Made by a program: the position numbers and the translations under genes. From assembly GCA_029220445.1 (NCBI GenBank), contig GCA_029220445.1_3666.1: a stretch of DNA of 64,000 bases; one strand, given 5' to 3'. The notes beneath the pieces are model-generated. The model worked only from the letters and a program-made list of their open reading frames with translations. It was not told where the DNA came from and did not search any database. Of the stretch, positions 1 to 64,000 are shown piece by piece. The number at the start of each line of letters is the position of its first letter. Within the stretch, counting starts at the first letter, position 1. The DNA is from a phage.

Positions 1-35
1 ACACGCTGCAAAATTCAAGTAAACTAGACACAAAA

Positions 36-54
36 GGCGGGAATGTTTCCCGCC
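36..54 (+). promoter_or_regulatory. GC-rich 5' leader stem-loop (ggcgggaatgtttcccgcc) of first early cassette
   Basis: Perfect inverted repeat ~20 nt upstream of RBS and ATG at 74; same hairpin plus CA-rich leader recurs before most early ORFs. Confidence 0.5.
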
Positions 55-73
55 AGCACAAAGGAAAAAGATC

Positions 74-478
74 ATGAATAAGAACGTACGCCGCATCATG
101 AACGAGTTGGCAAACGATGAAAAAATTATTGACATGCATTTGATCAACATTTGCCGCCGTTGTGTAACATATAACAACCGCGCCGCAAAAGCGCGTGAGA
201 TGAACGCAAAAGGTACCTTAAAGCCATTCCAGGTGGTGGTAAAGGCCATTAAAGATGTAACTAATACGGCAAACCAGGTACAGGGGAACACCAACGAGAG
301 TACCAATATTGATCCGGCTTACATCATGAAACGGATCCGGACCTGCAAGAACAAAGAGCAAGTGTATAATATCATAGACTGGTTGGATTCTATGGGCGAT
401 GTGGTTTACAATAGGTTTTCTGCAGCTATCGAGATCCAGCTTGACAGGTTGGACGGTAAAGTACTGAAAACTTACTAA
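74..478 (+). CDS. hypothetical early protein (134 aa)
   Basis: ORF preceded by leader hairpin and purine-rich RBS; no recognisable motif. Confidence 0.6.
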   Translation: MNKNVRRIMNELANDEKIIDMHLINICRRCVTYNNRAAKAREMNAKGTLKPFQVVVKAIKDVTNTANQVQGNTNESTNIDPAYIMKRIRTCKNKEQVYNIIDWLDSMGDVVYNRFSAAIEIQLDRLDGKVLKTY

Positions 479-480
479 GT

Positions 481-526
481 TTATTTTTAGATGGCCTTGA
501 CTTCAGGGCCATCAATAAAGTAAACT
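481..526 (+). repeat. conserved intergenic stem-loop element, copy 1 (TTATTTTTAGATGGCCTTGACTTCAGGGCCATCAATAAAGTAAAC)
   Basis: Near-identical copies at 1103-1147 and 4845-4890, stem-conserving variant at 1438-1478; sits directly after a stop codon. Confidence 0.7.
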
Positions 527-559
527 AATCTCAACTAAGCGAAAAAAGGGGGCTTTAAG

Positions 560-679
560 ATGAGCACTACACGCCAATACACAAAGGTAACTATTATCGT
601 TTGCGTTGTCGGTTACATCCTGGCGCAAATGTTAATGAGTAGCGCTAACAGTTTTGCAAAATTTTTCTTAAATTTTTAA
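560..679 (+). CDS. small hydrophobic peptide (39 aa), putative membrane protein
   Basis: ATG 8 nt after AAGGGGG RBS; hydrophobic core; below ORF-track size cutoff; stop overlaps -35 of next promoter. Confidence 0.3.
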   Translation: MSTTRQYTKVTIIVCVVGYILAQMLMSSANSFAKFFLNF

Positions 680-707
680 TTGACAAACTAACTTAGATCG
701 ATATACT
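680..707 (+). promoter_or_regulatory. sigma70-like promoter (TTGACA-N16-TATACT)
   Basis: Hexamers with 16-bp spacer upstream of leader hairpin and ORF at 759. Confidence 0.6.
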
Positions 708-758
708 TAAACACGTAAACGGGAAAACTTCCCAGAGCACACAAAAGGAGAAAACACC

Positions 759-1100
759 ATGACTACTATGACCGCCGCAGAAAAAGCTATGCAGATCGCC
801 GCGCTGAAAAAACAGATCGCAGACCTTGAGAACAAGATCGATAACTTTGAAATCGACGAGGACAAGTACGACGAAAACTATGATGAATGGTTAGACGAGA
901 TCTACGGCGAAATTATGATCGGAAACATTTCTTTTCTTCCGTCGCGTATCCTCAAGGAGCTAGATCCTATCGCTTACCGCTGCGGATTTAGCGACTACAT
1001 CGACAGCCTGGATATTGAGGAAGATGAAGAATACCAGGAACTACAGACAGAGTTAGAAGAAGCAAAAGAAGATCTTGCGGAGCTGGAAGAAAACGAGTAA
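759..1100 (+). CDS. hypothetical acidic early protein (113 aa)
   Basis: ORF with GGAG RBS; strongly acidic C-terminal half. Confidence 0.6.
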   Translation: MTTMTAAEKAMQIAALKKQIADLENKIDNFEIDEDKYDENYDEWLDEIYGEIMIGNISFLPSRILKELDPIAYRCGFSDYIDSLDIEEDEEYQELQTELEEAKEDLAELEENE

Positions 1101-1102
1101 GA

Positions 1103-1147
1103 TTATTTTTAGATGGCCTTGACTCCAGGGCCATCAATAAAGTAAAC
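1103..1147 (+). repeat. conserved intergenic stem-loop element, copy 2
   Basis: Sequence identity to 481-526 and 4845-4890. Confidence 0.7.
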
Positions 1148-1189
1148 TTTATACTGTTAACACTGAACTAATTCAGAGGAGTTAAAACC

Positions 1190-1435
1190 ATGGCAGCACT
1201 AATCACCAAATATTATGCCCCTACCAACACCAAAAGCGCCCGTATCATGGTAAAAGGCTTCGGACGTAAAAAGGTTTACACCTGGGATTATGCCTTAGAC
1301 ACGGAAGACAACTACACCAACGCGATGACCGATTTTATTAATGATCTGAACACGCGGATCTTGACAAATTATAAAATTACCGACATTGCCTATATAGGGG
1401 AAGGCGGGATCTGTTTTGTCGGTATCGTCAAATAA
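1190..1435 (+). CDS. hypothetical early protein (81 aa)
   Basis: ORF with GAGGAG RBS. Confidence 0.55.
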   Translation: MAALITKYYAPTNTKSARIMVKGFGRKKVYTWDYALDTEDNYTNAMTDFINDLNTRILTNYKITDIAYIGEGGICFVGIVK

Positions 1436-1437
1436 GC

Positions 1438-1478
1438 TGTTTTTTCGGTGGTCCTGGTAGCAGGGCCATCTATAAAGA
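1438..1478 (+). repeat. conserved intergenic stem-loop element, variant copy 3 (different loop, compensatory stem)
   Basis: GGTCCTGGTAGCAGGGCC hairpin plus conserved CATCTATAAAG flank; stem preserved while loop differs. Confidence 0.55.
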
Positions 1479-1510
1479 CAGTTTATCAACACAATGAAAG
1501 GAGAAAGTAC

Positions 1511-1858
1511 ATGATCAGCGGGGCAAGTTTTATTATTGGCGCTATTGCTACGGCTTTAATTGTAAACAAGATCCAATCTAAAAACGAAAAAGAGAGCAAC
1601 GCGCTCACAGAATACCCATTTTGGGTATTCAACGACAATGAAGACTACATTATCAAGTACAAGAATGAGAAGGGCGACCAGGTAACACCGCGACCGATCC
1701 CAGCTTACAAGATGCAAGAAACACTATACCGCCTAAAGGCTGGAGGCGCAAAAATCGTAGACTTTTGGGGATATGATTGCAAGGATCAGGAGGTTATAAA
1801 GCGCCGTATCCGGGCTATTCAGGCCAATATTGAAGTTAGCAAGGGGGGGAATATATGA
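1511..1858 (+). CDS. hypothetical membrane protein (115 aa)
   Basis: ATG 1511 preferred over track start 1448 (which lies in the repeat element); GGAG RBS; N-terminal hydrophobic helix. Confidence 0.55.
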   Translation: MISGASFIIGAIATALIVNKIQSKNEKESNALTEYPFWVFNDNEDYIIKYKNEKGDQVTPRPIPAYKMQETLYRLKAGGAKIVDFWGYDCKDQEVIKRRIRAIQANIEVSKGGNI

Positions 1859-2052
1859 AGATTAATTTTGAGAAGATTGTAAAGCGATCTCATGATTCCA
1901 AAGAGCTGCCGGAACGACGCCAGCGTAACAATAAACTGAATAAGCCGAAAAGATTTGGGAAGATCTGGCGAAATCACTATGATCGCAAATTACCCAGCCT
2001 GCTTTTGGAACGTGAACGACAAGCGGAACGATACCGCCACAAAGACAAATAG
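1855..2052 (+). CDS. hypothetical basic protein (65 aa)
   Basis: ATGA start/stop overlap with upstream gene; Arg/Lys-rich. Confidence 0.45.
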   Translation: MKINFEKIVKRSHDSKELPERRQRNNKLNKPKRFGKIWRNHYDRKLPSLLLERERQAERYRHKDK

Positions 2053-2058
2053 CAACCA

Positions 2059-2086
2059 ACGCCCCGCCATTGTGCGGGGTTTTTAT
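2059..2086 (+). terminator. intrinsic terminator (ccccgc-loop-gcgggg + T-run)
   Basis: GC stem-loop followed by TTTTTATTT just after stop at 2052. Confidence 0.7.
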
Positions 2087-2233
2087 TTCTATCCTACGAA
2101 TAGCGCCCATGGTTGGCCCCACAAACGCCACAAAAGCCCCTACCTATGCAATCCCCTTTATTAACCTGAAAACATCACCCAGGGCCGTTTTATGGTGTTA
2201 AAAAATATCATTGACAGTGATTTTATTTAAAGC

Positions 2234-2262
2234 TTGACACCTTGGAATAGTCCGGATATACT
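2234..2262 (+). promoter_or_regulatory. sigma70-like promoter (TTGACA-N17-TATACT)
   Basis: Consensus hexamers upstream of ORF 2298. Confidence 0.65.
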
Positions 2263-2297
2263 AACCACATCAAAGCAAGGAGGAAGGAGTAAACGCC

Positions 2298-2558
2298 ATG
2301 CGTAAATTAAAAAATTTTGATAAAGTTGATGTTGTCCTGAATAATTTTTACTACTGCAATAACAAGGCCATTTGGTGGCGTGATAGTTCCACCGATAAAG
2401 TCAAGGCGCGCTTTCTCCAGGGGCACTGGCAAGGCCGTCCAGTGATTAAAATCATGGGGCAATTGGTAGCGTTTAAAAATTGCCACCGTGTTGATGACGT
2501 TGAAGAGATTTTAAGCATTTTGCGCCACAATAATTTAAAAAATAGTGTTGACAAGTAA
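2298..2558 (+). CDS. hypothetical early protein (86 aa)
   Basis: ORF with AAGGAGG RBS. Confidence 0.6.
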   Translation: MRKLKNFDKVDVVLNNFYYCNNKAIWWRDSSTDKVKARFLQGHWQGRPVIKIMGQLVAFKNCHRVDDVEEILSILRHNNLKNSVDK

Positions 2559-2575
2559 ATCTCGATAAGTATACT
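2548..2575 (+). promoter_or_regulatory. sigma70-like promoter (TTGACA-N16-TATACT), -35 overlaps last codons of upstream ORF
   Basis: Hexamers followed by leader hairpin ggcgggaaaacttcccgcc and RBS. Confidence 0.65.
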
Positions 2576-2632
2576 TAAACATACAGGCGGGAAAACTTCC
2601 CGCCACTAACAAAGAAAACAGGAGAAAATATC

Positions 2633-3256
2633 ATGACCACCGTTAACATTACCACAGGTTGCAATTTATCTTTCGACGTGCTGACCGACGAACAAAAAGA
2701 AAAAGCTATTGAAATGGTCCGCGAAAGAGAAGAACACAGCGGAGAGGATTTTTTCGCAGAAAGTGTAATTGAATATTATAAAGAACAAGTTTTTCCAGAG
2801 TACGGCCTTGAAGATACCGATGTACATTGGTCCGGCTTTTGGTGCCAGGGTGACGGCGCGTCAATCAGTGCTGAAAACGTGGATTTAGAAAAATTCTTGC
2901 GTAAAGTAAAGGCCCTGACCAAGTTCCGATCAATTCGTCACTTGTTCGGCACAATGCACGATGGCGAGTTATCAGCCAGTATTGAACGCGACAAGTACAG
3001 CCGTTACAGCCATGAAAACACTGTAAGCGGATACATTGATACCACCTGGCTAGATCTGACCGCCAAACAAGAAAACAAAGTGGAAGACCTGGAAGAGCTG
3101 ATCACCGAGACGGTACGGGAGCTATCCCGCAAGGTTTACGTAGACCTGGAGGAGGCCTATCTAGAACAGTTCACTACCGAAAACCTGATCGGCCTTATCG
3201 AGGCCAATGATTGGCGGTTTGATGTGGATGAATATGGCGAGATGACTTTTTCATAA
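2633..3256 (+). CDS. hypothetical acidic protein (207 aa)
   Basis: ORF with GGAG RBS; acidic; no confident family assignment. Confidence 0.65.
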   Translation: MTTVNITTGCNLSFDVLTDEQKEKAIEMVREREEHSGEDFFAESVIEYYKEQVFPEYGLEDTDVHWSGFWCQGDGASISAENVDLEKFLRKVKALTKFRSIRHLFGTMHDGELSASIERDKYSRYSHENTVSGYIDTTWLDLTAKQENKVEDLEELITETVRELSRKVYVDLEEAYLEQFTTENLIGLIEANDWRFDVDEYGEMTFS

Positions 3257-3264
3257 ATAAAGTG

Positions 3265-3292
3265 TTGCAATAACCTAAAAACCTGCTATATT
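3265..3292 (+). promoter_or_regulatory. sigma70-like promoter (TTGCAA-N16-TATATT)
   Basis: Hexamers followed by leader hairpin ggggcaagacgcttgcccc. Confidence 0.55.
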
Positions 3293-3345
3293 AAAACTCA
3301 AGGGGCAAGACGCTTGCCCCCACACAAAACAAAGAGGAAAACATT

Positions 3346-3726
3346 ATGAAAAACACTACTAAAGCTATTGACACCGTTATGTTTAACCTGGTTACCTTTC
3401 GCGAGGATATGAAAGATCTTCCACGTGAAACAGTGTGCGATCACATTGAAAACTATCGCAAACTAATCAAAGAGTTACCTTTAAAACGTGACCAGTATGC
3501 GGCTAACGCTATGCTCAACGCCATGATCAAAAAGATGATTCAGTGTGATTTAACCCTGGCCTATGATTATGCAGGTGGTCGTTTTGCAGTATACAATCAG
3601 CCCGTGCCCGGTATGGGCACCACCGAAGAATTGCACGCGTTAAATCTGAAGCAAGATGTATGGGATAACATGCCCCGCGTGGTGGTGTGGGCAGAAAGCG
3701 GAAAGATTTACGGCGACAATTTTTAA
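3346..3726 (+). CDS. hypothetical early protein (126 aa)
   Basis: ORF with AGAGGA RBS. Confidence 0.6.
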   Translation: MKNTTKAIDTVMFNLVTFREDMKDLPRETVCDHIENYRKLIKELPLKRDQYAANAMLNAMIKKMIQCDLTLAYDYAGGRFAVYNQPVPGMGTTEELHALNLKQDVWDNMPRVVVWAESGKIYGDNF

Positions 3727-3790
3727 TCAGGTAACAGGCGGCATATTTGCCGCCTTATTGTTAATCAGAACTGTAAAAGAGGTACATAGA

Positions 3791-4162
3791 ATGGAATTTA
3801 TTATTTTGGCTATATTAGTTGCCTTGTTTAACGCCTGGATCGCTGGCAAGATGGGCAGATCCGCCTTTTTATGGTTTATTATATCTATTTTCCTGGGAGT
3901 GGTTGCAACTATTGTATTGGTTATCCTTGCAATTGTTGACAAGGGGAATAATAGAAAGGGTAAAGTATTTTCAGACCTGTACGACGCTCAAACATTTGTC
4001 AACGCCTACTACAGCGATCTTCCAGTCTCCCTACGTTGCAGCCTTGCACAACAGGTTTTCGATGAAGCTAAAACCAGAGATCACGCCCATGAGATTTGTT
4101 TAACTGAGGCGGATCGCCTATTTGAGAGGAATAGAAAATATGTGGACCAGCCGTTTAAATAA
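3791..4162 (+). CDS. small membrane protein (123 aa, two predicted TM helices)
   Basis: ATG 3791 with AGAGG RBS preferred over overlapping track start 3656; hydrophobic N-terminal 60 aa. Confidence 0.5.
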   Translation: MEFIILAILVALFNAWIAGKMGRSAFLWFIISIFLGVVATIVLVILAIVDKGNNRKGKVFSDLYDAQTFVNAYYSDLPVSLRCSLAQQVFDEAKTRDHAHEICLTEADRLFERNRKYVDQPFK

Positions 4163-4381
4163 TGCCACGTTAATTAATCCCTTTAGTGAAGATTTGAAGC
4201 CAGCCGCCTGGCGCGATGGATTCAATAACGAAAGCTTTATTTTCAGGCCTGATCTTAAGGAATTTTATAACAATGGATCGAACAACGACAGAGATAATTT
4301 TTCTTGTAATGTGCGTGGTGATAATACTCCTGGGGGCCATTGCAAACCACGTCACTGCTAACAGGAGGGAAGGGGGAGACG

Positions 4382-4501
4382 ATGACAACCAAGGATAAGC
4401 CCCGCACCGATAAGGTGCGCCGTGTTATGGTATGGCTTGAGATCATCGCCCTTGAAATATTGTTAGGCGTAGGGATGTACTTTATCGCTGTAAGTAACTG
4501 A
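4382..4501 (+). CDS. small hydrophobic peptide (39 aa)
   Basis: Strong RBS AGGAGGGAAGGGGGAG before ATG 4382; C-terminal TM segment; followed by GC hairpin and T-run. Confidence 0.35.
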   Translation: MTTKDKPRTDKVRRVMVWLEIIALEILLGVGMYFIAVSN

Positions 4502-4558
4502 TAACGGCCCCCAATCCCTGGGGGGCTTAACTTTTTCAAAAATTTTTCTTCCCGGGTG

Positions 4559-4586
4559 TTGCAATCCGGTCCGGAATGTGGATAAT
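4559..4586 (+). promoter_or_regulatory. sigma70-like promoter (TTGCAA-N16-GATAAT)
   Basis: Hexamers upstream of leader hairpin ggggagctaatcccc and ORF 4643. Confidence 0.55.
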
Positions 4587-4642
4587 AACAATCAACGGGG
4601 AGCTAATCCCCACCACCACAAAAACCAGAAAGGAGAAACAAA

Positions 4643-4843
4643 ATGAGCAACAATATCCGCGTTATTAACTTCAAAAAAGAAGAAAAAATTGCCGTGCTGA
4701 TTGACGGTCAAGAAATCTTCAAGGGCGACTATGAAGATCATCAAACGGCGATTAGTATCACTCGCGTGATTGGTTACCATAATTTTTACCCCCAAGGCGC
4801 TGAGGCAGCGGTTAAACGAATCAAAGAGATTGTAGGCCTGTAA
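4643..4843 (+). CDS. hypothetical early protein (66 aa)
   Basis: ORF with AGGAG RBS. Confidence 0.55.
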   Translation: MSNNIRVINFKKEEKIAVLIDGQEIFKGDYEDHQTAISITRVIGYHNFYPQGAEAAVKRIKEIVGL

Positions 4844-4844
4844 A

Positions 4845-4890
4845 ATTTATTTTTAGATGGCCTTGACTCCAGGGCCATCAATAAAGTAAA
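4845..4890 (+). repeat. conserved intergenic stem-loop element, copy 4
   Basis: Identical core to copies at 481 and 1103. Confidence 0.7.
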
Positions 4891-4936
4891 TTTAAACCCT
4901 GTTAAAATACCACGCAGTTAACAAGGAGTGATAGAC

Positions 4937-5236
4937 ATGTTTATCCAGGCTAATAATCTTTATTTCTTTGATGGTCAGATCGTAGATGGTGTGGAAGTGG
5001 AGATCACCGGGTGCCCTGGCGGTCAGGCTATGACTTTTCGGAATAATGCCTTTGATGATTCTCATATCGTTATGAGAATGGAAGTTACGAAGCTGGATGA
5101 CAAGAAAACACTTATTGACTATTCTGTGAAAGATCATCCAGACTACCGCATGATCCATGGTGATTTGTGCACTGTTGACCGTGACAAGGTGGGCGGCATC
5201 GTGATCGCTATTGTGAACGATGTTTTCTCAAACTAA
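4937..5236 (+). CDS. hypothetical early protein (99 aa)
   Basis: ATG 4937 with AAGGAG RBS (track GTG start 4928 lies inside the RBS). Confidence 0.55.
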   Translation: MFIQANNLYFFDGQIVDGVEVEITGCPGGQAMTFRNNAFDDSHIVMRMEVTKLDDKKTLIDYSVKDHPDYRMIHGDLCTVDRDKVGGIVIAIVNDVFSN

Positions 5237-5253
5237 CTTCAGCAGGTGATTTT

Positions 5254-5604
5254 ATGAAAGTCAAACTATATTACCTTAATGAGCTTAACCCCCTTGCCCA
5301 GGTCCGCGCCCTAGCTAATACCTTGATTTGTGAGAAATCTGTATATTGTGTTGAGCTTAACGCCATGCGTGAACGTCTCAAAGGTGGTTACTTTAACATC
5401 CATGCCGCCATCAACGGCCTGAATATGGAATTTATCCGTTTACGTAACAGCCGCCGGAATCTGGCAAGAATGGAACAAGATCCGGCCCACCTTCGTAAGC
5501 TGGTTATTGAAAATCATCTGATGTTTAATGCCGATGGTGATTATTACCATTTTCACCGCAGACGCTGGTACCGTGGCGGCAATACAGACAAGAATGCAAA
5601 ATAA
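5254..5604 (+). CDS. hypothetical early protein (116 aa)
   Basis: ORF closely following previous gene. Confidence 0.55.
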   Translation: MKVKLYYLNELNPLAQVRALANTLICEKSVYCVELNAMRERLKGGYFNIHAAINGLNMEFIRLRNSRRNLARMEQDPAHLRKLVIENHLMFNADGDYYHFHRRRWYRGGNTDKNAK

Positions 5605-5642
5605 GGCCCCTAGCAGGGCCTGCAGCAATATAATCACATAAA

Positions 5643-5675
5643 GGCCATGCAACCGCATGGCCTTTATTATTTTGG
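5643..5675 (+). terminator. intrinsic terminator (ggccatgc-loop-gcatggcc + T-run)
   Basis: 8-bp GC stem followed by TTTATTATTTT. Confidence 0.7.
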
Positions 5676-5722
5676 CGTTACAACGGCATACGAGGCGCTT
5701 AAAAAAATTTTTAAAGAAGTAC

Positions 5723-5750
5723 TTGCATCATTCCCGACAATATGGATAAT
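5723..5750 (+). promoter_or_regulatory. sigma70-like promoter (TTGCAT-N16-GATAAT)
   Basis: Hexamers followed by leader hairpin gggggaggccccc and ORF 5808. Confidence 0.55.
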
Positions 5751-5807
5751 AAGAGTTGTCGAGGGGGAGGCCCCCAATCATTGACCAGATAGATAGGAGT
5801 TAAAATC

Positions 5808-6092
5808 ATGGCTATTGTTACCGCTGGCGATGTAGTAGAAATGGAAGCAAAATACTTAAAAGCGGGTATGCATATCCTACGGAATGATCAAGAGTTATTA
5901 TTAACGATGGTTGACTATAATCCCGGCCAGGATTATCCAAGCATCGACTACTTTTTTGAGTATGTTGATGAAGAGTTAAAAGAGGATGAGGCCTATTGCG
6001 GTGAGTTCTGCAACTTCTTTTGTCCTGATGAGGTTGTAAAGGTTATTTATCAACCTGGCGTAGCTTTCCCGCTGCACGCTATCAATAAATAA
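5808..6092 (+). CDS. hypothetical early protein (94 aa)
   Basis: ORF with AGGAG RBS. Confidence 0.6.
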   Translation: MAIVTAGDVVEMEAKYLKAGMHILRNDQELLLTMVDYNPGQDYPSIDYFFEYVDEELKEDEAYCGEFCNFFCPDEVVKVIYQPGVAFPLHAINK

Positions 6093-6147
6093 ACCTGGCG
6101 GGGCCGAAAAGGCCCCCAATTATGAAAATAAAGAGAGGTAAATCATC

Positions 6148-6381
6148 ATGATGGAACAAATTAAACGCGCTGAGGCTATTAATGGCAATGTGATCTATTT
6201 TGTCAGTAAAAACGAAAAAGGCGTACCATATGCGGCGGTAATAGTACAACCTGACGGCGATTATTGGTTTACTGTGTACGGCGCTTATTCTTTTGGGCGT
6301 CCAGTGCATGATAAAATTTTGAAAGTAGCGAACCCTACCGGGAAGAATATCACAGCAGAAAAATTTTTTGAAAATAGTTGA
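6148..6381 (+). CDS. hypothetical early protein (77 aa)
   Basis: ORF with AGAGAGG RBS; stop codon embedded in next -35. Confidence 0.55.
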   Translation: MMEQIKRAEAINGNVIYFVSKNEKGVPYAAVIVQPDGDYWFTVYGAYSFGRPVHDKILKVANPTGKNITAEKFFENS

Positions 6382-6405
6382 CATGACCGTATAAAACTGT
6401 AATAT
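6378..6405 (+). promoter_or_regulatory. sigma70-like promoter (TTGACA-N16-TAATAT)
   Basis: Hexamers; -35 overlaps TGA stop of upstream ORF. Confidence 0.55.
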
Positions 6406-6456
6406 ATAAATCAAAGGGAGCAACAAGCCCCACCAACCACAAAGAGGATAAAAATC

Positions 6457-6636
6457 ATGGCTATTATTGCAAAGACTGAGATCGTAGGCTTAGATTCTAT
6501 TCTCCTCGCATATGAGGAAGCTATAGAAATGTATGTGGTTTCCTATGGTGAGTATATCCGTGAATATAAATCTATTGATCTGGCTTTTGAATGTTATATT
6601 CGCCAGGTAAATAAAGCATATGATGATTATCGTTAA
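6457..6636 (+). CDS. hypothetical small protein (59 aa)
   Basis: ATG after leader hairpin and AGAGGA RBS; below ORF-track cutoff. Confidence 0.4.
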   Translation: MAIIAKTEIVGLDSILLAYEEAIEMYVVSYGEYIREYKSIDLAFECYIRQVNKAYDDYR

Positions 6637-6642
6637 AATAGT

Positions 6643-6670
6643 TTGACAACAATTACAAATCGGGTAGAAT
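6643..6670 (+). promoter_or_regulatory. sigma70-like promoter (TTGACA-N16-TAGAAT)
   Basis: Hexamers followed by leader hairpin and ORF 6728. Confidence 0.55.
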
Positions 6671-6727
6671 GTATTTCGTAGGGGAGACAAGCGCCCCATT
6701 AAACGCAACAGGAAGAGGATAAACACC

Positions 6728-6973
6728 ATGAAAAGCAATAAAGGTTATAACGGTTACAAAAACAAAACTCATTGGAATGTAAGCCTTTGGATTAATAACG
6801 ATGAGTCATTGTACCGGTTGGCCCAAGGCTTTATTAACGCTAATGCTAATCGTAATGATGCGGCGCGGGATATGATGCTTTTTCTGGAGCTAACCGGACA
6901 AGATAAGACCCCGGACGGCTTCAAGTACAGCACTACGGCGATCCGTTCCGCGATGGTTGGAATGAAACACTAA
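6728..6973 (+). CDS. hypothetical early protein (81 aa)
   Basis: ORF with GGAAGAGGA RBS. Confidence 0.55.
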   Translation: MKSNKGYNGYKNKTHWNVSLWINNDESLYRLAQGFINANANRNDAARDMMLFLELTGQDKTPDGFKYSTTAIRSAMVGMKH

Positions 6974-7050
6974 AATCACATAGCCGCCTTACCCTGGGGC
7001 TGTAGTAGCGGCCCCATGAATAAGGTTACTAACAGAAGAGAATAAACACC

Positions 7051-7155
7051 ATGAAACAGAAATTAATCGATGCAGTGATCTTGGTTATTGCCCTTGATAT
7101 TGGCCTGATTGCAACCATGTCTAATATGATCTTGTCTTCCAACGGTATCGGGTGA
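7051..7155 (+). CDS. small hydrophobic peptide (34 aa)
   Basis: ATG after leader with AGAAGAG RBS; hydrophobic; short. Confidence 0.25.
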   Translation: MKQKLIDAVILVIALDIGLIATMSNMILSSNGIG

Positions 7156-7164
7156 GGTTGGCAA

Positions 7165-7380
7165 ATGATCACTAACAAAACAGGCAAAACGGAATTTTTA
7201 CGCAACTTACAGATCGGCAAGCCTGAGATCTGGTATTGCACTAAAACACCACGTGACGAAATGAAAGACTTCACCGCCACGCTACAACGGGTAAAGATAT
7301 CCATCACGCAGAAAAAGGCCTTGATAGTGGTGGAAGGTGAGATCCCCCAAACCGTTGTTATAGTTGAGCGTACAGCATAG
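7165..7380 (+). CDS. hypothetical early protein (71 aa)
   Basis: ORF immediately downstream of the small peptide. Confidence 0.45.
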   Translation: MITNKTGKTEFLRNLQIGKPEIWYCTKTPRDEMKDFTATLQRVKISITQKKALIVVEGEIPQTVVIVERTA

Positions 7381-7471
7381 TTTAATTTATACCGATACCC
7401 GAAAATTAACCAACAAAGCATAAACAGGCGGTTACCGCCGCCTTAAACGTAGCAGAAAGAGGATAGACACA

Positions 7472-7756
7472 ATGAAAAAGATGATCGCAGTGGTTGCCCT
7501 GGTTGTTGGACTTAATGCGCCTGTAATGGCTAAAGAGCTGGCAAAAGAGGTTGATCTAACGGATATCCATGCCGTCAATCAAATCGGGGTTACTTATCGC
7601 TTATGCCTTGCCGCTAAAACTTTCCAGGACGGCACGACAGAGTACTACGGATTCGAGGGTATCCGGTGCGGTGAGCTTGCTCGCGACCTTAAGGAAGATC
7701 CAGAGCTGGAAGATCTGCCCATCACCGTAAACGGTAAAGCTTACGTAAACCGTTAA
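7472..7756 (+). CDS. secreted/periplasmic protein with N-terminal signal peptide (94 aa)
   Basis: MKKMIAVVALVVGLNAPVMA signal-like N-terminus; AGAGGA RBS. Confidence 0.6.
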   Translation: MKKMIAVVALVVGLNAPVMAKELAKEVDLTDIHAVNQIGVTYRLCLAAKTFQDGTTEYYGFEGIRCGELARDLKEDPELEDLPITVNGKAYVNR

Positions 7757-7758
7757 CC

Positions 7759-7893
7759 ATGAGAAAGATAATCATCACCTTGGGGATTGTGGCGGGATCG
7801 CTGGCGCTCTTTCCCCTTATGGTTAGGTATGTGCTGATCAGTATTGTCCTGGTAGTCAGTGATCTATTGGAAACGGTTGGCACCTTGTTTTAA
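7759..7893 (+). CDS. small membrane peptide (44 aa)
   Basis: ATG 2 nt after upstream stop; hydrophobic throughout. Confidence 0.3.
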   Translation: MRKIIITLGIVAGSLALFPLMVRYVLISIVLVVSDLLETVGTLF

Positions 7894-7906
7894 AGAGCGA
7901 TAAAAA

Positions 7907-8098
7907 ATGAATGTCGAACAAGTTAGAAAGGTATTGGCGGTACTGCGTTATCATAATCATAGAAAGGTCATAGACGATCCTGATTATGTCGATTCAAACC
8001 TGGAAGAGGATACACTACAAGCCATAAGTAACATGCAAGAATTGCTAAAGCGCATGACAGAGAAAAACCGACCGGACTACATAGGCGAAAAAATATAA
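7907..8098 (+). CDS. hypothetical early protein (63 aa)
   Basis: ORF followed by intrinsic terminator. Confidence 0.5.
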   Translation: MNVEQVRKVLAVLRYHNHRKVIDDPDYVDSNLEEDTLQAISNMQELLKRMTEKNRPDYIGEKI

Positions 8099-8112
8099 TA
8101 TTTATAAACTAC

Positions 8113-8144
8113 AAAACAGGGCTTGCAATGGTCCTGTTTTTTGT
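8113..8144 (+). terminator. intrinsic terminator (acaggg-loop-cctgt + TTTTTTG)
   Basis: Stem-loop plus T-run after ORF 7907-8098. Confidence 0.65.
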
Positions 8145-8225
8145 TATACTTATTCCACGGCAGGCACCTGGCGACGGGAGGAGACAATCACCGGGCCTGC
8201 CTGTCATATAAGAACTATAAAAACC

Positions 8226-8254
8226 GTTGACATCTGCCATGGGGTGGGGTAACA
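8226..8254 (+). promoter_or_regulatory. sigma70-like promoter (TTGACA-N17-TAACAT)
   Basis: Hexamers followed by leader hairpin gggcaaaagtgccc. Confidence 0.5.
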
Positions 8255-8309
8255 TTTATCTTGAAGGGGCAAAAGTGCCCACACAACACCCAAGAGAGAG
8301 GAAAACATT

Positions 8310-8582
8310 ATGTCAAGCTGGATTAATCAAGAAGTCGAATCACGTTTTAATGCTATATGGGATCTCATCGAAAAAGAGGACGGAACATCAAGCCCCTACC
8401 TCAACAATTTGGAATTCCATTTTGTGGAAGCGATGAACGCAGAACATGATCACGAAGGTGGCGCGGATGAGTTCGCTAAAGGTTATGGCTTTAACAATGC
8501 CAACGAAATGATCGAGGCGGTAGTACTCCAGGCTGAGGAAGATTATCAATTAAAAACGCTTGAATTCTGCCGCCGTAAGTAA
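8310..8582 (+). CDS. hypothetical early protein (90 aa)
   Basis: ORF with AGAGAGG RBS. Confidence 0.6.
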   Translation: MSSWINQEVESRFNAIWDLIEKEDGTSSPYLNNLEFHFVEAMNAEHDHEGGADEFAKGYGFNNANEMIEAVVLQAEEDYQLKTLEFCRRK

Positions 8583-8642
8583 TAAGATAATGACACGGGC
8601 CAAAAGGCCCACTAATCAGAACCACACAAAGAGAGAAAGAAA

Positions 8643-8861
8643 ATGACAACCCGTAAAATTAAAGTTGTTTGCATTGAATCGACTGGGGGCGCTTTTGTAG
8701 TTGGTCAGGAATATAATGCGGTTTTAATGGGTACGGATTGGAAGGTTAAAGGCCTTAATGGTTACGAGTACGGCACTACTTGCGGCTTGCGTGGTCGAAT
8801 CGGATACGTGAGTTTAGACAATAAAGAAAAATTTGTTTTCGACACCCTTGTGAGTAAATAG
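8643..8861 (+). CDS. hypothetical early protein (72 aa)
   Basis: ORF after leader hairpin gggccaaaaggccc and AGAGAGA RBS. Confidence 0.55.
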   Translation: MTTRKIKVVCIESTGGAFVVGQEYNAVLMGTDWKVKGLNGYEYGTTCGLRGRIGYVSLDNKEKFVFDTLVSK

Positions 8862-8938
8862 CATGAATTGCTAAAGACTGATCTGCGAACTGCTGTATTA
8901 TCAACTAATCAAAACGAACCACATAAAGAGGAAACATC

Positions 8939-9202
8939 ATGAAACGTCTGGATCAGCTTAAATTAGTTCAGTACATGGCCTACAGAATTCTTGAAGTCCA
9001 AAAAGGTAGCAAAAAAGAGGTTTGCGAGAAAGCTTATAAGATCTTTACCCGCAAAAAAGATGACTGGATGCTACGCCAGACCAAAAAGGCTGACATCTTG
9101 GGGTACCTGGAAGAAGAGATCCGCCTTGAAGAGCAAGAAGAGATCCGCCGTAGTGAGGCAGATTATCAGGCAGCTTGGGAAAGCTGGATGAGTAACAAAT
9201 AA
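8939..9202 (+). CDS. hypothetical early protein (87 aa)
   Basis: ORF with AGAGGA RBS; charged, helical-looking. Confidence 0.55.
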   Translation: MKRLDQLKLVQYMAYRILEVQKGSKKEVCEKAYKIFTRKKDDWMLRQTKKADILGYLEEEIRLEEQEEIRRSEADYQAAWESWMSNK

Positions 9203-9269
9203 TACAACAAGTTACATGGTCAGGGGGCAATAAAGCCCCTTGATCGCATAAAAATTATGCCATCCTTGG

Positions 9270-9298
9270 TTGACAAGGATCGGCAGTTTTGCTATATT
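9270..9298 (+). promoter_or_regulatory. sigma70-like promoter (TTGACA-N17-TATATT)
   Basis: Near-consensus hexamers upstream of ORF 9347. Confidence 0.65.
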
Positions 9299-9346
9299 CT
9301 TTTTGAAGGGAAGTTGTAAGAAAATTAACTAAGAGGTAAAAACACC

Positions 9347-9766
9347 ATGAACATTAAATCTAATAATCCGGCATATAGCTTTGATAACGCTTTTTGTCAC
9401 GGTCCGGCGGCGAAAGGATTCGAAATCGATGGTAAACTAATTATTGTCAATGTTGACGGGGAAGAGGTTGCAGTATATCCGGTAGCAGACGTTAAAAGCC
9501 GTTTACAATGCCGCATTGATGTTACCGCCTATCAGCTTGATCCGGTCCGCATAGTTGCCCTGGTCCTGGAGGAAGAAATTAAAGCCATGCATCATAGCAA
9601 CAAGTTTATCGGTGACGCTCAGGATAATATGAAGGTATGCCGCTATAAAGTTAATGAAGTGCTTAAAGAATATGGATTTAAGGATCTGATGATCAAACGT
9701 GATGAAAAATTCCGCTACCGTAACGACCTGGCAAATCGGATTTTTGAAATATACGAATCATTATAA
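9347..9766 (+). CDS. hypothetical early protein (139 aa)
   Basis: ORF with AGAGG RBS; last gene of plus-strand early block. Confidence 0.6.
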   Translation: MNIKSNNPAYSFDNAFCHGPAAKGFEIDGKLIIVNVDGEEVAVYPVADVKSRLQCRIDVTAYQLDPVRIVALVLEEEIKAMHHSNKFIGDAQDNMKVCRYKVNEVLKEYGFKDLMIKRDEKFRYRNDLANRIFEIYESL

Positions 9767-9784
9767 TTTTTTAACTGAATTATC

Positions 9785-9809
9785 AAGGGGCTTAGGCCCC
9801 TTTCTTTTT
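9785..9809 (+). terminator. intrinsic terminator (aggggc-tta-gcccct + T-run)
   Basis: Hairpin plus TTCTTTTTG immediately after ORF 9347-9766. Confidence 0.7.
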
Positions 9810-10399
9810 GTCTGCTCTTCCCCCTACCATAAACGGCCCTACCTGGCAAGTGGAATAATTGACGAGCCATCAATCCCACACACTGTACAAATATACATGT
9901 AAAATAGCTATTGCATAACCTTTCATTGTGTGGTAGCAGGGCTATTTTTACCCGTTTTCCCTTCCAAAATTGCACGTAATGCCGCTATTGCACAAATTTT
10001 AACCTGATGCAGATCTTCAATATCTTGTCAACAAATAAAAATTCTTATAAGTCATACACTTACACCAACACAAAAGCGTTTTCTACGTGAAAAATCGAGT
10101 ATAACTATAGCCGCCAGATCTCAGAATTTACGTACGCTCACCATTCTATAGCCTGCTAAGTATTTATTCCAACCATAGAATAATGGAATAGTCAATACCT
10201 GCATAAAATAATTATTCGTTTAAATTGCATAACATAAATCAGCCAGGGTGTCAACATTTTTCGTAAACAGTCCGAAATTATCGCTGTGAATTATCATAAA
10301 CAGAGAAATCTTTAGTCGTCTAATGTTTACTGTACGTTACTATACTGACTGGAATCATTAGATGACTAAGAGAAAGATAAGAAATAATTAACAATACAA

Positions 10400-11160
10400 T
10401 TATTTTATCTGTAACAATAAGGCAACTATGCAAACGAATGGCATGGCGCGACGGAGTCGCGACATAATATAAAAGCAGTAACCATCACCCCCGTGATAGT
10501 TTGTCTGCAAACTATTAATCAGATCATAGTTGCCTTGTATTTAGTTAATCATGACATAACAAGCAAGGCAACTATAGATCTGCTAATAGTTGCCCTGCTT
10601 TTATATTATGTCACCTATTGTAAACCAGTTAATTGTCAGCTTGTTGGCTGTTAGCTTGTCAATTGTTATCTTGTTAATTGTTTTCATGCAAACGAATGGC
10701 ATGGCTTATCATCTCTGTGTAAACAGTCAATCATGTAAATGATAAGTATGTTAACAGTTATCCATGTAAACTATTAGACATGTAAACTATTGAGAATGTA
10801 AACAGTAAAGGGCGTGAACAGTAAGCGAGGGAATAGTAATAGCGTGAATAGTGACAGCGTAAACAGTCAGGCATGTCAATTAAGTCTAAAGTGTCAAAGG
10901 TGTCATATTATGTCACCAGTATGCCCAGTATGTCAGACAAGTTTTTCTCCTCTTTGTCAAGTGCTGCATGAAAAATTTACAAGCTGGTATGGTAGCATTT
11001 TTGCGGTCCTGTTTACATTCAGTAATGTATGTATAATCCTTGTTGTGTGGGCGCTTAGACGTCTAGACGGTTGGAAGTCCACAGGTCAATATCTAATCTA
11101 TCGGCTGCTAACTATATCCCACACAAATAGTAAGAAATATAATTGTTATGTGTGTAAACA
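10400..11160. repeat. iteron/palindrome array in gene-free region (GGCAACTAT x4 in inverted pairs; 20-bp direct repeat ATGCAAACGAATGGCATGGC x2; ~10 copies of GTAAACAGT/ATGTAAACTATT-type iterons)
   Basis: Direct and inverted repeats read from sequence; no credible ORF; candidate replication origin or regulator-binding array. Confidence 0.6.
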
Positions 11161-11459
11161 GTAACTCATGTTATCAATCCCTGTATGTATCGCCAGTGGT
11201 GCGCATAATGGGTATTATGTTAAATTGCCCGTAATGATAATGGTTCTCACAATGATATGTATTCTCATTCCCCCACACAAAATAGATTGCAAATGTTGTG
11301 CCACTGTGTGAACGGCCTCACCTATTAATTTGCCTCACTGCCTCGATATTTGAGAATTGTTATAAGAATGAGAATGATTCCCATTTCGTCCGCCTGGCAG
11401 CACTCCTGTAGGACAAGCACAAAATCGTGGCATAGCTGGACCTGTTCAGATATTTCTGG

Positions 11460-11700
11460 CTGGCTCTTCAGGTCTGTGTGGGAAAAGCCAACCCCCTCCG
11501 GCGGCGGGGAGGGTGTCAATTAAAAAATTTACGGGGTATATGAAGCGCTCTTCAGGTAAGGCATGTACTATGGGATGAAACCCTCTTCAGGCAATGATAT
11601 TTGTGGGTGTGATATTTGCTGGAAAGCCAGATATGACGGGACTCCCGGCGGGGCAGGGGTAGTACAGACAGGGAAAATATGGGGATGTAGTTGGGTGAAT
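11460..11700. repeat. GC-rich palindromes (ccctccggcggcggggaggg; cccggcggggcagggg) with recurring CTCTTCAGG motif
   Basis: Motif at about 11463, 11547, 11583 and again near 11996; region lacks ORFs. Confidence 0.45.
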
Positions 11701-12355
11701 TGATCGGGCAGGTAGAGTATGGAATATGTTACAAGTATGTTAAATATGGAGGGTGAATATCTGCAGGATTTGTGTGTAAAATCAAAGACTTAAGTAGTGT
11801 TGTGGTATTTTCTATAAATAATTCAAGTTTAATAGGTAATATTTGTCTCTATCCACTTTGTGTGGTAAACAAATTCAAATGAGATTGGTTTACAAGTGTA
11901 TACATAATATACAAATTAAAGATACAAGAAACCCCCCCTCCCCCTTCGGCTACCATTCACCTTTTCCTCTGACTGGTACTTAAACACTTATTCAGACTCT
12001 TCAGGTTATCACCCATATACCATATGGCAGTGACTGGTGTCCTCCGGCCCCTCTTTCGTCACCCGTCCGCTTCGCCATGCTAATGCCATAGCCAAATGTT
12101 CGGTTGTTCACCCTGTTCACTCAGGTGTATCTCCATACCCCTTCAAACCGAAGAGAACAGAAAACCCGAATTACTCGGTAAAAGAAAAGAGAAGAACTTA
12201 ATTTTATCAGGATAGGCAAGAATGTCAAGGCATGACTGCTCACTAAACAAGCAAACAGTCATGTGTGGGAGGTAAGTGATTGTGGTGGTAGGAAATTTAG
12301 TTGAAAGATGTGTTATAGGTGCTTCCAGCACTTTAGCCTGGCAGCTAATTGTGTG

Positions 12356-12571
12356 TCAGTCCAGCGGTTCATCCTCTACTTCACTGAAATCAATGTTCAT
12401 GGTCTCTTCCCAACCATCGATCTCAGCACAAGAGTGGAGTTCTTTAGGGTTTACTCCCAAAGCCTCAGCAACAGAGTCTATATTTAACACCTCTGGCAGG
12501 TATGATTCATCGAATTCAAGGTAAATCAGGCCACGAGTGTTGTCAACTCCACCAAATATTTCTATCTTCAT
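12356..12571 (-). CDS. small acidic protein (72 aa), member of MK[IV][KE]-start acidic family
   Basis: ATG 12571 with AGGAGA RBS (track start 12637 is upstream extension); acidic C-terminus. Confidence 0.45.
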   Translation of the reverse strand: MKIEIFGGVDNTRGLIYLEFDESYLPEVLNIDSVAEALGVNPKELHSCAEIDGWEETMNIDFSEVEDEPLD

Positions 12572-12691
12572 GAAATCTCCTCTGGAAATGAGAGTGTGAA
12601 CAGGGTTTATACGTTCCAATGCACTGGAATTATGCACGTTTGCCTCTTCAGACCATGCTTTAGCATGAGGAACCTGTGTGGGCTCGGTGCT

Positions 12692-13105
12692 TCATAGTCT
12701 ACCACCCCTGAACTCTTCGTGCTCAGGCATAATAGAGAACCAGATATCTACGATGTCTTCCCACGTTAGGTCATCAGCCTCAGGATCTACCTGGAGCGAA
12801 GATGGAGAATCTTCAGAATCGAAGTTTTCCTCTTTCACTGGCTCAGCCAAGGGACATATAGTCACTCCTTTGGATGTCTCTTCAAATGCATGTGTGTTTA
12901 TCATGTTCCACCCGTGAGTATTCCGGCAACAGCCACTATGGACGTAATGATCATCAGGATCACCACCAAAACCTCTGACAATGTTTTCATTGTGTGTCCC
13001 ATATTCTCCAAACGATGTGTGGATACTATCACTGGAGCGGAAATGTGTCAACAGAAACGTCGCGAGGGTTTGGTTAAAATCCGAGCGTATGGTGATTTGG
13101 GTCAA
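12692..13105 (-). CDS. hypothetical protein, start uncertain (up to 137 aa)
   Basis: ORF with acidic C-terminal half; no clear RBS; may start at internal Met (12904). Confidence 0.3.
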   Translation of the reverse strand: MTQITIRSDFNQTLATFLLTHFRSSDSIHTSFGEYGTHNENIVRGFGGDPDDHYVHSGCCRNTHGWNMINTHAFEETSKGVTICPLAEPVKEENFDSEDSPSSLQVDPEADDLTWEDIVDIWFSIMPEHEEFRGGRL

Positions 13106-13264
13106 AACGGACGTGCGTTCTCGCTACGCTCGAAATATAAAGTTGTTTGTAGGAAGCTCTTAAACGCTCTGTAATGAGATTAACTACCCAAGGTATTCAA
13201 TCGTGCACCAGACAAAGAAAAGGACGCCACAGAGCGTCCTAGGTGTCTTAAATTTGATATTTTG

Positions 13265-13564
13265 CTATACCCATGAGGGCTTATCAAGGTTGGAGTAGCT
13301 AAAAGGTGTCAAAAGGTGACTGTCAAAATCTCTCAAACTATCCAGATCTTTTTCCTCGTCCTGGCACCATCTGTGCCTACATTTATTGTTGTAGTGCATA
13401 GAATGCATAGCGTTCTGCAACTTAACAGGTACAAGTGATTCAGGAGTAGATAGTATTGTTGGGTATGCCAGAACCACCTCAAACAGTGGAAACACATCGA
13501 AACTAAAGTCTACCTCTGCAGAGGTTGATGGCATATAGGAGTATTTAGCCGCCTTTGTAGACAT
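13265..13564 (-). CDS. hypothetical protein (99 aa)
   Basis: ATG 13564 with GAGGTGG RBS. Confidence 0.45.
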   Translation of the reverse strand: MSTKAAKYSYMPSTSAEVDFSFDVFPLFEVVLAYPTILSTPESLVPVKLQNAMHSMHYNNKCRHRWCQDEEKDLDSLRDFDSHLLTPFSYSNLDKPSWV

Positions 13565-13572
13565 AATCCACC

Positions 13573-13899
13573 TCACACAGGTTTGATAATACCTTTACCG
13601 AATAACTCTTTGTATCTAATCTTGTCCGGATCCCACTCCTTGATAATTTCGAAGACAATATCCAACCCTGGGATAATCACTTCTCCAGTGTCAAGTTTGG
13701 CAAGAACAAAACCGGAAGGTTGAATGGTTTCCCAGTTGCGACGATTGGAATAGAAGACCTCGAAAATATCACCGACCTTGATCTGTTGATCAAGATGTTC
13801 AAGATTCTCTTTCATATAGACGCAGCGTATTTTTCGTGCAGGCCATAGACCACCTGCATCACGTTCATTCAATTCTTTTACAGTGATCGGTATACCCAT
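13573..13899 (-). CDS. hypothetical protein (108 aa)
   Basis: ORF on minus strand. Confidence 0.5.
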   Translation of the reverse strand: MGIPITVKELNERDAGGLWPARKIRCVYMKENLEHLDQQIKVGDIFEVFYSNRRNWETIQPSGFVLAKLDTGEVIIPGLDIVFEIIKEWDPDKIRYKELFGKGIIKPV

Positions 13900-13920
13900 C
13901 TCAAATCTCCTTCATAGATA

Positions 13921-13950
13921 GTAAAAAGAGGGGCCCAAGCCCCTCTTTGT
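13921..13950 (-). terminator. intrinsic terminator for minus-strand transcripts (agagggg-loop-cccctct + T-run on minus)
   Basis: GC hairpin followed by T-run on minus strand after ORF 13953-14258. Confidence 0.55.
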
Positions 13951-13952
13951 CA

Positions 13953-14258
13953 TTATTCTACAGAGCGTTTGAACAGAATGTCTGCCTCAGACATGTGCTC
14001 AACCTCTTCTTCGATTTTAGCTCGACGTTTTTCAGCCTCATAGCGAATATCGAACTCGGTAGCCACCAGAGATTTGATGAATTTAGGAGAATACAGGTGA
14101 TCCTGCTTCTCAACGAGAATGATATCCTTAATGGCATCTTTCAGATCTTTAATCTGAAGCTGGAGTTCCACCAGTTCTTCGATTGTTTTGCGAAGGCGAT
14201 CACGTTCTGCAGTGTCAGAAGGAAGAGAGGTGAACAGTTCAACTTTAGATTTAGCCAT
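13953..14258 (-). CDS. hypothetical coiled-coil protein (101 aa)
   Basis: ORF; heptad-like charged sequence. Confidence 0.5.
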   Translation of the reverse strand: MAKSKVELFTSLPSDTAERDRLRKTIEELVELQLQIKDLKDAIKDIILVEKQDHLYSPKFIKSLVATEFDIRYEAEKRRAKIEEEVEHMSEADILFKRSVE

Positions 14259-14286
14259 AGTAAGAGTCTCCTTATGTTGTTTTAAA

Positions 14287-14538
14287 TTAACGTTCTACAA
14301 AAATACCGTTCAGTTCAATAACCAAGAATTTCTGGTCTTCACTATCGTCTCGTGCCAGCACCTCACAGACGTATCGGTCATCCCCATCATCATCGCAGTC
14401 AAATACAAGACTGAGGACTTTATCATGATAAACTTTCGCCACTACCGCCTCGTAAGTATTGCCGATTGTGAATCCAAGATAATCTCCAATGCATTTGACA
14501 ACAACATGATCACCAGCATTCAAGTCAATCTTCGTCAT
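14287..14538 (-). CDS. small acidic protein (84 aa)
   Basis: ATG 14538 with AAGGAG RBS; acidic stretch DCDDDGDD. Confidence 0.5.
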   Translation of the reverse strand: MTKIDLNAGDHVVVKCIGDYLGFTIGNTYEAVVAKVYHDKVLSLVFDCDDDGDDRYVCEVLARDDSEDQKFLVIELNGIFVER

Positions 14539-14693
14539 TACTGCGCTCCTTGGGTAATAATACTGTATGTAAAACTTTAACCAGAGATGTGAATAACGCC
14601 CCAAAACACACCGATAGCGCTAAAACAGACAAGGCCATCATTAAAGCTTCAGTAAAATCAGTCACCCCTCACCTCTTGTTAGTCACTATACTG

Positions 14694-14957
14694 TCATTTA
14701 TCCTTGCCGTCAAGAACTTTTTTAAATCTTTCAGGGATATCGCCTGTTCTTAGATAGCTCATGACCTCACAAGGTTCCCACTTAAATTTCTTACAAAGCA
14801 GGGCGGCTGAGATTGTTTCATTGCGAAAAGAAAGGATATTAATATCCCATTCTGAGAACCCCAACTTCCGAAGGGTAGCTACAGAAATCCTCACCGCAAC
14901 CCAGCAGCAAAAACATGCAACAAACGCCACTGCTATAACCCACATCAGGATGTTCAT
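14694..14957 (-). CDS. small membrane protein (87 aa, N-terminal TM helix)
   Basis: Hydrophobic N-terminus WVIAVAFVACFCCWVAV. Confidence 0.45.
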   Translation of the reverse strand: MNILMWVIAVAFVACFCCWVAVRISVATLRKLGFSEWDINILSFRNETISAALLCKKFKWEPCEVMSYLRTGDIPERFKKVLDGKDK

Positions 14958-15046
14958 ACAAGCACCTTACTGAAATACAAGACACAGTGTTAAGGTTACT
15001 GACCAGCAAATAATTAATAGTGCCGTTGCAACCTTGGCAAGATTTA

Positions 15047-15334
15047 TCATAGTGCCTCTAAGATTTCATATCCTTCTGGTCGGAATACAAGCCACTCCGT
15101 GGCTCCGTTTGGTCGATACGCTTTATACAGAACAACCTGATCTCGGCACATGCACATGGCTACATAGTTTTCATCCACACCTGCAGCCTGCATTGCATCT
15201 TCTTCTCCGGCAACCGCCTTGCTTACAACTTCCTTGGTAGGAAGGTGTGCGATCAGCTCGTCACCATCATTAATTCCAAAATGGCTTAGTTCTCCATTGG
15301 TATCTTTAATCTTAATCTTAACCAGATCTTTCAT
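15047..15334 (-). CDS. small acidic protein (95 aa), acidic-family member
   Basis: ORF; MKDLVKIKIK start, ends YEILEAL. Confidence 0.5.
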   Translation of the reverse strand: MKDLVKIKIKDTNGELSHFGINDGDELIAHLPTKEVVSKAVAGEEDAMQAAGVDENYVAMCMCRDQVVLYKAYRPNGATEWLVFRPEGYEILEAL

Positions 15335-15663
15335 TAGTCTTTCTCCAGGTTCAAAGGCCCTAAGATTTCATATGCCAGATTAGAAGCTACCAGAGGATCT
15401 TCTGCATCTTTAGTATTGTACCACCCGTGAATAACCAGAGCCCCACTTTGTTTAATGTCCAACTGGAACTCTTCTGCCGTTTCCTCATCCAGCTCCAAGA
15501 TTTCCATAAGGTATTTGATGTTAGGAAGGTATGCAGCTGTTACAGTTCCCTCCACCAAACCTTCGGGCCAACCTACATCTGGATGACAAGTAGGAACCAG
15601 GTTGGTCAGCTTAATGGTGTACGCTTTTTCTGCACGAGCCTTCAGTAACGGGTCAATCTTCAT
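15334..15663 (-). CDS. hypothetical acidic protein (109 aa)
   Basis: ORF; start/stop overlap with neighbours. Confidence 0.5.
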   Translation of the reverse strand: MKIDPLLKARAEKAYTIKLTNLVPTCHPDVGWPEGLVEGTVTAAYLPNIKYLMEILELDEETAEEFQLDIKQSGALVIHGWYNTKDAEDPLVASNLAYEILGPLNLEKD

Positions 15664-16013
15664 TATTCGTCCTCCTCTTCGGTGCCTGCTTCCAGCAATA
15701 AGTTAAGAATATCTTCTGCACAAGGCTCATAGAACTCTTGGCCTTCATTATCGATGATTTTGTAGTCATCTCCACGAATAATCAGAGGATCACTCTCAAA
15801 ATTATCAAGACCTTTAACAACGACAACACGATCAATTGCCATCATTGTAAGAACTTTATCGACATCTTCCTCTGCTACACCATACTGCAGCAGAATGTCT
15901 TTAGTAGGAGGAACAGCATCCACCACAACACCGTTACCAAAACCTTCCGGGAGTTTAGCTAAAATATCTTCCGGAACCACATTCACATCAAAACCGGTAA
16001 TTTCTACTTTCAT
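15663..16013 (-). CDS. small acidic protein (116 aa), EGFGN-motif family member
   Basis: MKVEITG start; PEGFGNGVVVD motif shared with ORF 16014-16274. Confidence 0.5.
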   Translation of the reverse strand: MKVEITGFDVNVVPEDILAKLPEGFGNGVVVDAVPPTKDILLQYGVAEEDVDKVLTMMAIDRVVVVKGLDNFESDPLIIRGDDYKIIDNEGQEFYEPCAEDILNLLLEAGTEEEDE

Positions 16014-16274
16014 TTACAGCACCTCTTCGTCAACTACTTCATAAAAATGGCCTGGGATTGCAATAGCGTTCTCACCTTCACCTACAAACACAGTTCCGTC
16101 AAGAATCAACATCATAAGAATTTCTGGAATATCCTCTTCCGGAACGTTGCCAAAACCTTTAATCAGCGTGTAGGTTGGAAGATTTACCTCTAAGATGTCA
16201 CCATCTTTAGAGCGGAAATCAACACCATCCTGAATCTCTGCCATTTCAAGGTTTTTCAGTTTAATCTTCATCAA
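16014..16274 (-). CDS. small acidic protein (86 aa), EGFGN-motif family member
   Basis: MKIKL start; KGFGNVPEEDIPEIL motif; ends EVVDEEVL. Confidence 0.5.
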   Translation of the reverse strand: MMKIKLKNLEMAEIQDGVDFRSKDGDILEVNLPTYTLIKGFGNVPEEDIPEILMMLILDGTVFVGEGENAIAIPGHFYEVVDEEVL

Positions 16275-16350
16275 TCAGTCTCCCGTCTTGTTAAGATGAA
16301 GGTATTATTTCACACAGGGTTGGTGTTGTCAACACCTGTGTGCAAGAAAA

Positions 16351-16746
16351 TTACTGAAACAGTGCGGATAAATTACCTTCTGGTGGGAACTTATCTGCCA
16401 AAAACGGTGTTAGCACAGTAGCCTTCTGAAGATCTGGGGTCCACTCGTTGTTCAGAACATCCCAGTAGTACGCAATGTTGCTGTGTGGGTGCCGCATTAC
16501 GAACTTTTTCCCTTCGTAGTCATCTGAAACCTCTACAGAAGAAATAACAACAGAATCTTCAAGGGTTTCTTCATAGAAAGATCCGCCTTCAAATTTCCAA
16601 CGAGATGCAAGAGCCCCTGCCTTGAACGCTGCAGATAACGGACTGTCGGCAAGAACATACATTTCTTGCACTCTGTCGCTGCGATCTTTACTTCTTACGT
16701 TGTACACAGTATCTGAGCTATACTCAACACGGTATAGGCTTACCAT
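16351..16746 (-). CDS. hypothetical protein (131 aa), paralogue of ORF 18553-18951
   Basis: Shared C-terminal block HP-S-YW-WTP with 18553-18951. Confidence 0.5.
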   Translation of the reverse strand: MVSLYRVEYSSDTVYNVRSKDRSDRVQEMYVLADSPLSAAFKAGALASRWKFEGGSFYEETLEDSVVISSVEVSDDYEGKKFVMRHPHSNIAYYWDVLNNEWTPDLQKATVLTPFLADKFPPEGNLSALFQ

Positions 16747-17078
16747 TACCGCACCTCCTCAATAACTTCCACATCTGAACCTACCACAAATGCAAAAGGA
16801 CAGGTTTCATGAAAGACATCCGGATCGCCGCCAAGCTTGCTAACAATTTCTCCACCACTAATAAACACAAGCTCACCGATATTCATCAGATTGCTGAAAT
16901 AGTATCCATAATGATTGAAGAATGCAGCAGGGTCAGGTAGACTAGTAGCCTCAAGTTCTACATCTGTTGAGATTACTTTCTTATCATAACCTCTCGCCTT
17001 CTGAGATGCAAGATCCGCAGAATCTTCAGGCGACCGGAGATGCACAGGAATTGTTTCACCAATAAAGCGTACTTTCAT
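16746..17078 (-). CDS. small acidic protein (110 aa)
   Basis: ATG 17078 (MKVRFIGE) preferred over TTG at 17105; ends VEVIEEVR. Confidence 0.5.
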   Translation of the reverse strand: MKVRFIGETIPVHLRSPEDSADLASQKARGYDKKVISTDVELEATSLPDPAAFFNHYGYYFSNLMNIGELVFISGGEIVSKLGGDPDVFHETCPFAFVVGSDVEVIEEVR

Positions 17079-17082
17079 ATTA

Positions 17083-17346
17083 TCACCCAACAACCATAGC
17101 TTCAAAAGGGGTCATGAACGAATAAACGGCATCATCATCTGCTTCAGGGAATGCTCCCAAAGACTTCATGTCTGAGCCCTTGACAAATACAAGGTTTTGA
17201 TCAAAAGCTTCTTGGGGATCAATCCGATACATATTTCGTAGAATATCGCTTACCTCCTCATCAAGAGGTGAGTATGCTGTGCACGTTTTTCCGATCAAGC
17301 TTTGAGAATCAGGGTATCCACCTGAAGTTTTAAAATAAACAATCAT
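17083..17346 (-). CDS. hypothetical protein (87 aa)
   Basis: ORF on minus strand. Confidence 0.5.
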   Translation of the reverse strand: MIVYFKTSGGYPDSQSLIGKTCTAYSPLDEEVSDILRNMYRIDPQEAFDQNLVFVKGSDMKSLGAFPEADDDAVYSFMTPFEAMVVG

Positions 17347-17437
17347 ATAGTATCACCTCTGGTAAGAGATTGGGATTCCTTTCCCACAAATAATTACAAA
17401 TCTTCCTTATCGAGGAAGTATGCTAATCCAAGCAGGA

Positions 17438-17707
17438 TTATTCCTCTACAATCTCATACACATCAGGAGTTACAATCAACTCTTCTCCGTTACCCGGTGC
17501 AACAAACACCACCAAACCTTCAGGTGTGTGCTTTTTAGCCATCTCGATAACATCTTCGCGCAGAGCTGGCTCCATCAGATCAAAACCTTCACCCAGGGCA
17601 TCACTAACCACCTTCATATAGTCCACTGGTTGTGCTTCAACAATCATGCCTTCAACCAGTCCACAGTTTTTGTCTGCCAGCTCAGTTTTGAATAATTTAA
17701 TTTTCAT
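17438..17707 (-). CDS. small acidic protein (89 aa), acidic-family member
   Basis: MKIKLFK start; GEGFDL motif; ends YEIVEE. Confidence 0.5.
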   Translation of the reverse strand: MKIKLFKTELADKNCGLVEGMIVEAQPVDYMKVVSDALGEGFDLMEPALREDVIEMAKKHTPEGLVVFVAPGNGEELIVTPDVYEIVEE

Positions 17708-17844
17708 TTAGAGGTCTCCTCAATTATTTGATATTAATAGCCGTAACCTAACACATTAACTACAATTGCGATTGCAAACATAATTTCAAAGCATGCAATC
17801 TCTACATTTGGGACTAATTTCTTAATCACACCCATTGTAGCACC

Positions 17845-18162
17845 TCATTCTCCAAAGTCAATCTTTACTTTGCCTTTCCCCTTACCTTTCTTTCCACCAC
17901 ATTTAGCCAGCTGACGTGCTGCAACATCTACCATACGGTCAGTTGCCTCGTAAGCATCACTGCCTTTAGCTTTGGCAATAACTTCTTTTCCAGAATTGTC
18001 AAAAATGAACGCCATAACTTCCTGGTGATCATTTTCAACTTTTACACTCACACGTGCATAGTTGGCAGAGGGGTGCAAACGCTCCAGCTTAGACATTTTG
18101 TGGGAAATGAAAGACACCATACCTTCAGTGATTTCTACGTTGCCAGTGATTTCAATTTGCAT
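17845..18162 (-). CDS. hpf: ribosome hibernation promoting factor / RaiA (YfiA) family homologue (105 aa) with Gly/Lys-rich tail
   Basis: N-terminus MQIEITGNVEITEGM and later KLE, KVE, ARQLAK blocks align with E. coli HPF (MQLNITGNNVEITEAL ... LARQLTK) from memory. Confidence 0.7.
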   Translation of the reverse strand: MQIEITGNVEITEGMVSFISHKMSKLERLHPSANYARVSVKVENDHQEVMAFIFDNSGKEVIAKAKGSDAYEATDRMVDVAARQLAKCGGKKGKGKGKVKIDFGE

Positions 18163-18244
18163 AACGTGTTCCTTTTAAAGAAGAGGGAACCAAACCCTCT
18201 TTGAAAACAATGATACTAAATCTGAAGCGTTGTGTCAACAGTTT

Positions 18245-18535
18245 TTACAGATTGTTGTCGATAGTATTTAAAATATCTACAGCAAGATCTGCCATTTTTC
18301 GAACATACTCTGCAAACTCAACAGGATCCTTGATCAAAGAATTTACAGGGTCGTACCCTAGAGCGTTCAAAATGGCTGCAGCATCTACAACCTTTTCATC
18401 ATTTGCAAAGATCTCTCCGTCAAACTTATAGGTCCATTTTGAGTCAATCTTGGCAGGGCATGGCTGGTCCATGCTTGTTACACCATCGTCTTTAACCTCT
18501 CCTGCGTTATCAATATTCAGAACTAAATCCATCAT
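18245..18535 (-). CDS. hypothetical acidic protein (96 aa)
   Basis: ORF on minus strand. Confidence 0.5.
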   Translation of the reverse strand: MMDLVLNIDNAGEVKDDGVTSMDQPCPAKIDSKWTYKFDGEIFANDEKVVDAAAILNALGYDPVNSLIKDPVEFAEYVRKMADLAVDILNTIDNNL

Positions 18536-18552
18536 AGTGGCACCTCACTGTT

Positions 18553-18951
18553 TCAGTTTAGCTTTTCTTCAACAACCCCATAGCTTGGGACAGAATCAAG
18601 AGCTTTCTGGTTTAAAAGTGGTGTAGCAGAATCTGCAAACGGTGTCCAAGTTTTTGTTCTGGAATTCCAGTAATGCTTCACTCTGGAATCTGGATGCACT
18701 ATAACAAAAACTTTTTCACTTGTCAACACATTAATTTCTTCTACACCCTTGCTGATAATTTCTCCGTCATAGCCCCCAGTCTGGTATCCTTCGTACCAGG
18801 TTCTTGCATAGGCATAGCCAGCCTGCCAGCATGCAGCCTCCTCCGAGGTGGAGACTACGTAGAAGTCCTTCTCAAATTCCGGAATACGCCCTTGCTTTAC
18901 GCTCCAAGCTCCGCGAATTTTCATTGTAACTTTGAACAGTTTATTTTTCAC
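18553..18951 (-). CDS. hypothetical protein (132 aa), paralogue of ORF 16351-16746
   Basis: Shared motif VHPDSRVKHYWNSRTKTWTP vs RHPHSNIAYYWDVLNNEWTP. Confidence 0.5.
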   Translation of the reverse strand: MKNKLFKVTMKIRGAWSVKQGRIPEFEKDFYVVSTSEEAACWQAGYAYARTWYEGYQTGGYDGEIISKGVEEINVLTSEKVFVIVHPDSRVKHYWNSRTKTWTPFADSATPLLNQKALDSVPSYGVVEEKLN

Positions 18952-18963
18952 AACGGTTACCCA

Positions 18964-19218
18964 TCACAGCTCTACAATATCTGCATCTGACCCTACCCCA
19001 AAGGCATAATAGGACTCTTCCCCGAAATAATATTCAGGTGCACCAGCGGTGATCAGGTCTGATCCTAAGATAAACACCACGTTGTGGCCTACATAACTGT
19101 GATGTTGCCGCACAGGATCATCCCACGGCAACCCTTCAAAGTATACCGCAGGGACGACCTTTCCTTTCAGGAAGGATTGCCCCAAGTAGACGTTAGAATC
19201 AAGAATTTTAACCTTCAT
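18964..19218 (-). CDS. small protein (84 aa), MKVK-LDS / GK-V / DL-AGA paralogue family (A1)
   Basis: Aligns by eye with 19208-19435 and 22767-23000. Confidence 0.55.
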   Translation of the reverse strand: MKVKILDSNVYLGQSFLKGKVVPAVYFEGLPWDDPVRQHHSYVGHNVVFILGSDLITAGAPEYYFGEESYYAFGVGSDADIVEL

Positions 19219-19435
19219 GATCGTCCTCCACTATCTCTACATCCTCACCTAGGGCAAAGTTGTAGGTCCACTGACTGTCAAAGCATTCCTGAGATGCACC
19301 AGCGGCAATAAGATCTGCCCCTTTTATTTTTAAAAGGTCAGGGTAATCTTCGTTAGGGACAGCAGTAAACACTTTCCCCACTAAAGGCTCCTGACCAATA
19401 TAGAATCTTGAATCTAAAACTTTAACTTTCATCAA
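19208..19435 (-). CDS. small protein (75 aa), paralogue family A2
   Basis: MMKVKVLDSRFYIGQEPLVGKVFTAV ... DLIAAGAS; overlaps A1 start. Confidence 0.55.
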   Translation of the reverse strand: MMKVKVLDSRFYIGQEPLVGKVFTAVPNEDYPDLLKIKGADLIAAGASQECFDSQWTYNFALGEDVEIVEDDHEG

Positions 19436-19719
19436 CGGTCTCCATCAGGTGGTTGTGGGACGTAAACACTGTTACGAATATCGTCCGCAGTATAGTAATA
19501 AGTGTCTCCAACCCTATCTCTGGCTGCAATGTACTCTGCTATACCAATAAGTGCCATTGATTTGGTGGCGTATCTTCCCCACTCGTTAGCTCCCCAGTAG
19601 AATTTAGACCAATAGGGAATAAGACCGAACAAATATACCTTTTGACGAACTTCCCAGTAAGTGCCTTTCCCGACAAGTTTAAACTCAACTTCACCACTGT
19701 TAATCTTTTTCATTATCAA
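19432..19719 (-). CDS. hypothetical aromatic-rich protein (95 aa)
   Basis: ATGA overlap with neighbours. Confidence 0.5.
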   Translation of the reverse strand: MIMKKINSGEVEFKLVGKGTYWEVRQKVYLFGLIPYWSKFYWGANEWGRYATKSMALIGIAEYIAARDRVGDTYYYTADDIRNSVYVPQPPDGDR

Positions 19720-20012
19720 TCTCCCTCTACCGTGGTCGGATTGTCAGTAAGAAATTGAGCATTAGCTGGAGGCACACCTGACATTTTCCACACGACCATA
19801 AGTTTGTAACCAGGCACTCTATTAAGCGCAGATCGAGTAGAGTTTGTGCACGTATACTTTCGCTTTCCAAACCCGTTCTCCATCATAATCCAGTACCCAG
19901 TATCTTTGTCACCAGGTATTGGTAGACCACCTTCATCAACCCACTGAATGGACCACGGCACGATGGCTACAGCTTTATATTTAAACTTTTTAAACCACTC
20001 AAAAAGTTTCAT
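19716..20012 (-). CDS. hypothetical protein (98 aa)
   Basis: ORF, overlapping start/stop. Confidence 0.5.
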   Translation of the reverse strand: MKLFEWFKKFKYKAVAIVPWSIQWVDEGGLPIPGDKDTGYWIMMENGFGKRKYTCTNSTRSALNRVPGYKLMVVWKMSGVPPANAQFLTDNPTTVEGD

Positions 20013-20197
20013 AATTCAGCCTCGCTTGGCAACTCTTCCACCTTAACATGCCGAAAAGTGTTACCGTAATGGTTGATCCATGACATCAGCTCACTTTCTT
20101 GCTCTTCCTCTGGGATGAACTCTCGAATACTGACAAGTTTTAAGAAAACCCAATCACAATCTGCACCCATTCTACCAGACAGACAATAGTGCTTCAT
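20009..20197 (-). CDS. hypothetical protein (62 aa)
   Basis: ORF, overlapping start/stop. Confidence 0.4.
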   Translation of the reverse strand: MKHYCLSGRMGADCDWVFLKLVSIREFIPEEEQESELMSWINHYGNTFRHVKVEELPSEAEL

Positions 20198-20216
20198 AAA
20201 AACCCTCCATCCTGGT

Positions 20217-20417
20217 TTAGAATACTGCCTCTTTTAATGATCCAAGGAGCAGCAGGTGTGAAATCTGATCCACATCCATGGTAGATTCAATCTCCTCTTT
20301 TTTGAAAGGTTCTCGGCAAAACAGTACTACATTTGGGTTTTCGCTACGCACTATATAATACAGATCGTTCAAATCATTCTCATAGTAGGTATTAAATTTA
20401 AGAATTTTGTCACTCAT
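20217..20417 (-). CDS. hypothetical protein (66 aa)
   Basis: ORF on minus strand. Confidence 0.4.
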   Translation of the reverse strand: MSDKILKFNTYYENDLNDLYYIVRSENPNVVLFCREPFKKEEIESTMDVDQISHLLLLGSLKEAVF

Positions 20418-20701
20418 TTTCTAATCCTCTTCTTAGATTTTTGTGCAGAAACGCTTTCTGCAATACGAGACAGGCGTTCTTCTGAAGCTTTACCTACCCC
20501 AGGTTTCTTGAGCGGGTTATCTTTATGACCGCAATCCAATTGGATGCTAGATACCTCCCCAACCTTGTAAGTCAATTCTAACAAAAGGTTGTCGTCCTTG
20601 TCAAATGTTTTTACGATAAATTTTTTATCGTCCTCCTGAACTTCATACCTAGTACCTGCAGTATACAGCATGGTGCCATCAGTGTAGGATATCCAAATCA
20701 T
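20414..20701 (-). CDS. hypothetical basic-tailed protein (95 aa)
   Basis: ORF, overlapping start/stop. Confidence 0.5.
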   Translation of the reverse strand: MIWISYTDGTMLYTAGTRYEVQEDDKKFIVKTFDKDDNLLLELTYKVGEVSSIQLDCGHKDNPLKKPGVGKASEERLSRIAESVSAQKSKKRIRK

Positions 20702-21045
20702 TGCACCTCCTTCTGCTGCAACAGCATTAACTCTTTGTTGGAAATCTTTACTGCTGTCTTTATTGTTCCATCTTCACGGAACCACGACCAGAATTCTACA
20801 GTGTCACCACTATCAAGCAAGGCATGACCATGGTAAAAATCCTTGTCCTTAGACAGTTTCTCATCTATATCTGCATCGACACACTCGTGATCCATAGCAT
20901 TTTGCCTGAATGCATCGGTTATGCCAATGCATGCCTTGCTCTCAAGACTGGTATATCCGATATCTTTTAATTCAGTTTCCCAAGTCCAGTATCCTACAAA
21001 AGCCACAACAGCTACCCACATTAATATCGATTTAATCTTTGACAT
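20698..21045 (-). CDS. membrane-anchored/secreted protein (115 aa)
   Basis: N-terminal hydrophobic segment ILMWVAVVAFVGYWTW. Confidence 0.5.
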   Translation of the reverse strand: MSKIKSILMWVAVVAFVGYWTWETELKDIGYTSLESKACIGITDAFRQNAMDHECVDADIDEKLSKDKDFYHGHALLDSGDTVEFWSWFREDGTIKTAVKISNKELMLLQQKEVQ

Positions 21046-21105
21046 TCTCTCTACCTCTTTCTTAATTTGTTTAATTATGGCACATCCTTTGTGCCTTGTT
21101 GCACA

Positions 21106-21567
21106 CTACTTAAACAACAGTTCAAAATAGTGCAAAATTAACAGAAGTTGAATTACGCCTAGCACAACAGCAAGTATGTTAATCTTAGAATCAAAAAACT
21201 TCTTAACTTTTACCCTAAAAGGTTCCTTAATGTCCTTTACGATCCTATCTATAGATGACCTCATATCCCTGATTACCATCCTGAACATTAAAGACGGATG
21301 ATCCCTCTCTGTAACGGAATCGAAAACATACTCTCTTTGATCACAAGGGCCGCCAGCTCTGCGTATTAACCTCTCCACAGAGACCTCGTACGACACACCT
21401 GTAACGTAATCATCTATGACAAGGAGTGACGGGTCTTTATCGTCCAAGGGTATCAAAGTTATCTTTCCAGATTTTGTTAAAATTTCTCCTTTTTCAAGTA
21501 AGGTGTACCAATGCTCTCTGCCAAGACTGTTGAGGCACGTTTTTACATATTTAACAAACATCGTCAC
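21106..21567 (-). CDS. tail-anchored membrane protein (153 aa)
   Basis: C-terminal hydrophobic helix ILAVVLGVIQLLLILHYF. Confidence 0.5.
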   Translation of the reverse strand: MTMFVKYVKTCLNSLGREHWYTLLEKGEILTKSGKITLIPLDDKDPSLLVIDDYVTGVSYEVSVERLIRRAGGPCDQREYVFDSVTERDHPSLMFRMVIRDMRSSIDRIVKDIKEPFRVKVKKFFDSKINILAVVLGVIQLLLILHYFELLFK

Positions 21568-21749
21568 CCCTCATCGCACGTCTGATATAACCACTCTATA
21601 AAATCTTGATACCATTCGCCCTCTGAGCGCTCCGTAGGCCAATAATCTTCACCCTCTCGTGCATTAAAATCTGAGTATTCAACTTTCCACTCCTTTACCA
21701 GCTCGTGGAGAAGGTTTTCAGCCTGCTCTAAAGATTTATTTTTTGCCAT
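21564..21749 (-). CDS. hypothetical acidic protein (61 aa)
   Basis: ATG 21749 with AAAAAGGAGACAGCA RBS (track start 21767 is an extension). Confidence 0.45.
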   Translation of the reverse strand: MAKNKSLEQAENLLHELVKEWKVEYSDFNAREGEDYWPTERSEGEWYQDFIEWLYQTCDEG

Positions 21750-21968
21750 TGCTGTCTCCTTTTTCAAGATAGTTATACATCAGAACTGCACCACCTAAGA
21801 TGGCTACCAGTAACAATACCCCAGATAGCATCTCAATAAACATGGCTTGAAACACTGGAAGGTCTCCCTAAATTAACGCACCATTTTAAATACATGCTCT
21901 TTTCCCATAAAGGTGCCTGGCTAAGATCTGCGTAGAACGCAATCTCTTTAAGAACAGTATAAACAGTT

Positions 21969-22205
21969 TTAGGTGCGGTCTCCATCCCTACTCTCCTTTT
22001 TCTCCTTACGGATATTCTTGTAGTAATCAACTAGGCACATTATTACAATGAAGATAACAATAGGCCAAAAAGGTGCAGCAGTGATGATGGTGATAAAATC
22101 ATCAAACTCCACCTTTCGTCTAGCTAAGATGCATACACCTGTCAAGAATACCGCTGTTATAACGGCTATTACCAGGTAACCTATTAGCACAGCATTTATA
22201 CTCAT
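21969..22205 (-). CDS. small membrane protein (78 aa, two TM helices); holin-like topology but unassigned
   Basis: Two hydrophobic helices, charged C-terminal tail. Confidence 0.45.
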   Translation of the reverse strand: MSINAVLIGYLVIAVITAVFLTGVCILARRKVEFDDFITIITAAPFWPIVIFIVIMCLVDYYKNIRKEKKESRDGDRT

Positions 22206-22236
22206 TAGTCCTCCCTTTTGTAGGTTAAATTATATA

Positions 22237-22770
22237 CTACAGATGGTTGCTTATGGTGTCAAGAAAATTATCTCGTTCTTTCTCGGAGTTTTCACGGGTG
22301 TAGCTGAAAAACATATCTAGAATAACCTTATTGATATATTCCAGCTCCTCTGTGTTCAGGTACTTAGCAGGATCTACAATGACATCCCAAATATCATACA
22401 GACCACACTCATGATATCCATAACGCCACTCAATTGTCAAGCTGAGCGGCAAATCTTTACCGTCACAAACAACCTTCCATCTACATATGTTGGTATCTGG
22501 GCGTATCTGTGCACGGTATACCTGTACAAAATCCAATTTGAATTTGAGGTATTCGTCATGCAATTTAAGCACAAAGCTCTCGATTTGTGGAGACACTTTT
22601 GCAGCAAACTGTGCGTATTTGTATTTGCACTGGATGATCTTTCTGCGTTTTGCAGTTAAATTTTTTGCCGCCAGTTGTTCTTCAGTGTATCTCCACCTAC
22701 GATCAACAAACGCAACAGGGTCTTTGTCCCCATAGAGGTCTTCCCAGTTAATCAGAAGCATACCTGTCAC
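22237..22770 (-). CDS. hypothetical protein (177 aa)
   Basis: ORF on minus strand. Confidence 0.55.
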   Translation of the reverse strand: MTGMLLINWEDLYGDKDPVAFVDRRWRYTEEQLAAKNLTAKRRKIIQCKYKYAQFAAKVSPQIESFVLKLHDEYLKFKLDFVQVYRAQIRPDTNICRWKVVCDGKDLPLSLTIEWRYGYHECGLYDIWDVIVDPAKYLNTEELEYINKVILDMFFSYTRENSEKERDNFLDTISNHL

Positions 22771-23000
22771 TCCTCCACAACTTCAAGGCCTTTACCGCCT
22801 CGCTCTGGCAGATTACTTAAAGATAGGTAATACATATAATCAGGAGAGATCCTGCCAGACTCTGCACCTGCAGATAGTAAATCTTTTCCCTTAACCATGA
22901 CAACATTATCGTTTGCAGATAGTCGTTTTGCTTCCACAATTTTACCAACGCAGTCAACCAAGGAAGGGTACCCTAAATCTGTAAGAAATTTAACTTTCAT
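22767..23000 (-). CDS. small protein (77 aa), paralogue family A3
   Basis: MKVKFLTDLGYPSLVDCVGKIVEA ... DLLSAGAES; ends LEVVEE. Confidence 0.55.
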   Translation of the reverse strand: MKVKFLTDLGYPSLVDCVGKIVEAKRLSANDNVVMVKGKDLLSAGAESGRISPDYMYYLSLSNLPERGGKGLEVVEE

Positions 23001-23039
23001 GCTACCTCCTACTTCTACCGTCCCTGGTAAGATAAATTA

Positions 23040-23438
23040 TTACTGAACAAAGCGCGGAGCTGGGAAGGATAACTCTTCTAAAGAGAAGATTTCATTCCCC
23101 ACAATCCATGTTGCAGGATCATCTGGGTTGACTGGATAGATAATCATCACCTCGTCAGTGTTACATACCCGCTTTTTACCTGTGGAGTCATCAGCAACCA
23201 GCATGCGCGGTTCTTCAGAAATGCACAGGTAGCCTCCTCGGCCCACTGTTCCTTCCACAGGGTCTTGCCCTTTGATCACGATGATTATCTTCTCTCCTGA
23301 GGCGATATTACCTTGCACACTCACCGTTTGACCAACCTTGGATGTGCCAATCTTAGTGACTTCGAACATTACATCCCTAATTACTGTTGCATAATCGCCA
23401 GACACTTTCTTACCTTCTTTAGTGATCTCAATCTTCAT
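23040..23438 (-). CDS. hypothetical protein (132 aa), MKIEIT start
   Basis: ORF on minus strand. Confidence 0.55.
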   Translation of the reverse strand: MKIEITKEGKKVSGDYATVIRDVMFEVTKIGTSKVGQTVSVQGNIASGEKIIIVIKGQDPVEGTVGRGGYLCISEEPRMLVADDSTGKKRVCNTDEVMIIYPVNPDDPATWIVGNEIFSLEELSFPAPRFVQ

Positions 23439-23707
23439 ACACTGGGCTCCTTAAATGAATCTATGTAATCAATTAAATCCCAAGCATCCCTATGACCTGT
23501 CAGAGGGTATACTTCTCCAAGAGGGATCATAGCAATAAGTCTATCAAAAACCCAATCTGGACGCAACATTTTATGGTGATACTCCCACTCACCTTCTACA
23601 GACTTTTTCTGAGTGATCAGGATCTCTGTGTAGTGTTTCGCCTGTCTTGAGTAGATTGAGAATGACTTGTACATAAATGGCCCCCTCTTGTTGAAAACAA
23701 AATACAC
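23435..23707 (-). CDS. hypothetical protein (90 aa)
   Basis: ORF, overlapping start/stop. Confidence 0.5.
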   Translation of the reverse strand: MYFVFNKRGPFMYKSFSIYSRQAKHYTEILITQKKSVEGEWEYHHKMLRPDWVFDRLIAMIPLGEVYPLTGHRDAWDLIDYIDSFKEPSV

Positions 23708-23709
23708 TA

Positions 23710-24024
23710 CTACCAGGTCACTGTCAAGTAGGCAACTGTGTTATTTTTCTCCGGAGAGATGCCAACAACATCCACCTGCAGGCCTCCTGCCCTCAAATCC
23801 CCAACAATGTGTGGGAAGTAGTCTGAGAGATGCGAGGGTAGATTTATCGAAAATCCGCATCCCAGAAAGCCTGCTAACGCTTTATTTTGTATCTCCCCTA
23901 CAATCGCATCATAAATGGAGTTAAGCTCGTCAGGGAGCGTTACAGGACGTTTTAGCGCTAACTGGTGTAATTTGTCCTTAGCACTCATTTTCATTTCAGG
24001 TCTACCTCTGGTGGTGCCAACCAC
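23710..24024 (-). CDS. hypothetical protein (104 aa)
   Basis: ORF; overlaps downstream methyltransferase start by ~30 nt. Confidence 0.45.
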   Translation of the reverse strand: MVGTTRGRPEMKMSAKDKLHQLALKRPVTLPDELNSIYDAIVGEIQNKALAGFLGCGFSINLPSHLSDYFPHIVGDLRAGGLQVDVVGISPEKNNTVAYLTVTW

Positions 24025-24524
24025 ATAAATGGCGGCAAGCCTAAACGGTTTTTCTTATCCCACACAAAATATGCATATGCTTGCCCGTCAGTTCTACCAT
24101 TTGATTGAAATGACGGACGCTTAGATATTGTGATCACAGTGGTAGGTGCATTATCAAGCCACCATTCAAATCTGGCTTTGCTTTCCAGAAAATTAAGACG
24201 TAAAAGCATAATAACTACGTCAGCATCTTTCAACGCCTTGTCTACAAACTCACGAGCTAAGCTGTATGGTGGGTTGGTGATAATACAGTCAACATGGTTG
24301 TATTCTGTATTCAGATAGTCAACACCTTCTTGGATTTCTCCCCATGCAGATCCTAACGGCATACGGGAGTAGAACACACCTGAGGCACTATTCCTGCAAG
24401 GCTCTAAGTAGGTCCAGTCTTCTGGGAACGGAATAAGGTCATACAGCCCTTCTGCACACCACTCCGGTGTCACATACTCATCGTAGGCGTTACGTTGTTC
24501 ATCAGGTTTTCTAGCACAAGTCAT
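23991..24524 (-). CDS. DNA N6-adenine methyltransferase-like (177 aa)
   Basis: Catalytic NPPY motif (CIITNPPYSL) and upstream EPCRNSASGVF SAM-binding-like block; same motif order as the MTase at 39340-40158. Confidence 0.6.
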   Translation of the reverse strand: MTCARKPDEQRNAYDEYVTPEWCAEGLYDLIPFPEDWTYLEPCRNSASGVFYSRMPLGSAWGEIQEGVDYLNTEYNHVDCIITNPPYSLAREFVDKALKDADVVIMLLRLNFLESKARFEWWLDNAPTTVITISKRPSFQSNGRTDGQAYAYFVWDKKNRLGLPPFMWLAPPEVDLK

Positions 24525-24539
24525 GCAAATCTCCAGATC

Positions 24540-24568
24540 ATAAAAGCCCTCCGAAGAGGGCTTTAGAA
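24540..24568 (-). terminator. intrinsic terminator for minus-strand transcripts (agccctc-ttcg-gagggct + T-run)
   Basis: Perfect hairpin with T-run on minus strand after ClpP-like gene. Confidence 0.6.
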
Positions 24569-24575
24569 TTAATGT

Positions 24576-25625
24576 TTAAACTTCTTCGACAATTCCTGCA
24601 CCCAGGATTTTTTCATTGAGCTCTTTTGCTGTTTTAATAATATTATCTACCAGACGCTTGCGAGTCTTATCTTTCACCTTAACCTCTTCACCGCCGTTCA
24701 GAGTAGTCTTCAATTGAGACAGAATATCCTGAAGTTCAACGACAGAGAATCTCTGCAGATCTTCTGAAGTAATCTCACCCAGGGCAATTCGGACGGTCTC
24801 GCCACTTTCCATCTGCAGATTCAGGAACACAGTGTGAACATCACCTTTCGAACCACCCGCTTTTGCAGATTCAACAGCATGAACTAACTCATCTAAAGAT
24901 GTGCACTGGTGAATCTCCGGAAGACCTGCTTCACCTAACACGCCTTCTTCATCACCTTTTGCCAGAAGCTTTTTCGGTTTTTGTCCGTTCTGGATGCGTT
25001 GTATGTTGCCTTCATCCAGAATAATAGCTCCAGTGCGTGCTGCCAGCTCTTCTCCGTCCAACCACACTTCGCCACCAGCTGTGATGGATGCGATCTCATC
25101 TTCTGTCAGCACCCCACCGTAGTATTTTTCGATTAAGCGTTCGAAATGTTTTTTCCAGTAGCTGACCTGAGTATTCATGTTCACACCGTTACCATAAGTG
25201 CCACCTTGGTAGTAGTGGAACATAAACTCTGTGTCCGGAGCCACAGTGCGTTCTTTGCAACCCAGCCATAAGATTGTTCCCGCAGAGCAGCACATCCCTT
25301 CAGCATGTGCAACAACGCTTGCCTGAGACTCGCGGAATGCCTGCAGATAAGCCATTGCAATGTTCACGCAACCCCCAGGACTATTGATGATCACCCGAAT
25401 GCTTTCTTCCGGCTGAGCCATACGGATCGTCTGCAGACGAGACATATGATCTTGTAAGTCTTCCAAATCGTCGATATAAAGAACGTGGTCAACAACTGGT
25501 GTTGGGTAGCTGTATGTTTCCATAATACCACCCGGCATACCGAACATTTTATTACTCATAGGTTCGAAACCGTTCTGTTTTTCTTTCATGCCGTGTACCA
25601 TGGTGCTACGAGGTGTTAAATTCAT
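24576..25625 (-). CDS. ClpP/S14-S49-like serine peptidase with ~130-aa C-terminal extension (349 aa)
   Basis: INSPGG, GMCCSAG (Ser position) and MFHYYQGG (His position) match ClpP-fold motifs. Confidence 0.65.
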   Translation of the reverse strand: MNLTPRSTMVHGMKEKQNGFEPMSNKMFGMPGGIMETYSYPTPVVDHVLYIDDLEDLQDHMSRLQTIRMAQPEESIRVIINSPGGCVNIAMAYLQAFRESQASVVAHAEGMCCSAGTILWLGCKERTVAPDTEFMFHYYQGGTYGNGVNMNTQVSYWKKHFERLIEKYYGGVLTEDEIASITAGGEVWLDGEELAARTGAIILDEGNIQRIQNGQKPKKLLAKGDEEGVLGEAGLPEIHQCTSLDELVHAVESAKAGGSKGDVHTVFLNLQMESGETVRIALGEITSEDLQRFSVVELQDILSQLKTTLNGGEEVKVKDKTRKRLVDNIIKTAKELNEKILGAGIVEEV

Positions 25626-25685
25626 GAGAAATCCTTAATATTGGAAGTTGAAAGCTATTTATTTAAACCTGATTCACATTTACCT

Positions 25686-25997
25686 TTATTTAGCAATCAC
25701 TATAGAGTACTTACGATTGTCAGAAGCATCGCAGCTCAATGATTGCCAGTCTACCACATACCACGTATCATTGTCAACAATCACTTTATCGCCTGTTCTG
25801 TAGCAGGTGCTGCTTTCAATAATCCGAGACTCGATAAAGAATCTGTGTCGGCGCTCACGTAGCAACGCTAAGTTGATTATATTGCCACCACTGTCCTTGA
25901 TCCATACATTCTTGGATCCTTTATATGCCAGAATTGTCTCGCCGTTATAGACAAACAGGCAGTATATTTTATTTAGTTTCTCTTGTATTGTGGCCAT
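25686..25997 (-). CDS. hypothetical protein (103 aa)
   Basis: ORF on minus strand. Confidence 0.5.
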   Translation of the reverse strand: MATIQEKLNKIYCLFVYNGETILAYKGSKNVWIKDSGGNIINLALLRERRHRFFIESRIIESSTCYRTGDKVIVDNDTWYVVDWQSLSCDASDNRKYSIVIAK

Positions 25998-26100
25998 ACT
26001 ATCTCCTTCTCCTTGTCTTGTCCGATAATAATATCTAAAGCTTACCTGTTTGTCAACAACTGTTTTAGATATTTAAGGGTGGAATAACCACCCTTCTGTA

Positions 26101-26889
26101 TTACTCGGAAACAGGGGTCCAAATATGATTTGCACGATCCTCTATAAGATTGAGAGCAATCTGACGACCCAACCCGGAACGAACGACATCGTCTGGACTA
26201 TCAAAGCTGATCATTCCAACCTCGGGATCTGGATGACGAGTAAAGAAATCCGTCACCCATGCAAGGCCAGATTTACCAGGGATGTCACGTTGGCTATTAT
26301 CGCCCATAATTACAAGGGTGGCCTGATCAGAGATCCTTGTGATAATTGACAACATTTCTTCAGGGTTAGTTTGCTGTGCCTCGTCAATCAGGACAAAGCA
26401 TCGCTCATCGAAACTACGACCACGAATGCTTTCAACCTCACAAATCTCGATACGGCTGTTCTGACCGTCTCCCAGCATTGCGGCAAAAGCACCTTTGCCA
26501 ACACGACGACAAATCGTGTCCATCATGCTTCGAAGATAGGGCCACAGTTTCTGCATTGCATTTCCAGGTTTAAATCCTGAAGTCTTTCCTGTCTGAACGT
26601 AAGGACGTGCAACAATGATCTTATCAATCTCGTTCTTACGCAGAAGATCACCTGCATATGCAGATGCCATGAATGTCTTACCGGATCCAAACACACCGTT
26701 TACAATAATAATCTTACGTGACCCTAGATAATCAAGATACTTTTGCTGCTTCTTATTCATTGGTCTGAGAGCTGGAGCGGTGTGCTCTCTTTCGTCAGCA
26801 AATTTCTCAGCAGCCTTACGCAGGCGATCAGATTTGCGAGCCTCTCTAGCCTCATCACGCATGCGTTTTGTTTCTTTAGCTCGACCCAT
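26101..26889 (-). CDS. phoH: PhoH-like ATPase (262 aa)
   Basis: Walker A GVFGSGKTF, IIVARPYVQTGKTSGFKPG and LIDEAQ...MGDNSQRD blocks typical of PhoH family. Confidence 0.75.
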   Translation of the reverse strand: MGRAKETKRMRDEAREARKSDRLRKAAEKFADEREHTAPALRPMNKKQQKYLDYLGSRKIIIVNGVFGSGKTFMASAYAGDLLRKNEIDKIIVARPYVQTGKTSGFKPGNAMQKLWPYLRSMMDTICRRVGKGAFAAMLGDGQNSRIEICEVESIRGRSFDERCFVLIDEAQQTNPEEMLSIITRISDQATLVIMGDNSQRDIPGKSGLAWVTDFFTRHPDPEVGMISFDSPDDVVRSGLGRQIALNLIEDRANHIWTPVSE

Positions 26890-26927
26890 GTTGGTACTCC
26901 TTTCAGATTGAGATGTGCCAAGTACTT

Positions 26928-27278
26928 TTACTGCAACAGTTTTTCAATAGCCGCTTCCATGCTGCTTGCAACAGCCTGAACTCGGATATTCATCTCTTCT
27001 TGGTGGATCAGCTCCTTAAGCTCTTTAATGGTAAATTCTTTAGAGAAACCTTCCACCATAATCTTGTGCAAGGCTTCTTGCGTGTCTACTTGCAAGAACT
27101 TTTCCAGTTTGTTGGCAGAGGCTTCTAAATCAGCCCGAATACGAGGGTCATCTGTGCGATTCAGCATTAGACGTAAGCCATCGAGATTAGTAGAAATAGC
27201 GTCTGCATGTTGAGTAACTAACCGTGGCAAAATGAGATCTACAAACTTATTAGCCAAATCGATACGTTCTTGTGTCAC
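26928..27278 (-). CDS. hypothetical helical protein (116 aa), GTG start
   Basis: GTG start overlaps stop of upstream small basic ORF. Confidence 0.5.
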   Translation of the reverse strand: MTQERIDLANKFVDLILPRLVTQHADAISTNLDGLRLMLNRTDDPRIRADLEASANKLEKFLQVDTQEALHKIMVEGFSKEFTIKELKELIHQEEMNIRVQAVASSMEAAIEKLLQ

Positions 27279-27388
27279 TGTTGCACCCCCTCTTCATCCT
27301 CATGATATTTCTTTTCGCGCTTGTGTTTTTTCTTAAGCTCAAGCGCAATCTCTTTTTTGTACGCCTTCTTCAAGGCTTTTTTAGCCAT
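27275..27388 (-). CDS. small lysine-rich protein (37 aa)
   Basis: Strong AGGAGG RBS 7 nt before ATG 27388; below ORF-track cutoff. Confidence 0.4.
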   Translation of the reverse strand: MAKKALKKAYKKEIALELKKKHKREKKYHEDEEGVQQ

Positions 27389-27450
27389 TTGGCACCTCCT
27401 CTGCTTTCATTACGCTAATTATAACCAACTTAACAAAGCTTTGTCAACAA

Positions 27451-27924
27451 TTAGTCAACCTGAACCCAACCATCTGCTGCCTTTTTAAACATTCTTTGGT
27501 TATCACTACCTCTGAAGGGTTTTTTGGTGGGGTTATCTTTTTCGTACTTACCATCCATAATGTAATCGACACTATCTTTAATGTAATCGGGAACCTCTTC
27601 AAACAAATACCCTGTGTACACCCAGATAGTTTTTGTGTTGCCGAAGTGTTCACGGATAGCGCGAATGATCGAGTACATACCATCAATATTGTAAGGCGCT
27701 AAAGGTTCGCCACCGCATAATGTAACGCCAGTAATGTGTTTCGGCTCTATAGAGTGAAGTATGCTCTCAATAGTGTCATTTGTTAACGGTTCCCCTTTAG
27801 CTGGTGACCAAACACTTTTGTTTTGGCAACCGACGCAGTGATGTGGGCAACCAGAACAGAACACCGTTGTCCTAATGCCTGGGCCGTCAACCATGCTACA
27901 CTCTATAATATTAACAACATTCAT
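27451..27924 (-). CDS. nrdG: anaerobic ribonucleotide reductase activating protein (radical SAM)
   Basis: N-terminus DGPGIRTTVFCSGCPHHCVGC with Cys cluster; 157 aa; next to nrdD. Confidence 0.8.
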   Translation of the reverse strand: MNVVNIIECSMVDGPGIRTTVFCSGCPHHCVGCQNKSVWSPAKGEPLTNDTIESILHSIEPKHITGVTLCGGEPLAPYNIDGMYSIIRAIREHFGNTKTIWVYTGYLFEEVPDYIKDSVDYIMDGKYEKDNPTKKPFRGSDNQRMFKKAADGWVQVD

Positions 27925-28157
27925 TCCTTATCCTCTTTTAGGTAAGGATATTCAGGCCCACAATAAGCTCTATCCAAGAAAACAGCTTCTTCCCCTCTGG
28001 AATCAGTAGATCTATAATACCCATCACCATGGTAACTAACGAACCAGTGGCACCCATCATCGCTTTCTACTGTTGTGGCTCTGTCCGAATGAAAGATAAT
28101 TTCGTAATCCTTACCGAATGTAAACCATCTGTTAGCTTTTACACAGACACCTATCAT
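27921..28157 (-). CDS. hypothetical protein (78 aa)
   Basis: ORF between homing-endonuclease-like gene and nrdG. Confidence 0.45.
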   Translation of the reverse strand: MIGVCVKANRWFTFGKDYEIIFHSDRATTVESDDGCHWFVSYHGDGYYRSTDSRGEEAVFLDRAYCGPEYPYLKEDKE

Positions 28158-28477
28158 AAGGAACCTCTCTTCTGTGATGTGCTTCTATTCAAGATAAACC
28201 TATAAAAGTCCATTTGATGAAGCCGTATAACTTTTTATACTTACGCTTCAGTGCTAACAATTTTATCTTGATTTTCTTGATAGATTTCCGCATTTCGACC
28301 CCTTATGCTTATAAGTACTCCGCATCGCATTCAGGGCAATGACAAATAAAATCGTCCAGTGCCTTGCACCAACGAAGATTGCAACGACAACCACACTTGC
28401 AAATTTTATAAATACCTGATGACATACTGCACCTCCTTAGTTAATAGCATGTTTAAGATATGCATATCTTTCTACAA

Positions 28478-29605
28478 TCATTTACCACAAATCTTCTTGT
28501 ATACCTCTTCTACCGTGTCAAACACTTCAGGCCTGTAGTAGAAAAACTCAGTGCTACCGTCAAATTTTACAGGAAAGTTTATTTTATACTTGCTGAAGGC
28601 CTTATGCACAGATTTTTCTAAATCTGCCATGTTTTGAGTTGATCCTTCCCACGTTTTCGCCAGGTAGAGATCATAAATACCTGCCCCTGCCCTTTTGGCA
28701 CTTTTCAATATCCTATCTTTTCTCTCTTCGACACTGACGCTAATACCGATCTTCATAAGTGTTGGTACTTCTAAGTCATCAACCATAATGTAAAGTTTGC
28801 CGTGATTGTACGATAAAAAGCCGTAGTTAGCACATCTAGGGCACCCATGTCCTTGCTTGAGCCTAATAGGAGCAGGAGACCATTCATAATCACAAATCTT
28901 ACATCTACATAATACTTTTGCACTACCGTTTTTAATTTTTCCAAGCACTTTAATACTTGGATTGACAACCTTTATATGCCCTACCCATTCCACATGGGAT
29001 CTCTTTGCATTGCCTTTACATCTAGGACACCCATGCCCTCGTTTAAGATGGGATGGTCTTGCTAGCCATTCATGACTGCAAATTTTGCATCGTGCCAATA
29101 CTGGTGTATCGCTATTTTTAACTCTTTCTACTATTTCAATATATGTATTTTTCTTCGTTATGTCCTCGACCCACTCGGTATGGGCTATAGCTCTGCTTTG
29201 TGCGAATTTTAGCTTGCCGCATCTAGGGCACCCATGTCCTTGTTTAAGAAGATAAGGCATTGCTGACCATTCATGACTGCAAATTTTGCAGCGGCACGGC
29301 ACTTTTGTTCTGCAGCTTATTATTTCTCCAATCACTTCGACATAAGGATTGACCTCTTGGATAACATTCAACCACTCCTTGTGTGGTATAATGTGGCTTT
29401 GTGCCATTTTTAGCTTTCCACATTCCCGGCAGCCTCGTCCTGCAAGGTGTTGGTGGGTAGCTTGTTCAAATTCTCCATGATATGGGCAGATAATTATAAC
29501 CTTGGTGCAGGCATTTACATACTCAACCTTAGAGTAATCATACTTATCTCCATGAACTGCTTTTGCCTTCTTTATAAACTCATCTGTTGTAAGTTTTCTG
29601 GACAC
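28478..29605 (-). CDS. putative free-standing homing endonuclease-like protein: four tandem zinc-ribbon repeats plus C-terminal GIY-YIG-like (T5orf172-type) domain
   Basis: Repeats CPYHGEF...GRGCRECGK / CKICSHEW...GHGCPRCGK x3; C-terminal GKLYIM...KIGIS...R block; inserted between nrdD and nrdG. Confidence 0.6.
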   Translation of the reverse strand: MSRKLTTDEFIKKAKAVHGDKYDYSKVEYVNACTKVIIICPYHGEFEQATHQHLAGRGCRECGKLKMAQSHIIPHKEWLNVIQEVNPYVEVIGEIISCRTKVPCRCKICSHEWSAMPYLLKQGHGCPRCGKLKFAQSRAIAHTEWVEDITKKNTYIEIVERVKNSDTPVLARCKICSHEWLARPSHLKRGHGCPRCKGNAKRSHVEWVGHIKVVNPSIKVLGKIKNGSAKVLCRCKICDYEWSPAPIRLKQGHGCPRCANYGFLSYNHGKLYIMVDDLEVPTLMKIGISVSVEERKDRILKSAKRAGAGIYDLYLAKTWEGSTQNMADLEKSVHKAFSKYKINFPVKFDGSTEFFYYRPEVFDTVEEVYKKICGK

Positions 29606-29671
29606 TGCTGAACCTTCTTAGCTCTAATCTTTGAACTAAGTGTGCCACATCCTTGTGGCTTTTGTCAAGTA

Positions 29672-31795
29672 TCAGCAACCACAACTTCCGTAGTGCTTAA
29701 CCCGTTCTATAACTTCCGCTTGCTTACCTTTATTGTAAGGACGGGAGTTAGGACTGGAAAGGTATCCAGACACTCTTCGGATCACTGAGATATATTGTTC
29801 ATCGTGGCATCCGCACGCAGGGCAGCAGAACCCTTTAGCTGTTGCACTGAACTCACCAGAGAAACCACACTTGAGACATTTATCCACAGGTTGGTTAATA
29901 CCAAAATACATAATGTGTTTATACCCGAAGTCAACAAGAGCCTCTAAAGCATCAAGGTTGTTTTTCAGGTTAGGTGTCTCTACGTATCCGATGTTGCCAC
30001 CGGAGGAGATCATAGCAAAACCTTCCTCATACTCCCACTTATCAAAAGGAGAGCTATTGATCCATACTGGCTGATGGAAACTGTTGGTGAGATATTCATG
30101 CTCGTGCTTTAACACTTCTGGATATTCACGATCCAGACAGGTTGCAGCTTTATAGCATAGACTCTCAGAAGGAGTGCCGTACAAGCTAAATGCTAGTCTA
30201 CTTTCCTTCTTGTATCGCTCACAAGCATCTCTCATGTGCTGAAGGATTCCAAGAGCTAAAGCCTTGTCACCTTCTCTGCCCAAAATCTGACAGGTTTCAT
30301 ACACACCAATGTACCCAATGCTGATGGAAGCGTACCCGTCATAGAAGAGTTTATCAATACTCTCTTCAGGGTCCAGGCGAGCAAGAGCGCCTTCACACCA
30401 CATGATAGGGTTCTGCCCTGCCTTTGTCCCTTTTAGACGATTAACCCTTACAAGGTGAGCCTCGTATGCAAGATCCAGGTATTCGTCAAGAACTGCAAAG
30501 AAATCAACACCTTCCGTTTTAGCTTTTGCCGCAATCATTGGCAGGTTAAGGCTAACAACGCCTAAGTTAAATCTGCCAAGGTATTTCTCCTCGCCTGTTT
30601 CCAAGTCATTGTATTTGCTAAGAAAACTCCGGCAACCCATGCTCGTTACTTTACCATCTGTCGAGCCTGTCACTTTACGATTTAGTGGAACAGAAACAAA
30701 GTCAGGATAAATCCGCTCTGCAGAGCATTCCAGAGCTAATCGTTTCAAATCATAGTTAGGATCTCCAGGGTTCATGTTGACACCCTCTTCTAGGAAGAAC
30801 AACACTTTAGGGAACACAGGTGTGATACGTTCTTCACCAAGACCCATTTTGTGGACTTTCAAGTAGTTTTTGGTAATCATTCTACCAAAGACTGAGGTGT
30901 CCAGACCTAAACTTAATGTGATGAATGGGGTTTGCCCGTTGACAGAAGTTAACGTATTGATTTGATAGAGCAAAGTCTGCATGCTGTCAAATACGTCTTT
31001 ATCTGTCATCTGCATTGCAACAGTCTCAGCATCTGGCAACCAATGTTCCTGGCAAAATTTAAGGTTCTTCTCATAAGTCGCCTCAGCATACTGTGCCAGA
31101 TAATGATCAATATGGCTCATAGTCTGACCCCCATATTGAGCACTAGCTACCGCACTAGAGATTTGGCTAAGGATTGTTGTTGCAACCCCTATTGACTTCG
31201 GCTTACTGACATGGGCGTTACCAATGTTGAATCCGTTTTCCAACATATCTGGATAATTTACCAAACAACAGTTTGTTAACGGACTGATCAAGTAGTCAAG
31301 ATCATGCACATGGATGAAGCCTTTATTGTGCTCTTCTGAGACACGGTCTGGCAGGATCTGTGTTGATGCAAGGTGTTTGCTAAGGATGCCTGCAAGCAGG
31401 TCACGATGAGTGTGTACATGATTGGTAGGCTTATTTGCGTTTTCTTTTGTAAATTCATCACAAGTTCGATCCAAGAAGCCACTAATATCTGCAAGCAGTT
31501 TTCCACCTGCCTCTCTGTTATTATCTCTTGTCTGTCTATACTGGATGTATTCTCTGGCTGCACATTTTAAACCCATATCCATAAGAGCATCTTCAACAAG
31601 GATATGGATATTTTTTACAGAGATCGTGCACTGGTCGGTTGGTAGATTGTTAGCAACAACTTCATTAACCGCACAAGCGATCCGGTAAGCTTCTTCTTCA
31701 GTATGTCCAGACTCAAGTAAGGCGGACTCTGCCGCCTTGATCACCTTAATTCCGTTATAGACCTCTTCTCTACCGTCCCGTTTTACAACTTTCAC
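29672..31795 (-). CDS. nrdD: anaerobic ribonucleoside-triphosphate reductase (class III)
   Basis: 707 aa; C-terminal glycyl-radical motif RVSGY and Cys cluster; adjacent nrdG. Confidence 0.9.
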   Translation of the reverse strand: MKVVKRDGREEVYNGIKVIKAAESALLESGHTEEEAYRIACAVNEVVANNLPTDQCTISVKNIHILVEDALMDMGLKCAAREYIQYRQTRDNNREAGGKLLADISGFLDRTCDEFTKENANKPTNHVHTHRDLLAGILSKHLASTQILPDRVSEEHNKGFIHVHDLDYLISPLTNCCLVNYPDMLENGFNIGNAHVSKPKSIGVATTILSQISSAVASAQYGGQTMSHIDHYLAQYAEATYEKNLKFCQEHWLPDAETVAMQMTDKDVFDSMQTLLYQINTLTSVNGQTPFITLSLGLDTSVFGRMITKNYLKVHKMGLGEERITPVFPKVLFFLEEGVNMNPGDPNYDLKRLALECSAERIYPDFVSVPLNRKVTGSTDGKVTSMGCRSFLSKYNDLETGEEKYLGRFNLGVVSLNLPMIAAKAKTEGVDFFAVLDEYLDLAYEAHLVRVNRLKGTKAGQNPIMWCEGALARLDPEESIDKLFYDGYASISIGYIGVYETCQILGREGDKALALGILQHMRDACERYKKESRLAFSLYGTPSESLCYKAATCLDREYPEVLKHEHEYLTNSFHQPVWINSSPFDKWEYEEGFAMISSGGNIGYVETPNLKNNLDALEALVDFGYKHIMYFGINQPVDKCLKCGFSGEFSATAKGFCCPACGCHDEQYISVIRRVSGYLSSPNSRPYNKGKQAEVIERVKHYGSCGC

Positions 31796-32070
31796 TTTTT
31801 CTCTCCAAAACCATTCTTAACAAAAGAGATGAAATCGTCGGCACCGCCTATATGGACACTTTCAAGATTGCTTTCTAAGAAGATCTGCGGCAACGTTCTG
31901 GGTACGATTGGACTGCACTTCTCAATAAGCTCTTCTTTTGTGTAACCCTCGCCAAGTGTCTTATATACAAAAGGCAGACCTTTACTGACTGCAAATTCTT
32001 TTGCTCTTACACAATGTGGGCAGTTATCTTTACCGTAAATAATAAAGAAAAAAGATTTTTCACAGCTCAT
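31792..32070 (-). CDS. glutaredoxin/thioredoxin-like redoxin (92 aa)
   Basis: CPHC active-site motif in IYGKDNCPHCVRAK; between nrdB and nrdD. Confidence 0.7.
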   Translation of the reverse strand: MSCEKSFFFIIYGKDNCPHCVRAKEFAVSKGLPFVYKTLGEGYTKEELIEKCSPIVPRTLPQIFLESNLESVHIGGADDFISFVKNGFGEKK

Positions 32071-32073
32071 GTA

Positions 32074-33162
32074 TTAAAACTCCCAAATTTCTTCTTCAGC
32101 GTCATTAACAGTTGTGTTGACGCGGTAGTCAGTGTTCGACATTTCTTGGTTCGCCGTCTGTTGCAATGAAGGTTTCATCCACACCTGCATAAACGGTAGA
32201 GGGTCCTTTGTTGGCGGCACAAAGTCTTTGTCGATGCCGTAGTAATCATAAATCGGTGAGCAGTTATAGTCAACCCATTCTTTAAGCAACGGTGAGTTAA
32301 GACCTATAATCGCTCTTCCTTCGCTGAAAATATAGTCACTCCAACCGTACTCTTTGGTTCGTACTTCATCAAGAATCTCTTTTAACTCCCCTTTTATCTC
32401 AAGGAAGCTTTTCTCCCATGCTGGATCATTAAGCAGGATATCAATGATGGCAAAATCACCTTTCGAGTGTAGCATTTCGTCAAGCATGATTTTTTGAACA
32501 AGCTGCGCCACCTGAACAAAAATACCCTGTTCAGCTACTGCGAAAGTGCATGCAAAACTTGCAATAAACTCAATACTTTCCAGAGCTAAAAGTGCAAAAA
32601 GCGCTCTAAGAATGCATTTCCGCACAATATCTTCTTCAACACTAGAAGGATCCAGTCGGTATTTTGCACCAATAACCTCAAGCTCTTGCATGTACTTGAC
32701 AATAACGCCAGATCTGCTCAGAACGTTTTGGTTTTCCTGAATCTCTTCTATAATCTCACGGGCATTGGGGAGGCATTGTCTAACAATCTCTGAGTAAGTT
32801 AGTGCGTGAAGAACTTCAATCTCTGACTGTTTCATCAATAGAGTGAAAAGCTCACTATTAGTGATGAATGGTGAAAAGAGGCAGATGATCGATCTTGCCG
32901 CAACGCTATCAGCCTCCCATTGCCACATCAAGGTCTGCACCATTACATCATAAGTTGACTTGGAGCATGTTACAAAATCTGAAATAGATTGCGACAAATC
33001 CACTTCATCCTCTGCCCAGTCTTGTTCTTTTTGTTTTTTGTACAGTTCGAACAGTTGTGGATATTTTTTGTTGATAGAGTCGTACATACCCATTTGCTGT
33101 CCCAGAAACAGCGGATAGTCACCAGTTTTATGAGCGGTGTTCTCAGCATTAAATACAGCCAT
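32074..33162 (-). CDS. nrdB: ribonucleotide reductase class Ia small subunit
   Basis: Di-iron/tyrosyl-radical family by context and length; ATG 33162 with GAGGTAG RBS preferred over track start 33222; directly downstream of nrdA. Confidence 0.85.
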   Translation of the reverse strand: MAVFNAENTAHKTGDYPLFLGQQMGMYDSINKKYPQLFELYKKQKEQDWAEDEVDLSQSISDFVTCSKSTYDVMVQTLMWQWEADSVAARSIICLFSPFITNSELFTLLMKQSEIEVLHALTYSEIVRQCLPNAREIIEEIQENQNVLSRSGVIVKYMQELEVIGAKYRLDPSSVEEDIVRKCILRALFALLALESIEFIASFACTFAVAEQGIFVQVAQLVQKIMLDEMLHSKGDFAIIDILLNDPAWEKSFLEIKGELKEILDEVRTKEYGWSDYIFSEGRAIIGLNSPLLKEWVDYNCSPIYDYYGIDKDFVPPTKDPLPFMQVWMKPSLQQTANQEMSNTDYRVNTTVNDAEEEIWEF

Positions 33163-33200
33163 TATTCTACCTCTAAAATGGGGCCGAAGCCCCTTTAAAA

Positions 33201-35516
33201 TTATAGTGCACAGCTTTCGCAATACGGATCTTCAACTGAACTATCTGCAATCAAAGGATAGTTCTTTCTGGTTTCATCTTCAGCCTGTTTCTTGGCATGA
33301 AGTTCCTCTGCCAAGGAGTCACCCGCACCAACCCTGGAGTTTAAATAATACCATGTCTTCATTCCGAATTTAGTGGCACGGATAAGGTACCCTAGCTGCT
33401 CCTTCATTGAAATTTTACCATCTTTCAACTTGGTGTAGTCTATGTATAAATCCGCGCTGATTGCCTGACCTGTAAATTTTTGAATCACAGCATACATATC
33501 GATCATGTCGTTAGTATCAACGTCCCAAGCCGAGGTGTAATACTCTTTCAACTCATCATAGTCAGGAACGATAAACAGCACCTGCCCTTGTGGCGACTTT
33601 TTAAAGATAATGTGCTCACGGACAGGATAAACCCCGTTAGTGGTGTTTGTTGCCAGCGAAGAGCTTTCATTAGGCATATATGCTTCAAGAACGCTATTAC
33701 GTAGCCCACCATTTTCAATGATTTCTTTACGTAACCCTTCCCAATCCTGTTTAAGAGAAGGATCTTTCACCACGCTATCGACCTCTTTGTTATAGGTGTC
33801 GATTGGTAACCAACCCTCCGGGTATTTTGTTTTATGCATCCACTCACAGACACCACGCTCTTTTGCCAATCGTAAACTTGCCTTATGCAAACTGTAGCTG
33901 TGAAGTTCTGCAAGATCGTGAACAAGCTGTTTACTTTCAGGAGATCCGTAAGTAACCTTGTGGCTGGCAATAAAATGTGCAACATTGGTAAGGCCAACTC
34001 CGATGGATCTGCGTTTTTTAACAGTGCTCTCCATATTTTCATACGGATATGTCATGATTTCCATAACATTGTCAATCATAAGCACCGTGTAATATGCAAC
34101 ATCCTCATACTCCTCTGGGGTAACCCTTCCGGCTACAAGGGATGACAGGAAGCACAATGCAACTTCGCCATCATCAACATCGTGCTTGAAGATATTACGC
34201 ATATCTGAATAGCCTTTTGTCGGGAGGGCTATTTCTGCACACAGGTTACTTGAATAGATCACATCTTTAAAAGGTGTATGTCTATTCATCTCATCTGTCC
34301 AATATACGTACAGTCTTCCCACCTCGGTACGCTGCGTGATCAGCTCAACAGCAAGATCTCTAGCTCGGATCCATGTTTTAGGAATACTGTCATCTTTAGC
34401 GATACGATCAACCTCTGCATCAAACTCCTCCATAGACATGGTGAAGATACCCTCATGCAGTTGAGGAGCGTGCTTATAAGAAACAAGCATCCAATCTAAA
34501 TTCTTAGCCACACGGTTGATAAACGACCTATTAATACCGATGGAGTAGTCCATGGTGTTGATTCTTTTTGAAGCAACAGTCATAGGGTTTCTCAAACGGA
34601 TTAGCTCATCAATCTGCGGGTCCAGTGCAAGGAATGATACTGTTGCAGAACCGCCACGTGATTGTTGTCTGTTCTCCTTAACACCAGCATCAATACCTCG
34701 ATAATATGGAATCTTACCCATATGTTTAATAGTGTTACCACGAACACCATCGCCTGCAGATCTTGAGGATAAGTAGTAGCCGATACCTGCTTGGTTAACC
34801 GTCATTGTGTACGCAACTTCACGTGCCACACCAATAGATTTTGCTGTATCGTCAGCTTTTATTACACAACAAGATGCATACCCTGTCTTACCTGTGCGCA
34901 GCCCGTTTAAGTACGGTGTCGGGGCATTGATCTTTAAGTCGGACAGATAAGTGTATAATTTTACAACATCGTTGATACGACGTTCTTTCGGCATATTCTT
35001 CATGACAGCCATTGCTATCCCCATAAACATCATCTGGGGAGATTCAAACAAGGTGTCTTTAAGAGTATCCTTGATCCCGTATTTGTCGCGAAACTGTTTA
35101 AGGACTGCATAGCCATAACCGAGATCTTTACTGTGGTCAATAACAGCGTCTAAAGTGTTTAGCTCGGTAAAGCTATAACCCATATCCTCCCAATAACCTT
35201 TCTCAACCATGTCATTGTAAAATGATGGTAAGGAAGGGATCTTTGTAAACCCTCCAAAAGCCTCTTTATAGATCTGACCAATAAGAACACGACCAGCCAT
35301 ACGGGAATGTGCTTCGTCTTTACGGCTAACACAAGAGTCTATAATAGCTTGGTTAACTTCTTTGGTTGTACATCCATCATACAACCGCTTGTAGGCATCC
35401 AGTGCAATATGTGACCAATTGCCGTTACCGTCGTCACCGAAAATAGCTGCCTTATTTAAACGTTCTGGATCGAATGCCACTTCACATCCGTTGCTTTTAA
35501 TTACCTTGGTGATCAA
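33201..35516 (-). CDS. nrdA: ribonucleotide reductase class Ia large subunit
   Basis: 771 aa; N-terminal ATP-cone; conserved RNR alpha blocks (LNSRVGAG, NLCAEI). Confidence 0.9.
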   Translation of the reverse strand: MITKVIKSNGCEVAFDPERLNKAAIFGDDGNGNWSHIALDAYKRLYDGCTTKEVNQAIIDSCVSRKDEAHSRMAGRVLIGQIYKEAFGGFTKIPSLPSFYNDMVEKGYWEDMGYSFTELNTLDAVIDHSKDLGYGYAVLKQFRDKYGIKDTLKDTLFESPQMMFMGIAMAVMKNMPKERRINDVVKLYTYLSDLKINAPTPYLNGLRTGKTGYASCCVIKADDTAKSIGVAREVAYTMTVNQAGIGYYLSSRSAGDGVRGNTIKHMGKIPYYRGIDAGVKENRQQSRGGSATVSFLALDPQIDELIRLRNPMTVASKRINTMDYSIGINRSFINRVAKNLDWMLVSYKHAPQLHEGIFTMSMEEFDAEVDRIAKDDSIPKTWIRARDLAVELITQRTEVGRLYVYWTDEMNRHTPFKDVIYSSNLCAEIALPTKGYSDMRNIFKHDVDDGEVALCFLSSLVAGRVTPEEYEDVAYYTVLMIDNVMEIMTYPYENMESTVKKRRSIGVGLTNVAHFIASHKVTYGSPESKQLVHDLAELHSYSLHKASLRLAKERGVCEWMHKTKYPEGWLPIDTYNKEVDSVVKDPSLKQDWEGLRKEIIENGGLRNSVLEAYMPNESSSLATNTTNGVYPVREHIIFKKSPQGQVLFIVPDYDELKEYYTSAWDVDTNDMIDMYAVIQKFTGQAISADLYIDYTKLKDGKISMKEQLGYLIRATKFGMKTWYYLNSRVGAGDSLAEELHAKKQAEDETRKNYPLIADSSVEDPYCESCAL

Positions 35517-35743
35517 TTTGCTTCCTCCACTTCATTAACGTATTTATCAAGGCAGGTATCAGTATCTTGCTGGATAAAGGTATCCTCTTCTACAGAGATA
35601 TTTATAATTTTACCTGTATACTCGTCATAATAAACATCATCATACATTTTAATATCGTTTGTCAGGCCGTTGAACCAAAGCCAACCAACATACTCTGCCC
35701 GACTTGCAAAACCAAGATCCTTCCACTTGGAGTTATGACTCAT
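35513..35743 (-). CDS. hypothetical protein (76 aa)
   Basis: ATG 35743 with AAGGTGG RBS preferred over overlapping track start 35821. Confidence 0.4.
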   Translation of the reverse strand: MSHNSKWKDLGFASRAEYVGWLWFNGLTNDIKMYDDVYYDEYTGKIINISVEEDTFIQQDTDTCLDKYVNEVEEAN

Positions 35744-35753
35744 CTTCACCACC

Positions 35754-36215
35754 TTAGCTTTCAATACCGAATAATTTTTCCAGGCGATGCAGATCTTCAA
35801 AATTGAAAGGTTCATCAACAATATGAATATCTTCAGCCTTTTCAGATTGTTTTGTATACTTTCTTACATTAACACGATCCTCTACAGGGATATCATACGG
35901 AAGATCTTGAACAAGCATTGCCTCACCGGGTGCTTTATCTACATCTAAAATATCTACACCGTTATACATTTGCGGGTATCTAAAGTCTGCACGCATGACA
36001 CCAGCAAATACATCTGCCTTTCGATAATGTGTTGGCTTATTTTTGCATCGAACGTTTTTTCCACGAAGAACATCAATACTTTTTAAATCAAACCCTACGG
36101 CAAAGAGTGCAGCTCGGAGACCGTTTCGTGTGCGAACGTTAAACCCGGGAACGGTAGATAGGAAATCCAAAGTAACTGAAATAAATGTCTTTTTAGGAAT
36201 CATAACATTACTCAT
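35754..36215 (-). CDS. hypothetical protein (153 aa)
   Basis: ATG 36215 with GGAGA RBS; track start 36254 lacks RBS. Confidence 0.5.
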   Translation of the reverse strand: MSNVMIPKKTFISVTLDFLSTVPGFNVRTRNGLRAALFAVGFDLKSIDVLRGKNVRCKNKPTHYRKADVFAGVMRADFRYPQMYNGVDILDVDKAPGEAMLVQDLPYDIPVEDRVNVRKYTKQSEKAEDIHIVDEPFNFEDLHRLEKLFGIES

Positions 36216-36313
36216 ATCTGTCTCCATTTCTGGCTCACTAACAAAGTGAGCCATTATTATAGATTATCTGATACTATTAGTCAACACAAAAGTTACCTAT
36301 CGCTGTGATAGGA

Positions 36314-37297
36314 TTAACCTTTCACGAAGTGGTTATTAAGCAGTTGTCTGTGCTGAACCCACCCACAAAAGTTGGCAGACCAGAATTTACCATCACGGTC
36401 TTGATGGGTTACACCTTCCTGCCAAGTACTGATGTCTTGTGTGATTTCACATGAAGACAGGTAGTAGTTTAAACGTTCCATTGCGTTATCGTGATCCATA
36501 GGTGTTGCCTGGTGCTCGTAAGGGCTTGCATGAATACGATCCCCACCAATCAATTTTTTAGCCACACTGTCTGCCTTTTCAAACGTGCTGTCAATATTTC
36601 GATAAGATACTTGTGCACAGCAACTAGCACTGATAGACAGAGCTTCTTTAGTATCGAGAATGCAGAGCTTTCCTTCTGTGTCACGCACAGCGTAGTTAAA
36701 CTCTCCGTCCAAATAAACGTGCTCTACATATGGGGTGTGCCATTGACCCGGTTTAAGGATTTCAGGAGTGCTATTCCCAAGAGCCTCCCACATACAATTA
36801 GCCAACATCTGAATCGTAGGATCCGCATCGTGCCAGCAACGGAGGTGGAAAAAATTGTTCCACTCGGTGCTTGTTACAACTGTTTTCATGCGCTGAAAAG
36901 GCTCCACTAAGCGGTTACATACTTGCTTATGGTAACCAGCAAGTGCGAACTTCTCTGCATGCCAAGCGGCGTTTTTTGCAGCCTCTTTCCAAAACTCTTC
37001 AGGAGTTAGCTCCATGTCAGTGTACTCTACACGGATCTTTTGATCGTGTTCCCCACCATCCTCCATTCCTCGCTTATTTACACCGAAGCGAACTGGCATT
37101 GCCGGATTCTCCACAATCTGTTGCAGCATCTTGCCGACAGGTACTGCACGGGAAGACATGGCGTTTCGGCTGAACACTCGGTGCGTCATAAGCTCTGAGT
37201 GAATAATTCGAGGATACTCTAGTTCAAAAGTGGTGATACGCTTACCTTTCTCGGAAATGCTGTCAGCAATAATCTTTGCAGTGCACAGTTTTAGCAT
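36314..37297 (-). CDS. thyX: flavin-dependent thymidylate synthase
   Basis: ThyX signature HR-x7-S (THRVFSRNAMSS); 327 aa. Confidence 0.8.
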   Translation of the reverse strand: MLKLCTAKIIADSISEKGKRITTFELEYPRIIHSELMTHRVFSRNAMSSRAVPVGKMLQQIVENPAMPVRFGVNKRGMEDGGEHDQKIRVEYTDMELTPEEFWKEAAKNAAWHAEKFALAGYHKQVCNRLVEPFQRMKTVVTSTEWNNFFHLRCWHDADPTIQMLANCMWEALGNSTPEILKPGQWHTPYVEHVYLDGEFNYAVRDTEGKLCILDTKEALSISASCCAQVSYRNIDSTFEKADSVAKKLIGGDRIHASPYEHQATPMDHDNAMERLNYYLSSCEITQDISTWQEGVTHQDRDGKFWSANFCGWVQHRQLLNNHFVKG

Positions 37298-37497
37298 TAT
37301 TTAGCTCTCCTTGTTTTAATTTTGGAAATTTCGTCTGGGTTTATGTTGGCCTTAAATGCAAGGTATCTGTTGAACATGTCAGAGCACATATCTTGGGTGA
37401 TCCTAGAGGCATACACTAGCTTACCTCCCAGATCATACACCTCTAGCCAGTCACCGTATCTGACTACAGGATCGCCACCTTTAGAACATCTGCCCAT
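37297..37497 (-). CDS. hypothetical protein (66 aa)
   Basis: ORF with stop/start overlap to thyX. Confidence 0.45.
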   Translation of the reverse strand: MGRCSKGGDPVVRYGDWLEVYDLGGKLVYASRITQDMCSDMFNRYLAFKANINPDEISKIKTRRAK

Positions 37498-37498
37498 T

Positions 37499-38092
37499 TC
37501 AAATACCTTCTAAAAACTTTCCTATTTTATACCAGCTATTAGCGGTATAGTCAACACTGACCTTTAACTCCTCGAATTGCTCATAAGGCGTATCTTTTAG
37601 GATTTTAATAACTTCAGGTCGTGAAGCGAATTGGTTCAGGTATTCATGCCTGTCATCAATTATAACATCTACAGCCACATTTCCTTTGAAATGTGTGGCG
37701 TAGAAGCCGTGGCCCTGGGTGTGATCGTCCAGATCCATAAAATCACTGGTCCAACGCTTTAAGAACCTTGATTTAGATGCAAGGTGGCCTTTCTTGCATA
37801 CCGAGATAAATGCAAGCTTGTGACCACGAGCCACCAAATCTTTCATAACCTCAATAGCCCCCTCTTCAGGCTTAAGGAAGTCGTAGAGGAACGGGTCACT
37901 CCAGAAATCAAAAGGCCCTATGATGTTTTCTTTGGGGCGATCAGGCCAATACTTCGACAGATCGTAATACATTAGCCCATTAGAAGGTTTAGCGACTGTC
38001 TTACTGGCTGGACCATACAAACGCTCCAACCACTCCCACCATGCTGTTCCTGAATCTACCAGTGTCAAATCTACATCAATTCCGATTAACAT
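37499..38092 (-). CDS. HAD-superfamily phosphatase, 5'(3')-deoxyribonucleotidase-like (197 aa)
   Basis: HAD motif I DxDxT (IGIDVDLTLVDS); nucleotide-metabolism neighbourhood. Confidence 0.5.
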   Translation of the reverse strand: MLIGIDVDLTLVDSGTAWWEWLERLYGPASKTVAKPSNGLMYYDLSKYWPDRPKENIIGPFDFWSDPFLYDFLKPEEGAIEVMKDLVARGHKLAFISVCKKGHLASKSRFLKRWTSDFMDLDDHTQGHGFYATHFKGNVAVDVIIDDRHEYLNQFASRPEVIKILKDTPYEQFEELKVSVDYTANSWYKIGKFLEGI

Positions 38093-38700
38093 TCTTCTTG
38101 GGCCTCTTTAGCATCAATATACTTGCACACAATCTCCGATGCACACTCCCAAGGTGCACCTTCAGGGTTTACAACATCAAACTCAACCCCTTTTATTCCG
38201 TTCTTTTCCAGACTTAGATAGGTTCTGGAATCATTTCCCCAGTCATATCCTACACGGTGAATACGGAACAACAACAGATCTCCACCTGTGCTGTATGCGT
38301 ACTCGCTAAGGCATGCCAGCTCCTCTTTGAATCCACCATCGGAGTAAACAATAACCCCTTTACTTTCAGGAAAATCTTTCTTCAAAGATGCGACTGCGGC
38401 TTTACCGAAAGCATCTTCACCAAAGATAGGTTTAATCAGATTTTCACTACAATGGATCATCCATTTTCGCGGAGAAACATGCTTGCCGTCTATCATTAAG
38501 AAAGGGCAAGGCTCTTCTTTGTAGTGGCGGTCATAAAGTGCATTCCAGAGTTGAGGAGTTACACCAGCTGCCTTAATTGCCACACTGAAGAGCATTTCCT
38601 TAACCTCACGGTGGTGTGAGTTAGGAATAGCTTCCAACAAGAGATCTGCAATGTGATCCTTACCACTGCTGGGTGGGGCGTTAAGAACAATAATATCCAT
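38086..38700 (-). CDS. P-loop deoxynucleoside monophosphate kinase-like (204 aa)
   Basis: P-loop variant NAPPSSGKD resembling T4 gp1-type SGKD kinases. Confidence 0.55.
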   Translation of the reverse strand: MDIIVLNAPPSSGKDHIADLLLEAIPNSHHREVKEMLFSVAIKAAGVTPQLWNALYDRHYKEEPCPFLMIDGKHVSPRKWMIHCSENLIKPIFGEDAFGKAAVASLKKDFPESKGVIVYSDGGFKEELACLSEYAYSTGGDLLLFRIHRVGYDWGNDSRTYLSLEKNGIKGVEFDVVNPEGAPWECASEIVCKYIDAKEAQEEC

Positions 38701-38903
38701 TAAAAACCTCCGTGGTATTCTTCAACTGCATCAATAATACTTTTACACTTATCTACCAGCTCGTTAGCCACTACAGCATCGTCTTCCCAAACAGCCTCCT
38801 CAATCTGATCAAGCAATGATCGCATCTTACTCATCATTTCTGGGATAAAGTTTTCTGAAAAGCTGTCTGGAATTGTTAACTCTAGTGTCATTTCGGTCTC
38901 CAA
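38700..38903 (-). CDS. hypothetical acidic protein (67 aa)
   Basis: ORF with overlapping stop/start. Confidence 0.45.
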   Translation of the reverse strand: METEMTLELTIPDSFSENFIPEMMSKMRSLLDQIEEAVWEDDAVVANELVDKCKSIIDAVEEYHGGF

Positions 38904-38918
38904 TCATACTATGCGTTA

Positions 38919-39377
38919 TTAGAAGTTTGTTTTTACACGTCCCTTCTCATCAACCTCGTTGTTAGCTAAAAGCGTTACAAAGTCTGTGAAACGAACATGA
39001 AGAACCCTTTTCTTATCAAGGTATCCTAAAGCCACCCCTGAGAAATTTAGCATCAAAGGGGCTAAAGAAGCTCTGGCACTGAAATGCTGTTGTTCTACCC
39101 TTCCAACACCCTTAGTGTAGGATGGGTTAAGATTGTAAGTTCTGAATCCCAGTTTTGTTGGAGCTTTAGAATTAAAAACGACTTTATAGCGTTTCTTACT
39201 CAACTTATGCTCCAGGATAAGCATTCCCTTATCACCTTTGATAAGTTGAAAATCTGTAAAGTGCTCTTTTAAGACGAAAGGTAGTGCCAGTCCCATCGCC
39301 TGTCCTCTTTGTACCGCTGTCTCACCAAAAGCTTTTGCATCAGTAAGTTCTTTGGTCAAGTCTATGCTTTTGATCAT
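38919..39377 (-). CDS. hypothetical protein (152 aa)
   Basis: ORF on minus strand. Confidence 0.5.
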   Translation of the reverse strand: MIKSIDLTKELTDAKAFGETAVQRGQAMGLALPFVLKEHFTDFQLIKGDKGMLILEHKLSKKRYKVVFNSKAPTKLGFRTYNLNPSYTKGVGRVEQQHFSARASLAPLMLNFSGVALGYLDKKRVLHVRFTDFVTLLANNEVDEKGRVKTNF

Positions 39378-40158
39378 ACCTGGTCTCCAAAATGTATTGT
39401 AGTTCTTTCTTACCTATACTCTTCATTCCAGCAGTCTTACCTGCTTCTTCTTGAAAAGAAGAATAGCATTCAGCAAACACTCTGTCAACACCGTTAACTA
39501 AAGATTTTATGAAATATGTTGATTCTTCAGATTTTGGGTCATCATCCCCCAATACTTTTCCAGCATTATACCCAACACGTCTTACACAGAAGTCGTAGTC
39601 ATCTGGTGTGCTAAAAGAAAATAACTTATTCTCTCCAATCTCTACAGGATCCCTATTGCACGCCTTTTTCTCCCAAATTTGGAAAACACATGGCACGTCA
39701 TAAGGTTTGCCATTAAGTAAAAACGAATTCTTAGGGCACCTTTCGCTGTAGACAAGGTGCATCGACATGTCCAGTTTGTTTGCAAAAAATATTTTTTCAA
39801 ATGTCCGTGGCAAGATGAAGGCTATAGCCCCTCCAAGCTCTAGCAATGATGCACAATGGTTAAAGAATTTGCAAGCTAAGGATGAATTCTTGCCAAATGG
39901 TGGGTTACCTATGAAGACATCTGCCTTGGGATGCACCTCCAAGAAGTTTGCCTGAATGCACGGTGTTGGTCCTTCAAATTCAGGATCTGGTACTAAATCG
40001 TACGACAGTATCTCTGAAAATAGTTTTGAAAAAGAACCCCTTCCAGCAGAAGGCTCAACGTATGCACAATTCCCATACTTATCTTTTACTTTACCAACAA
40101 GATATTCTGCATACTCAGGGTTTGTGTAATATTTGTCGTTGGACTCTTTCTTACTCAA
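39340..40158 (-). CDS. DNA N6-adenine methyltransferase (272 aa)
   Basis: SAM-binding motif VEPSAGRGSF and catalytic FIGNPPFGK. Confidence 0.7.
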   Translation of the reverse strand: MSKKESNDKYYTNPEYAEYLVGKVKDKYGNCAYVEPSAGRGSFSKLFSEILSYDLVPDPEFEGPTPCIQANFLEVHPKADVFIGNPPFGKNSSLACKFFNHCASLLELGGAIAFILPRTFEKIFFANKLDMSMHLVYSERCPKNSFLLNGKPYDVPCVFQIWEKKACNRDPVEIGENKLFSFSTPDDYDFCVRRVGYNAGKVLGDDDPKSEESTYFIKSLVNGVDRVFAECYSSFQEEAGKTAGMKSIGKKELQYILETRYDQKHRLDQRTY

Positions 40159-40167
40159 AGTGCCTCC

Positions 40168-40196
40168 AAAAGGAAAAGGGAGGCTTGCGCCTCCCT
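40168..40196 (-). terminator. intrinsic terminator for minus-strand transcripts (gggaggc-ttgc-gcctccc + T-run)
   Basis: Perfect hairpin followed by TTTTCCTTTT on minus strand. Confidence 0.6.
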
Positions 40197-40203
40197 ATAC
40201 TTG

Positions 40204-41187
40204 TTAGATTATCTGAATCAGGGTGTTTTTCATCTCTTCTCTGGTACGGATGTTGTTACGATCACGAACAACAGATCCACAACCTTCACAGCGGTATGTT
40301 TTAAATGCACTCAGCTGAGTATATGCCAAAGCTTCTTCCTCGTGAAGGTGTTCTCCACCACAGCGTGGGCAACGAACCTTTGGCTCCTCGTCCTGGTAGT
40401 ACAATGACATGTTTGGGTGCTGCTTAGCAAACGGGCGAGCCAGCAAATACAGTCCTTCCAGAGACAGGATATCACCAACATTATACTCACGCATCTGTTT
40501 AAATGCCTCAAGATCACCATGGACACACTTGATCCACATTTCAAATGTGTGATCAATCAGTTTCTGTCGGGCCAGTTGGAAGTATTTGCATGCATACTCC
40601 AAAGTGTTTGCATTCAAACGAAATGCCTTTTTGATCATTTTAAGGGTGTCAACATCTTTGTAGGGGCTTGTTGGAGGCAACCCGTGAAATGCAAATCGTT
40701 GGTTGGCCCACCCGCAGTCAAAACCTGAATTGTGGGCTACTGCGACATCGCATTTATCCAGATAATACCACAAATCCTGAATCAATTCGAGATCATTGTG
40801 AATATCCTCATCCCACATTTTGTAATCAGGAAGAGCGCAGTCAACCACACTAGGACTGTCTAACCACTTACCTGCGAAAGTTAGCATGTAGGGCATAATT
40901 TCAATACCGCAGGTTTGAATGTTGGTCTTATAGTGCCCAAAGAACCAGCCGTTTGTTGGAGATGTCTCTGTATCATACACCCAAACTTTAGCACCTTTGT
41001 GCTCTTCAAGGAAGCGCTCCGTTGCTTCTCCTACAATCTCTGACATATTCTCTTGTGCACGTTTAAGCTGTAGTCGGATCCAGCTCTCACGTGACTCACG
41101 GCCTAAAAATTCACGAGCAATTTGTCTATTAGTGTATCCCTGTTGCTTTAGTGTTAAAATTTGCTCAAGAGTTAACTTTGTCATCAT
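40204..41187 (-). CDS. DEDD-type 3'-5' exonuclease-like protein with N-terminal HTH and C-terminal zinc ribbon (327 aa)
   Basis: Exo I-like YDTET, Exo II-like AHNSGFD, HTH LKQQGYTNRQIAREF, CPRCGG...CEGCG. Confidence 0.55.
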   Translation of the reverse strand: MMTKLTLEQILTLKQQGYTNRQIAREFLGRESRESWIRLQLKRAQENMSEIVGEATERFLEEHKGAKVWVYDTETSPTNGWFFGHYKTNIQTCGIEIMPYMLTFAGKWLDSPSVVDCALPDYKMWDEDIHNDLELIQDLWYYLDKCDVAVAHNSGFDCGWANQRFAFHGLPPTSPYKDVDTLKMIKKAFRLNANTLEYACKYFQLARQKLIDHTFEMWIKCVHGDLEAFKQMREYNVGDILSLEGLYLLARPFAKQHPNMSLYYQDEEPKVRCPRCGGEHLHEEEALAYTQLSAFKTYRCEGCGSVVRDRNNIRTREEMKNTLIQII

Positions 41188-41199
41188 CGTTAAGATTCC

Positions 41200-41421
41200 T
41201 TAGTAAAACTGAAGAATGTCTTTTAAAGCGAAGTCACGATATTCGCCCTTGTCTACATCGAAGGCACGCATCAACCACTGCTCTTCTTTATGATACTCTG
41301 TAGAGCCAAACCATAAATTAGGCTCAGTAACGCAGCGATCTGCAACAACACCTTTCCAGTTACGGTATTTCATCCTGATCAGAACTGAATCGCAAGGATT
41401 GAATACCTTTTTCATCCCCAT
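41200..41421 (-). CDS. hypothetical protein (73 aa)
   Basis: ORF; overlaps 3' end of upstream gene, start uncertain. Confidence 0.4.
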   Translation of the reverse strand: MGMKKVFNPCDSVLIRMKYRNWKGVVADRCVTEPNLWFGSTEYHKEEQWLMRAFDVDKGEYRDFALKDILQFY

Positions 41422-41965
41422 AGAAATCTCTCTCCTCAGTTTTCTTTATAAACTCCTGCATGTAGAACTCAATAGCCTCATGCTTGGTGCACTCCGGATT
41501 AATGACAAGATTGAGATCTGATTCTGCTCGTGCAATGATCGTAGCTTTAGAGCATCTCCTCAAGAACTTTGTCATATCATCTCTGTAGTTTTTGTGGAGC
41601 GGGAAGTCGCTGTAGTCTTTCTCCAAATAGTCAGCCATCCGGCGCAACGCCTCTGATAAACTGCAATCTGTATACTCGTTACAGTATTTCATCCAGTATT
41701 TAAGCACATACCCCTCAAAGGTATTAGTGCATTGGGACAAAACACCCCTGCAACGACCAGTCAGATGGTCATGATCCAAACAAGGCTTACGAAGTGGCTC
41801 GCACAAGATAGGATCAAGACCATCCTGCTCCTCTGACAATTCTTTTCGAAAGTTGGCTATGTCCTTAGAATCTTTTAACCACCCGTTATGAACGGGGGCT
41901 TTGACAGCTTTCTTTCTTATTTTACGCTTTGCGATAATCCCTCCAGATGCGCCCTGCCTATCCAA
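41360..41965 (-). CDS. T4 endonuclease VII-like junction-resolving nuclease (start uncertain)
   Basis: CLDHDHLTGRCRGVLSQCTNTFEG matches EndoVII H-N-H-like core (HLDHDH...G.VRGLLC..CN..EG). Confidence 0.55.
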   Translation of the reverse strand: MDRQGASGGIIAKRKIRKKAVKAPVHNGWLKDSKDIANFRKELSEEQDGLDPILCEPLRKPCLDHDHLTGRCRGVLSQCTNTFEGYVLKYWMKYCNEYTDCSLSEALRRMADYLEKDYSDFPLHKNYRDDMTKFLRRCSKATIIARAESDLNLVINPECTKHEAIEFYMQEFIKKTEERDFYGDEKGIQSLRFSSDQDEIP

Positions 41966-42546
41966 TAAGCATCTGCGAGATCGGCCTTACCTTGTACCAA
42001 ATTGATCCCATCTAGGAACCCAGGTTCAGATACTTCGCAGGCCTTAACCATCAACTTTTTATCCATCGTAACAGGTTTCTTCACAGTATGCTCTTTACCT
42101 GTCTTTTTGTCAAGCTTTTTCTTCTCCTCGAAAGCAAGTTCCTCAGGAAGATGACCACGAGCAAACTTTTTGGCAGTTGTTGGTGTCACTGTGTGGACCT
42201 TAAACAGGCCGTCATTTTCACAATCAGCTAAGGCATCCCAAAGCATAACTTCAAGACCGTAAAACAACCCAGCCAGTTCACGTGTGGCATCCCCGCGTGA
42301 TCCAAAGGAAAGCCCTTCCATAACTACAGTGTCAACGCCGTGCGTGTGGATATAATATCTGACCTGTTTGCAGATCCAGTCAATACGCTCAGCAGCTGTT
42401 GCAAAAGAAACCGTCCCTGGTTTCTTCTCTTTTGCAGATGAGCTTTGAGTTCGTAACACAACCTTATGAACAGGCTTTCCATCGTCCCATACAACGCAAG
42501 CTGTGTGTGTCAACGACTGGTCTATGGATAATAGACGCTCTCTCAT
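41917..42546 (-). CDS. RuvC-like Holliday junction resolvase (209 aa)
   Basis: LSIDQSLTHTA (Asp motif), VVMEG (Glu), ADLADAYWI (D..D) in RuvC order. Confidence 0.6.
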   Translation of the reverse strand: MRERLLSIDQSLTHTACVVWDDGKPVHKVVLRTQSSSAKEKKPGTVSFATAAERIDWICKQVRYYIHTHGVDTVVMEGLSFGSRGDATRELAGLFYGLEVMLWDALADCENDGLFKVHTVTPTTAKKFARGHLPEELAFEEKKKLDKKTGKEHTVKKPVTMDKKLMVKACEVSEPGFLDGINLVQGKADLADAYWIGRAHLEGLSQSVK

Positions 42547-42878
42547 GCTTCCTCATCCTCCTCTCCTTCATCAGGAGCATAAGCCTTATCTTTGAACAAT
42601 ACGAGAGAGCAAAGCTTAACATCTGTTTCCACACTGGTGAACATGCATAACCGCTCGCCCTCAATCAGCTCACAATCCTCTTTTAAAACAGCAGACCATA
42701 CACGGTCATCTGCGTAATCATCCGTGTACAGGATGTATGAAATGGTGTCATCTTCATACAACCGCCACATACCTGTGGCAACAACGAATGTATTTTTTGT
42801 TTTAAGTGTCCCTGTTGTGTGATCATCCTCAAAAACAGCTTCCATAATTGCGTTATCTACAGAATTTTTAGTCATCAA
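42543..42878 (-). CDS. hypothetical protein (111 aa)
   Basis: ORF with overlapping stop/start. Confidence 0.5.
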   Translation of the reverse strand: MMTKNSVDNAIMEAVFEDDHTTGTLKTKNTFVVATGMWRLYEDDTISYILYTDDYADDRVWSAVLKEDCELIEGERLCMFTSVETDVKLCSLVLFKDKAYAPDEGEEDEEA

Positions 42879-44014
42879 ATTGCTCCAACATTTCTAAGAA
42901 CGTTAACAAGTTTTGTTTGATCATTGAATGTTCGCTTCATATACAAACAGTCAAAAATTATACTCATCCATTGACCTACGGAGATTCTACGATCAATACC
43001 ATTGAAGTCAGTATACTTAACAACACCTTTCGGGAACCACTTCTTGTACTGATCAATAATAGCCACCCACATCTCCTTTGGAGTGCTGCACTGAGACAGT
43101 AGGTAGAATGCTGAGGCATCTCCGAACTTACCCTTACCGATAAGTCCTTGATACGGCTTGATGTTGTCAGCAGAGTCACCACACAGCATTTGGTATCCGA
43201 AGAACAGCATTCCGTAACCACCAACCTCTCCATTAGGCTTCATGAAGATGTTCCCCATACCGTTATCGATCAGCATAGGGGTTTCCCTTACAAAATCTCC
43301 CTTATCGTTTCGCATGGGATCGAACACAAGCCCCGGTAGTGTTCTTTGGTCCTTATCAATAGAGATAATAAACTTGTTGAACTTACCTGTTTTTTGGTAG
43401 TGGTTCCAACCTTCAAATTGCTGGATAGCTAACCAGTCATCAGCCTCGATACCGTTGATCACTTGAGCATTATACTGCTTTTGGAGATACTGTCTTGCAT
43501 CTTCAAGCAGCAGTGGTCGAAGAGTATTGTTACGGTTGGCTTTATATCTTTCCGGCATGGGAAGATCTAGTCTGAAATTACCTGTGCCTCCAAGTACCCC
43601 CACGCACCGATCTTCCGGAATACCGAGATAATTAAGGACTGCATTAGCTTTACACTTAATTGTGTGCAAGCAATTCTCTACAGGATCAGGGGTTTGGATA
43701 TCCAAGACATCGAAATCTTCTCGTGTCCACGGAATAAACTCCTTGCCAGCCTTTTTACATGCAGCTTCACGGTTGGTATTCTCAGCTTTTAACCAACCAC
43801 CAACGGTGTTCTTCTGCCGCCCCCAGAACTCTGTTCGTGTTTTAAACATCTTCTTACGTCCGGAGGCTTTGTGTGTTACCTCAATTGTCCTTTTTTCACA
43901 ACTTGCTGCAGCTTGATATGCAACCTGATCGAAGTCATAATAAACTATAGCGTCAGGTTCAAGAAGATCAGCCAGACAATCTATGGACTCAATAAGTGGA
44001 TATTCTCTACTCAA
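42875..44014 (-). CDS. 5'-3' exonuclease / flap endonuclease (FEN, RNase H-like)
   Basis: GIEADDWLA and H3TH-like LCGDSADNIKPYQGLIGKGK motifs. Confidence 0.7.
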   Translation of the reverse strand: MSREYPLIESIDCLADLLEPDAIVYYDFDQVAYQAAASCEKRTIEVTHKASGRKKMFKTRTEFWGRQKNTVGGWLKAENTNREAACKKAGKEFIPWTREDFDVLDIQTPDPVENCLHTIKCKANAVLNYLGIPEDRCVGVLGGTGNFRLDLPMPERYKANRNNTLRPLLLEDARQYLQKQYNAQVINGIEADDWLAIQQFEGWNHYQKTGKFNKFIISIDKDQRTLPGLVFDPMRNDKGDFVRETPMLIDNGMGNIFMKPNGEVGGYGMLFFGYQMLCGDSADNIKPYQGLIGKGKFGDASAFYLLSQCSTPKEMWVAIIDQYKKWFPKGVVKYTDFNGIDRRISVGQWMSIIFDCLYMKRTFNDQTKLVNVLRNVGAI

Positions 44015-44315
44015 AGACCCTCCTGTTAGTTATTCTGCAAGATGGTTGGATGCTGTAATGGAATGCATCATCACTTTCTGCAATAAGTGACTCAACATCC
44101 CAATACTTTTCAAAAAGGAACGGATTAGAACCCCAGTGATGAGTTATTTTCATCAAGGAGTCTGGTATCAGATAACCAGAGATCTTAACTACATCGCCAG
44201 GTTGAATTGTGTTTTCATGAAGGTTGCTTGCCTTCTTCAGGATCATACCTTTATGATTCTCGTTTGCATACAACTGGACAATATCTTTATCTTCAACAAT
44301 AAAAATTTTAAGCAT
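44007..44315 (-). CDS. hypothetical protein (102 aa)
   Basis: ORF on minus strand. Confidence 0.5.
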   Translation of the reverse strand: MLKIFIVEDKDIVQLYANENHKGMILKKASNLHENTIQPGDVVKISGYLIPDSLMKITHHWGSNPFLFEKYWDVESLIAESDDAFHYSIQPSCRITNRRVFE

Positions 44316-44374
44316 ATCTAGTTCTCCTGGTTTATAAATATCTGAACGATAATATCAGATTAATAACACTTTTG

Positions 44375-44668
44375 TCAAGACTTTTTAGTCTTTCTTGGAG
44401 AGCTTTTTGTTGATCTTTTCCTTTTGTGGTAGATTCCAAGTGCAGCGTTTTCTTGGGCGCACGTTTTAACAGTTCTCAGACAAGAACTTTCAGCTTTAGG
44501 CAGGTTTAACTCCCACCAACCAAGCCAGTAAAGTTCTGATTCAGACAACTGCTCAGATTCAGCCTTCCGATACAAGGTTCGCATACCTCTGATGATATCG
44601 TCCAGAGGTGTATCGAATACAAAAGCTGTCTTATCGAATTTCTCTTTTACAGGTCTCTTAGCCATCAA
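44375..44668 (-). CDS. hypothetical basic protein (97 aa)
   Basis: ORF; Lys/Arg/Ser-rich C-terminus. Confidence 0.45.
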   Translation of the reverse strand: MMAKRPVKEKFDKTAFVFDTPLDDIIRGMRTLYRKAESEQLSESELYWLGWWELNLPKAESSCLRTVKTCAQENAALGIYHKRKRSTKSSPRKTKKS

Positions 44669-45122
44669 GGTAACCCTCTATCCACGAAAAGTCAGTCTTC
44701 CATTCTGGAACTTTACTAAGCTCACGCCACTCTGCAAAGCAGTCTCGGTAATACGCCTCTGCCATACCTTTGGTGATCTTATTCACCTTAGCCAACTGAT
44801 TAACTGCCTGAGCATACTTTCCACGGATATTTGCTAACCCAGGATGCACCGATGTGTGACAATCTGGGCACAACGCTATCAGTCCGACAAGCCGGATCAC
44901 TCCCTCTTCGAAAGTGTAAAGTTCATGGCACTCCACTGGATGTTTGCTACCTTTACCGCCGCACACCTCACAAGTGTAGTTGGCTTCTCTATAGCACTTC
45001 TTACGGATCTTATCCCACTCACTCTTCTTCACAGCGTTTCGGAGGTTATTATACCAAGCTGTTTCTGGGATCAATTGCACAATAAGCCTGCGTTCAGACT
45101 TCATTAAACGTCCGTCTTCCAC
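44658..45122 (-). CDS. zinc-binding protein, HNH-like Cys/His pattern (154 aa)
   Basis: CEVCGG...ECHE...CPDCH...VH spacing resembles His-Me finger; not confirmed. Confidence 0.45.
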   Translation of the reverse strand: MEDGRLMKSERRLIVQLIPETAWYNNLRNAVKKSEWDKIRKKCYREANYTCEVCGGKGSKHPVECHELYTFEEGVIRLVGLIALCPDCHTSVHPGLANIRGKYAQAVNQLAKVNKITKGMAEAYYRDCFAEWRELSKVPEWKTDFSWIEGYLDG

Positions 45123-45131
45123 GTATCCTCC

Positions 45132-45338
45132 TCATTCAAAGAAATGGGTGCGAGGGCAGGAACCTGCCTCACCTTGTTTCACAAGTTCGTAGAGCTCACC
45201 TTGGCTTGTCTCATAAAGGCAAATACGTTTACCATTGTCCCGATATACATCGACAAGATACGCTGTTTCACCTGCAAACACGACACCACAGGCCAGACAT
45301 GCTGCCATGAACAAAATTGCCAACAGAAAATCTTTCAT
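45132..45338 (-). CDS. small secreted protein or lipoprotein (68 aa)
   Basis: Signal-like N-terminus LLAILFMAACLACGVVFA; directly downstream of endolysin. Confidence 0.5.
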   Translation of the reverse strand: MKDFLLAILFMAACLACGVVFAGETAYLVDVYRDNGKRICLYETSQGELYELVKQGEAGSCPRTHFFE

Positions 45339-45401
45339 GGTTAAACCCTCCTAAACATTTTATGAGGTAAAAATACCACGTCCGTGTGGTTATGTCAATG
45401 A

Positions 45402-45872
45402 TCAATCAAGGACAACACCGCCTGCCTTTTTAAACACCTCGATCAACTTCTCAATCTTCTGTTCATGCTGACCATATCCAGCACCAGGTAACGAAGCCCA
45501 GCGGGAACGGCATTTATGGATAGCCTCGTGGATACGCCCTTCGTCAATGTCAGCGAGAGCCTTGCACTCACGGATCAGTTGCAACGCAATCTTGTCCTGA
45601 CTGGCAGGGCCAAAATCTGGTAATCCTAACTGTTTCATATAGTGTTTAGCAAACTTCTCCAAAACCTGGTAACGCCCAGCAGCGGAGGAGGTAAGTTTAG
45701 CATTTAGCTTAACGTAAACACCGGGGTGCTTGCTGTAATCGCTGAACAGCTTGCCGCCGACTATGACATCGTACCCCCGATCCTTGGTAGGTTGTCTACC
45801 ATTATCTGTGCCTTCCGAATATGCGATCATATCCAAGAAAGCTTTTCGTTGAACATTTTTATCAAGTTTCAT
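45402..45872 (-). CDS. endolysin, lambda R-like lytic transglycosylase/lysozyme (156 aa)
   Basis: QRKAFLDMIAYSEGTDNGRQ...GYDVIVGG...WASLPGAGYGQ blocks match lambda R from memory. Confidence 0.85.
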   Translation of the reverse strand: MKLDKNVQRKAFLDMIAYSEGTDNGRQPTKDRGYDVIVGGKLFSDYSKHPGVYVKLNAKLTSSAAGRYQVLEKFAKHYMKQLGLPDFGPASQDKIALQLIRECKALADIDEGRIHEAIHKCRSRWASLPGAGYGQHEQKIEKLIEVFKKAGGVVLD

Positions 45873-45995
45873 TTTTCATACTCTCCAGTTTACTCATAAC
45901 TAACCCGATCAACAACACTGCATAGTGTGGTTATGTAGGTGCCAATTGAAAACCATCATTCAATTGGTTACCGTTACCTACTAGACCTTCCTACA

Positions 45996-47261
45996 TTATT
46001 CCAGCACCTCCCAAGTTTCTGGATTAAGATTGCGGAATGCGATACCCACAGGGAATTGAGGCACACCGTCCACCGTACGCTGTTGGAATTTTATCGTGAT
46101 AAATTTGCCAACATATGAGCAGCATTTTTCGTAGTTCCTTACGGCAAAAGTGCCTTTCATTTTGCATTTGCATTGTGTCCCATCTTTCTCTTCGCAGATA
46201 AGAACACCTTCCCCGTTTTTATCTTTTTCAACACCGATCACTTTTGCTTCAACATCGGTGAACAGTTTCCACTTGAGCAGATCAGTAGAGCGTTGACCGT
46301 ATTCGTAGGTGCCACGGAAGTTACGAATAATAGATCCTTCATAACCTTCCTGCATGTACTGTCCGATGGAGTTGCGAACCTCTTCCTCGTTGTAGGCGAT
46401 CTTGAAAGGAACACCCTCGACGTTGGTGAGATGGTTAACTTCACAATAATCAATAACTTCCTGAAGATTTGTGGCCCGATCTTCCCAGCGATGGATGCAA
46501 TCAGGAACATCGAACACCATCAGTTTCAGGTCATAAGAGCAGTAACCTCCATACCGATCAGAATCACGGACAGGTTCTTCATAAACCGGATGATCAACCT
46601 TGTTGAAGTCTTTCCATGTCTCCTCTCCGGCCTTGATCGCTTTCTCACGGCGTTTTATGTCTGCCATGAAATCCTTATCAATTTCTTTCTCAATGTCTTC
46701 CAGACTACGCCATTTCTTAACGAGGGAGGTTATTTTCTGCAACGGTAAACCGTGAATGTAGAACTCCCCATCAAATTCATCAAAGCCTGTTTCTTCATGC
46801 AGGTCTTGTAGCTCACGGAGGATGTTACCTTTCGGCTCATACACTTTGTTACCGCGAGAGATGAATTTAGGTACACCGTCTACGAATTTGACAAAGCAAC
46901 GGTTCCCGTCAAGTTTGTGTTGCAGGTGGCATGGATACACAATAGCGTGTGGTTTTTTCGAAGCATCTTGCGCCAGCATAGGTGAAATGTCAATGGCCTC
47001 AAGGTCTTCGACATTTTCTTTGTAACCCAGCCGGACTTGCTTTTCCCATTTAGACTGCGCCTCTAAAACAGCTTGTTCTTCTGCTGTAGTTTCGTTGGAT
47101 CGCCCGATGTTTTTGGCTTCACATTTTGTGGTTTTTGATTGTACAGCGCCACCAACCCTGCCGAACACAACAATAACCTCGTTGCCGCTTGTATCTACTT
47201 TCCACATCTGGATGGACCCGTCTTTATTGCGAGCATAAAGTGTTGTTTTGAATTGATGCAT
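45996..47261 (-). CDS. ATP-dependent DNA ligase (421 aa)
   Basis: Motif I KLDGNR, motif IV EGSIIRN, motif V LLKWK. Confidence 0.7.
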   Translation of the reverse strand: MHQFKTTLYARNKDGSIQMWKVDTSGNEVIVVFGRVGGAVQSKTTKCEAKNIGRSNETTAEEQAVLEAQSKWEKQVRLGYKENVEDLEAIDISPMLAQDASKKPHAIVYPCHLQHKLDGNRCFVKFVDGVPKFISRGNKVYEPKGNILRELQDLHEETGFDEFDGEFYIHGLPLQKITSLVKKWRSLEDIEKEIDKDFMADIKRREKAIKAGEETWKDFNKVDHPVYEEPVRDSDRYGGYCSYDLKLMVFDVPDCIHRWEDRATNLQEVIDYCEVNHLTNVEGVPFKIAYNEEEVRNSIGQYMQEGYEGSIIRNFRGTYEYGQRSTDLLKWKLFTDVEAKVIGVEKDKNGEGVLICEEKDGTQCKCKMKGTFAVRNYEKCCSYVGKFITIKFQQRTVDGVPQFPVGIAFRNLNPETWEVLE

Positions 47262-47530
47262 TACTCTACCTCTTCCTTAAAAATTTTAAACATCTCTTCT
47301 TTACTCATTACCAACCAGTCACCCATAAAATCAACAAGCCAATCACCCTGGTACAAGACTAGGTTACCAAACGGCTCTACAAGCTCACACATACGACGAA
47401 GATCTCTGGTCCGAACAGGTGACGATGTAAACACACCTGTATCAATCCACCGTTGCAGATCAGATACTGATGAAGAGCTTCCGTCAAACTGGTGTGCTTC
47501 TACAGGTTTAGCAAGATTAAATAACGGCAT
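47261..47530 (-). CDS. hypothetical protein (89 aa)
   Basis: ORF with stop/start overlap to ligase. Confidence 0.45.
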   Translation of the reverse strand: MPLFNLAKPVEAHQFDGSSSSVSDLQRWIDTGVFTSSPVRTRDLRRMCELVEPFGNLVLYQGDWLVDFMGDWLVMSKEEMFKIFKEEVE

Positions 47531-47825
47531 TGCAGTCCTCCTTCTCTAATAGGTCTTTTATCGGGTAAACAAGCAGGTGTGGATCGTAATAATTTATAGT
47601 TTTATTCTGCCACACTATGAACTTAATTACAACTAAATTTACCACATCTTTATCTCCATGTAGTCCAACACACAGATTTGTCCATATTTTGTGGTTGAAT
47701 ACTTTGCTGTCGATGTAGATCTTAGTGTCAAACTTATCCTCTATCCTACCTATAAATTTAACCAATTCTTTCATCTGATCTCCAAACACAGCATCGTTTT
47801 CAAGATCTCTGGAGTGCTTGTACAT
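47517..47825 (-). CDS. hypothetical protein (102 aa)
   Basis: ORF on minus strand. Confidence 0.45.
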   Translation of the reverse strand: MYKHSRDLENDAVFGDQMKELVKFIGRIEDKFDTKIYIDSKVFNHKIWTNLCVGLHGDKDVVNLVVIKFIVWQNKTINYYDPHLLVYPIKDLLEKEDCNAVI

Positions 47826-47888
47826 AACTTTCTACCTCACTTGCATACTTTCCGAAACAAGTAAAGCCGGGTAATCCCGGCTATGTTG

Positions 47889-48602
47889 TTAAATATACTC
47901 TGTTACATCCTTGAAGCTCGAAGGCTTCATAATCTTACCTTTATTGTCAAGGAATATGATAACTTTATTACCGTTGTAGAATTCTTCCTTGGCAACAAAA
48001 CCTTCATATCGACCATCAAAGCGTCGTTCAAGATCTTTAATCTCCAACTCGATTAGTTGTTCAGCAGGCATATCTGCACTGGCACCGTGTGAATACCGTA
48101 GATGGTTGACCCGTGCAAACTTGCTGTCATTCGATTTGAGAACCTTACGCATCATCCCGCACACATCGCCGCGAAGCTGGAACAGCAAAGCTGTTGACAA
48201 CTCTGCTAAGCGGTAAGCAGACGCTCTTTGCTTAGAGGTGTTTTTCGCAGCGATCAGTGTATCATAGAACTCGCCGATCTTGAACTTAATACCTCGCGGA
48301 TTATCAAACAGGTTTGACCACTTTTCGTGATTATCATTAACAAGATAAGCGGCATAACTTGTGACAACGTGAAGATCGCAGGCCTCTTTTAGCAGGTGAT
48401 CTCCACCATCACCTTTCTCCAGCTCTTCCAAAACCTCATTGAACTCTTCCTCAATGAAGCTAAGCTGTAATTCGAATGGTGTGTATGATTTTTTCACTTT
48501 AGCTGCCACACGGTTCCAGTTTTCCACCCAATTGGCAGACCAAAGGTAGTTTTCAGGCTGAGACAGTTTTTCCAGGTTGTCGATCAGTTTAGTATTCAGC
48601 AT
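47889..48602 (-). CDS. MazG-like nucleotide pyrophosphohydrolase (237 aa), tentative
   Basis: EExxE ... ExxD pattern (FIEEEFNEVLEELEKGD...LKEACDL). Confidence 0.4.
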   Translation of the reverse strand: MLNTKLIDNLEKLSQPENYLWSANWVENWNRVAAKVKKSYTPFELQLSFIEEEFNEVLEELEKGDGGDHLLKEACDLHVVTSYAAYLVNDNHEKWSNLFDNPRGIKFKIGEFYDTLIAAKNTSKQRASAYRLAELSTALLFQLRGDVCGMMRKVLKSNDSKFARVNHLRYSHGASADMPAEQLIELEIKDLERRFDGRYEGFVAKEEFYNGNKVIIFLDNKGKIMKPSSFKDVTEYI

Positions 48603-48615
48603 TAAAGGTCTCCTT

Positions 48616-49377
48616 TTAAAGTTCCATAAAGTTTTCTACAGTTTCAATAAATGCTTTATCAGAGAAAGCGTCAACAGCACCGTTAAACCATACAGGGATC
48701 CCGCGATCCTCATATTGATAAAGGTCGCTACGTGAAATGCCACTTCCATCTGCACTCTGCGAATCATACTTGTTTACAATCAGCAGTTTTGTTCCTTTAC
48801 AAGTAGCAGGAAACAATTCCCAGTTAAAATTAATAACTGTGTTAGAACAACCCACTAGGATCACCATATCATTGCTGGTGAGAGATGTCAACAGGTCATA
48901 CATGTCTGTATACTTAGGAGCAACCTCACCGAAGAACACTACATTGGGCTTAACCCAAGTATACTTGCCTGTATCTACCTCCGTGTATCCGATATTTTTA
49001 ATTACATCATTACCTTCAGCATCTTCGTAGGTGATTTCAGGCAAATACCCGTGGACATGTAAAATATCTTCATGTTTTACACCAGCACGCTCCAGCAAAT
49101 CATCTACATTGGTGGTAAGGTTGATCACACGACCAGACCAGCGGGAATACCACTCAGCGATCCGAAGATGTGCAAGGTTAGGATCAACACTGCCCAGAGC
49201 TACACGACGTGCATTGTAAAAGTCATGCACCTTATAGTAGTTCTTGGCAAAGGTGTGGATGTTGCACACCTCATCGATGCTGAAATTCTCCCACATTGCA
49301 GTGCTACCAGATCGGAAGGTGGGAATACCAGATTCTGCGCTCAAACCAGCACCAGAAATAACAATAAGTCGTCGCAT
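48616..49377 (-). CDS. Sir2-family (sirtuin-like) NAD-dependent enzyme lacking the canonical Cys4 zinc ribbon (253 aa)
   Basis: GAGLSAESGIPTFR, FYNARR, TTNVDDLLERAG, HVHG, VVFFGE, ILVGCS in sirtuin order; no CxxC pairs between HG and VVFFGE. Confidence 0.7.
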   Translation of the reverse strand: MRRLIVISGAGLSAESGIPTFRSGSTAMWENFSIDEVCNIHTFAKNYYKVHDFYNARRVALGSVDPNLAHLRIAEWYSRWSGRVINLTTNVDDLLERAGVKHEDILHVHGYLPEITYEDAEGNDVIKNIGYTEVDTGKYTWVKPNVVFFGEVAPKYTDMYDLLTSLTSNDMVILVGCSNTVINFNWELFPATCKGTKLLIVNKYDSQSADGSGISRSDLYQYEDRGIPVWFNGAVDAFSDKAFIETVENFMEL

Positions 49378-49385
49378 AAATGTCC

Positions 49386-49736
49386 TTAGTAGATGTTTTG
49401 TTTGATCTCTATTCCAAACTTCTTGAATGAGTCAGCAGCAAGCATAAATTTACGAGCTGCCGATGGATTAGAAGTATGCACGAAAATAATCACGTTGTCA
49501 ATAAGTGGTGGCTTTCCGAATACAAGTTTCTCCTCTAGCGCAGAGAAGCAGTCGTACCCTTCAAGAACTTCACCTAGATCATTGTCAAAATACCATTCAG
49601 ATACGCGTCTGTAGAGCTTTCTCTTATCATTAAGAAAATCCATAAATTCAGAAGAATTCTTTAGCCACAGAGCGTCTGGGAGTCCATAATCTGACGGATC
49701 TCTAAAATCATCAAGCCACACAATCCACTTCTTCAT
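49386..49736 (-). CDS. hypothetical protein (116 aa)
   Basis: ATG 49736 with GAGGA RBS; IVWLDDFRDP ... FDNDLGE motifs, no family assigned. Confidence 0.5.
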   Translation of the reverse strand: MKKWIVWLDDFRDPSDYGLPDALWLKNSSEFMDFLNDKRKLYRRVSEWYFDNDLGEVLEGYDCFSALEEKLVFGKPPLIDNVIIFVHTSNPSAARKFMLAADSFKKFGIEIKQNIY

Positions 49737-50668
49737 TGCATATAGTCCTCGTTGTGGAAATAGCAGTCCAGTATCTCGCGACGCTCCTGCTCTAATAAGC
49801 AATTCCACACATCTTCTGTATAGTTGCTACGAATAAATTTTACCATACCGTAAAACTCCTCGTCAACACGTTTAAAAATATCGTCATCCCAAATCTTCCA
49901 TGCTTTACCTCTCATTACGGCCTTCCGTGCCAAATAGTATGGAGACTTGATCTTCAGCTGCAGGTCATAAGGGCAGTAAGGCTTACGGATCATATACCCT
50001 TCGCCCCTTGTTTCTGCAGCTAATTCTTTTGCATAGCTGAACGGGATTTCACGCACAGTGTGAGGACGTTTTGCACCAAGGTATTTGGCAATCCCATCTA
50101 AAGCTGCTTCTGGTAGCATTATTCCAGAATCATTATATCTGCAACCTATCAAATATGCGCCATGGTCTTCTTGAACAATATGCGGATCTGAAGGGTGACA
50201 AATTTCAAACATGAATGTCATGTTTTCATTGCCCATAACCTTCTTGATAAGATCTAAATTACCACATTGCTCTTGGATGGTTTCCTTTGCAAGGTTACAA
50301 TATGGAGAATCAAGAGACCCGGTTGTTGAGAACAATAGTTCACCTTTATGAGATGATACCACACCGAGGAATCCGTTCTTTTTCTCTACCGCAGTAACAA
50401 GTTTACTGTCCGGTAGGTTGGTGGAGTTTTCTCCTAAGTTGAATACTTTTGTGAAAGGCCATGCCACAACATTCCCCTCATTGCCAACAACAATACCTCG
50501 GCACTCCAGTAAACGCGGAGACAAATGCCACAGATTGTTGTAGAATACTTTTCTGGCATATTTATAGATCTTTAATCCAAGATCTGGATAATACCGACTG
50601 GTTACAAGACCTTTGTCTACTAGGTCATCTGCATTAAAATACTTCATCATACGTTCCTCATTTGTCAT
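49733..50668 (-). CDS. polynucleotide ligase of the covalent nucleotidyltransferase family, probable RNA ligase (311 aa)
   Basis: Motif I EKKNGF, motif IV EGYMIRK, motif V LQLKIK; divergent from kinase/phosphatase genes. Confidence 0.5.
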   Translation of the reverse strand: MTNEERMMKYFNADDLVDKGLVTSRYYPDLGLKIYKYARKVFYNNLWHLSPRLLECRGIVVGNEGNVVAWPFTKVFNLGENSTNLPDSKLVTAVEKKNGFLGVVSSHKGELLFSTTGSLDSPYCNLAKETIQEQCGNLDLIKKVMGNENMTFMFEICHPSDPHIVQEDHGAYLIGCRYNDSGIMLPEAALDGIAKYLGAKRPHTVREIPFSYAKELAAETRGEGYMIRKPYCPYDLQLKIKSPYYLARKAVMRGKAWKIWDDDIFKRVDEEFYGMVKFIRSNYTEDVWNCLLEQERREILDCYFHNEDYMQ

Positions 50669-50768
50669 TTTGTCAGTCTATCCTGCCACACAAATAACCT
50701 AGTGTCAACACTTGAAATTAACAAAACAGTTAGGTATACTATCATTAAAATTAAAACGGAGGATTGCT

Positions 50769-51179
50769 ATGTCTAAAATGCTATATATCGTGCGTGGTCT
50801 GCCAGGGTCTGGCAAATCAACACTGGCAAATGCGCTATCTTTAGAAGGTCTGTATCCACATTTTGAGAACGACATGTTCTGGTATGACGATGACGGCAAT
50901 TACAACTGGGATGCAAGTAAAGTAACACTCGCAGCAAAATGGTGCAAAGATAACGTAGAAGATATGATGAGTATGGGATACGACCGTATCGTGGTAAGTA
51001 ATACGTTTACAAAAGAAAAACATGTGCAGGAATATGTTGACATGGCAATCAGTCATGGGTATAGTTATACCGTGATCGTGGTTGAAAACCGCCACGGTAA
51101 TAAAAGCATTCATGATGTTCCAGACAAGGTTGTGGATCGTATGGAACGCCAGCTTAAAAACTGCATTAAACTTAAATGA
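50769..51179 (+). CDS. polynucleotide 5'-kinase-like P-loop kinase (137 aa)
   Basis: Walker A GLPGSGKST and VVSNTFT block resemble T4 Pnk kinase domain; ATG 50769 with GGAGG RBS. Confidence 0.6.
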   Translation: MSKMLYIVRGLPGSGKSTLANALSLEGLYPHFENDMFWYDDDGNYNWDASKVTLAAKWCKDNVEDMMSMGYDRIVVSNTFTKEKHVQEYVDMAISHGYSYTVIVVENRHGNKSIHDVPDKVVDRMERQLKNCIKLK

Positions 51180-51186
51180 GGAATGT

Positions 51187-51741
51187 ATGAAATACTTTGT
51201 AACAAGCGACACACACTTTCTCCACCAGCGGGTCATGGAGTTTGATTCATGTCAAAAACACAGATCTCAGTATGATCACAATCTTGACAGTATGAATGCG
51301 GGAATCATCGCCGAGTGGAACTCTGTTGTGTCACCTGCAGACACTGTGTTCCACTTGGGAGATATTGCGTGCACTAATGATAAGAATATCAACAAATTAC
51401 TTCCAGATATTCTAGATATGTTGAACGGACATATTATTCTTGTTCGTGGCAACCATGACACAAGGACGACTGTCAGAATTATGAAAGAGTTCTATCACGA
51501 GGTTGTAGATTATTACGAGCTTCGCCACAACAAGAATTTGATCTGTATGAGCCATTACCAATTTGCAAAGTGGAACAGAAAGCCTCACGGATCAGTCCAA
51601 CTGTTCGGTCATGCTCACGGAACCACACAACAGTTGTTTGGCAGGCAGCTTGATGTCGGTTGGGATGTGTGGGGGAGACTCTTACCATTAGAAGAGGCAT
51701 ACCGTACTGCAATGAGTTTTGATATTGACAGCAGGGAGTAA
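51187..51741 (+). CDS. calcineurin-like metallophosphoesterase (185 aa)
   Basis: SDTHF, GD, GNHD, GHAHG motifs; ATG 51187 with GAGGA RBS. Confidence 0.65.
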   Translation: MKYFVTSDTHFLHQRVMEFDSCQKHRSQYDHNLDSMNAGIIAEWNSVVSPADTVFHLGDIACTNDKNINKLLPDILDMLNGHIILVRGNHDTRTTVRIMKEFYHEVVDYYELRHNKNLICMSHYQFAKWNRKPHGSVQLFGHAHGTTQQLFGRQLDVGWDVWGRLLPLEEAYRTAMSFDIDSRE

Positions 51742-51788
51742 TCCCTGCTATTTTAAAGAAAATTGCCACACAAGGAGAATCAGGAGAT

Positions 51789-52139
51789 ATGAAAGATGGG
51801 GATAAGCTGCTATATCTTAAAGTCCCCCTTGAAATACTGTCTATGTCAAAAGTTTTGAATGACACAACTGGGGAGGTTGTTGTTCTTGACTTGTATGACA
51901 AGATCGTATACTGCTACCTGCACAACTGGTATAAACTTGGAGGAAATTCACGCTTCACACCCAGCACAAGGAAAATTGCAGCAGATGTTGGGATAAAGAA
52001 AACAAAAGCAGCAGCGTGCGTTAAAACTTTAGAATGTGCAGGATTGGTTGAAACATCCACACAGGGGAGAGGTAAAAGATGCACATTTTCCAAAGTTTTG
52101 CCACCAGAAAAAGTTATTCGAATGTCAACAACTGGTTAG
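51789..52139 (+). CDS. helix-turn-helix DNA-binding protein (116 aa)
   Basis: STRKIAADVGIKKTKAAACVKTLECAGLVE HTH/winged-helix-like segment; upstream of palindromic operator array. Confidence 0.55.
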   Translation: MKDGDKLLYLKVPLEILSMSKVLNDTTGEVVVLDLYDKIVYCYLHNWYKLGGNSRFTPSTRKIAADVGIKKTKAAACVKTLECAGLVETSTQGRGKRCTFSKVLPPEKVIRMSTTG

Positions 52140-52213
52140 ACCAGTAAAAACTTAAATATCTGTACTATAAGGATTCGTATGTTTTATGTTCGCTCTGGAA
52201 CAGAGGTTAGTAA

Positions 52214-52297
52214 CTGTCCGTGATACGGACACTACTGTCCGTCACGCGGACACATCTGCCCGTAATACGGACACTAACTGTCCGTGATACGGACACA
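52214..52297. promoter_or_regulatory. array of four palindromic operator-like sites (GTCCGTnAnACGGAC) at ~21-22 bp spacing
   Basis: Four tandem copies read from sequence, each an inverted repeat; followed by AT-rich inverted repeats to ~52440. Confidence 0.65.
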
Positions 52298-52439
52298 TAA
52301 AGAATATAACTAAAATAACTAAATAATAAAAAATAAAAGATCTAGTACTTATGGTACTAAAGTACATATACTTAACTTATGTAGAATATACTAGATCCTA
52401 AGTACCATGTTTTAAATTTATTACTTACTGTAGGTAGTG

Positions 52440-52740
52440 TCGGCCCTTCATTGGCACTCGCCTACGAGGGGCGAGATGCCGGGCCTCCGTAGTGCACACA
52501 TGCAGGTCTGTTAACATGTGTGGGAGCGAAGCGATAGCGCAGGCCAAAGGCCGAGCACTAATGTGGACCACCGACGAAAGCTTGCCAGCGCCGTAAGGAG
52601 TCGGTTGAGAGCCTCCCGCGCGAGTTTGGATAAAGTTTATGTGTGGAAACGGACAATGAGGCCCCTAAATCGCTCCACAGCCATATAAACTATACCAAGT
52701 AAGGCAATCGCACCAGTTTGATAGAAAAGCTCGTTACAAA
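52440..52740 (+). ncRNA. GC-rich, ORF-free island with multiple hairpins; candidate structured RNA or structured 5' leader of ORF 52783
   Basis: Local GC well above neighbouring sequence; stems cacacatg/catgtgtg, ctcgcc/ggcgag, ggcc-aaa-ggcc; no ORF of 60 aa or more on plus strand. Confidence 0.3.
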
Positions 52741-52782
52741 GCGATACAGTGAGTTTTTCTATAACTTGAAGAGGAGGCAGCT

Positions 52783-53361
52783 ATGAGTCCACGCAAAGAT
52801 GACCGTGAAAAGATTGCAAAACGTTATCAGAATGAAGAACAGATGGAGAAAACTTTCAAGTGGAAGCCAGGTTTCCAGCGTAATCATTCTAACGCTCGTG
52901 ATCGTAAGCATCCGGATAAGTGGTTAACACCGCCAAATGATGGCATGCAGGTTGGTGATGAGAAGGAGCTGTCACCTGGAAAAGATGGCAACTACATTCG
53001 CACTAAGGAAGCAGGTCCAAAGGATGACAGCTATCTTGTAGATAAGGTTCTTGATGGTATTGATGTAGATGTTGACACTGCACGAAACCTTTTTCTTGGT
53101 TGGTATCGTACAGGGTTTTTCGACATCAAGGCGATTCGTCGTGTTTGTGATATTAAAAAGTCTGCCTATGATGATGACTCTCTACATCGCACTCTGAGAC
53201 AATACTCAGAGAGATACGGTCATCCAGTTATCACTCTTGACGATATTAACGAAGTGATGTATCATGCAGAGGTTGTTGCAGGTAGATTCGGTGATGCATA
53301 TCTCGGTATTCTTTCTGCAAAAGATGAGGTGATGTTAAATAAAATTTACTATGAACGCTGA
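52783..53361 (+). CDS. hypothetical protein (192 aa)
   Basis: ORF with GAGGAGG RBS. Confidence 0.55.
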   Translation: MSPRKDDREKIAKRYQNEEQMEKTFKWKPGFQRNHSNARDRKHPDKWLTPPNDGMQVGDEKELSPGKDGNYIRTKEAGPKDDSYLVDKVLDGIDVDVDTARNLFLGWYRTGFFDIKAIRRVCDIKKSAYDDDSLHRTLRQYSERYGHPVITLDDINEVMYHAEVVAGRFGDAYLGILSAKDEVMLNKIYYER

Positions 53362-53560
53362 GGAGCGCTTAATGAACAACCCGGTAGCAAAGAACTGTAA
53401 TAAGTTCAACAAGTCTGCAATTCACACTGACAGGAAAAAGAGCTGGTCTCCTGACATTGACGAGGAGCTTGAGAGTTACTTTGAAGACCTGGTCACTAAT
53501 GCAGATGAGGTTGCGATTAAAGAATACGCAGACAGGAAGGATAAGGCCGGAATCTGTTGA
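53351..53560 (+). CDS. hypothetical protein (69 aa)
   Basis: Start overlaps upstream stop; TGA stop embedded in next -35. Confidence 0.45.
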   Translation: MNAEERLMNNPVAKNCNKFNKSAIHTDRKKSWSPDIDEELESYFEDLVTNADEVAIKEYADRKDKAGIC

Positions 53561-53585
53561 CAAAAATAGTGTTACCTGATAAGAT
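53557..53585 (+). promoter_or_regulatory. sigma70-like promoter (TTGACA-N17-TAAGAT)
   Basis: Hexamers upstream of ORF 53637. Confidence 0.55.
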
Positions 53586-53636
53586 CTGCAATATGATGTG
53601 ATGCAATTTTAACTTACGAGGTCTACAGGTAATGCT

Positions 53637-53879
53637 ATGTTTAAGGTTAAGCTCGTTTTTCGTTCCATGAATGAGGATTATTTAGAAGATGAAGGTGAAT
53701 TTCGTGCACTGGATGATGCAATAGATTTTGCCAACGACTTAGCTTGTATGAATACAGGTTATGGGCTATGTTGTTGGGATGGTGGTGTTCAGATCGGTGA
53801 TAGCAAGATCTTCTACTTCTACCCTGAGCCTGATAACAAACAAATTAAGTATGTTTTATTTATTTGTGCTTTACAATGA
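53637..53879 (+). CDS. hypothetical protein (80 aa)
   Basis: ORF downstream of promoter. Confidence 0.5.
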   Translation: MFKVKLVFRSMNEDYLEDEGEFRALDDAIDFANDLACMNTGYGLCCWDGGVQIGDSKIFYFYPEPDNKQIKYVLFICALQ

Positions 53880-53939
53880 GGTTGTTTTCGTGTATCATGA
53901 TTAATATCCAATTTAAAGATGAATTTGATGGCTTTATCT

Positions 53940-54165
53940 CTGGATGCTTTGAAACAGGGTTCGGAGAAGGCTGAGTTCCCCTTAGAGGGCTTGATAGTGC
54001 ACCACACTTAAAATGGTAGGGGCAGCCAGCACATGACGATGTGACCCCAGCCAACCTGTAACAAGGTCGAGCCGAAGCGCGGGTAATAGGCCTCTGGTAA
54101 CCCACTTGTTGGGTCTTGCTGGTCCAGGACGCTGGACAAGTCGCAGGGAATACCACCCTGCGGCG
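53940..54165 (+). ncRNA. GC-rich, ORF-free island with nested hairpins (two GACG-loop hairpins); candidate structured RNA
   Basis: Stems cacat-gacg-atgtg, gtccag-gacg-ctggac, caggg-aatacca-ccctg and long-range ggctg/cagcc pairing; preceded by TTTACA-N17-TATCAT promoter-like sequence. Confidence 0.3.
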
Positions 54166-54168
54166 AAC

Positions 54169-54197
54169 TTGACAATCAGTATTTGCTATGATAAAAT
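54169..54197 (+). promoter_or_regulatory. sigma70-like promoter (TTGACA-N17-TAAAAT)
   Basis: Hexamers upstream of ORF 54226. Confidence 0.6.
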
Positions 54198-54225
54198 CCA
54201 CCTATCACGTGATAATGGAGGAAAC

Positions 54226-54564
54226 ATGGCGGATACAACTAAAAAGCGTCGCCGTAGAGGCAGACCTCTGAAAGAGGAGTCCAACGCCATTCAGCTAGAG
54301 AAGAACATCCTTGATATGAAGGAATCTTTTATAGCGATGGTTCCAGAAGCTCACAAAGTTTTAAGAGAGCTGATGTTGGACCCGAAAACCAAACAAAATA
54401 TTCGTCAAAGCATTGCAGAGTATGTTCTTGATAAGGCAGACCGAATGCAGGAAGAATATGATGAGATGTTTGGTGAAGAGGAAGAGGTGGTAGTGGAAGA
54501 GGCTGAAAAACCAGCACCTTTTATGCCATTTACTACAGAAATACAGCCTGTTAGCAATAGCTAA
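54226..54564 (+). CDS. DNA-binding-like protein with basic N-terminus and acidic C-terminus (112 aa); candidate small terminase subunit
   Basis: ATG 54226 with GGAGG RBS; KKRRRRGRP N-terminus; TerS call is from position and composition only. Confidence 0.45.
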   Translation: MADTTKKRRRRGRPLKEESNAIQLEKNILDMKESFIAMVPEAHKVLRELMLDPKTKQNIRQSIAEYVLDKADRMQEEYDEMFGEEEEVVVEEAEKPAPFMPFTTEIQPVSNS

Positions 54565-54660
54565 AATATTTTCTTGACAAACTTTGCTTAACAGTGTAAT
54601 ATTGTAAACATGGTCTCCCACCTTTTCTGGCGGCTAAGGTGTAAAAGAAAGCCACCCAGT

Positions 54661-54735
54661 GCCCTGTTAGCTTAGTGGATAAAGCAGCGGCCTTCTAAGC
54701 CGTTGACACTGGTTCGAGTCCAGTACGGGGTGCCA
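54661..54735 (+). tRNA. tRNA-Arg (anticodon UCU)
   Basis: Manual cloverleaf: acceptor gccctgt/acggggt, anticodon loop cttctaa, T-loop ttcgagt, CCA encoded. Confidence 0.8.
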
Positions 54736-54739
54736 AATT

Positions 54740-54826
54740 GGGGAGTTATCCCGTAGAGGTAGCGGTGTAGACTGTAAATCTATTGTCATTGCGACTCGGG
54801 TGGTTCGACTCCACCACTCCCCACCA
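54740..54826 (+). tRNA. tRNA-Tyr (anticodon GUA), type II with long variable arm
   Basis: Acceptor ggggagt/actcccc, anticodon loop ctgtaaa, T-arm ggtgg-ttcgact-ccacc, CCA encoded. Confidence 0.7.
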
Positions 54827-54940
54827 AATTTATATTTTTAGATGCATAAATAATACAGATAATGGCATTGATATTTATCGTCGTTTATACTAGTCACTAA
54901 CTGCTCGAAAATCAGTGTCATTATCAGTATAATTTATAAA

Positions 54941-55031
54941 GGAGGGTAGGGAGCAATGGTGCTCAAGCGGTCTTGAAAACCGTCCCGTTGAGGATGACTC
55001 GATGATGGTTCGATTCCATTACTCTCCGCCA
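54941..55031 (+). tRNA. tRNA-Ser (anticodon UGA), type II with long variable arm
   Basis: Acceptor ggagggt/actctcc, anticodon loop cttgaaa, T-loop ttcgatt, CCA encoded; position 8 is A (unusual). Confidence 0.65.
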
Positions 55032-55129
55032 CATTGTTGACCTTGTAATTAAGCGAAAGCCGGAAGCAGAACCGGATTATCAAATGTTACAGTCGTCATC
55101 GCCGACTAGCAACATGGTCAACATACTGA

Positions 55130-55226
55130 GCTAGGTAAGCCCTTTGGCAAGGGCGAGGATTTTTAATCCTGAAAATAGACGAGGTAGTCGTTGAATACAT
55201 AGGTGGTTCGATTCCATCACCTAGCA
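55130..55226 (+). tRNA. atypical tRNA-like element (97 nt): normal acceptor, D and T arms, 4-bp anticodon stem with loop tttttaa (UUU, Lys-like) and ~30-nt extra arm; may be a pseudogene
   Basis: Acceptor gctaggt/acctagc perfect; D arm gccc-tttggcaa-gggc; T arm ggtgg-ttcgatt-ccatc; no CCA. Confidence 0.35.
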
Positions 55227-55233
55227 CCTTTTT

Positions 55234-55309
55234 GCTGATGTAGCACAATCGGTAGTGCAATTGATTTGTAATCAATAGGTTGTAGGTTCAAGTCCTGCCA
55301 TCAGCACCA
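55234..55309 (+). tRNA. tRNA-Thr (anticodon UGU)
   Basis: Acceptor gctgatg/catcagc, D stem gcac/gtgc, anticodon arm attga-tttgtaa-tcaat, CCA encoded. Confidence 0.8.
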
Positions 55310-55310
55310 A

Positions 55311-55385
55311 GGCCCTGTAGCTGGAAGGTTCAAGCAAGCGACTCATAATCGCCAGACGGTGGTTCAATTCCACCCAGGGCCACCA
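55311..55385 (+). tRNA. tRNA-Met (anticodon CAU; elongator, or Ile2 if lysidine-modified)
   Basis: Acceptor ggccctg/cagggcc with G1-C72, anticodon loop ctcataa, T arm ggtgg-ttcaatt-ccacc, CCA encoded. Confidence 0.7.
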
Positions 55386-55396
55386 AATAGTAAATA

Positions 55397-55473
55397 CTCC
55401 GCGTAGCTCAGCTTGGTAGAGCGCCTGATTTGGGATCAGGAGGTCGAGTGTTCGAATCACTCCGTGGAGACCA
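55397..55473 (+). tRNA. tRNA-Pro (anticodon UGG)
   Basis: Acceptor ctccgcg/cgtggag (C1-G72 as in tRNA-Pro), anticodon arm cctga-tttggga-tcagg, T-loop ttcgaat, CCA encoded. Confidence 0.8.
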
Positions 55474-55519
55474 CTTTCAGTTATACTTTAAACATATACA
55501 AACAAAAGGAACCTTTAAA

Positions 55520-55789
55520 ATGTATACACTTAAAATTGTAGAGCGTGTAAATCCAACTCATACCGTAGATTTTCGTGACGATTTCAATCCTCTGGCTGTA
55601 AATCTTCGAGAGTCATATCATGAACTCAGCTGCGATGCAGTGGTGGTCTTTTTTGAAGACAACTCTGAAGGGGCGGTAGCTTGTGTTGTTGATAGTGAGC
55701 AGAAGTTTTATATTTACAGAGATGTAGATGCATACTTGATGAATGAAAATGCAGTTACTGTTAGAATCATCCACCGAGTGCCTCGATAA
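55520..55789 (+). CDS. hypothetical protein (90 aa)
   Basis: ATG 55520 with AAAGGA RBS just after tRNA cluster (track start 55430 lies inside tRNA-Pro). Confidence 0.5.
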   Translation: MYTLKIVERVNPTHTVDFRDDFNPLAVNLRESYHELSCDAVVVFFEDNSEGAVACVVDSEQKFYIYRDVDAYLMNENAVTVRIIHRVPR

Positions 55790-55842
55790 GTATTAGTCTC
55801 CTTTTAGTTAGTTTCGATCTATTTAGGTTACTCAATTTTAAC

Positions 55843-55877
55843 CCGCCCCGTTAGCTGTATAGCTGCGGGGTTTTTTC
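55843..55877 (+). terminator. intrinsic terminator (ccccg-loop-cgggg + TTTTTT)
   Basis: GC stem and T-run after ORF 55520-55789. Confidence 0.65.
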
Positions 55878-55894
55878 GTTTCTGGAGCCTTAAA

Positions 55895-56293
55895 ATGATT
55901 TCAGTTTTAACATGGCTGAGTAGGTATAGAGGGATCATAAAAGGTTTAGTTTTTGCAGCTGCGATAGGTACAGCTTATCTTGGAGCCGTGTATTGGTTTA
56001 ACTCTAAGCTTAATGATGCCTACCAAGAAGGTGTGTCAGCAACAGAGTTAAAGTGGGAACGGATCCTTGATCAGCAACAAAAGCAGGCCGACAAAATTAA
56101 AATGGGCCACGCAGAGGAGGTTAAAAACCTTGAAAAATCCCTTTCTGACCTGCAGGATAAATTAAATATGGCTGAGAAGGCAGGTAAAGAAAAGCAGATT
56201 ATTTACCTCCAATCACCTGAGGGTAAGAAGTCAACACTCCCTGATCAGCTTATAGATATTTATAATGAGAGTATTAATCAGGAGGGTCGATGA
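55895..56293 (+). CDS. inner-membrane spanin component, Rz-like (132 aa)
   Basis: N-terminal TM helix then charged coiled-coil periplasmic domain; ATGA overlap with lipoprotein gene. Confidence 0.55.
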   Translation: MISVLTWLSRYRGIIKGLVFAAAIGTAYLGAVYWFNSKLNDAYQEGVSATELKWERILDQQQKQADKIKMGHAEEVKNLEKSLSDLQDKLNMAEKAGKEKQIIYLQSPEGKKSTLPDQLIDIYNESINQEGR

Positions 56294-56577
56294 GAGTTGC
56301 TGCACTGTTTATTGTGTGCTTGTTATTGTGTGGGTGTGCAACCAGCGTTGAGAGAGAATACAAGATTGACCCTCCAGATGTAGGAAGGTTGATTGTTAAA
56401 CCCCCGGAAGGTGCCATGAAACCACCTGCTAAAGCTATACCTTTAAAGAAAGGTGCGCCAGATGCGGTGAATTCTGGCATTATGAGGGATAATAATCTGT
56501 CTTGTAGCAATGATAGAGCTAAATTGATCATTTTGCAAGACTATATTAGAACACTGTTTCCAAAGGAGAGAGGTTAA
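56290..56577 (+). CDS. outer-membrane lipoprotein spanin component, Rz1-like (95 aa)
   Basis: Signal peptide with lipobox LLCGC; proline-rich mature region. Confidence 0.6.
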   Translation: MRVAALFIVCLLLCGCATSVEREYKIDPPDVGRLIVKPPEGAMKPPAKAIPLKKGAPDAVNSGIMRDNNLSCSNDRAKLIILQDYIRTLFPKERG

Positions 56578-58124
56578 TGTCTAAGATTTACGGACCGTGT
56601 TCTGAAAAGCAGAAGATGATCCTAGAAAACGATGCAGATATTTTGGTAATCGGCGGTGCCGCAGGGTCTGGCAAGTCGTTCCTCTTGCAGTTGATGCCGC
56701 TTAAAATTATTGATGACCCCCACAGCTCTGTGGTTATGTTCCGAAGAACAACCCCGCAGTTGGAAGGTGAGGGTGGACTATGGCCTAAAGCAGTAGCTAT
56801 TTATAGTGATCTGCCTGAAAACATTAAGCCAAAGTTTAGAGAGAAGGATCATAAGTTCATTTTTCCACGGTTTGATCCGAGCACTGGCAAGTGGGATAGA
56901 AGCAAAAAGGGAGCTGTTGTAAAATACTGCCACATGGAGTATGTACAAGATAAGCTTAACCATCAGGGGCTTGAGTACACCATGGTTTGCTTCGATGAGG
57001 GCACGCAGTTCGAATGGGAGCAGATAGACTATCTGATGTCTCGTCTGCGATCTCAGTCAAAGTATCCATCAAGAATGGTTATCAGCTGTAACCCCGATTC
57101 AGAACACATGCTTGCCAAACTGGTTAGATGGTGGTTGGACGATGAAGGGTATCCAGATCCGGAGAAATGCGGTAAGAAAAGATATTTTATCCGACGCGAC
57201 GGTGAATTTATATGGGGAGACTCTAAAGAAGAGTTGATAGAGAAATACACCACGGTTAACGGACTGGGTGTGGAGATCAAGCCAAGACCGTTGTCATTCT
57301 CGTTTATAGGCGCAACAATATTCGATAATCCTGTCTGCTTAAGAGACAACCCAGAATACCTTGCTTTCCTTGAAGGTCTGCCGGAACTGGAAAAAGCTCA
57401 ACTTCTTCATGGTAACTGGTTTGCAAAGCCTGAGGGTGCAAACTATTTTCAAAGATCTTTCCTTCGTGATGCCGATAGAGTACCCCTTGGATCAGTATCT
57501 TGCAGGGCATGGGATAAGGCAGGAACCGAGAGAACTTCCGGTAATAAATTTCCTGACTTTACCGCCAGTATTAAGGTAAGTAAAGATAGCGACGGCTTTT
57601 ATTACCTGTCCGGTGATTATTGTCCTGAGAACGTGGATGACGGGAGGTATTCCACAGGTCTGGAAGGCAAGTTCTGTAAAAAGGCTGGTGAACGAGATGT
57701 GATCATCAGGAAACAGGCGCAGTTTGATGGTGATGATTGCATAATCGTATTCTCTGTGGACCCTGGTCAGGCAGGTAAGAGTGAGTTCTTAACCTCATCC
57801 AGATCCTTGCTCGCCGAAGGGTTCAGGGTTGAAGAAGACCCAATGCCTTCCAACAAATCTAAACTGACAAGGTTCTCACCTTTTGCCAATCTTGCACAAC
57901 AAGGAATGGTGAGGATTGTAAAATCCAGTTTCCATCCTGATACTCTGGAAGCATTTCTGACTGAACTTGAAAAATTCAACGGGGAAAGATCAACATTTAA
58001 CAGAAAAGACGACTGGGCAGACTGTGTAGCTTCTGCGATTAATTTCCTGGAGAAAGAGGAGGTAGCACTTCCTTGTGTGATTCCATCAATCTCATCACCT
58101 TCTATGTTCAAGCGTTTTATCTAA
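56577..58124 (+). CDS. terminase large subunit (515 aa)
   Basis: N-terminal Walker A ILVIGGAAGSGKSF, Walker B-like MVCFDEG, C-terminal nuclease-like region; precedes portal gene. Confidence 0.85.
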   Translation: MSKIYGPCSEKQKMILENDADILVIGGAAGSGKSFLLQLMPLKIIDDPHSSVVMFRRTTPQLEGEGGLWPKAVAIYSDLPENIKPKFREKDHKFIFPRFDPSTGKWDRSKKGAVVKYCHMEYVQDKLNHQGLEYTMVCFDEGTQFEWEQIDYLMSRLRSQSKYPSRMVISCNPDSEHMLAKLVRWWLDDEGYPDPEKCGKKRYFIRRDGEFIWGDSKEELIEKYTTVNGLGVEIKPRPLSFSFIGATIFDNPVCLRDNPEYLAFLEGLPELEKAQLLHGNWFAKPEGANYFQRSFLRDADRVPLGSVSCRAWDKAGTERTSGNKFPDFTASIKVSKDSDGFYYLSGDYCPENVDDGRYSTGLEGKFCKKAGERDVIIRKQAQFDGDDCIIVFSVDPGQAGKSEFLTSSRSLLAEGFRVEEDPMPSNKSKLTRFSPFANLAQQGMVRIVKSSFHPDTLEAFLTELEKFNGERSTFNRKDDWADCVASAINFLEKEEVALPCVIPSISSPSMFKRFI

Positions 58125-58226
58125 GTGTTGCCAATCTTAATTAGATGTGGTAGAATAGAGTAATCGGAGATACTAGCCCTCTAACACGAGGGCTATTTTG
58201 TTATACTGTTTTGAGGGGTAAAGCTT

Positions 58227-59783
58227 GTGTCCAAAAAGAACCGCAGGAAACACAACGCCACAGCCAAAACTGTGAATAAATCTGGGAACGCAGGCGCACC
58301 AACTCATAATGTTCGTATGAGTGAGATCGGTTCTGGCGCACTTTCCCAAATTATGGCAGAATCGCAATCTATGATGGTTGAGGAATTGCGTTGGCCTCAG
58401 CTGATTGCCACAGTGGAGACTATGAAATGTGATTCCACAGTTGCTACTGCCTTAGATACAAAATATGTTTTCATCACGAAAGCATTCAATGATTTTAAGA
58501 TCCTTTATAATGTTAAAAGTGAAGACTCTAAGAAAGCTGCTGAGCTTATAGAGTATTCTTTGCGTAATTTGGCAAACCAACAAACTCTTCGAGATATTGC
58601 AAGAAGCGCAGCTACCTTTAACGAGTATGGTTTTTCACTGTTTGAGAAAGTATACCGCAGAGAGAAAGAAGGTAAATATGCCGGGATGCTTCTTATTGAT
58701 AAAATTGCATTCCGACCTCAGGCCAGTTTGTCCAGATCAGAGCCGTTTGTCTTTGACAAGAATAGTAGAACACTGACAGGTATTTATCAGTCACCTAATG
58801 CATTTCTAAACACTCAGAATGCACGCTGGGCTGGACCTCTTGCTGCAATGCCTTCAAAAGGCTTTAATGAGCCTGAAATTTTCATCCCTGCTAAAAAGCT
58901 TATGCTCATGACCCTGTCAGGAACAGAATCTAACCCTGCAGGTGTGTCACCGATGATAGGTTGCTACAGATCTTTCCGTGAGAAAGTTCTGATTGAAAAC
59001 CTTGAGGTTGTTGGCTGTTCCAAAGACCTTGGTGGTGTGCTTGAGCTGAAAATTCCTTCCAATATTTTGAACAAGGCCAGCATTGACCCGAATTCAATGG
59101 AAGGGAGAATGGTTGCAGACCTTATGCTTGACGCAGCAAACGCCCATAGTGGTGAGCAAAGTTTCTTTATACTTCCGTCTGATAGAGATAAGTCTGGTAA
59201 AGAGCTTTACTCCATGACCCTGAAGGGGGTTGACGGTATGGGTAAGCAATATTCCACTAAAGATTTGATCGATGCCCGTAAGAAGGCGATTCTTGACCGT
59301 TTCGGTGCTGGCTTTATTAACCTCGGTAACGATAACGTTGGATCCTTCTCTCTGTCTGAGTCAAAACAGTCTATCCATGGTCATTTTGTTCAGCGTGATA
59401 TAGATATTATCACTGAAGCCTTCAATAAGGATCTTATTCCACAGCTTCTGGCATTGAATGGTATCATCCTTGAAGATGATGATATGCCTAAACTGAAACC
59501 TGGTCTGATTGAAGAGGTGGACATGGAGAGCTTCTCCAAGTTTGTCCAGAGGATCGGTGCTGTAGGTTACTTGCCAAAAACTCCTGCAGTAATTAATAAG
59601 ATTCTTGAAGTAGGCGGGTTTGATGAAAGATTTGACGAGGACATGGATCAGGAAGAGCTGATGAAGCTCTTGGGCCAGGACATCAGTAGGGCTGGTGATG
59701 GAATGGCTGCAGGATCCACTGGTAACGGCACTTCTAAGATGTCATCAACCAGAGATAATTCCATATCCAACATGGAAAATTAA
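58227..59783 (+). CDS. portal protein (518 aa), GTG start
   Basis: Size and position between terminase and head-assembly genes; GAGGGG RBS before GTG 58227. Confidence 0.7.
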   Translation: MSKKNRRKHNATAKTVNKSGNAGAPTHNVRMSEIGSGALSQIMAESQSMMVEELRWPQLIATVETMKCDSTVATALDTKYVFITKAFNDFKILYNVKSEDSKKAAELIEYSLRNLANQQTLRDIARSAATFNEYGFSLFEKVYRREKEGKYAGMLLIDKIAFRPQASLSRSEPFVFDKNSRTLTGIYQSPNAFLNTQNARWAGPLAAMPSKGFNEPEIFIPAKKLMLMTLSGTESNPAGVSPMIGCYRSFREKVLIENLEVVGCSKDLGGVLELKIPSNILNKASIDPNSMEGRMVADLMLDAANAHSGEQSFFILPSDRDKSGKELYSMTLKGVDGMGKQYSTKDLIDARKKAILDRFGAGFINLGNDNVGSFSLSESKQSIHGHFVQRDIDIITEAFNKDLIPQLLALNGIILEDDDMPKLKPGLIEEVDMESFSKFVQRIGAVGYLPKTPAVINKILEVGGFDERFDEDMDQEELMKLLGQDISRAGDGMAAGSTGNGTSKMSSTRDNSISNMEN

Positions 59784-59850
59784 AAATTATCAACACAGGG
59801 GGTTGCAAAACCTCCTTTGGCGTGATAAAATAATCCACATGGGGAATAAT

Positions 59851-60270
59851 ATGCCACAGGAAGAAATGATTTCCTACGAAATCATCTACGAGCCTGACAC
59901 TAAAGATGCTCACGGTGAGTGGATGAGTAAAGACACCATCAAAAAGGCTAAAGATAACTGGGACGCAGCATACGCCGCAGGCCTAGTTTCTGAGAACCTT
60001 TTCCACTTGACCTCTACAGATGCTTTCACCATTGAAAAAACGTGGATTCAAGAAGAGTTTGATGTTGTAGTAATTGGCACTGAGCAGGTCATCAAGGCTG
60101 GCTCTTGGGTTGCTAAAGTTAAATACCATAATCCTGAACTATGGGAAGCTAAGAAGGCTGGCATTGTTGGTGGCCTAAGCATTCAGGCAACAGGTAATGT
60201 TGATGAAGAAACTGGTGAAATTACCAACGTAAACTTCGGGATCAGTGTTGTAGAAGAGGGCAATGAATAA
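59851..60270 (+). CDS. candidate prohead protease, HK97-type (140 aa), tentative
   Basis: DAHGEWMSKDTI resembles the D-x-H-G-D block of S78 proteases; position between portal and scaffold; ATG 59851 preferred over track start 59695. Confidence 0.35.
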   Translation: MPQEEMISYEIIYEPDTKDAHGEWMSKDTIKKAKDNWDAAYAAGLVSENLFHLTSTDAFTIEKTWIQEEFDVVVIGTEQVIKAGSWVAKVKYHNPELWEAKKAGIVGGLSIQATGNVDEETGEITNVNFGISVVEEGNE

Positions 60271-61247
60271 TGTCTGAAAAAACGATTACTATTAAAGAGA
60301 AGGGGATTGCCCTGTGCCACAAGGCGCAAGGCTATAGCGCTAACAATAGACCTGTATCTCTTTTGATGAAGAGTGATCTTAAGCCTGAGCAGTTAACAGA
60401 CGATATTGTTAAGGCACTTCGCCAAGTTACTGTGGAGCTTAGTTTTGAAGAATACCTGCGTCGTTTCTTCGATATGTGGTATGATGATGCTAAAGCACTT
60501 GCACACATGCTTGGTTTTGAGATTGAAGAGGAGGCTTGGGCTAAAGAGCATCCTGATTGGGAATGGGCGCAAGCTGACGCAGAGTCTTGTATTGCATGGC
60601 TGGAAGAGCGTTGTGATAACGTGACCATTCATAAGGCTGCAAAAGAAGGCAAGCAGCTTAGTGTGGTAGATCAGTACAGCCTGTTAAAAACACAACAGAT
60701 TTTTGAACAAGTAACCGCTGATCTCTTCGATAAAGAAGGGAACCTGATCAAGGCGGTACAGGAACCTGCTGAGGTGGATAAAACTACCGAGGTGGATGAT
60801 GTTGCAAAATCCGCAAATACCGAGGAGAATCCGGTGGACGTAACCAAAACTAAAGAGTATCTGGATCTGCTGAAGCAAGTAGAAGAGCTGAAAGCAACCC
60901 AGAGTAAAGCTGAAGAAATCATCAAGGCCCAGGTTGAAGTTGAAAAAGCTAAAATGCTGACTAAGGCTCAAGCTTTAAGCTTTGTTGGTGAAGAAGATCA
61001 CGCAACCCTGGTTGACTTCATGCTGGAAAAAGCTAACGAACCTATCGTAGCTATGCTGGAGAAAGCTCAAGCAAAAATTGAAGAGCTGGAAGCAGAGGTG
61101 CATAAAACTAAAGAAGAGTTTGCCACCACTGAACATGGTAATGATGGCGAACCTGTTGTGGATGATATTGCAAAATCCGCAGAAGAAATTCTTGCTGAAA
61201 ACGTTGCAAAAGCACTTGCTCGTGCACGTGCAGAATCTAACAAATAA
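60270..61247 (+). CDS. putative scaffolding protein (325 aa)
   Basis: Acidic, helical/coiled-coil composition; immediately upstream of decoration and capsid genes. Confidence 0.5.
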   Translation: MSEKTITIKEKGIALCHKAQGYSANNRPVSLLMKSDLKPEQLTDDIVKALRQVTVELSFEEYLRRFFDMWYDDAKALAHMLGFEIEEEAWAKEHPDWEWAQADAESCIAWLEERCDNVTIHKAAKEGKQLSVVDQYSLLKTQQIFEQVTADLFDKEGNLIKAVQEPAEVDKTTEVDDVAKSANTEENPVDVTKTKEYLDLLKQVEELKATQSKAEEIIKAQVEVEKAKMLTKAQALSFVGEEDHATLVDFMLEKANEPIVAMLEKAQAKIEELEAEVHKTKEEFATTEHGNDGEPVVDDIAKSAEEILAENVAKALARARAESNK

Positions 61248-61267
61248 GACATTAACGGGGGAAATAA

Positions 61268-61657
61268 ATGATTACCGCTCAATATTCTGATATCGTGCTC
61301 GGCAAAGTTGATTCTAGCGATGCTGGCTACAATTTTAAAGAGATGGAAATTACACTGACAGAGCACCATCATGCTGGTACTGTTGTAACAAAAACTGGCA
61401 CTATCGCTAACGATGATGGCTCAGACGTTTATGGCGTTCTCGTAGACCGAGCTCTGGTAAAAGATGCAGGAAAAGTTCATCTCGCTGAGCCTCTGCAAAC
61501 AGGTCAGAAATATAAACTGGTTGTTGCAGTTCATGGTGTTACCTTTGCAAAAGATAAGCTGCTGGGGTCTAACGGTGAAGCAGCTAAGCAGGCTGTTCTT
61601 GAAAAGCTGGAAGCTCTGGGTAACAAAGTTCACGTCCAGACTCTTGGTGAAGAGTAA
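61268..61657 (+). CDS. putative head decoration protein (129 aa)
   Basis: Small protein directly upstream of major capsid gene (lambda D-E-like order); AGGGGGA RBS. Confidence 0.4.
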   Translation: MITAQYSDIVLGKVDSSDAGYNFKEMEITLTEHHHAGTVVTKTGTIANDDGSDVYGVLVDRALVKDAGKVHLAEPLQTGQKYKLVVAVHGVTFAKDKLLGSNGEAAKQAVLEKLEALGNKVHVQTLGEE

Positions 61658-61705
61658 GTCCTAAATTGTTCGGGAAAATATTTAAGTTTTACTTTGGAGA
61701 AATAA

Positions 61706-62713
61706 ATGATTACTCGTAAAGATGAATTTGGCATTGTTGATTTAGGTGCTACTCTGGACCTTGTTCCGCGTCAATTCCGCCTGATTACTGGTATGGATCT
61801 GTTCGAAACTCGTCTCGGCACCTCAACAATTGCTCAGATCGAGCGTGTTGATGAAGTTGTAACAGACATTCCGGCACGCCGTCGTGGTGGTGAGCGTAAC
61901 TACGTTGGTAATGAACGTGCTCAGGTTAAAAACCTGAACATCCCGTTCTTCCCTCTGGATAAAGGCATCACTGCTGCAGATGTTCAGAACTTCCGTCGTT
62001 ACTTCACTCCTGATGCTCCGAAAACTGTTCAGGACGTAGTAACCCGCGTTGTTCGCCGTATCCGTGTTTCCCATGAAGCACTGCGTGAGAAAGCGCTGTT
62101 CCAGGCTATTCTGGGTAAATCCTATGCACCTGGTGACGCTACCTGCCAGTATGACTACTACACTCTGTGGGGTGTGGATCAGAAGTCTGTTGAGATTGAC
62201 CCTGCAAAAGCAGATCAGGACCCCATGGAGGTTCTGGAAGAAGCTCGTCTGCACATCGCACTGCAAGCTGGTGATAACGCAGCTGGCTATCGCATCGTAG
62301 CCCTGTGCTCACCGGAGTTCTTCAGTGCTGTTACCCATCACCCGCTGGTAGAACTGGCATACACCTATTACGGCTCTGCTCAGGAACCTCTGCGTCGCCG
62401 TCTGGGTGCGGGTGGTCAAGACAGCGTATACCGTGTGTTTGAGCATAAAGGTATCACCTTTATCGAAGATATCTCTGGCAATATTCCTAAGAAAGAGGCT
62501 CGCATCCTGCCGATGGGTATTGATCAGATGTTCCAGCTGCACTTTGCTCCGGCAGACGATGTTAACGAAGCAAACACTCCAGCACAGGAACTGTATATGT
62601 GGTATAAACACTCTGCATACCTGCGTGAAGAGAAGATTGAATCTGAAACTTCCATGCTGGCAGTTAACACCCGTCCAGAGCTGGTTGTTAAAGCAACTCT
62701 GAAAAGTGAATAA
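61706..62713 (+). CDS. major capsid protein (335 aa)
   Basis: Size, position after portal/scaffold/decoration genes, strong RBS and downstream terminator. Confidence 0.75.
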   Translation: MITRKDEFGIVDLGATLDLVPRQFRLITGMDLFETRLGTSTIAQIERVDEVVTDIPARRRGGERNYVGNERAQVKNLNIPFFPLDKGITAADVQNFRRYFTPDAPKTVQDVVTRVVRRIRVSHEALREKALFQAILGKSYAPGDATCQYDYYTLWGVDQKSVEIDPAKADQDPMEVLEEARLHIALQAGDNAAGYRIVALCSPEFFSAVTHHPLVELAYTYYGSAQEPLRRRLGAGGQDSVYRVFEHKGITFIEDISGNIPKKEARILPMGIDQMFQLHFAPADDVNEANTPAQELYMWYKHSAYLREEKIESETSMLAVNTRPELVVKATLKSE

Positions 62714-62737
62714 TCACTAAGGTGATTCATCCCATAT

Positions 62738-62768
62738 GGGGAGGGGGTTCTCCCCTCCCCTTTTTATT
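62738..62768 (+). terminator. intrinsic terminator (ggggaggggg-ttct-cccctcccc + TTTTTATTT)
   Basis: Strong GC hairpin and T-run right after capsid gene. Confidence 0.8.
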
Positions 62769-62793
62769 TATTAGGGTTTAACAGGAGTGTCCC

Positions 62794-63621
62794 GTGAAGA
62801 GAGCTGTATATCCAGTCGAGTATGATCCTCTATTAAGAGTTTTCAACAATCAGTTAAGTTTTTATCAATTTTTATCACAATACAATCCAGAAATCAATGT
62901 TGGTTTATCAGCCCTGCTGCCACCAACAGAATTCGTTATTGGCAGTGTTCACTATCCGTGCAGAACGATTGTAGACTTCTTCGAGAAGATTGCAAAACAC
63001 ACAGGCCTGCCAATTGATACTGGTATCTCAACTATTCGTATGGGTGTTATTCTTCTGTTCTTCACAGAGAACCTTGATGAAAGCACTTTAACACTGCAAA
63101 GCGGTGATGTCAATATCACACTCACCCCGTCAGTGTTTAAAGAGGTAGATGCGGCTTTCCAAGTTTCCGTGGCAGAGGGCCATCTATGGGACCCTGTAGG
63201 GATGCCTAAAAAAGTGACCATAAACGATGAGCAATGCAACATTGTTTATGAAGAAGATACCCAAACTTTCACCATTGAGTGGCCTAAGAAACGTTCTCAG
63301 GTTGTAAATCTTGGACTGGTCTCTACGATAGCTCCACCGCCTGAACCAGAGCCGGAGCCACCTGTAGGTCCTACTGAACCTGGTGGTGACGGTGAAGTTA
63401 CTGTAGCAGATCCGCAAGATGTGACTGTATCCTCTTCCTCATTTGTAGCCGTTGAGAATAAGGATGAAATCCTTAAACAGGCCGCAGATCTTAACAACGA
63501 AGATGACAAAAGTGGTTCAAAAGATGCACTCCAAACCTTCGCTAAAGAGTACGGTGTTACCTTAAGTAAGGCAAAAACTTTCCAAAATATGATGAAAGAT
63601 TTTGAGGCTGCACTGGCATAA
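62794..63621 (+). CDS. hypothetical structural protein with Pro/Glu-rich linker (275 aa), GTG start
   Basis: AGGAG RBS before GTG 62794; PPPEPEPEPPVGPTEPGG linker; in late structural block. Confidence 0.55.
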   Translation: MKRAVYPVEYDPLLRVFNNQLSFYQFLSQYNPEINVGLSALLPPTEFVIGSVHYPCRTIVDFFEKIAKHTGLPIDTGISTIRMGVILLFFTENLDESTLTLQSGDVNITLTPSVFKEVDAAFQVSVAEGHLWDPVGMPKKVTINDEQCNIVYEEDTQTFTIEWPKKRSQVVNLGLVSTIAPPPEPEPEPPVGPTEPGGDGEVTVADPQDVTVSSSSFVAVENKDEILKQAADLNNEDDKSGSKDALQTFAKEYGVTLSKAKTFQNMMKDFEAALA

Positions 63622-63628
63622 TTTTGTT

Positions 63629-63668
63629 AAGGCCCCTTCCAAATCAGGAATGGGGCTTTATTTTTACG
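63629..63668 (+). terminator. intrinsic terminator (ggcccc...ggggc + TTTATTTTT)
   Basis: Hairpin with T-run after ORF 62794-63621. Confidence 0.6.
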
Positions 63669-63680
63669 AGGTATTTTCAA

Positions 63681-64000
63681 ATGGCATGGTATGAAGATGA
63701 AGAGATTATCCCGTCACCGCCTAACCATGATGGTGTAGTCGATACCCCAGAAGAACCACCAAAAGAAGATCCTGTGCCTCCGGAACCTGATCCAGACCAA
63801 CCTCTTATTGATATTATGAGGTTATTGCTTGGCAATGTTGATGAGGAAACTCTCCCTGATGAGGTAATTAAAACATTCCTTGACATGGAGAAGTTGAAAC
63901 TAAATTATCCGGCAGATCCTGATAAGCTACCGCTGCTTAAGTACAATGTTCTTGTGCAACTTGTGCGGTGGCTGATGATGCAGGAAGTGTCCAGTGGTAA
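63681..64000 (+). CDS. hypothetical protein, 3'-truncated by window end
   Basis: ATG 63681 opens a frame that runs to the window edge; Pro/Glu-rich N-terminus. Confidence 0.45.
   Translation, partial: MAWYEDEEIIPSPPNHDGVVDTPEEPPKEDPVPPEPDPDQPLIDIMRLLLGNVDEETLPDEVIKTFLDMEKLKLNYPADPDKLPLLKYNVLVQLVRWLMMQEVSSG

Follow-up and report, generated by a model that had tools for sequence, protein, structure and literature searches.

Twelve of the roughly 33 small genes that lie on the minus strand between positions 12356 and 23438 of the window (the whole stretch of phage DNA that was analysed, 64,000 nucleotides) fall into three paralogue families, A (5 genes), B (2 genes) and C (5 genes). On balance we lean towards reading the whole as a fixed set of accessory host-interaction proteins, which probably act as stoichiometric binders. 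The window's phage is a Vequintavirus, an rV5-like myovirus of E. coli with 99.7% identity to phage PDX. The initial annotation had described a head-to-tail minus-strand block of small acidic proteins, and both traits hold. We counted 33 ORFs of 46-174 aa (the same span in rV5 carries 38 annotated CDS, gp158 to gp121), tightly packed and with coupled starts and stops across the block. The median pI of the block proteins is 4.74 versus 5.92 in the rest of the window (p ~0.001), and 61% of them have a pI below 5 versus 24% elsewhere in the window. Judging from the rV5 annotation and the promoter sequences, the block is the distal part of a non-structural transcription unit with sigma70 promoters. 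Two sigma70-type promoters annotated in rV5 lie within it, on the minus strand like all features located below: P150 (16304..16332; TTGACA-17-AATAAT with an extended -10) sits between the first copy of family B and four tandem family C genes, and P144 (18210..18238; TTGACA-17-TATCAT) is upstream of a non-family gene for a homologue of the ribosome hibernation promoting factor HPF/RaiA (17845..18162). This gene is so annotated in rV5 and BASEL, and PF02482 was matched in its orthologue in the divergent relative L006. Positions 19776-21531 of the window are naturally missing from phage Bas54.

The families were delimited by all-vs-all phmmer and BLASTP among the block proteins (phmmer E values refer to a database of 35 proteins), by iterated HMMs run over all 466 ORFs of the window and by an all-vs-all hhalign of 595 pairwise comparisons, in which unrelated pairs stay below 15%. 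The profile alignment proposed in the initial annotation bears out the families: all family A pairs are among the 31 best of the 595, and of the ten family C pairs nine are among the 44 best. Three genes of family A had already been named as clear paralogues, and rightly so, with phmmer E values of 8e-13 (18964 vs 19208; genes are called here by their lower coordinate) and 7e-6 (19208 vs 22767), 97.2% in hhalign for 22767 with 19208, and assignment of all three to phrog_5009. They are 22767..23000 (77 aa, pI 5.4; rV5 gp122, bas54_0166; phrog_5009 E 8e-36), 19208..19432 (74 aa, pI 4.2; rV5 gp135, bas54_0159; E 2e-38), which is the minimal, insert-free form, and 18964..19218 (84 aa, pI 4.7; rV5 gp136, bas54_0158; E 3e-32), which overlaps 19208-19432 by 11 nt and has a 14-aa insert between strands 2 and 3. 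To these we add 17083..17346 (87 aa, pI 4.1; rV5 gp142, bas54_0152), with an insert of 20 aa. Its match to phrog_5009 is weak (E 1e-4), and it reaches E 1e-6 with the family A HMM, 89-91% in hhalign with 22767 and 18964 and 98.6% against a broad family A profile. The divergent member 16746..17078 (110 aa, pI 4.6; rV5 gp143, bas54_0151) carries an insert of ~50 aa at the same site as the other family A inserts. It has no direct match to phrog_5009 and joins the family via the broader profile (96.6%, E 5e-10; 91% in hhalign with 18964).

Family A represents a mobile accessory domain: one copy of it is carried by unrelated phages that infect Proteus, Aeromonas, Klebsiella and other hosts, and it also occupies the moron slot between Q and holin in lambdoid prophages. 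The gene 22767 is the closest relative of the lambdoid-prophage copy, being 49% identical to P0030, an E. coli prophage protein encoded between Q and holin, and grouping with it at 80% bootstrap. Because the operon containing the lambdoid copy is a late one, a strictly early role fits family A poorly. The distant relatives recovered by exhaustive search map to phrog_5009 or phrog_13367.

Family B consists of the pair for which a shared HP-S-YW-WTP block had been noted, and the relationship is confirmed (phmmer E 5e-11, hhalign 97.4%, both phrog_7379). Copy 1 (16351..16746; 131 aa, pI 4.7; rV5 gp144, bas54_0150; phrog_7379 E 2e-66) is the final gene in the run 17083-16746-16351, and copy 2 is 18553..18951 (132 aa, pI 7.8; rV5 gp137, bas54_0157; E 1e-73). 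Both span the full 131-position phrog_7379 profile. A search with 18553 returned only 4 clusters among 5.8e9 proteins, and no counterpart of this gene was found in L006.

Family C comprises 17438..17707 (89 aa, pI 4.3; rV5 gp141, bas54_0153; family C HMM E 1e-26), 16014..16271 (85 aa, pI 4.1; rV5 gp145, bas54_0149), 15663..16013 (116 aa, pI 4.05, net charge -21; rV5 gp146, bas54_0148), 15334..15663 (109 aa, pI 4.5; rV5 gp147, bas54_0147) and 15047..15334 (95 aa, pI 4.7; bas54_0146). The gene 15663 encodes an acidic C-terminal extension, is 90-100% identical over 119 phage records and scores 90.6% in hhalign with 16014 and 84.4% with 15334; its L006 orthologue matches both 15663 and 15334. The gene 17438 reaches 56% with 16014 and 28%, over the full length, with 15047. 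The weakest family link is that of 15047 (35% with 16014, 28% with 17438, 24% with 15334; phmmer E 1e-3 with 15663). A looser group marked by an MK[IV][KE][IL] start, EGFG and a VEE-type end had been proposed as well. It survives in part: 15047, 15663, 16014 and 17438 are indeed family C, whereas 16746 belongs to family A and the 71-aa acidic protein 12356..12571 is not a family member, showing no significant link to any block gene by phmmer, HMM iteration or hhalign (its best match is a trivial MKIEI N-terminus). The proposal was also incomplete, as 15334-15663 (C) and 17083-17346 (A) had been overlooked.

None of these genes has a named family, as the initial annotation had remarked; they encode duplicated and diverged small acidic proteins in a non-structural region driven by sigma70 promoters. 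In PHROGs, where family A corresponds to phrog_5009 and phrog_13367, family B to phrog_7379 and family C to phrog_12155, 12359, 12794 and others, all entries are of 'unknown function'. PHROGs gives 17083 (phrog_13920), 16746 (phrog_13661) and each member of family C a family of its own that is restricted to one lineage, and the 5+5 grouping and the common fold of A and C are absent from its records. A Pfam scan of the 12 family members at E values up to 0.1 gave no match except a sub-threshold chance match to LRAT, and a search of a viral structure library returned uncharacterised proteins as its sole matches.

Confident AlphaFold models, built from 19208 for family A and from 16014 for family C, predict that both families are small acidic single-domain SH3-like beta-barrels, the class of small SH3-like/KOW barrels to which, for example, the Spt5 KOW domain (4zn3), PsaE, the retroviral integrase C-terminal domain and eukaryotic SH3 domains belong. 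The predicted barrels differ chiefly between strands 2 and 3, where 0, 14, 20 or ~50 aa would be inserted in family A and a helical hairpin in family C. The two families are probably remote homologues. When a 55-sequence family A profile was compared with 30 array genes, the four best non-A matches were all family C, and by our calculation the chance of four family C members ranking so is ~2e-4. Standard profile-profile comparison of A with C, on the other hand, detects no significant relationship (probability 3-15%), and as SH3-like barrels are common, the shared fold could also be the product of convergence. The earlier claim that at least ten genes share one family signature stands at the level of the fold and of a weak N-terminal signal, but not at that of profile similarity between A and C.

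The same models bear on the idea that the array holds DNA-mimic anti-restriction proteins of the Ocr/ArdA type, expanded against different restriction systems. Small size, very low pI (4.0-4.7) and an early-type region would suit such proteins. However, the 12 family members have no Pfam match to Ocr, ArdA or any family, and the models show predicted SH3-like barrels rather than an elongated fold with a DNA-like array of carboxylates; the fold comparison with Ocr and ArdA that had been suggested found no such fold among them. Vequintavirinae have moreover been reported to be 'exceptionally susceptible' to RM systems (PMC8594841), which speaks against DNA mimicry too, and we regard this explanation, which the initial annotation had offered, as very improbable.

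The array is old and stable. Its copy number is fixed across ~120 genomes, and at least 80% of the 11 kb is present, with 90-99% identity, in 116 of 123 phage records. With L006, at protein identities of 29-97%, the array genes have one-to-one orthologues, 18553 excepted, and the orthologue pairs are joined at 98-100% bootstrap, so that the duplications are older than the split between the window's phage and L006. The ratio dN/dS is 0.04-0.16 in every family, no higher than in neighbouring genes, and one-to-one orthologues persist although synonymous divergence with L006 is saturated. Purifying selection thus maintains every copy, and the whole genus has the same fixed set. These data speak against the arms-race locus that had been envisaged, at least as one that is still diversifying, the suggested comparison of copy number in related phages having revealed no variation. 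They also contradict the view that the genes are functionless duplicates or over-called ORFs, left over from tandem duplication and free of selection. That view could draw on the unannotated function and on the dispensability of most members on both hosts considered below, but the low dN/dS, the orthologues retained beyond synonymous saturation, the confident models, the tight packing and the coupled starts and stops make it hardly tenable.

Exchange between copies was seen only as rare recombinant fusions; in the natural recombinants P0014 and P0018 the N-terminus of 19208 is fused to the C-terminus of 18964. This matters for the possibility that an A-A-B block was duplicated, a single functional cassette then being present twice, as 19208-18964-18553 and as 17083-16746-16351. 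The two runs have their families in identical order, and on the clinical strain described below insertions in either B copy are depleted. In the neighbour-joining tree, however, it is adjacent copies that join (19208 with 18964 at 50%, 17083 with 16746 at 60%), only 2-5% support goes to the pairing by position that a duplicated block would predict, and the second B copy is missing from L006. As P0014 and P0018 show exchange, gene conversion between neighbours could mask a block origin; still, we consider this origin unlikely.

Phenotypes come from HIDEN-SEQ Tn-seq of the orthologous phage Bas54/MaxBurger (bioRxiv 10.1101/2025.11.20.689424, Ext. Data Table 8). On E. coli K-12 the array genes are accessory: every gene from bas54_0135 to 0168 is classed as 'non-essential' or 'intermediate', bas54_0151 to 0153 being scored 'intermediate', and most family members accept insertions at 80-100% of TA sites (10.1101/2025.11.20.689424). 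The clinical data represent a single host, the uropathogenic strain CFE311, the supplement's 'CFE303' sheet being a duplicate of the CFE311 run. On this strain insertions were depleted in the orthologues of 17083 (log2FC -7.16, adjusted p <1e-5; intermediate on K-12), 16746 (-6.17, significant), 16351 (-6.77, significant; non-essential on K-12, with 25 of 25 TA sites hit) and 18553 (-2.14, significant) (10.1101/2025.11.20.689424). The value for the 17438 orthologue (-2.78) is not significant, and that of the 22767 orthologue, non-essential on K-12, is +0.72 (10.1101/2025.11.20.689424). Eight of the 12 family genes, namely all of family C together with 18964, 19208 and 22767, have no phenotype on K-12 or CFE311 (10.1101/2025.11.20.689424). 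The depletion in this one host suggests that the orthologues of 17083, 16746, 16351 and 18553 are needed in CFE311. Because the three ORFs of the run overlap or lie 4 nt apart, depletion in 17083 and 16746 could result from local polarity on 16351; the authors of the screen dispute widespread polar effects (10.1101/2025.11.20.689424).

The same array encodes a 99-aa protein (13265..13564) that is 99% identical by blastp to bas54_0140. A knockout validated bas54_0140 as an anti-defence gene that acts against the predicted system DS-28; K-12 does not require it, while on CFE311 it is conditionally essential (log2FC -5.48) (10.1101/2025.11.20.689424). The 13265 protein is unrelated in sequence to families A, B and C by phmmer, hhalign and the broad profile, and a sequence search found no relative in the PDB. 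It resembles the family members in small size and location, but the role of bas54_0140 is established by a clean knockout whereas the data on the family members are from Tn-seq. The suggestion of anti-defence or host takeover receives partial support, from four depleted family members and this orthologue of the anti-DS-28 gene, and is not borne out by the eight family genes that lack a phenotype.

In the reading that we favour, of accessory host-interaction proteins, each paralogue would have a host protein of its own as partner and bind it stoichiometrically; the partner might be a component of a defence system or another strain-variable host factor. The barrel would serve as scaffold and the variable insert would set specificity. 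We would assign a host-specific role to four genes, the three of the run 17083 (A)-16746 (A)-16351 (B) and 18553, which is copy 2 of family B, because they appear to be needed in CFE311. A bolder version, possible and decidedly tentative, is that the A/C barrels are unrecognised phage inhibitors built as a scaffold with a variable loop, each paralogue being directed against a different immunity or host-range factor, and that 17083-16746-16351 forms a new multi-component counter-defence module that is required in uropathogenic E. coli. The proteins might instead be general host-takeover factors, with barrels that bind RNA polymerase, the ribosome or NusG/Rho-type factors and tune early host physiology. 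The sigma70-driven non-structural unit beside a phage HPF gene is consistent with this, as is the scoring of bas54_0151 to 0153 as 'intermediate' rather than fully non-essential on K-12, and strong conservation under purifying selection would suit a conserved target. Yet on K-12 most members tolerate insertions at 80-100% of their TA sites, the marked phenotypes are confined to CFE311, and acidic proteins bind nucleic acid poorly, so that we hold such a general role to be rather unlikely.

T7 Ocr, T7 Gp2, ArdA and T4 Arn are small acidic early phage inhibitors that act by stoichiometric binding. Like them, the array proteins are small, net negative, encoded in an early-type position and dispensable in permissive laboratory hosts. 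Unlike them, they show no detected similarity in sequence or fold and belong to phages that, as reported, are not protected from restriction, and the likeness is one of possible mode, not of membership.

Vequintaviruses count among the E. coli phages that are isolated most often, and they are therapy candidates, with about one third of the genome unannotated. By placing 12 of ~33 'hypothetical' genes in three families, two of which have a common, confidently predicted fold, our analysis reduces the number of independent unknowns. If the variable-insert barrels are specific inhibitors, they would also offer, in natural and compact form, a scaffold to bind bacterial proteins. As the Tn-seq link indicates, the orthologues of 17083, 16746, 16351 and 18553 may decide growth on a clinical strain.

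We translated 35 minus-strand genes of the array, the dense block of small genes at 12356-23438, for an all-against-all comparison. The three proteins that the initial annotation had called unmistakable paralogues are indeed related (18964-19218 vs 19208-19432, E 8e-13; 19208-19432 vs 22767-23000, E 7e-6), as is the pair sharing an HP-S-YW block, 16351-16746 and 18553-18951 (E 5e-11). PHROGs already unites both sets (phrog_5009 and phrog_7379, respectively), each as a family without a function. In iterated HMM searches of all 466 ORFs in the window, the first family gained 17083-17346 and, by its C-terminal part, 16746-17078; no family member was found outside 15-23 kb. For each gene one profile was built from its orthologues in six related genomes, including L006, a divergent metagenomic relative with conserved gene order and amino-acid identities of 29-97%. 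When all pairs of array genes were compared profile against profile (595 comparisons), three families stood out from the background, where unrelated gene pairs have a probability below 15%. Naming genes by their start coordinates, these are family A (22767, 19208, 18964, 17083 and 16746), with 10 of 10 pairs within the top 31; family B (16351 and 18553), at 97.4%; and family C (17438-17707, 16014-16271, 15663-16013, 15334-15663 and 15047-15334), with 9 of 10 pairs within the top 44. Hence the tandem expansion of paralogues proposed initially is largely right, although its membership list needed correction: 12356-12571 has no link to any array gene. A fourth family, consisting of 18245-18535 and the C-terminus of 22237-22761, was rejected, as a single-sequence E of ~1e-3 was met by only 1.2% in the profile comparison. 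The acidity described for these proteins is borne out by a median pI of 4.74 in the array against 5.92 in the rest of the window (p about 0.001). Pfam gave no match for 19 array proteins, and a PDB sequence search with family B returned no significant match.

The 11-kb region shares 99.7% identity with Escherichia phage PDX and 95-98% with over 100 further members of the genus Vequintavirus (rV5-like myoviruses); of the 123 records that match it, 116 cover 80% or more of its length. Eighteen GenBank records (MG0656xx; 'Campylobacter phage' C2, C5, C15, A12a and others), labelled as C. jejuni phages, match E. coli vequintaviruses at 96-98% identity along the full 11 kb, and on this likeness their Campylobacter host label looks doubtful. 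The array corresponds to rV5 gp158 to gp121, that is 38 annotated CDS, all of them 'hypothetical' except a ribosome hibernation factor (HPF, 17845-18162), a doubtful 'transcriptional regulator' and one 'virion structural protein'. The rV5 genome paper, in which the paralogues go unmentioned, places the array genes at the far end of a single transcription unit (genes 82-163) with sigma70-type promoters (PMC3606486). Our promoter scan agrees with such a unit: the eleven top sigma70-like matches all lie on the minus strand, and several, the annotated P144 and P150 among them, fall between genes. Rfam had no matches across 9.7-24 kb. The gene at 13953-14258, labelled 'transcriptional regulator' in RefSeq, has sub-threshold Pfam matches only, including a GapR-like DNA-binding domain (E 0.04); it is among the most conserved array genes (86% identity in L006) and is scored 'intermediate' by Tn-seq on the laboratory host K-12. 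Elsewhere in the window, six ordinary tRNA genes are clustered at 54661-55473, and among them ARAGORN called a 99-nt tRNA-like gene (55130-55228) whose anticodon has four bases (atcc).

The array is adjoined by about 2.46 kb of low GC (9890-12355; GC 0.38) that hold no annotated gene in any relative. Within this stretch, a 22-nt iteron-like repeat (GTAAACAGTCA..CATGTAAA.) occurs five times at 10719-11175, a 20-nt sequence is repeated perfectly in direct orientation at 10428 and 10686, and a perfect 18-nt inverted repeat lies at 10461-10478 and 10595-10612. Its counterpart in phage Bas54 tolerates zero transposon insertions in HIDEN-SEQ (10.1101/2025.11.20.689424), and the stretch probably serves as the replication origin or as some other essential element acting in cis.

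The expansion of these families is old, and it has become fixed. In L006, each A and C member and one of the B copies have a one-to-one orthologue (orthologue pairs with 98-100% bootstrap). In pairwise comparisons, dN/dS ranges over 0.08-0.14 in family A, 0.04-0.14 in B and 0.09-0.16 in C, compared to 0.10-0.18 in the other array genes. The selection analysis rules out that these are junk ORFs. It also speaks against a current arms-race dynamic, as dN/dS is like that of the other array genes and we found no sign of ongoing diversification. The structural variants seen are limited to rare 19208/18964 fusions, one chimera and one deletion. The fusions, P0014 and P0018, are 70-aa hybrids in some related genomes that join the N-terminus of 19208-19432 to the C-terminus of 18964-19218, which points to unequal recombination between these adjacent paralogues. 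The chimera, a metagenomic protein of 98 aa (P0087), combines a DUF7399 N-terminus (Pfam E 3e-11) with the C-terminal half of a 15334-family protein. The deletion is natural: Bas54 (MaxBurger) does not have the counterpart of 19776-21531 (1.76 kb), and the six small genes outside the families that this segment covers (3' end of 19716-20012 through 21106-21561) are therefore dispensable in nature. The family order A-A-B is present twice in the array. The tree does not support duplication of a whole block, as it unites adjacent copies rather than positional counterparts; local tandem duplication or gene conversion fits the pattern better.

Beyond the window, a tblastn search of 50,697 phage records found families A and C in Vequintavirus only (85-100% identity). 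Among 5.8 billion proteins, 36 clusters were found for A, 54 for C and 4 for B. When the family A profile was run exhaustively with HMMER against 1.84 billion representatives, it matched 67 clusters at E <=1e-3, mostly of 65-90 aa with the signature MKVKLL..GY...GK.V.A....G.DLI.AGA....Y.F; a few relatives carry the domain two or three times in tandem or fused to DUF3310, and the contigs bearing distant relatives are 0.5-2 kb long. Named carriers include phages of Proteus, Aeromonas, Pseudomonas, Pantoea, Morganella, Klebsiella, Citrobacter and Iodobacter, and these nearly always have a single copy. T4-like and T1-like phages have small, uncharacterised proteins with the same fold (viral structure library), and an HPF-anchored locus search of a viral contig collection returned close relatives only. 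One branch, P0030 (309 member sequences), is 49% identical to 22767-23000 and groups with it at 80% bootstrap. In lambdoid prophages of E. coli (L003, L004 and L005; 8001-8228 of L003 and L004), it is encoded between the Q antiterminator and the holin, with small unannotated genes around it. Lambdoid phages classically carry morons in this interval, and the position implies late expression in that context. A two-gene module common to array and prophages was discarded, since the YHECG motif spans only 7 residues and is probably a chance match. The family A domain is thus a scattered accessory element whose expansion is specific to Vequintavirus. Direct profile comparison of A with C was not significant (probability 3.2%, and 15% when the profile was broadened). 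In a ranking by a 55-sequence profile of family A, the next four best matches after the A members were all C, above 26 unrelated array genes (calculated chance about 2e-4). This ranking points to a remote relationship, and we consider it fairly likely that A and C share a common ancestor.

Functional evidence comes from a 2025 preprint on transposon-insertion sequencing (HIDEN-SEQ) of Bas54 (MZ501093; bioRxiv 10.1101/2025.11.20.689424), whose genes map onto the window at 88-100% protein identity. On K-12, all array genes (bas54_0135 to 0168) were 'non-essential' or 'intermediate' (10.1101/2025.11.20.689424), and this dispensability rules out a structural or replication role. By clean knockout, bas54_0140 is one of two genes needed against a predicted defence system, DS-28, of uropathogenic E. 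coli CFE311 (10.1101/2025.11.20.689424). Its orthologue, 13265-13564 (99% identity), lies outside families A, B and C and had no significant match in a PDB sequence search. The resampling table for CFE311 lists 27 significant genes, including four family members that the preprint does not discuss (10.1101/2025.11.20.689424): 17083 (bas54_0152, A; log2FC -7.16), 16746 (bas54_0151, A; -6.17), 16351 (bas54_0150, B; -6.77) and 18553 (bas54_0157, B; -2.14). The remaining A members and all C members showed no effect on this host (17438 at -2.78, not significant). Since the ORFs 17083, 16746 and 16351 overlap or are separated by 4 nt, depletion of the first two could reflect a local polar effect on 16351; the preprint authors dispute widespread polar effects (10.1101/2025.11.20.689424). 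In Extended Data Table 8 (sheets S6 and S7), the sheet 'resampling_K-12_vs_CFE303' has the CFE311 command line (input file) and identical values, so that the CFE303 results are missing from the supplement and only one clinical host is documented.

The initial interpretation of these proteins holds as far as accessory host-interaction genes are concerned, but neither a current arms-race dynamic nor DNA mimicry stands. Mimicry of the Ocr/ArdA type fails on three counts: there is no Pfam match, the AlphaFold models show a compact barrel and the phages are highly restriction-sensitive; the BASEL study reports an exceptional susceptibility of Vequintavirinae to restriction-modification systems, with apparently no effective protection (PMC8594841). 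Most likely, A and C products would bind host proteins stoichiometrically, with the conserved barrel and its paralogue-specific insert acting as the binder. The most useful output is a shortlist of four genes, 17083, 16746, 16351 and 18553, with an unexplained host-specific phenotype.

What the first reader, a model, noticed from the sequence alone, without database searches (positions are those of the whole stretch)
17845..18162. Phage-encoded ribosome hibernation factor (HPF/RaiA) homologue inside the small-protein array
The 105-aa product aligns along its length with bacterial HPF/YfiA (MQIEITGNVEITEGM... KLE... KVE... ARQLAK), then ends in a Gly/Lys-rich tail (GGKKGKGKGKVK) absent from E. 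coli HPF as I recall it. A phage copy could modulate 70S dimerisation or translation during takeover, or counter host translational shutdown.
Basis: partly seen in the sequence, partly recalled or inferred. Interest (0 to 1): 0.6.

Follow-up and report, generated by a model that had tools for sequence, protein, structure and literature searches.

The report
Known phage copy of ribosome hibernation factor
The window comes from an rV5-like E. coli phage, and this gene really encodes a relative of the bacterial ribosome hibernation factor HPF, but it was annotated years ago and studied in a 2019 paper, so the finding is correct and not new, and what the protein does during infection is still unknown.

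Summary
Window 17845..18162 (minus strand) encodes a 105-aa protein that passes the curated cut-offs of Pfam Ribosomal_S30AE (48.3 vs 23.7 bits) and TIGR00741 HPF/YfiA (45.9 vs 40.9). [quoted passage not shown] It ends in a disordered Lys/Gly tail that E. coli HPF lacks.

The window is Escherichia phage PDX (Vequintavirus). The protein is 100% identical to rV5 ORF144, deposited as "sigma 54 modulation factor", and is labelled HPF/RaiA in dozens of relatives. Mizuno et al. 2019 (PMC6375957) expressed this exact protein in E. coli. They found it in crude extract but not in ribosomes pelleted through 500 mM NH4Cl, and it had no effect on 100S.

New here:
- dN/dS is 0.04-0.17.
- Two uncultured sister lineages (56-64% identity) keep the gene at the same position.
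- The phage clade has a remodelled contact surface: K80, H55, T53 and H62 are replaced, E60 and E66 are reversed to Lys, and S/T64 is replaced by Lys.
- A near-consensus sigma-70 promoter lies directly upstream.

Most likely it binds vacant host ribosomes at the decoding centre early in infection. This is inferred, not shown. Novelty: already known. Interest: low to moderate.

The parts
17845..18162 (-). hpf-like CDS (105 aa plus stop); orthologue of rV5 ORF144 / ABI79209 (100% identical protein)
   Evidence: ORF list. Pfam PF02482 48.3 bits vs cut-off 23.7. TIGR00741 45.9 vs 40.9. tblastn 100% identity to rV5 and others. dN/dS 0.04-0.17.
17896..18159 (-). Structured HPF/RaiA core, residues 2-89: strands 2-7, 33-43, 46-55, 60-67; helices 13-29, 70-89
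   Evidence: AlphaFold2 model, block mean pLDDT 91-96 over residues 1-80 except 87 for 51-60, and 80 for 81-90. Foldseek: V. cholerae HPF 4hei TM 0.92, rmsd 0.9 A; E. coli HPF in the 100S ribosome 6h4n_x TM 0.87, rmsd 1.1 A.
17848..17901 (-). C-terminal Lys/Gly-rich tail, residues 88-105 (CGGKKGKGKGKVKIDFGE), net charge +4, predicted disordered from residue 91
   Evidence: pLDDT below 50 for residues 91-105. Charge count. Conserved in Vequintavirus, with mostly synonymous changes in phage Aya. The sister lineages P0004 and P0047 have tails that differ in sequence but are also basic, net +3.
18170..18174 (-). Shine-Dalgarno AAGGA, 7 nt upstream of the ATG
   Evidence: Read directly from the sequence. 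An RBS is annotated at the same place in phage Murica.
18210..18238 (-). Sigma-70-type promoter TTGACA-17-TATCAT (11/12 match) in the intergenic gap; equivalent to rV5 promoter P144
   Evidence: Consensus scan. Annotated as 'Sigma70-type promoter; P144' in DQ832317. A TTGACA-17-AATTAT site sits at the same place in the sister lineage L002. This is a consensus match only; no transcript data.
18181..18201 (-). 7-bp hairpin (AAGAGGG/CCCUCUU) at the predicted 5' end of the hpf mRNA; weak evidence
   Evidence: RNA fold -9.9 kcal/mol, but z = -0.43 against shuffles, so no better than chance. Listed for completeness only.

Best explanation
This is the Vequintavirus hpf gene, a phage-borne short-type member of the HPF/RaiA (Ribosomal_S30AE) family. 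Shown here: family membership by sequence and by predicted fold; strong purifying selection; conservation at the same position in three phage lineages; and a near-consensus host-type (sigma-70) promoter directly upstream, which makes it the first gene of a small operon in the early small-protein region. Inferred: soon after infection the protein binds host 30S/70S ribosomes that carry no mRNA or tRNA. It would sit in the channel between the 30S head and body that HPF and RaiA occupy (A/P-site tRNA and mRNA positions), using the retained basic residues K22, K25, R28, K41, R83 and K87 and the phage-specific lysines K59, K64 and K66. The disordered polybasic tail would then run along the mRNA path towards the platform, as the RaiA tail and the long-HPF linker do. 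The likely result is RaiA-like: idle ribosomes are parked and shielded as 70S monomers, not as RMF-dependent 100S dimers, which keeps the ribosome pool intact for phage translation. The binding site, the path of the tail and the physiological outcome are all inferences.
For: Pfam PF02482 E 1.8e-12, covering 83 of 88 profile positions. TIGR00741 is above its cut-off, and the HPF model scores far better than the RaiA model, 55.8 vs 17.6 bits. [quoted passage not shown] The 36 Foldseek PDB hits with E <= 0.001 are all HPF, RaiA, protein Y and related ribosome-hibernation proteins, many of them ribosome-bound. Residues that contact 16S rRNA in Gram-negative HPFs (bioRxiv 10.1101/2025.10.07.680626) are retained in all three phage lineages at K26, R83 and K87, and Q29 becomes Arg. 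dN/dS is 0.04-0.17, for example 25 synonymous vs 6 non-synonymous differences between PDX and Aya. The gene is present in 119 phage records. Sister lineages at 56-64% identity keep it at the same position, and the one scanned (L002) has an upstream TTGACA promoter. Promoter P144. Growth to OD 1 under arabinose induction of the identical rV5 protein fits a factor that acts only on vacant ribosomes. RaiA's longer C-terminal tail heads towards the RMF site, and RaiA blocks 100S formation.
Against: The only experiment on this exact protein found none of its peptides in 70S/100S fractions and no change in 100S (PMC6375957). The authors themselves listed growth phase and the salt wash as possible reasons. 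In all three phage lineages several contact residues that are invariant in the 33 bacterial HPFs compared here are replaced: K80 to V/T/I, H55 to F, T53 to F/R/R, H62 to I/M/L and E60 to K. The protein scores 55.8 bits against the 125-bit cut-off of the enterobacterial HPF equivalog model. The RaiA tail is acidic (net -4) and the phage tail is basic (+4), so the tail analogy rests on length and direction only. There are no transcript, infection or binding data for any Vequintavirus hpf.
Confidence: 0.55

Rival explanations
1. Anti-hibernation competitor, the hypothesis of Mizuno et al. 2019. The phage protein binds the same site weakly and reversibly, displaces or excludes host HPF, RaiA and RMF, prevents or dissolves 100S dimers in starved or stationary-phase hosts, and so keeps ribosomes available for phage mRNAs. 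Its role would be pro-translation, not parking.
For: The hypothesis is stated in PMC6375957. Loss of K80 and of the H55/E60 pair that contacts uS9 fits lower affinity, and so does the absence from salt-washed ribosomes. The longer tail could clash with RMF as the RaiA tail does. The protein was not toxic when expressed.
Against: Ectopic expression did not reduce the small 100S peak, although the cells were late-exponential with little 100S present. The extra lysines K59, K64 and K66 and the +4 tail argue for more RNA affinity, not less. A protein occupying the A/P sites must itself leave before translation can start, so any net benefit is unproven.
Confidence: 0.2
2. Neofunctionalised HPF fold. 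The protein keeps the double-stranded-RNA-binding-like alpha/beta fold but no longer targets the ribosomal decoding centre. It would bind another RNA or protein, for example an mRNA, a tRNA, or a host factor, as S. aureus HPF binds YwlG.
For: It was not found on ribosomes. The beta3-beta4 face is remodelled in a fixed, clade-wide way (F54, K59, K64, K66) and K80 is lost, with these differences conserved across lineages only 56-64% identical, which suggests adaptation and not decay. It is far from every bacterial HPF: no bacterial HPF aligned here exceeds 45% identity, and only 22 hits reach E<1e-3 among 1.8 billion representatives. A second partner for an HPF has precedent (PMC9522360, listed).
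Against: Roughly half of the known rRNA-contact positions are retained. Every significant structural neighbour is a ribosome hibernation factor. No alternative partner is suggested by the neighbouring genes, which have no Pfam family matches.
Confidence: 0.15
3. Functionless passenger: a host gene picked up by chance and carried along without benefit.
For: Phages do capture host genes, and no phenotype is known.
Against: dN/dS is 0.04-0.17. The gene is retained in 119 records and in sister lineages despite saturated synonymous divergence. It has its own promoter and Shine-Dalgarno sequence. The protein is only 37-45% identical to host-type HPFs, so the acquisition is old.
Confidence: 0.03

Closest known systems
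rV5 ORF144 / ABI79209 ('sigma 54 modulation factor'; viral HPF of Mizuno et al. 2019, PMC6375957)
   Same: The protein sequence is 100% identical, the genomic position is the same, and the upstream promoter P144 is the same. It is the same gene in a sister isolate.
   Different: Nothing differs at the protein level. In the copy of the PDX record searched here, no annotated feature lay under the matching 2.5-kb stretch.
Enterobacterial short HPF (YhbH; E. coli HPF, PDB 2rql, 4v8h, 6h4n)
   Same: The fold and the length of the core are the same, with 41-42% identity over residues 1-89 and a nearly identical N-terminus, MQ(I/L)xITGNVEITE. K23, K26, K42, R83 and K87 are retained.
   Different: It scores 55.8 bits against the 125-bit equivalog cut-off. 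It is 10 residues longer, with a Gly/Lys tail. K80, H55, T53 and H62 are replaced, and E60 and E66 are reversed to Lys. pI is 8.7 vs 6.5. It lies in a phage early operon, not the host chromosome. The published test showed no promotion of 100S.
RaiA / YfiA / protein Y (E. coli, PDB 4v8i, 1n3g)
   Same: The fold is the same (TM 0.73-0.86). Both have a disordered C-terminal extension beyond helix alpha2, and in RaiA that extension projects towards the RMF site and prevents 100S formation.
   Different: The RaiA model scores only 17.6 bits against a 158-bit cut-off. The RaiA tail is 26 residues and acidic (net -4), while the phage tail is 18 residues and basic (+4).
Other phage HPF-like proteins (Cronobacter phage GAP32 K4F6Q6, Escherichia phage PBECO4 L7TII8, Xanthomonas phage XaC1; phrog_8990)
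   Same: They have the same fold and are also phage-encoded.
   Different: Identity is only 19-25% in the structural alignments. They belong to a different PHROG (8990 vs 12469), and the phages involved include jumbo phages (GAP32 358.7 kb; XaC1 349 kb). These look like independent acquisitions, as Mizuno et al. also concluded.

Membership tests
HPF/RaiA superfamily (Pfam PF02482 Ribosomal_S30AE; TIGR00741 HPF/YfiA family) | Profile match above the curated gathering or trusted cut-off over most of the domain | tested here: met
   PF02482 scores 48.3 bits against a 23.7 cut-off, covering profile positions 1-83 of 88. TIGR00741 scores 45.9 against 40.9.
HPF/RaiA superfamily (Pfam PF02482 Ribosomal_S30AE; TIGR00741 HPF/YfiA family) | [quoted passage not shown] | tested here: met
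   The AF2 model has E2-7, H13-29, E33-43, E46-55, E60-67, H70-89 with mean pLDDT 84. Foldseek gives 4hei TM 0.92 at 0.9 A and 6h4n_x TM 0.87 at 1.1 A.
HPF/RaiA superfamily (Pfam PF02482 Ribosomal_S30AE; TIGR00741 HPF/YfiA family) | Conserved basic track on helix alpha2 (K80, R83, K87, K89, K91) and other 16S or uS9 contact residues | tested here: inconclusive
   R83 and K87 are kept, and K91 is kept if the helix register is followed. K80 becomes V/T/I and K89 becomes G. K26 is kept and Q29 becomes R. H55/E60 become F54/K59, T53 becomes F/R/R and H62 becomes I/M/L.
HPF/RaiA superfamily (Pfam PF02482 Ribosomal_S30AE; TIGR00741 HPF/YfiA family) | Binds the 30S decoding channel of vacant ribosomes | not testable with these tools
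   The published test on the identical protein found it absent from ribosomes pelleted through 500 mM NH4Cl (PMC6375957). That result does not settle the question.
Enterobacterial short HPF (NCBIfam NF007780 equivalog) | Score at or above the 125-bit equivalog cut-off | tested here: not met
   The score is 55.8 bits. Identity to the 33 bacterial HPFs aligned here is 37-45%.
Enterobacterial short HPF (NCBIfam NF007780 equivalog) | About 95 aa with the short KHKDKLKQH C-terminus | tested here: not met
   The protein has 105 aa and ends CGGKKGKGKGKVKIDFGE.
Enterobacterial short HPF (NCBIfam NF007780 equivalog) | Converts RMF-induced 90S dimers to 100S | not testable with these tools
   Mizuno et al. 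saw no discernible effect on 100S in late-exponential cells.
RaiA / YfiA (NCBIfam NF007654 equivalog) | Score at or above the 158-bit equivalog cut-off | tested here: not met
   The score is 17.6 bits.
RaiA / YfiA (NCBIfam NF007654 equivalog) | Extended flexible C-terminal tail beyond alpha2 that interferes with RMF | tested here: inconclusive
   An extended disordered tail is present (residues 91-105 have pLDDT below 50), but it is shorter than RaiA's and of opposite charge. Interference with RMF cannot be tested here.
Long HPF (N-terminal S30AE domain plus C-terminal dimerisation domain) | C-terminal dimerisation domain after a linker | tested here: not met
   PF02482 is the only Pfam match. 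The protein ends 16 residues after helix alpha2.

The most novel reading that the evidence does not exclude
The Vequintavirus protein may not be a plain copy of HPF. It could be a re-engineered hibernation factor, with the uS9- and m2G966-facing surface rebuilt (F54, K59, K64, K66), K80 lost and a polybasic tail added. During infection it would either block host-imposed ribosome shutdown (RMF/HPF 100S formation, or dormancy triggered by defence systems) or shield ribosomes from nucleases. That would make ribosome hibernation a direct point of conflict between phage and host.
Probability: 0.25. Interest if true: 0.6.

Novelty: already known. Interest (0 to 1): 0.3.

Why it matters
Phage genes that touch the ribosome directly are rare. 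A phage-encoded hibernation factor raises the question of whether phages park, protect or reawaken host ribosomes, which bears on infection of starved or dormant bacteria and so on phage therapy. That question has been open since the 2019 report, whose single experiment was inconclusive. Those positions are concrete targets for mutagenesis. The existence of the gene is not news.

Tried and rejected
1. Chance ORF or mis-called frame: rejected by the profile matches, dN/dS, the Shine-Dalgarno sequence, the promoter and published peptides.
2. Recent capture from the E. coli host: rejected. Identity to enterobacterial HPFs is only 37-45%, while those are highly similar to one another in the alignment. 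A full-library phmmer search found just 22 hits with E<1e-3, the best bacterial one at E 2.5e-7. No bacterial sequence examined shares the phage-specific substitutions.
3. Second HPF copy next door: the 89-aa ORF at 17438..17707 is labelled 'sigma 54 modulation factor' in several GenBank records but has no S30AE match. The label appears to have slipped onto the wrong gene and then been copied.
4. Functional clues from neighbouring genes: ten flanking ORFs gave no Pfam family match.
5. A structured 5' UTR element: the hairpin folds no better than shuffled sequence, z = -0.43.
6. P0122, a 1160-aa protein with eight partial matches to the query: it is a repetitive PPC-domain protein and the match is spurious.
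7. More distant phage relatives in IMG/VR: only two near-identical loci were found.
The library does not cover most subscription journals.

Full report
**1. Observation**

Window 17845..18162 holds an ATG-initiated ORF of 105 codons on the minus strand. An AAGGA Shine-Dalgarno sequence lies 7 nt before the ATG (18174..18170). A TTGACA-17-TATCAT promoter-like site (11/12 match) fills the intergenic gap at 18238..18210.

**2. Identity of the window**

Megablast of 17000-19500 gives a 100% match to Escherichia phage PDX (MG963916.1). It also gives matches at more than 90% identity to about 120 other records, nearly all of them rV5-like phages of the genus Vequintavirus.

A tblastn search with the protein finds 119 phage records. 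All but one are at least 94% identical, and that one is a Salmonella genome contig present in the collection. The protein is 100% identical to rV5 ORF144 (ABI79209). That entry is deposited as "sigma 54 modulation factor", with an annotated sigma-70 promoter P144 at the position found here. Other records call it "ribosome hibernation promoting factor", "RaiA" or "ribosome hibernation factor".

**3. Family membership**

| Model | Score (bits) | Curated cut-off | Result |
|---|---|---|---|
| Pfam PF02482 Ribosomal_S30AE | 48.3 (E 1.8e-12, profile 1-83 of 88) | 23.7 | passed |
| TIGR00741 HPF/YfiA family | 45.9 | 40.9 | passed |
| NF007780 enterobacterial HPF equivalog | 55.8 | 125 | failed |
| NF007654 RaiA equivalog | 17.6 | 158 | failed |

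The protein is therefore a genuine member of the superfamily. It is closer to short HPF than to RaiA, but it is an orthologue of neither.

PDB sequence search puts E. coli HPF first (2rql, 4v8h, 6h4n; E about 5e-12, residues 1-89 against 1-89). An AlphaFold2 model built on a 36-sequence alignment has mean pLDDT 84. Its element order is strand 2-7, helix 13-29, strands 33-43, 46-55 and 60-67, then helix 70-89, followed by a tail at 91-105 with pLDDT below 50.

Foldseek against the PDB returns V. cholerae HPF (TM 0.92, rmsd 0.9 A) and E. coli HPF from the 100S ribosome (TM 0.87, rmsd 1.1 A). All 36 hits with E <= 0.001 are HPF, RaiA, protein Y and related ribosome-hibernation proteins.

**4. Already published**

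Mizuno et al. 2019 (Nat Commun 10:752, PMC6375957) list rV5 ABI79209 and five sister phages as encoding HPF. They note that the phage sequences cluster among gammaproteobacterial sequences. They propose that viral HPF might compete with cellular HPF to prevent ribosome dimers.

They expressed this exact protein from pBAD24 in E. coli NM522. They detected four peptides in crude extract, including the C-terminal VKIDFGE, so the full-length protein with its tail is made. They found no peptides in 70S or 100S fractions and no effect on 100S.

Their cells were harvested at OD600 1, and the ribosomes were pelleted for 20 h through 500 mM NH4Cl. The authors name growth phase, salt stripping and genuine loss of binding as alternative explanations. 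From my own recollection, not checked here, host RMF, HPF and RaiA are also removed by high-salt washing, so I regard the negative result as uninformative on binding.

A 2020 paper repeats the annotation for five more rV5-like phages (PMC6969025).

*Selection.* Nei-Gojobori dN/dS among seven Vequintavirus hpf genes is 0.04-0.17. PDX against Aya, for example, shows 25 synonymous and 6 non-synonymous differences. The tail codons change mostly synonymously.

*Deeper conservation.* Two uncultured lineages encode proteins 64% (P0004) and 56% (P0047) identical. They sit at the same position in phage-like contigs, up to about 126 kb for P0004 and about 33 kb for P0047, and the P0004 locus scanned (L002) has an upstream TTGACA promoter. 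In this region the P0004 locus is only about 75% identical in nucleotide sequence to Vequintavirus over a third of its length. Their tails differ in sequence but are also basic, with net charge +3.

*Distance from hosts.* The 33 bacterial HPFs aligned here are 37-45% identical to the phage protein. A scan of 1.8 billion representatives finds only 22 hits at E<1e-3. The capture is therefore old.

*A remodelled contact surface.* Contact residues were taken from recent cryo-EM structures of Gram-negative hibernating ribosomes (bioRxiv 10.1101/2025.10.07.680626) and mapped onto the three phage lineages:

| E. coli HPF residue | Role stated in the preprint | Phage lineages (PDX / P0004 / P0047) |
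|---|---|---|
| K23, K42 | not listed as contacts; conserved Lys in the bacterial HPFs aligned | kept (K22, K41) |
| K26 | 16S phosphates near m3U1498 | kept (K25) |
| R83, K87 | alpha2 basic track | kept |
| Q29 | 16S phosphates near m3U1498 | Arg (R28) |
| K80 | alpha2 basic track | V / T / I |
| T53 | m2G966 contact motif | F / R / R |
| H62 | m2G966 contact motif | I / M / L |
| H55 | pair contacting the uS9 C-terminus | F (F54) |
| E60 | pair contacting the uS9 C-terminus | K (K59) |
| S/T64, E66 | beta4 positions; the preprint says beta4 takes part in binding | K, K |

No bacterial HPF examined shows this pattern. Overall pI rises from 6.5 in E. coli HPF to 8.7-9.7 in the phage proteins. 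Because these changes are fixed across lineages that are otherwise only 56-64% identical, they look like adaptation and not decay.

*Tail variants.* In Murica and APCEc02, single-base indels in G/A runs truncate the tail. These may be sequencing errors.

**6. Mechanism**

The most likely reading (confidence about 0.55) is that the protein still does what its fold does: it binds the decoding-centre channel of vacant 30S/70S ribosomes. The timing is probably early, because a host-type promoter sits directly upstream and the gene lies in the small-protein region typical of takeover genes. No transcript data support this timing.

The extended basic tail would follow the mRNA path towards the platform. 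RaiA's longer tail heads in the same direction towards the RMF site, and RaiA blocks 100S formation. I therefore favour a RaiA-like outcome, with 70S ribosomes parked and protected, over promotion of 100S. This fits the unchanged 100S peak in the 2019 experiment, but that evidence is weak.

The rival readings are:
- an anti-hibernation competitor (0.2);
- a neofunctionalised fold with a non-ribosomal target (0.15);
- a functionless passenger (0.03, contradicted by dN/dS).

**7. Comparison and novelty**

The gene is the same as rV5 ORF144. It works like, and belongs to, the HPF/RaiA superfamily. It is not an equivalog of enterobacterial HPF or of RaiA, and it lacks the C-terminal domain of long HPF.

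Other phages carry unrelated HPF-like acquisitions (phrog_8990), for example GAP32, PBECO4 and XaC1.

The finding is correct but already known. The open biological question of what a phage gains from a hibernation factor remains moderately interesting, and the clade-specific substitutions identified here give it a sharper experimental handle. Interest is 0.3.

Noticed in passing
window 17438..17707 (-), 89-aa ORF two genes downstream of hpf: This ORF is labelled 'sigma 54 modulation factor' in the records of phages APCEc02, ECP32, nomo and nom, but it has no Ribosomal_S30AE or other Pfam match. The label appears to have slipped onto the wrong gene in APCEc02 and then been copied.
   Followed up: yes
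hpf orthologues in phage records OR062525, OR062530, MT884008-10: In several records the hpf gene is annotated 'ATP-dependent protease La Type I', which is evidently wrong. In others it is 'hypothetical protein'. In the copy of the PDX record searched, no annotated feature lay under the matching stretch.
   Followed up: partly
Records MG065635-MG065690 ('Campylobacter phage ...'): Eighteen records labelled as Campylobacter jejuni phages are 97-98% identical to E. coli rV5-like phages across this region. The host label looks doubtful.
   Followed up: no
window 17848..17901 (-) and the matching stretch of L007 (Murica) and L008 (APCEc02): The tail-coding DNA is a run of GGN/AAR codons. Murica and APCEc02 carry single-base indels in G/A homopolymers that frameshift and shorten the tail. 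These are either sequencing errors or natural slippage variants. Phages of the Murica clade also have GNNVEIT, as in bacterial HPF, where PDX has GNVEIT.
   Followed up: partly
window 17734..17835 (-), 33-aa ORF directly downstream of hpf: This small hydrophobic ORF (MGVIKKLVPNVEIACFEIMFAIAIVVNVLGYGY) is annotated in rV5 (ORF145), Murica, V18 and others, and is probably co-transcribed with hpf. No gene is called at that position in the divergent P0004 and P0047 lineages.
   Followed up: no
window 16351..16746 (-) and 18553..18951 (-); 18964..19218 (-) and 19208..19435 (-): The small-protein array contains paralogue pairs. The 131-aa and 132-aa ORFs are 28% identical (E 5e-11). The adjacent 84-aa and 75-aa ORFs are 41% identical (E 2e-16). 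None has a Pfam match.
   Followed up: partly
window 54661..55473 (+): There is a cluster of seven tRNA calls (Arg-TCT, Tyr, Ser, Thr, Met, Pro). One is a 99-nt call at 55130..55228 with a four-base anticodon (atcc) and no assigned amino acid. It may be a pseudo-tRNA, an intron-bearing tRNA or an ARAGORN artefact.
   Followed up: no
window 18181..18201 (-): A 7-bp hairpin sits at the predicted 5' end of the hpf transcript, between the -10 box and the Shine-Dalgarno sequence. It folds no better than shuffled sequence (z = -0.43), so it may mean nothing.
   Followed up: yes

Follow-up and report, generated by a model that had tools for sequence, protein, structure and literature searches.

Two distantly related putative N6-adenine DNA methyltransferase genes in an rV5-like Vequintavirus

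Results

The DNA analysed here (the window) is a 64,000-nucleotide stretch of phage sequence, which in the region under study shares 99.7% identity with Escherichia phage V5/rV5 and so belongs to an rV5-like E. coli phage, a Vequintavirus. Both methyltransferase ORFs of the original prediction, one of 177 amino acids (ORF1) and one of 272 (ORF2), are present on the minus strand with exactly the limits foreseen, and the distance between them, put at about 15 kb, was computed to be 14,815 bp (14.8 kb). The two genes flank the nucleotide-metabolism block of the phage. Genes of this replication and nucleotide-metabolism block include those for ClpP-like, PhoH, NrdG, NrdD, NrdAB, ThyX, DnaQ-like exonuclease and EndoVII proteins. 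The features of the two genes are as follows.

24529..24564, minus strand: hairpin AAAGCCCTC-TTCG-GAGGGCTTT, then a T-run, then a GGAG ribosome-binding site (read from the sequence)
23991..24524, minus strand: ORF1, 177 aa, ATG start (rv5_gp118 / ORF 123)
24465..24482, minus strand: ORF1 motif X, DEYVTP, residues 15-20 (coordinates verified)
24372..24407, minus strand: ORF1 motif I / SAM loop, LEPCRNSASGVF (LEPCRNSASGVF), residues 40-51
24264..24275, minus strand: ORF1 catalytic motif IV, NPPY, residues 84-87
40163..40196, minus strand: terminator-like hairpin (40177-40196) 3' of the DnaQ-like exonuclease gene, then GGAGG (40163-40167)
39340..40158, minus strand: ORF2, 272 aa, TTG start (rv5_gp096 / ORF 100)
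40117..40137, minus strand: ORF2 motif X, DKYYTNP, residues 8-14
40030..40059, minus strand: ORF2 motif I, VEPSAGRGSF, residues 34-43
39895..39906, minus strand: ORF2 catalytic motif IV, NPPF, residues 85-88
39343..39654, minus strand: ORF2 C-terminal domain, approximately residues 169-272, about 105 aa

The ribosome-binding sites lie 7 nt ahead of the ORF1 ATG (GGAG) and 4 nt ahead of the ORF2 TTG (GGAGG). The hairpin near ORF1 was not listed by a consensus terminator scan.

ORF1 and ORF2 are real genes under selection. Relative to phage FV3, ORF1 carries 23 synonymous and 2 non-synonymous differences (dN/dS 0.02), while dN/dS for ORF2 is 0.12, and about 120 Vequintavirus records carry both genes. 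The ORF1 family, whose members are around 170 aa long and almost exclusively found in phages, is represented in 579 phage records, those of Vibrio, Aeromonas, Cronobacter and Pectobacterium phages among them, and ORF1 is a core gene across the Vequintavirinae. ORF2 was found in 228 records, mostly from Vequintavirus and Phapecoctavirus; most ORF1 carriers therefore lack ORF2. A gene for a 152-aa protein sits next to ORF2, an adjacency that is conserved, with the order swapped in Phapecoctavirus. Both genes are already known, being annotated in more than 100 public genomes (in rV5, FV3 and the BASEL phages, the label is putative N6-adenine or DNA methyltransferase), and in this sense the finding is an ordinary one.

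ORF1 matches phrog_799, labelled 'DNA methyltransferase', at 5.5e-67, and has sub-threshold matches to the Pfam EcoRI_methylase and Dam families. The D, Y, T and P residues of its motif X are invariant or nearly so in an alignment of the family (A1, in which the trimmed start codon places numbering one below that of the full protein), and the N-P-P of motif IV is invariant in 53/53 members. In the SAM loop Ala stands in place of the first Gly and two residues, NS, are inserted; a comparable non-GxG loop, LEPACAHGPF, is seen in M.TaqI when the two are aligned by HMM. Acidic residues at the II/III positions are E63 and D69, and all catalytic and SAM-binding motifs are kept across the 53 relatives, down to 33% identity. 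When the PDB was searched with the ORF1 family profile, M.TaqI was the best match (2.9e-6), and Erm, HsdM and BseCI were also found, while the AlphaFold 2 (AF2) model of ORF1 (pLDDT 89.0) matched Dim1/KsgA, HsdM, CamA, PacII and BseCI using Foldseek against the PDB. ORF1 is a predicted minimal N6-adenine methyltransferase that consists of the catalytic domain alone, with no separate or recognisable DNA-recognition domain.

ORF2 matches phrog_5172 at 2.6e-129. The E, P, A, G, G and F residues of its motif I are invariant across 52 family members, as is GNPPFG in the family alignment (A2), and the acidic residue between motifs I and IV is D54. Its AF2 model (pLDDT 93.7) matched TrmN, M.TaqI, HsdM and BseCI in the PDB. 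The C-terminal domain has conserved stretches in A2 (RRVG..AGKV, YF and TAG..S..E), a confident AF2 fold and coverage by the PADLOC MTase_II model; Foldseek returned no PDB fold match reaching over it. This domain presumably serves in target recognition.

Comparison of the two families by hhalign gave a probability of 97.9% (E 3.6e-13, 147 columns), with a marginal E of 0.028 for ORF1 against ORF2 in pairwise BLASTP and an identity of about 20%. The alignment covers the whole of ORF1, which it pairs with the catalytic N-terminal part of ORF2, and leaves the C-terminal domain outside the overlap. By this measure, the two proteins are remote homologues. Since no other ORF of note with a [DNS]PP[YFWH] motif was found among all window ORFs of at least 60 aa, and since the families align profile-to-profile, the resemblance in motifs exceeds what chance would give. 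The motifs themselves had been described in the original prediction as a shared 'Y-TP-E' and 'EPxxGxGxF'; the former is present in ORF1 (YVTPE) and reads YTNPE in ORF2, whereas the latter is literal in ORF2 and is broken in ORF1 by the Ala and the insert noted above (EP-CRNSAS-G-V-F).

Both proteins have the gamma-class order of motif X (TP), motif I, II/III acidic residue and motif IV ((D/N)PP(Y/F)), and both AF2 models adopt a Class I Rossmann-like fold, with Foldseek E values of 1e-5 to 1e-8 to N6-adenine DNA and RNA methyltransferases. ORF1 and ORF2 are putative SAM-dependent N6-adenine DNA methyltransferases of the gamma class, although neither reached a curated Pfam or NCBIfam threshold. 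The N6-adenine-type identity proposed at the outset is backed by motifs, profiles and predicted fold and, for ORF2, also by a bacterial restriction-modification (R-M) neighbourhood. The order X-I-II-III-IV, the NPP[YF] loop and the Rossmann fold are common to M.TaqI, gamma-class Type II and Type I HsdM methyltransferases, ORF1 and ORF2, and M.TaqI, the top PDB profile match of ORF1, is among the top fold matches of ORF2. M.TaqI, however, has 421 aa and a large C-terminal recognition domain, which ORF1 lacks and to which the 105-aa domain of ORF2 is unrelated.

We also compared ORF1 with the small phage Dam enzymes (PF05869 / TIGR01712), among which T1 and VT-2 Dam have been cited (PMC7556043). 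The ORF1 family aligns with HP1 orf13 by hhalign at a probability of 94.8% (E 5.5e-8), and HP1 orf13 matches PF05869 Dam at 7e-75; ORF1 itself scores 19.2 bits against a PF05869 threshold of 28.1 and 16.1 bits against a TIGR01712 threshold of 97.05. ORF1 thus appears to be only remotely related to the small Dam enzymes of the HP1 type. The HP1 protein and ORF1 are similar in size (173 versus 177 aa), are single-domain proteins without a separate recognition domain and share the layout D-x-[YW]-x-TP ... NPPYS ... LL, and small Dam genes and ORF1 alike lie in the phage early/replication region. They differ in that a proper EP...G.F motif I is present in ORF1 and absent from the HP1 protein in the alignment. 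The literature assigns GATC specificity to the small phage Dam enzymes, which extends to ORF1 by analogy only; GATC is the leading guess for its target. GATC is not depleted in the window, where it occurs 371 times against 342 expected from a Markov model and 238 from base composition. Relatives of ORF1 are located in phage DNA-replication modules, and in three contexts that were examined no nuclease partner was seen. As background, T4/T2 Dam and P1 Dmt are functional analogues, solitary phage enzymes that methylate the phage DNA as it replicates (PMC7556043), but they have the alpha class and motif order, unlike ORF1 and ORF2, and no detectable sequence similarity.

ORF2 has a different set of relatives. 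The REBASE-derived PADLOC MTase_II model PDLC03255 matches it over its full length at 3.2e-34 (residues 7-252, model positions 2-249 of 269), while ORF1 gives only a weak partial match to a different MTase_II model (PDLC03297, 9.8e-4). The REBASE/profile comparison proposed for predicting targets yielded a target motif for neither ORF. In 20/80 bacterial loci, the ORF2 homologue is immediately followed, on the same strand and at -64 to +28 nt, by a conserved gene of restriction-enzyme type, about 215 aa long, with the motifs HGKxFE...FDI...PTSIKS. All 17 of the 17 partner genes tested matched the PADLOC model REase_II PDLC03460 (best E 5.3e-15), and the paired loci span several bacterial phyla. 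The methyltransferases of such PDLC03255/03256 and PDLC03460 pairs, for example in Poseidonibacter ostreae, Sphingomonadales and Paracoccaceae, are 35-43% identical to ORF2, in which all their invariant residues are kept. The bacterial Type II pair includes a nuclease, whereas in the window no cognate nuclease adjoins ORF2, the neighbouring 152-aa ORF not being homologous to the bacterial partner. Phage ORF2, although of a Type II R-M family, is therefore an orphan and not part of an R-M system.

Discussion

The best explanation of these data, to which we give a probability of roughly 0.7, is that this rV5-like Vequintavirus encodes two orphan SAM-dependent gamma-class N6-adenine DNA methyltransferases, distant paralogues with a narrow anti-restriction role; here the DNA substrate of ORF1, the distinct targets and the role itself are what we infer. 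ORF1 and ORF2 would be ancient paralogues rather than recent duplicates, with ORF2 a phage-borne copy of a family whose bacterial members supply the methyltransferase in small Type II R-M pairs. Most likely, ORF2 would methylate a single short, specific sequence in phage DNA as it replicates, so that progeny would be protected from hosts with the cognate nuclease, and ORF1 would methylate adenine in a different short motif. Two distinct specificities are plausible, given an identity of only about 20% and a C-terminal domain in just one of the enzymes.

RNA methyltransferases (Dim1/KsgA, TrmN, METTL5, Ta1320 and PH1948) are among the best fold or sequence matches of the two proteins. For ORF1, it is conceivable, if improbable, that the protein is an RNA methylase (rRNA/tRNA adenine N6 or guanine N2), a HemK-like protein-glutamine (NPPY) methylase or a dead binding protein: archaeal DIMT1/Dim1 rRNA dimethylases and PH1948 head its Foldseek matches, Erm rRNA methyltransferases score near M.TaqI in the profile search, a weak HemK match is seen in NCBIfam, and the protein lacks both a separate target-recognition domain and the first glycine of motif I. 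Yet M.TaqI, which is active on DNA, shares this non-GxG loop, the nearest homologues among characterised small proteins belong to the PF05869 phage Dam family, the ORF1 family is embedded in DNA-replication modules, and its homology to the catalytic domain of ORF2, an R-M methyltransferase family, is clear. Strong purifying selection speaks against a dead protein, and the inactive shorter ORF considered in the original prediction seems unlikely, because the motifs are kept in 53 relatives and dN/dS is 0.02. It is highly unlikely that ORF2 is a METTL5/Ta1320-like RNA methylase. Its best PDB sequence-profile matches are indeed Ta1320 (3.9e-4) and METTL5 (0.05), ahead of M.TaqI (0.1), and JGI labels several homologues 'predicted RNA methylase'; this similarity is, however, confined to the generic Rossmann half up to NPPF, and the full-length PADLOC match and the operon pairing with REase_II-type genes argue for a DNA enzyme. 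More generally, the RNA m6A/m2G families (METTL5/Ta1320, KsgA/Dim1 and TrmN) gave no significant match beyond the Rossmann/NPPF core, with Pfam MTS and RrnaAD sub-threshold. Finally, the catalytic-core homology and the missing recognition domain of ORF1 might suggest one heteromeric enzyme, in which ORF1 is a catalytic subunit recruited by ORF2 or another recognition subunit, but the 14.8 kb between the genes, the many ORF1 carriers without ORF2 and the intact catalytic motifs of ORF2 itself make this extremely unlikely.

The biological role of two such enzymes is a separate matter. Six R-M systems of Types I, II and III have been tested against Vequintavirinae, which proved exceptionally sensitive to them (PMC8594841), and any protection by ORF1 and ORF2 must therefore be narrow: broad protection is excluded, leaving narrow, specificity-matched protection or a non-defence role. 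Tentatively, the same biochemistry could instead serve the phage's own DNA transactions, for example by Dam-like full methylation of rapidly replicating DNA that counters MutH nicking, by timing replication or packaging, or as a self-mark against phage or host nucleases. This would fit the high R-M sensitivity of phages that carry both genes, the position of the genes within the replication/nucleotide-metabolism block, the subfamily-wide core status and dN/dS of ORF1, and the view that phage Dam function is 'still not well understood' (PMC7556043). Against it, ORF2 has bacterial relatives that are genuine parts of R-M systems, from which antidote methyltransferases classically derive (PMC4176335), and this analysis identified neither a regulatory target nor a methylation-dependent site. 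A longer shot is that ORF1 belongs to an uncharacterised family that is sister to the HP1/T1-type Dam enzymes, without a recognition domain, core to Vequintavirinae-like phages and very strongly constrained, whose job may not be anti-restriction (a self-mark for replication, packaging or nuclease discrimination, or near non-specific adenine methylation), and that, separately, ORF2 makes up a two-gene counter-defence module with its 152-aa neighbour. We continue to favour two orphan methyltransferases with a narrow anti-restriction role; solitary methyltransferases are common in phages, with 143 in 831 genomes (PMC4176335).

The searchable literature yielded no experimental methylome and no enzyme assay for a Vequintavirus, and neither enzyme has apparently been characterised experimentally. 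A small puzzle is that two methyltransferases are held under strong purifying selection, yet, of the coliphages tested, these phages rank with the most restriction-sensitive. Phages like rV5 find wide use in phage therapy and in the biocontrol of E. coli O157 and, while the practical value of the finding is modest, knowing the sequences that ORF1 and ORF2 modify would help to explain host range against strains with particular R-M systems.

Two methyltransferase genes flank a nucleotide-metabolism block

Over positions 23500-26000 the window shares 99.7% identity with Escherichia phage V5/rV5, which places it with the rV5-like myoviruses of the genus Vequintavirus, and about 120 related records match it at both the ORF1 and ORF2 ends. 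Translation of the window reproduced exactly the two methyltransferase ORFs originally predicted, both of them on the minus strand, and these are the only ORFs within it that carry a credible (D/N/S)PP(Y/F/W/H) motif. A third gene, whose rV5 orthologue bears a methyltransferase label in RefSeq, is listed with them.

23991-24524, minus strand: ORF1, 177 aa, ATG start; motifs DEYVTP (15-20), LEPCRNSASGVF (40-51), E63, D69 and NPPY (84-87)
39340-40158, minus strand: ORF2, 272 aa, TTG start after a GGAGG ribosome-binding site; motifs DKYYTNP (8-14), VEPSAGRGSF (34-43), D54 and NPPF (85-88)
59695-60270, plus strand: XkdF-type prohead protease (PF14550), without a methyltransferase motif

The rV5 counterparts of ORF1 and ORF2, rv5_gp118 and rv5_gp096, already carry the annotation of putative DNA methyltransferases in the rV5 record. 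The same holds for those of FV3, phAPEC8, many other phages and the BASEL collection, and a survey paper describes methyltransferases in all vequintaviruses. ORF1 and ORF2 are in this sense ordinary phage orphan methyltransferases that were already known; our literature search found no experimental characterisation. The third gene, orthologous to rv5_gp063, which RefSeq labels 'DNA methyltransferase', proved to encode a prohead serine protease of the XkdF type (PF14550, 3.8e-17). Upstream of it lies a 518-aa ORF that we read as a putative portal gene ('hypothetical protein' in rV5), and downstream a 325-aa ORF that we read as a putative scaffold gene. In the rV5 record, the large terminase gene (58027-60872, corresponding to a place near the window's right end) is given as a join of three segments that enclose a gene for an HNH endonuclease.

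ORF1 and ORF2 are 14,815 bp apart, separated by a nucleotide-metabolism block that encodes a ClpP-like protease, PhoH, NrdG, a T5orf172-type gene, NrdD, NrdB, NrdA and ThyX, together with a P-loop protein and a nucleotidase resembling NT5C; just outside this interval, on the far side of ORF2, are the genes for EndoVII and a DnaQ-like exonuclease. Each of the two genes is preceded by a terminator-like hairpin and has a separate ribosome-binding site. The stop region of ORF1 is overlapped by a small ORF (23710-24024, minus strand), the rv5_gp119 orthologue, by 34 nt if the longest ORF is taken or by 4 nt following the rV5 annotation, which suggests translational coupling of the two.

Within the block, the 375-aa gene between nrdG and nrdD (28478-29605, minus strand) combines a DUF4379 treble-clef zinc finger with a T5orf172 domain of homing-endonuclease type. 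At the equivalent position rV5 has three small ORFs instead, and in FV3 and AlexBoehm nrdD is interrupted by an HNH endonuclease or intron; the nrdG-nrdD locus is a selfish-element hotspot.

Both enzymes are conserved at their catalytic motifs

The original prediction gave both proteins the pattern EPxxGxGxF. This is literally present in ORF2, whereas in ORF1 the first Gly is replaced by Ala and two residues are inserted. Since the active enzyme M.TaqI has an analogous non-GxG loop (LEPACAHGPF), the deviation is no sign of inactivity. Catalytic and SAM-binding residues are invariant in each family down to 33-39% identity (family alignments A1 for ORF1 homologues and A2 for ORF2 homologues, whose reference sequences lack the start codon, so that first-sequence positions equal protein numbering minus 1). 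Between ORF1 and its counterpart in phage FV3 there are 23 synonymous changes and 2 non-synonymous ones (dN/dS 0.02); for ORF2 the numbers are 27 and 14 (dN/dS 0.12). Both dN/dS values are comparable to those of the adjacent ClpP-like and PhoH genes. Given the invariant motifs of ORF1 and its low dN/dS, the scenario in which the shorter ORF is inactive, raised at the outset as one that would undermine the idea of two working enzymes, is unlikely.

ORF1 and ORF2 are distant relatives

Pairwise BLASTP between the two proteins is marginal (E 0.028). Profiles built from diverse homologues (53 for ORF1, 52 for ORF2) nevertheless align over 147 columns with a probability of 97.9% (E 3.6e-13), residues 2-168 of ORF2 corresponding to essentially the whole of ORF1. 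The remaining C-terminal domain of ORF2, about 105 aa with a confident AlphaFold 2 fold prediction and conserved RRVG..AGKV, YF and TAG..S..E motifs, has no counterpart in ORF1. The two are therefore ancient paralogues among the gamma-class amino-methyltransferases rather than products of a recent duplication.

ORF1 matches phrog_799 'DNA methyltransferase' (5.5e-67) and falls below threshold with Pfam EcoRI_methylase, Pfam Dam and TIGR01712. Its family profile matches M.TaqI (2.9e-6), as well as Erm methyltransferases, PacII, HsdM and BseCI, and its AlphaFold 2 model (pLDDT 89) resembles Dim1/KsgA, HsdM, CamA, PacII and BseCI with TM 0.5-0.6. Among characterised proteins it comes closest, in size and architecture, to the small phage Dam family, of which HP1 orf13 (173 aa; PF05869 at 7e-75) aligns with the ORF1 family profile at 94.8% probability (E 5.5e-8). 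The biological role of the Dam enzymes of phages such as HP1 and VT-2 is still poorly understood (PMC7556043). Close relatives of ORF1 in other genera are ~226 aa long and carry a basic C-terminal tail that ORF1 is missing.

Relatives of ORF1 occur in 579 phage records and in every Vequintavirinae-like group sampled, including Vequintavirus, phAPEC8-like, phi92, Klebsiella, Proteus, Cronobacter, Pectobacterium and Salmonella phages, and also in Vibrio K139-like phages. The genomic contexts examined were phage replication modules, in which no nuclease partner was found beside the gene. By contrast, ORF2 is found in 228 records, mostly Vequintavirus and Phapecoctavirus, and from this difference in breadth we conclude that ORF1 is a core gene of greater age, to which ORF2 was added in a restricted set of lineages.

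Bacterial relatives of ORF2 pair with a nuclease

Single-protein PDB sequence searches with the methyltransferases returned nothing meaningful, curated Pfam and NCBIfam models missed ORF2, and NCBIfam yielded nothing usable for either phage protein or for the bacterial partner nuclease described below. PHROGs places ORF2 in an 'unknown function' family, and PF26055 is precomputed on many of its homologues. ORF2 does match, over its full length, the REBASE-derived PADLOC model MTase_II PDLC03255 (3.2e-34), and also PDLC03256 (1.9e-25).

When prokaryotes were scanned with each species represented by a single genome, ORF2 relatives (32-54% identity) were found at 80 loci. At 20 of these, spanning Campylobacterota, Alphaproteobacteria, Gammaproteobacteria, Verrucomicrobiota and others, a conserved ~215-aa protein with a PD-(D/E)xK-like signature (HGKxFE...FDI...PTSIKS, then QRRLQCS) is encoded downstream of the gene in the same orientation, at an offset of -64 to +28 nt. 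All 17 partner proteins tested matched PADLOC REase_II PDLC03460 (best E 5.3e-15). ORF2 therefore belongs to a family in which the bacterial members supply the methyltransferase (M) component of a compact Type II R-M system. The pair, a ~265-aa gamma-class methyltransferase with the ~215-aa nuclease, is seen in Poseidonibacter ostreae (WFKJ01000010, 57.0-58.5 kb; locus L006, 6001-7404) and at 19 further loci (e.g. L011, L034, L047, L062); it is spread over several phyla and apparently has no name so far. PDLC03460 was the only model to recognise the nuclease family, which had no match in NCBIfam and no solved relative in a PDB profile search, so there is no recognition sequence to borrow.

Some ORF2 homologues are labelled 'predicted RNA methylase', and ORF2 has a weak similarity to METTL5/Ta1320. 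The R-M kinship outweighs both signals, which cover the generic Rossmann half only.

Homologues of ORF2 were also present on two ORFan-rich metagenome contigs of 230-250 kb (loci L004 and L005) encoding ankyrin, ART-PolyVal, patatin and RCC1 proteins. Judged by gene content these contigs look viral, and they may be giant-virus or jumbo-phage genomes.

In the phage, ORF2 has no nuclease partner. Its 3' end overlaps by 38 nt a 152-aa ORF (38919-39377, minus strand; dN/dS 0.02 against FV3) that matches no Pfam or NCBIfam model. We considered this ORF as a degenerate cognate nuclease and rejected it: partner-family HMMs did not match, and BLAST similarity was at chance level (E at least 0.045). 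Its sole distant homologue, phAPEC8 gp077 (30% identity, 94 aa), lies directly upstream of the ORF2-type methyltransferase of phAPEC8; the adjacency, kept despite the swapped order, hints at a two-gene module. Orthologues of the 152-aa ORF are mislabelled 'putative DNA N6-adenine methyltransferase' in some GenBank records (APECc02 gp123).

Role and targets of the two enzymes

On the best-supported reading, ORF1 and ORF2 are orphan DNA N6-adenine methyltransferases that each recognise a different short target. For ORF2 it is natural to infer an antidote function directed at the cognate nucleases. Phages carry more than their share of solitary methyltransferases (143 in 831 genomes; PMC4176335). 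One enterobacterial homologue, from Leclercia, is likewise solitary; the region around it resembles a mobile element and offers no pointer to a cognate enterobacterial nuclease. Any protection conferred by the predicted enzymes must be narrow in scope. A live alternative, above all for ORF1, is a function in replication, repair or packaging that has nothing to do with defence.

Site counts in the window do not assign a target to either enzyme. Two palindromes, GTAC (0.61) and CTAG (0.52), are under-represented; GATC shows no avoidance (371 observed, against 342 expected from a Markov model and 238 from base composition). A Felix O1-like coliphage reportedly lacks any GATC site (PMC4690856). 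The GATC count is compatible with the site being harmless to rV5-like phages but is no proof of the target of either methyltransferase. Our literature search found no Vequintavirus methylome or restriction-digest evidence, and the rV5 genome paper nowhere mentions methylation.

What is added here to the existing annotation is that ORF1 and ORF2 are remote paralogues, that ORF1 consists of the catalytic core and nothing more, that bacterial relatives of ORF2 are paired with an R-M nuclease, and that two public labels were misleading and are corrected. These points leave both genes in the class of known phage orphan methyltransferases, with a single small puzzle that can be tested.
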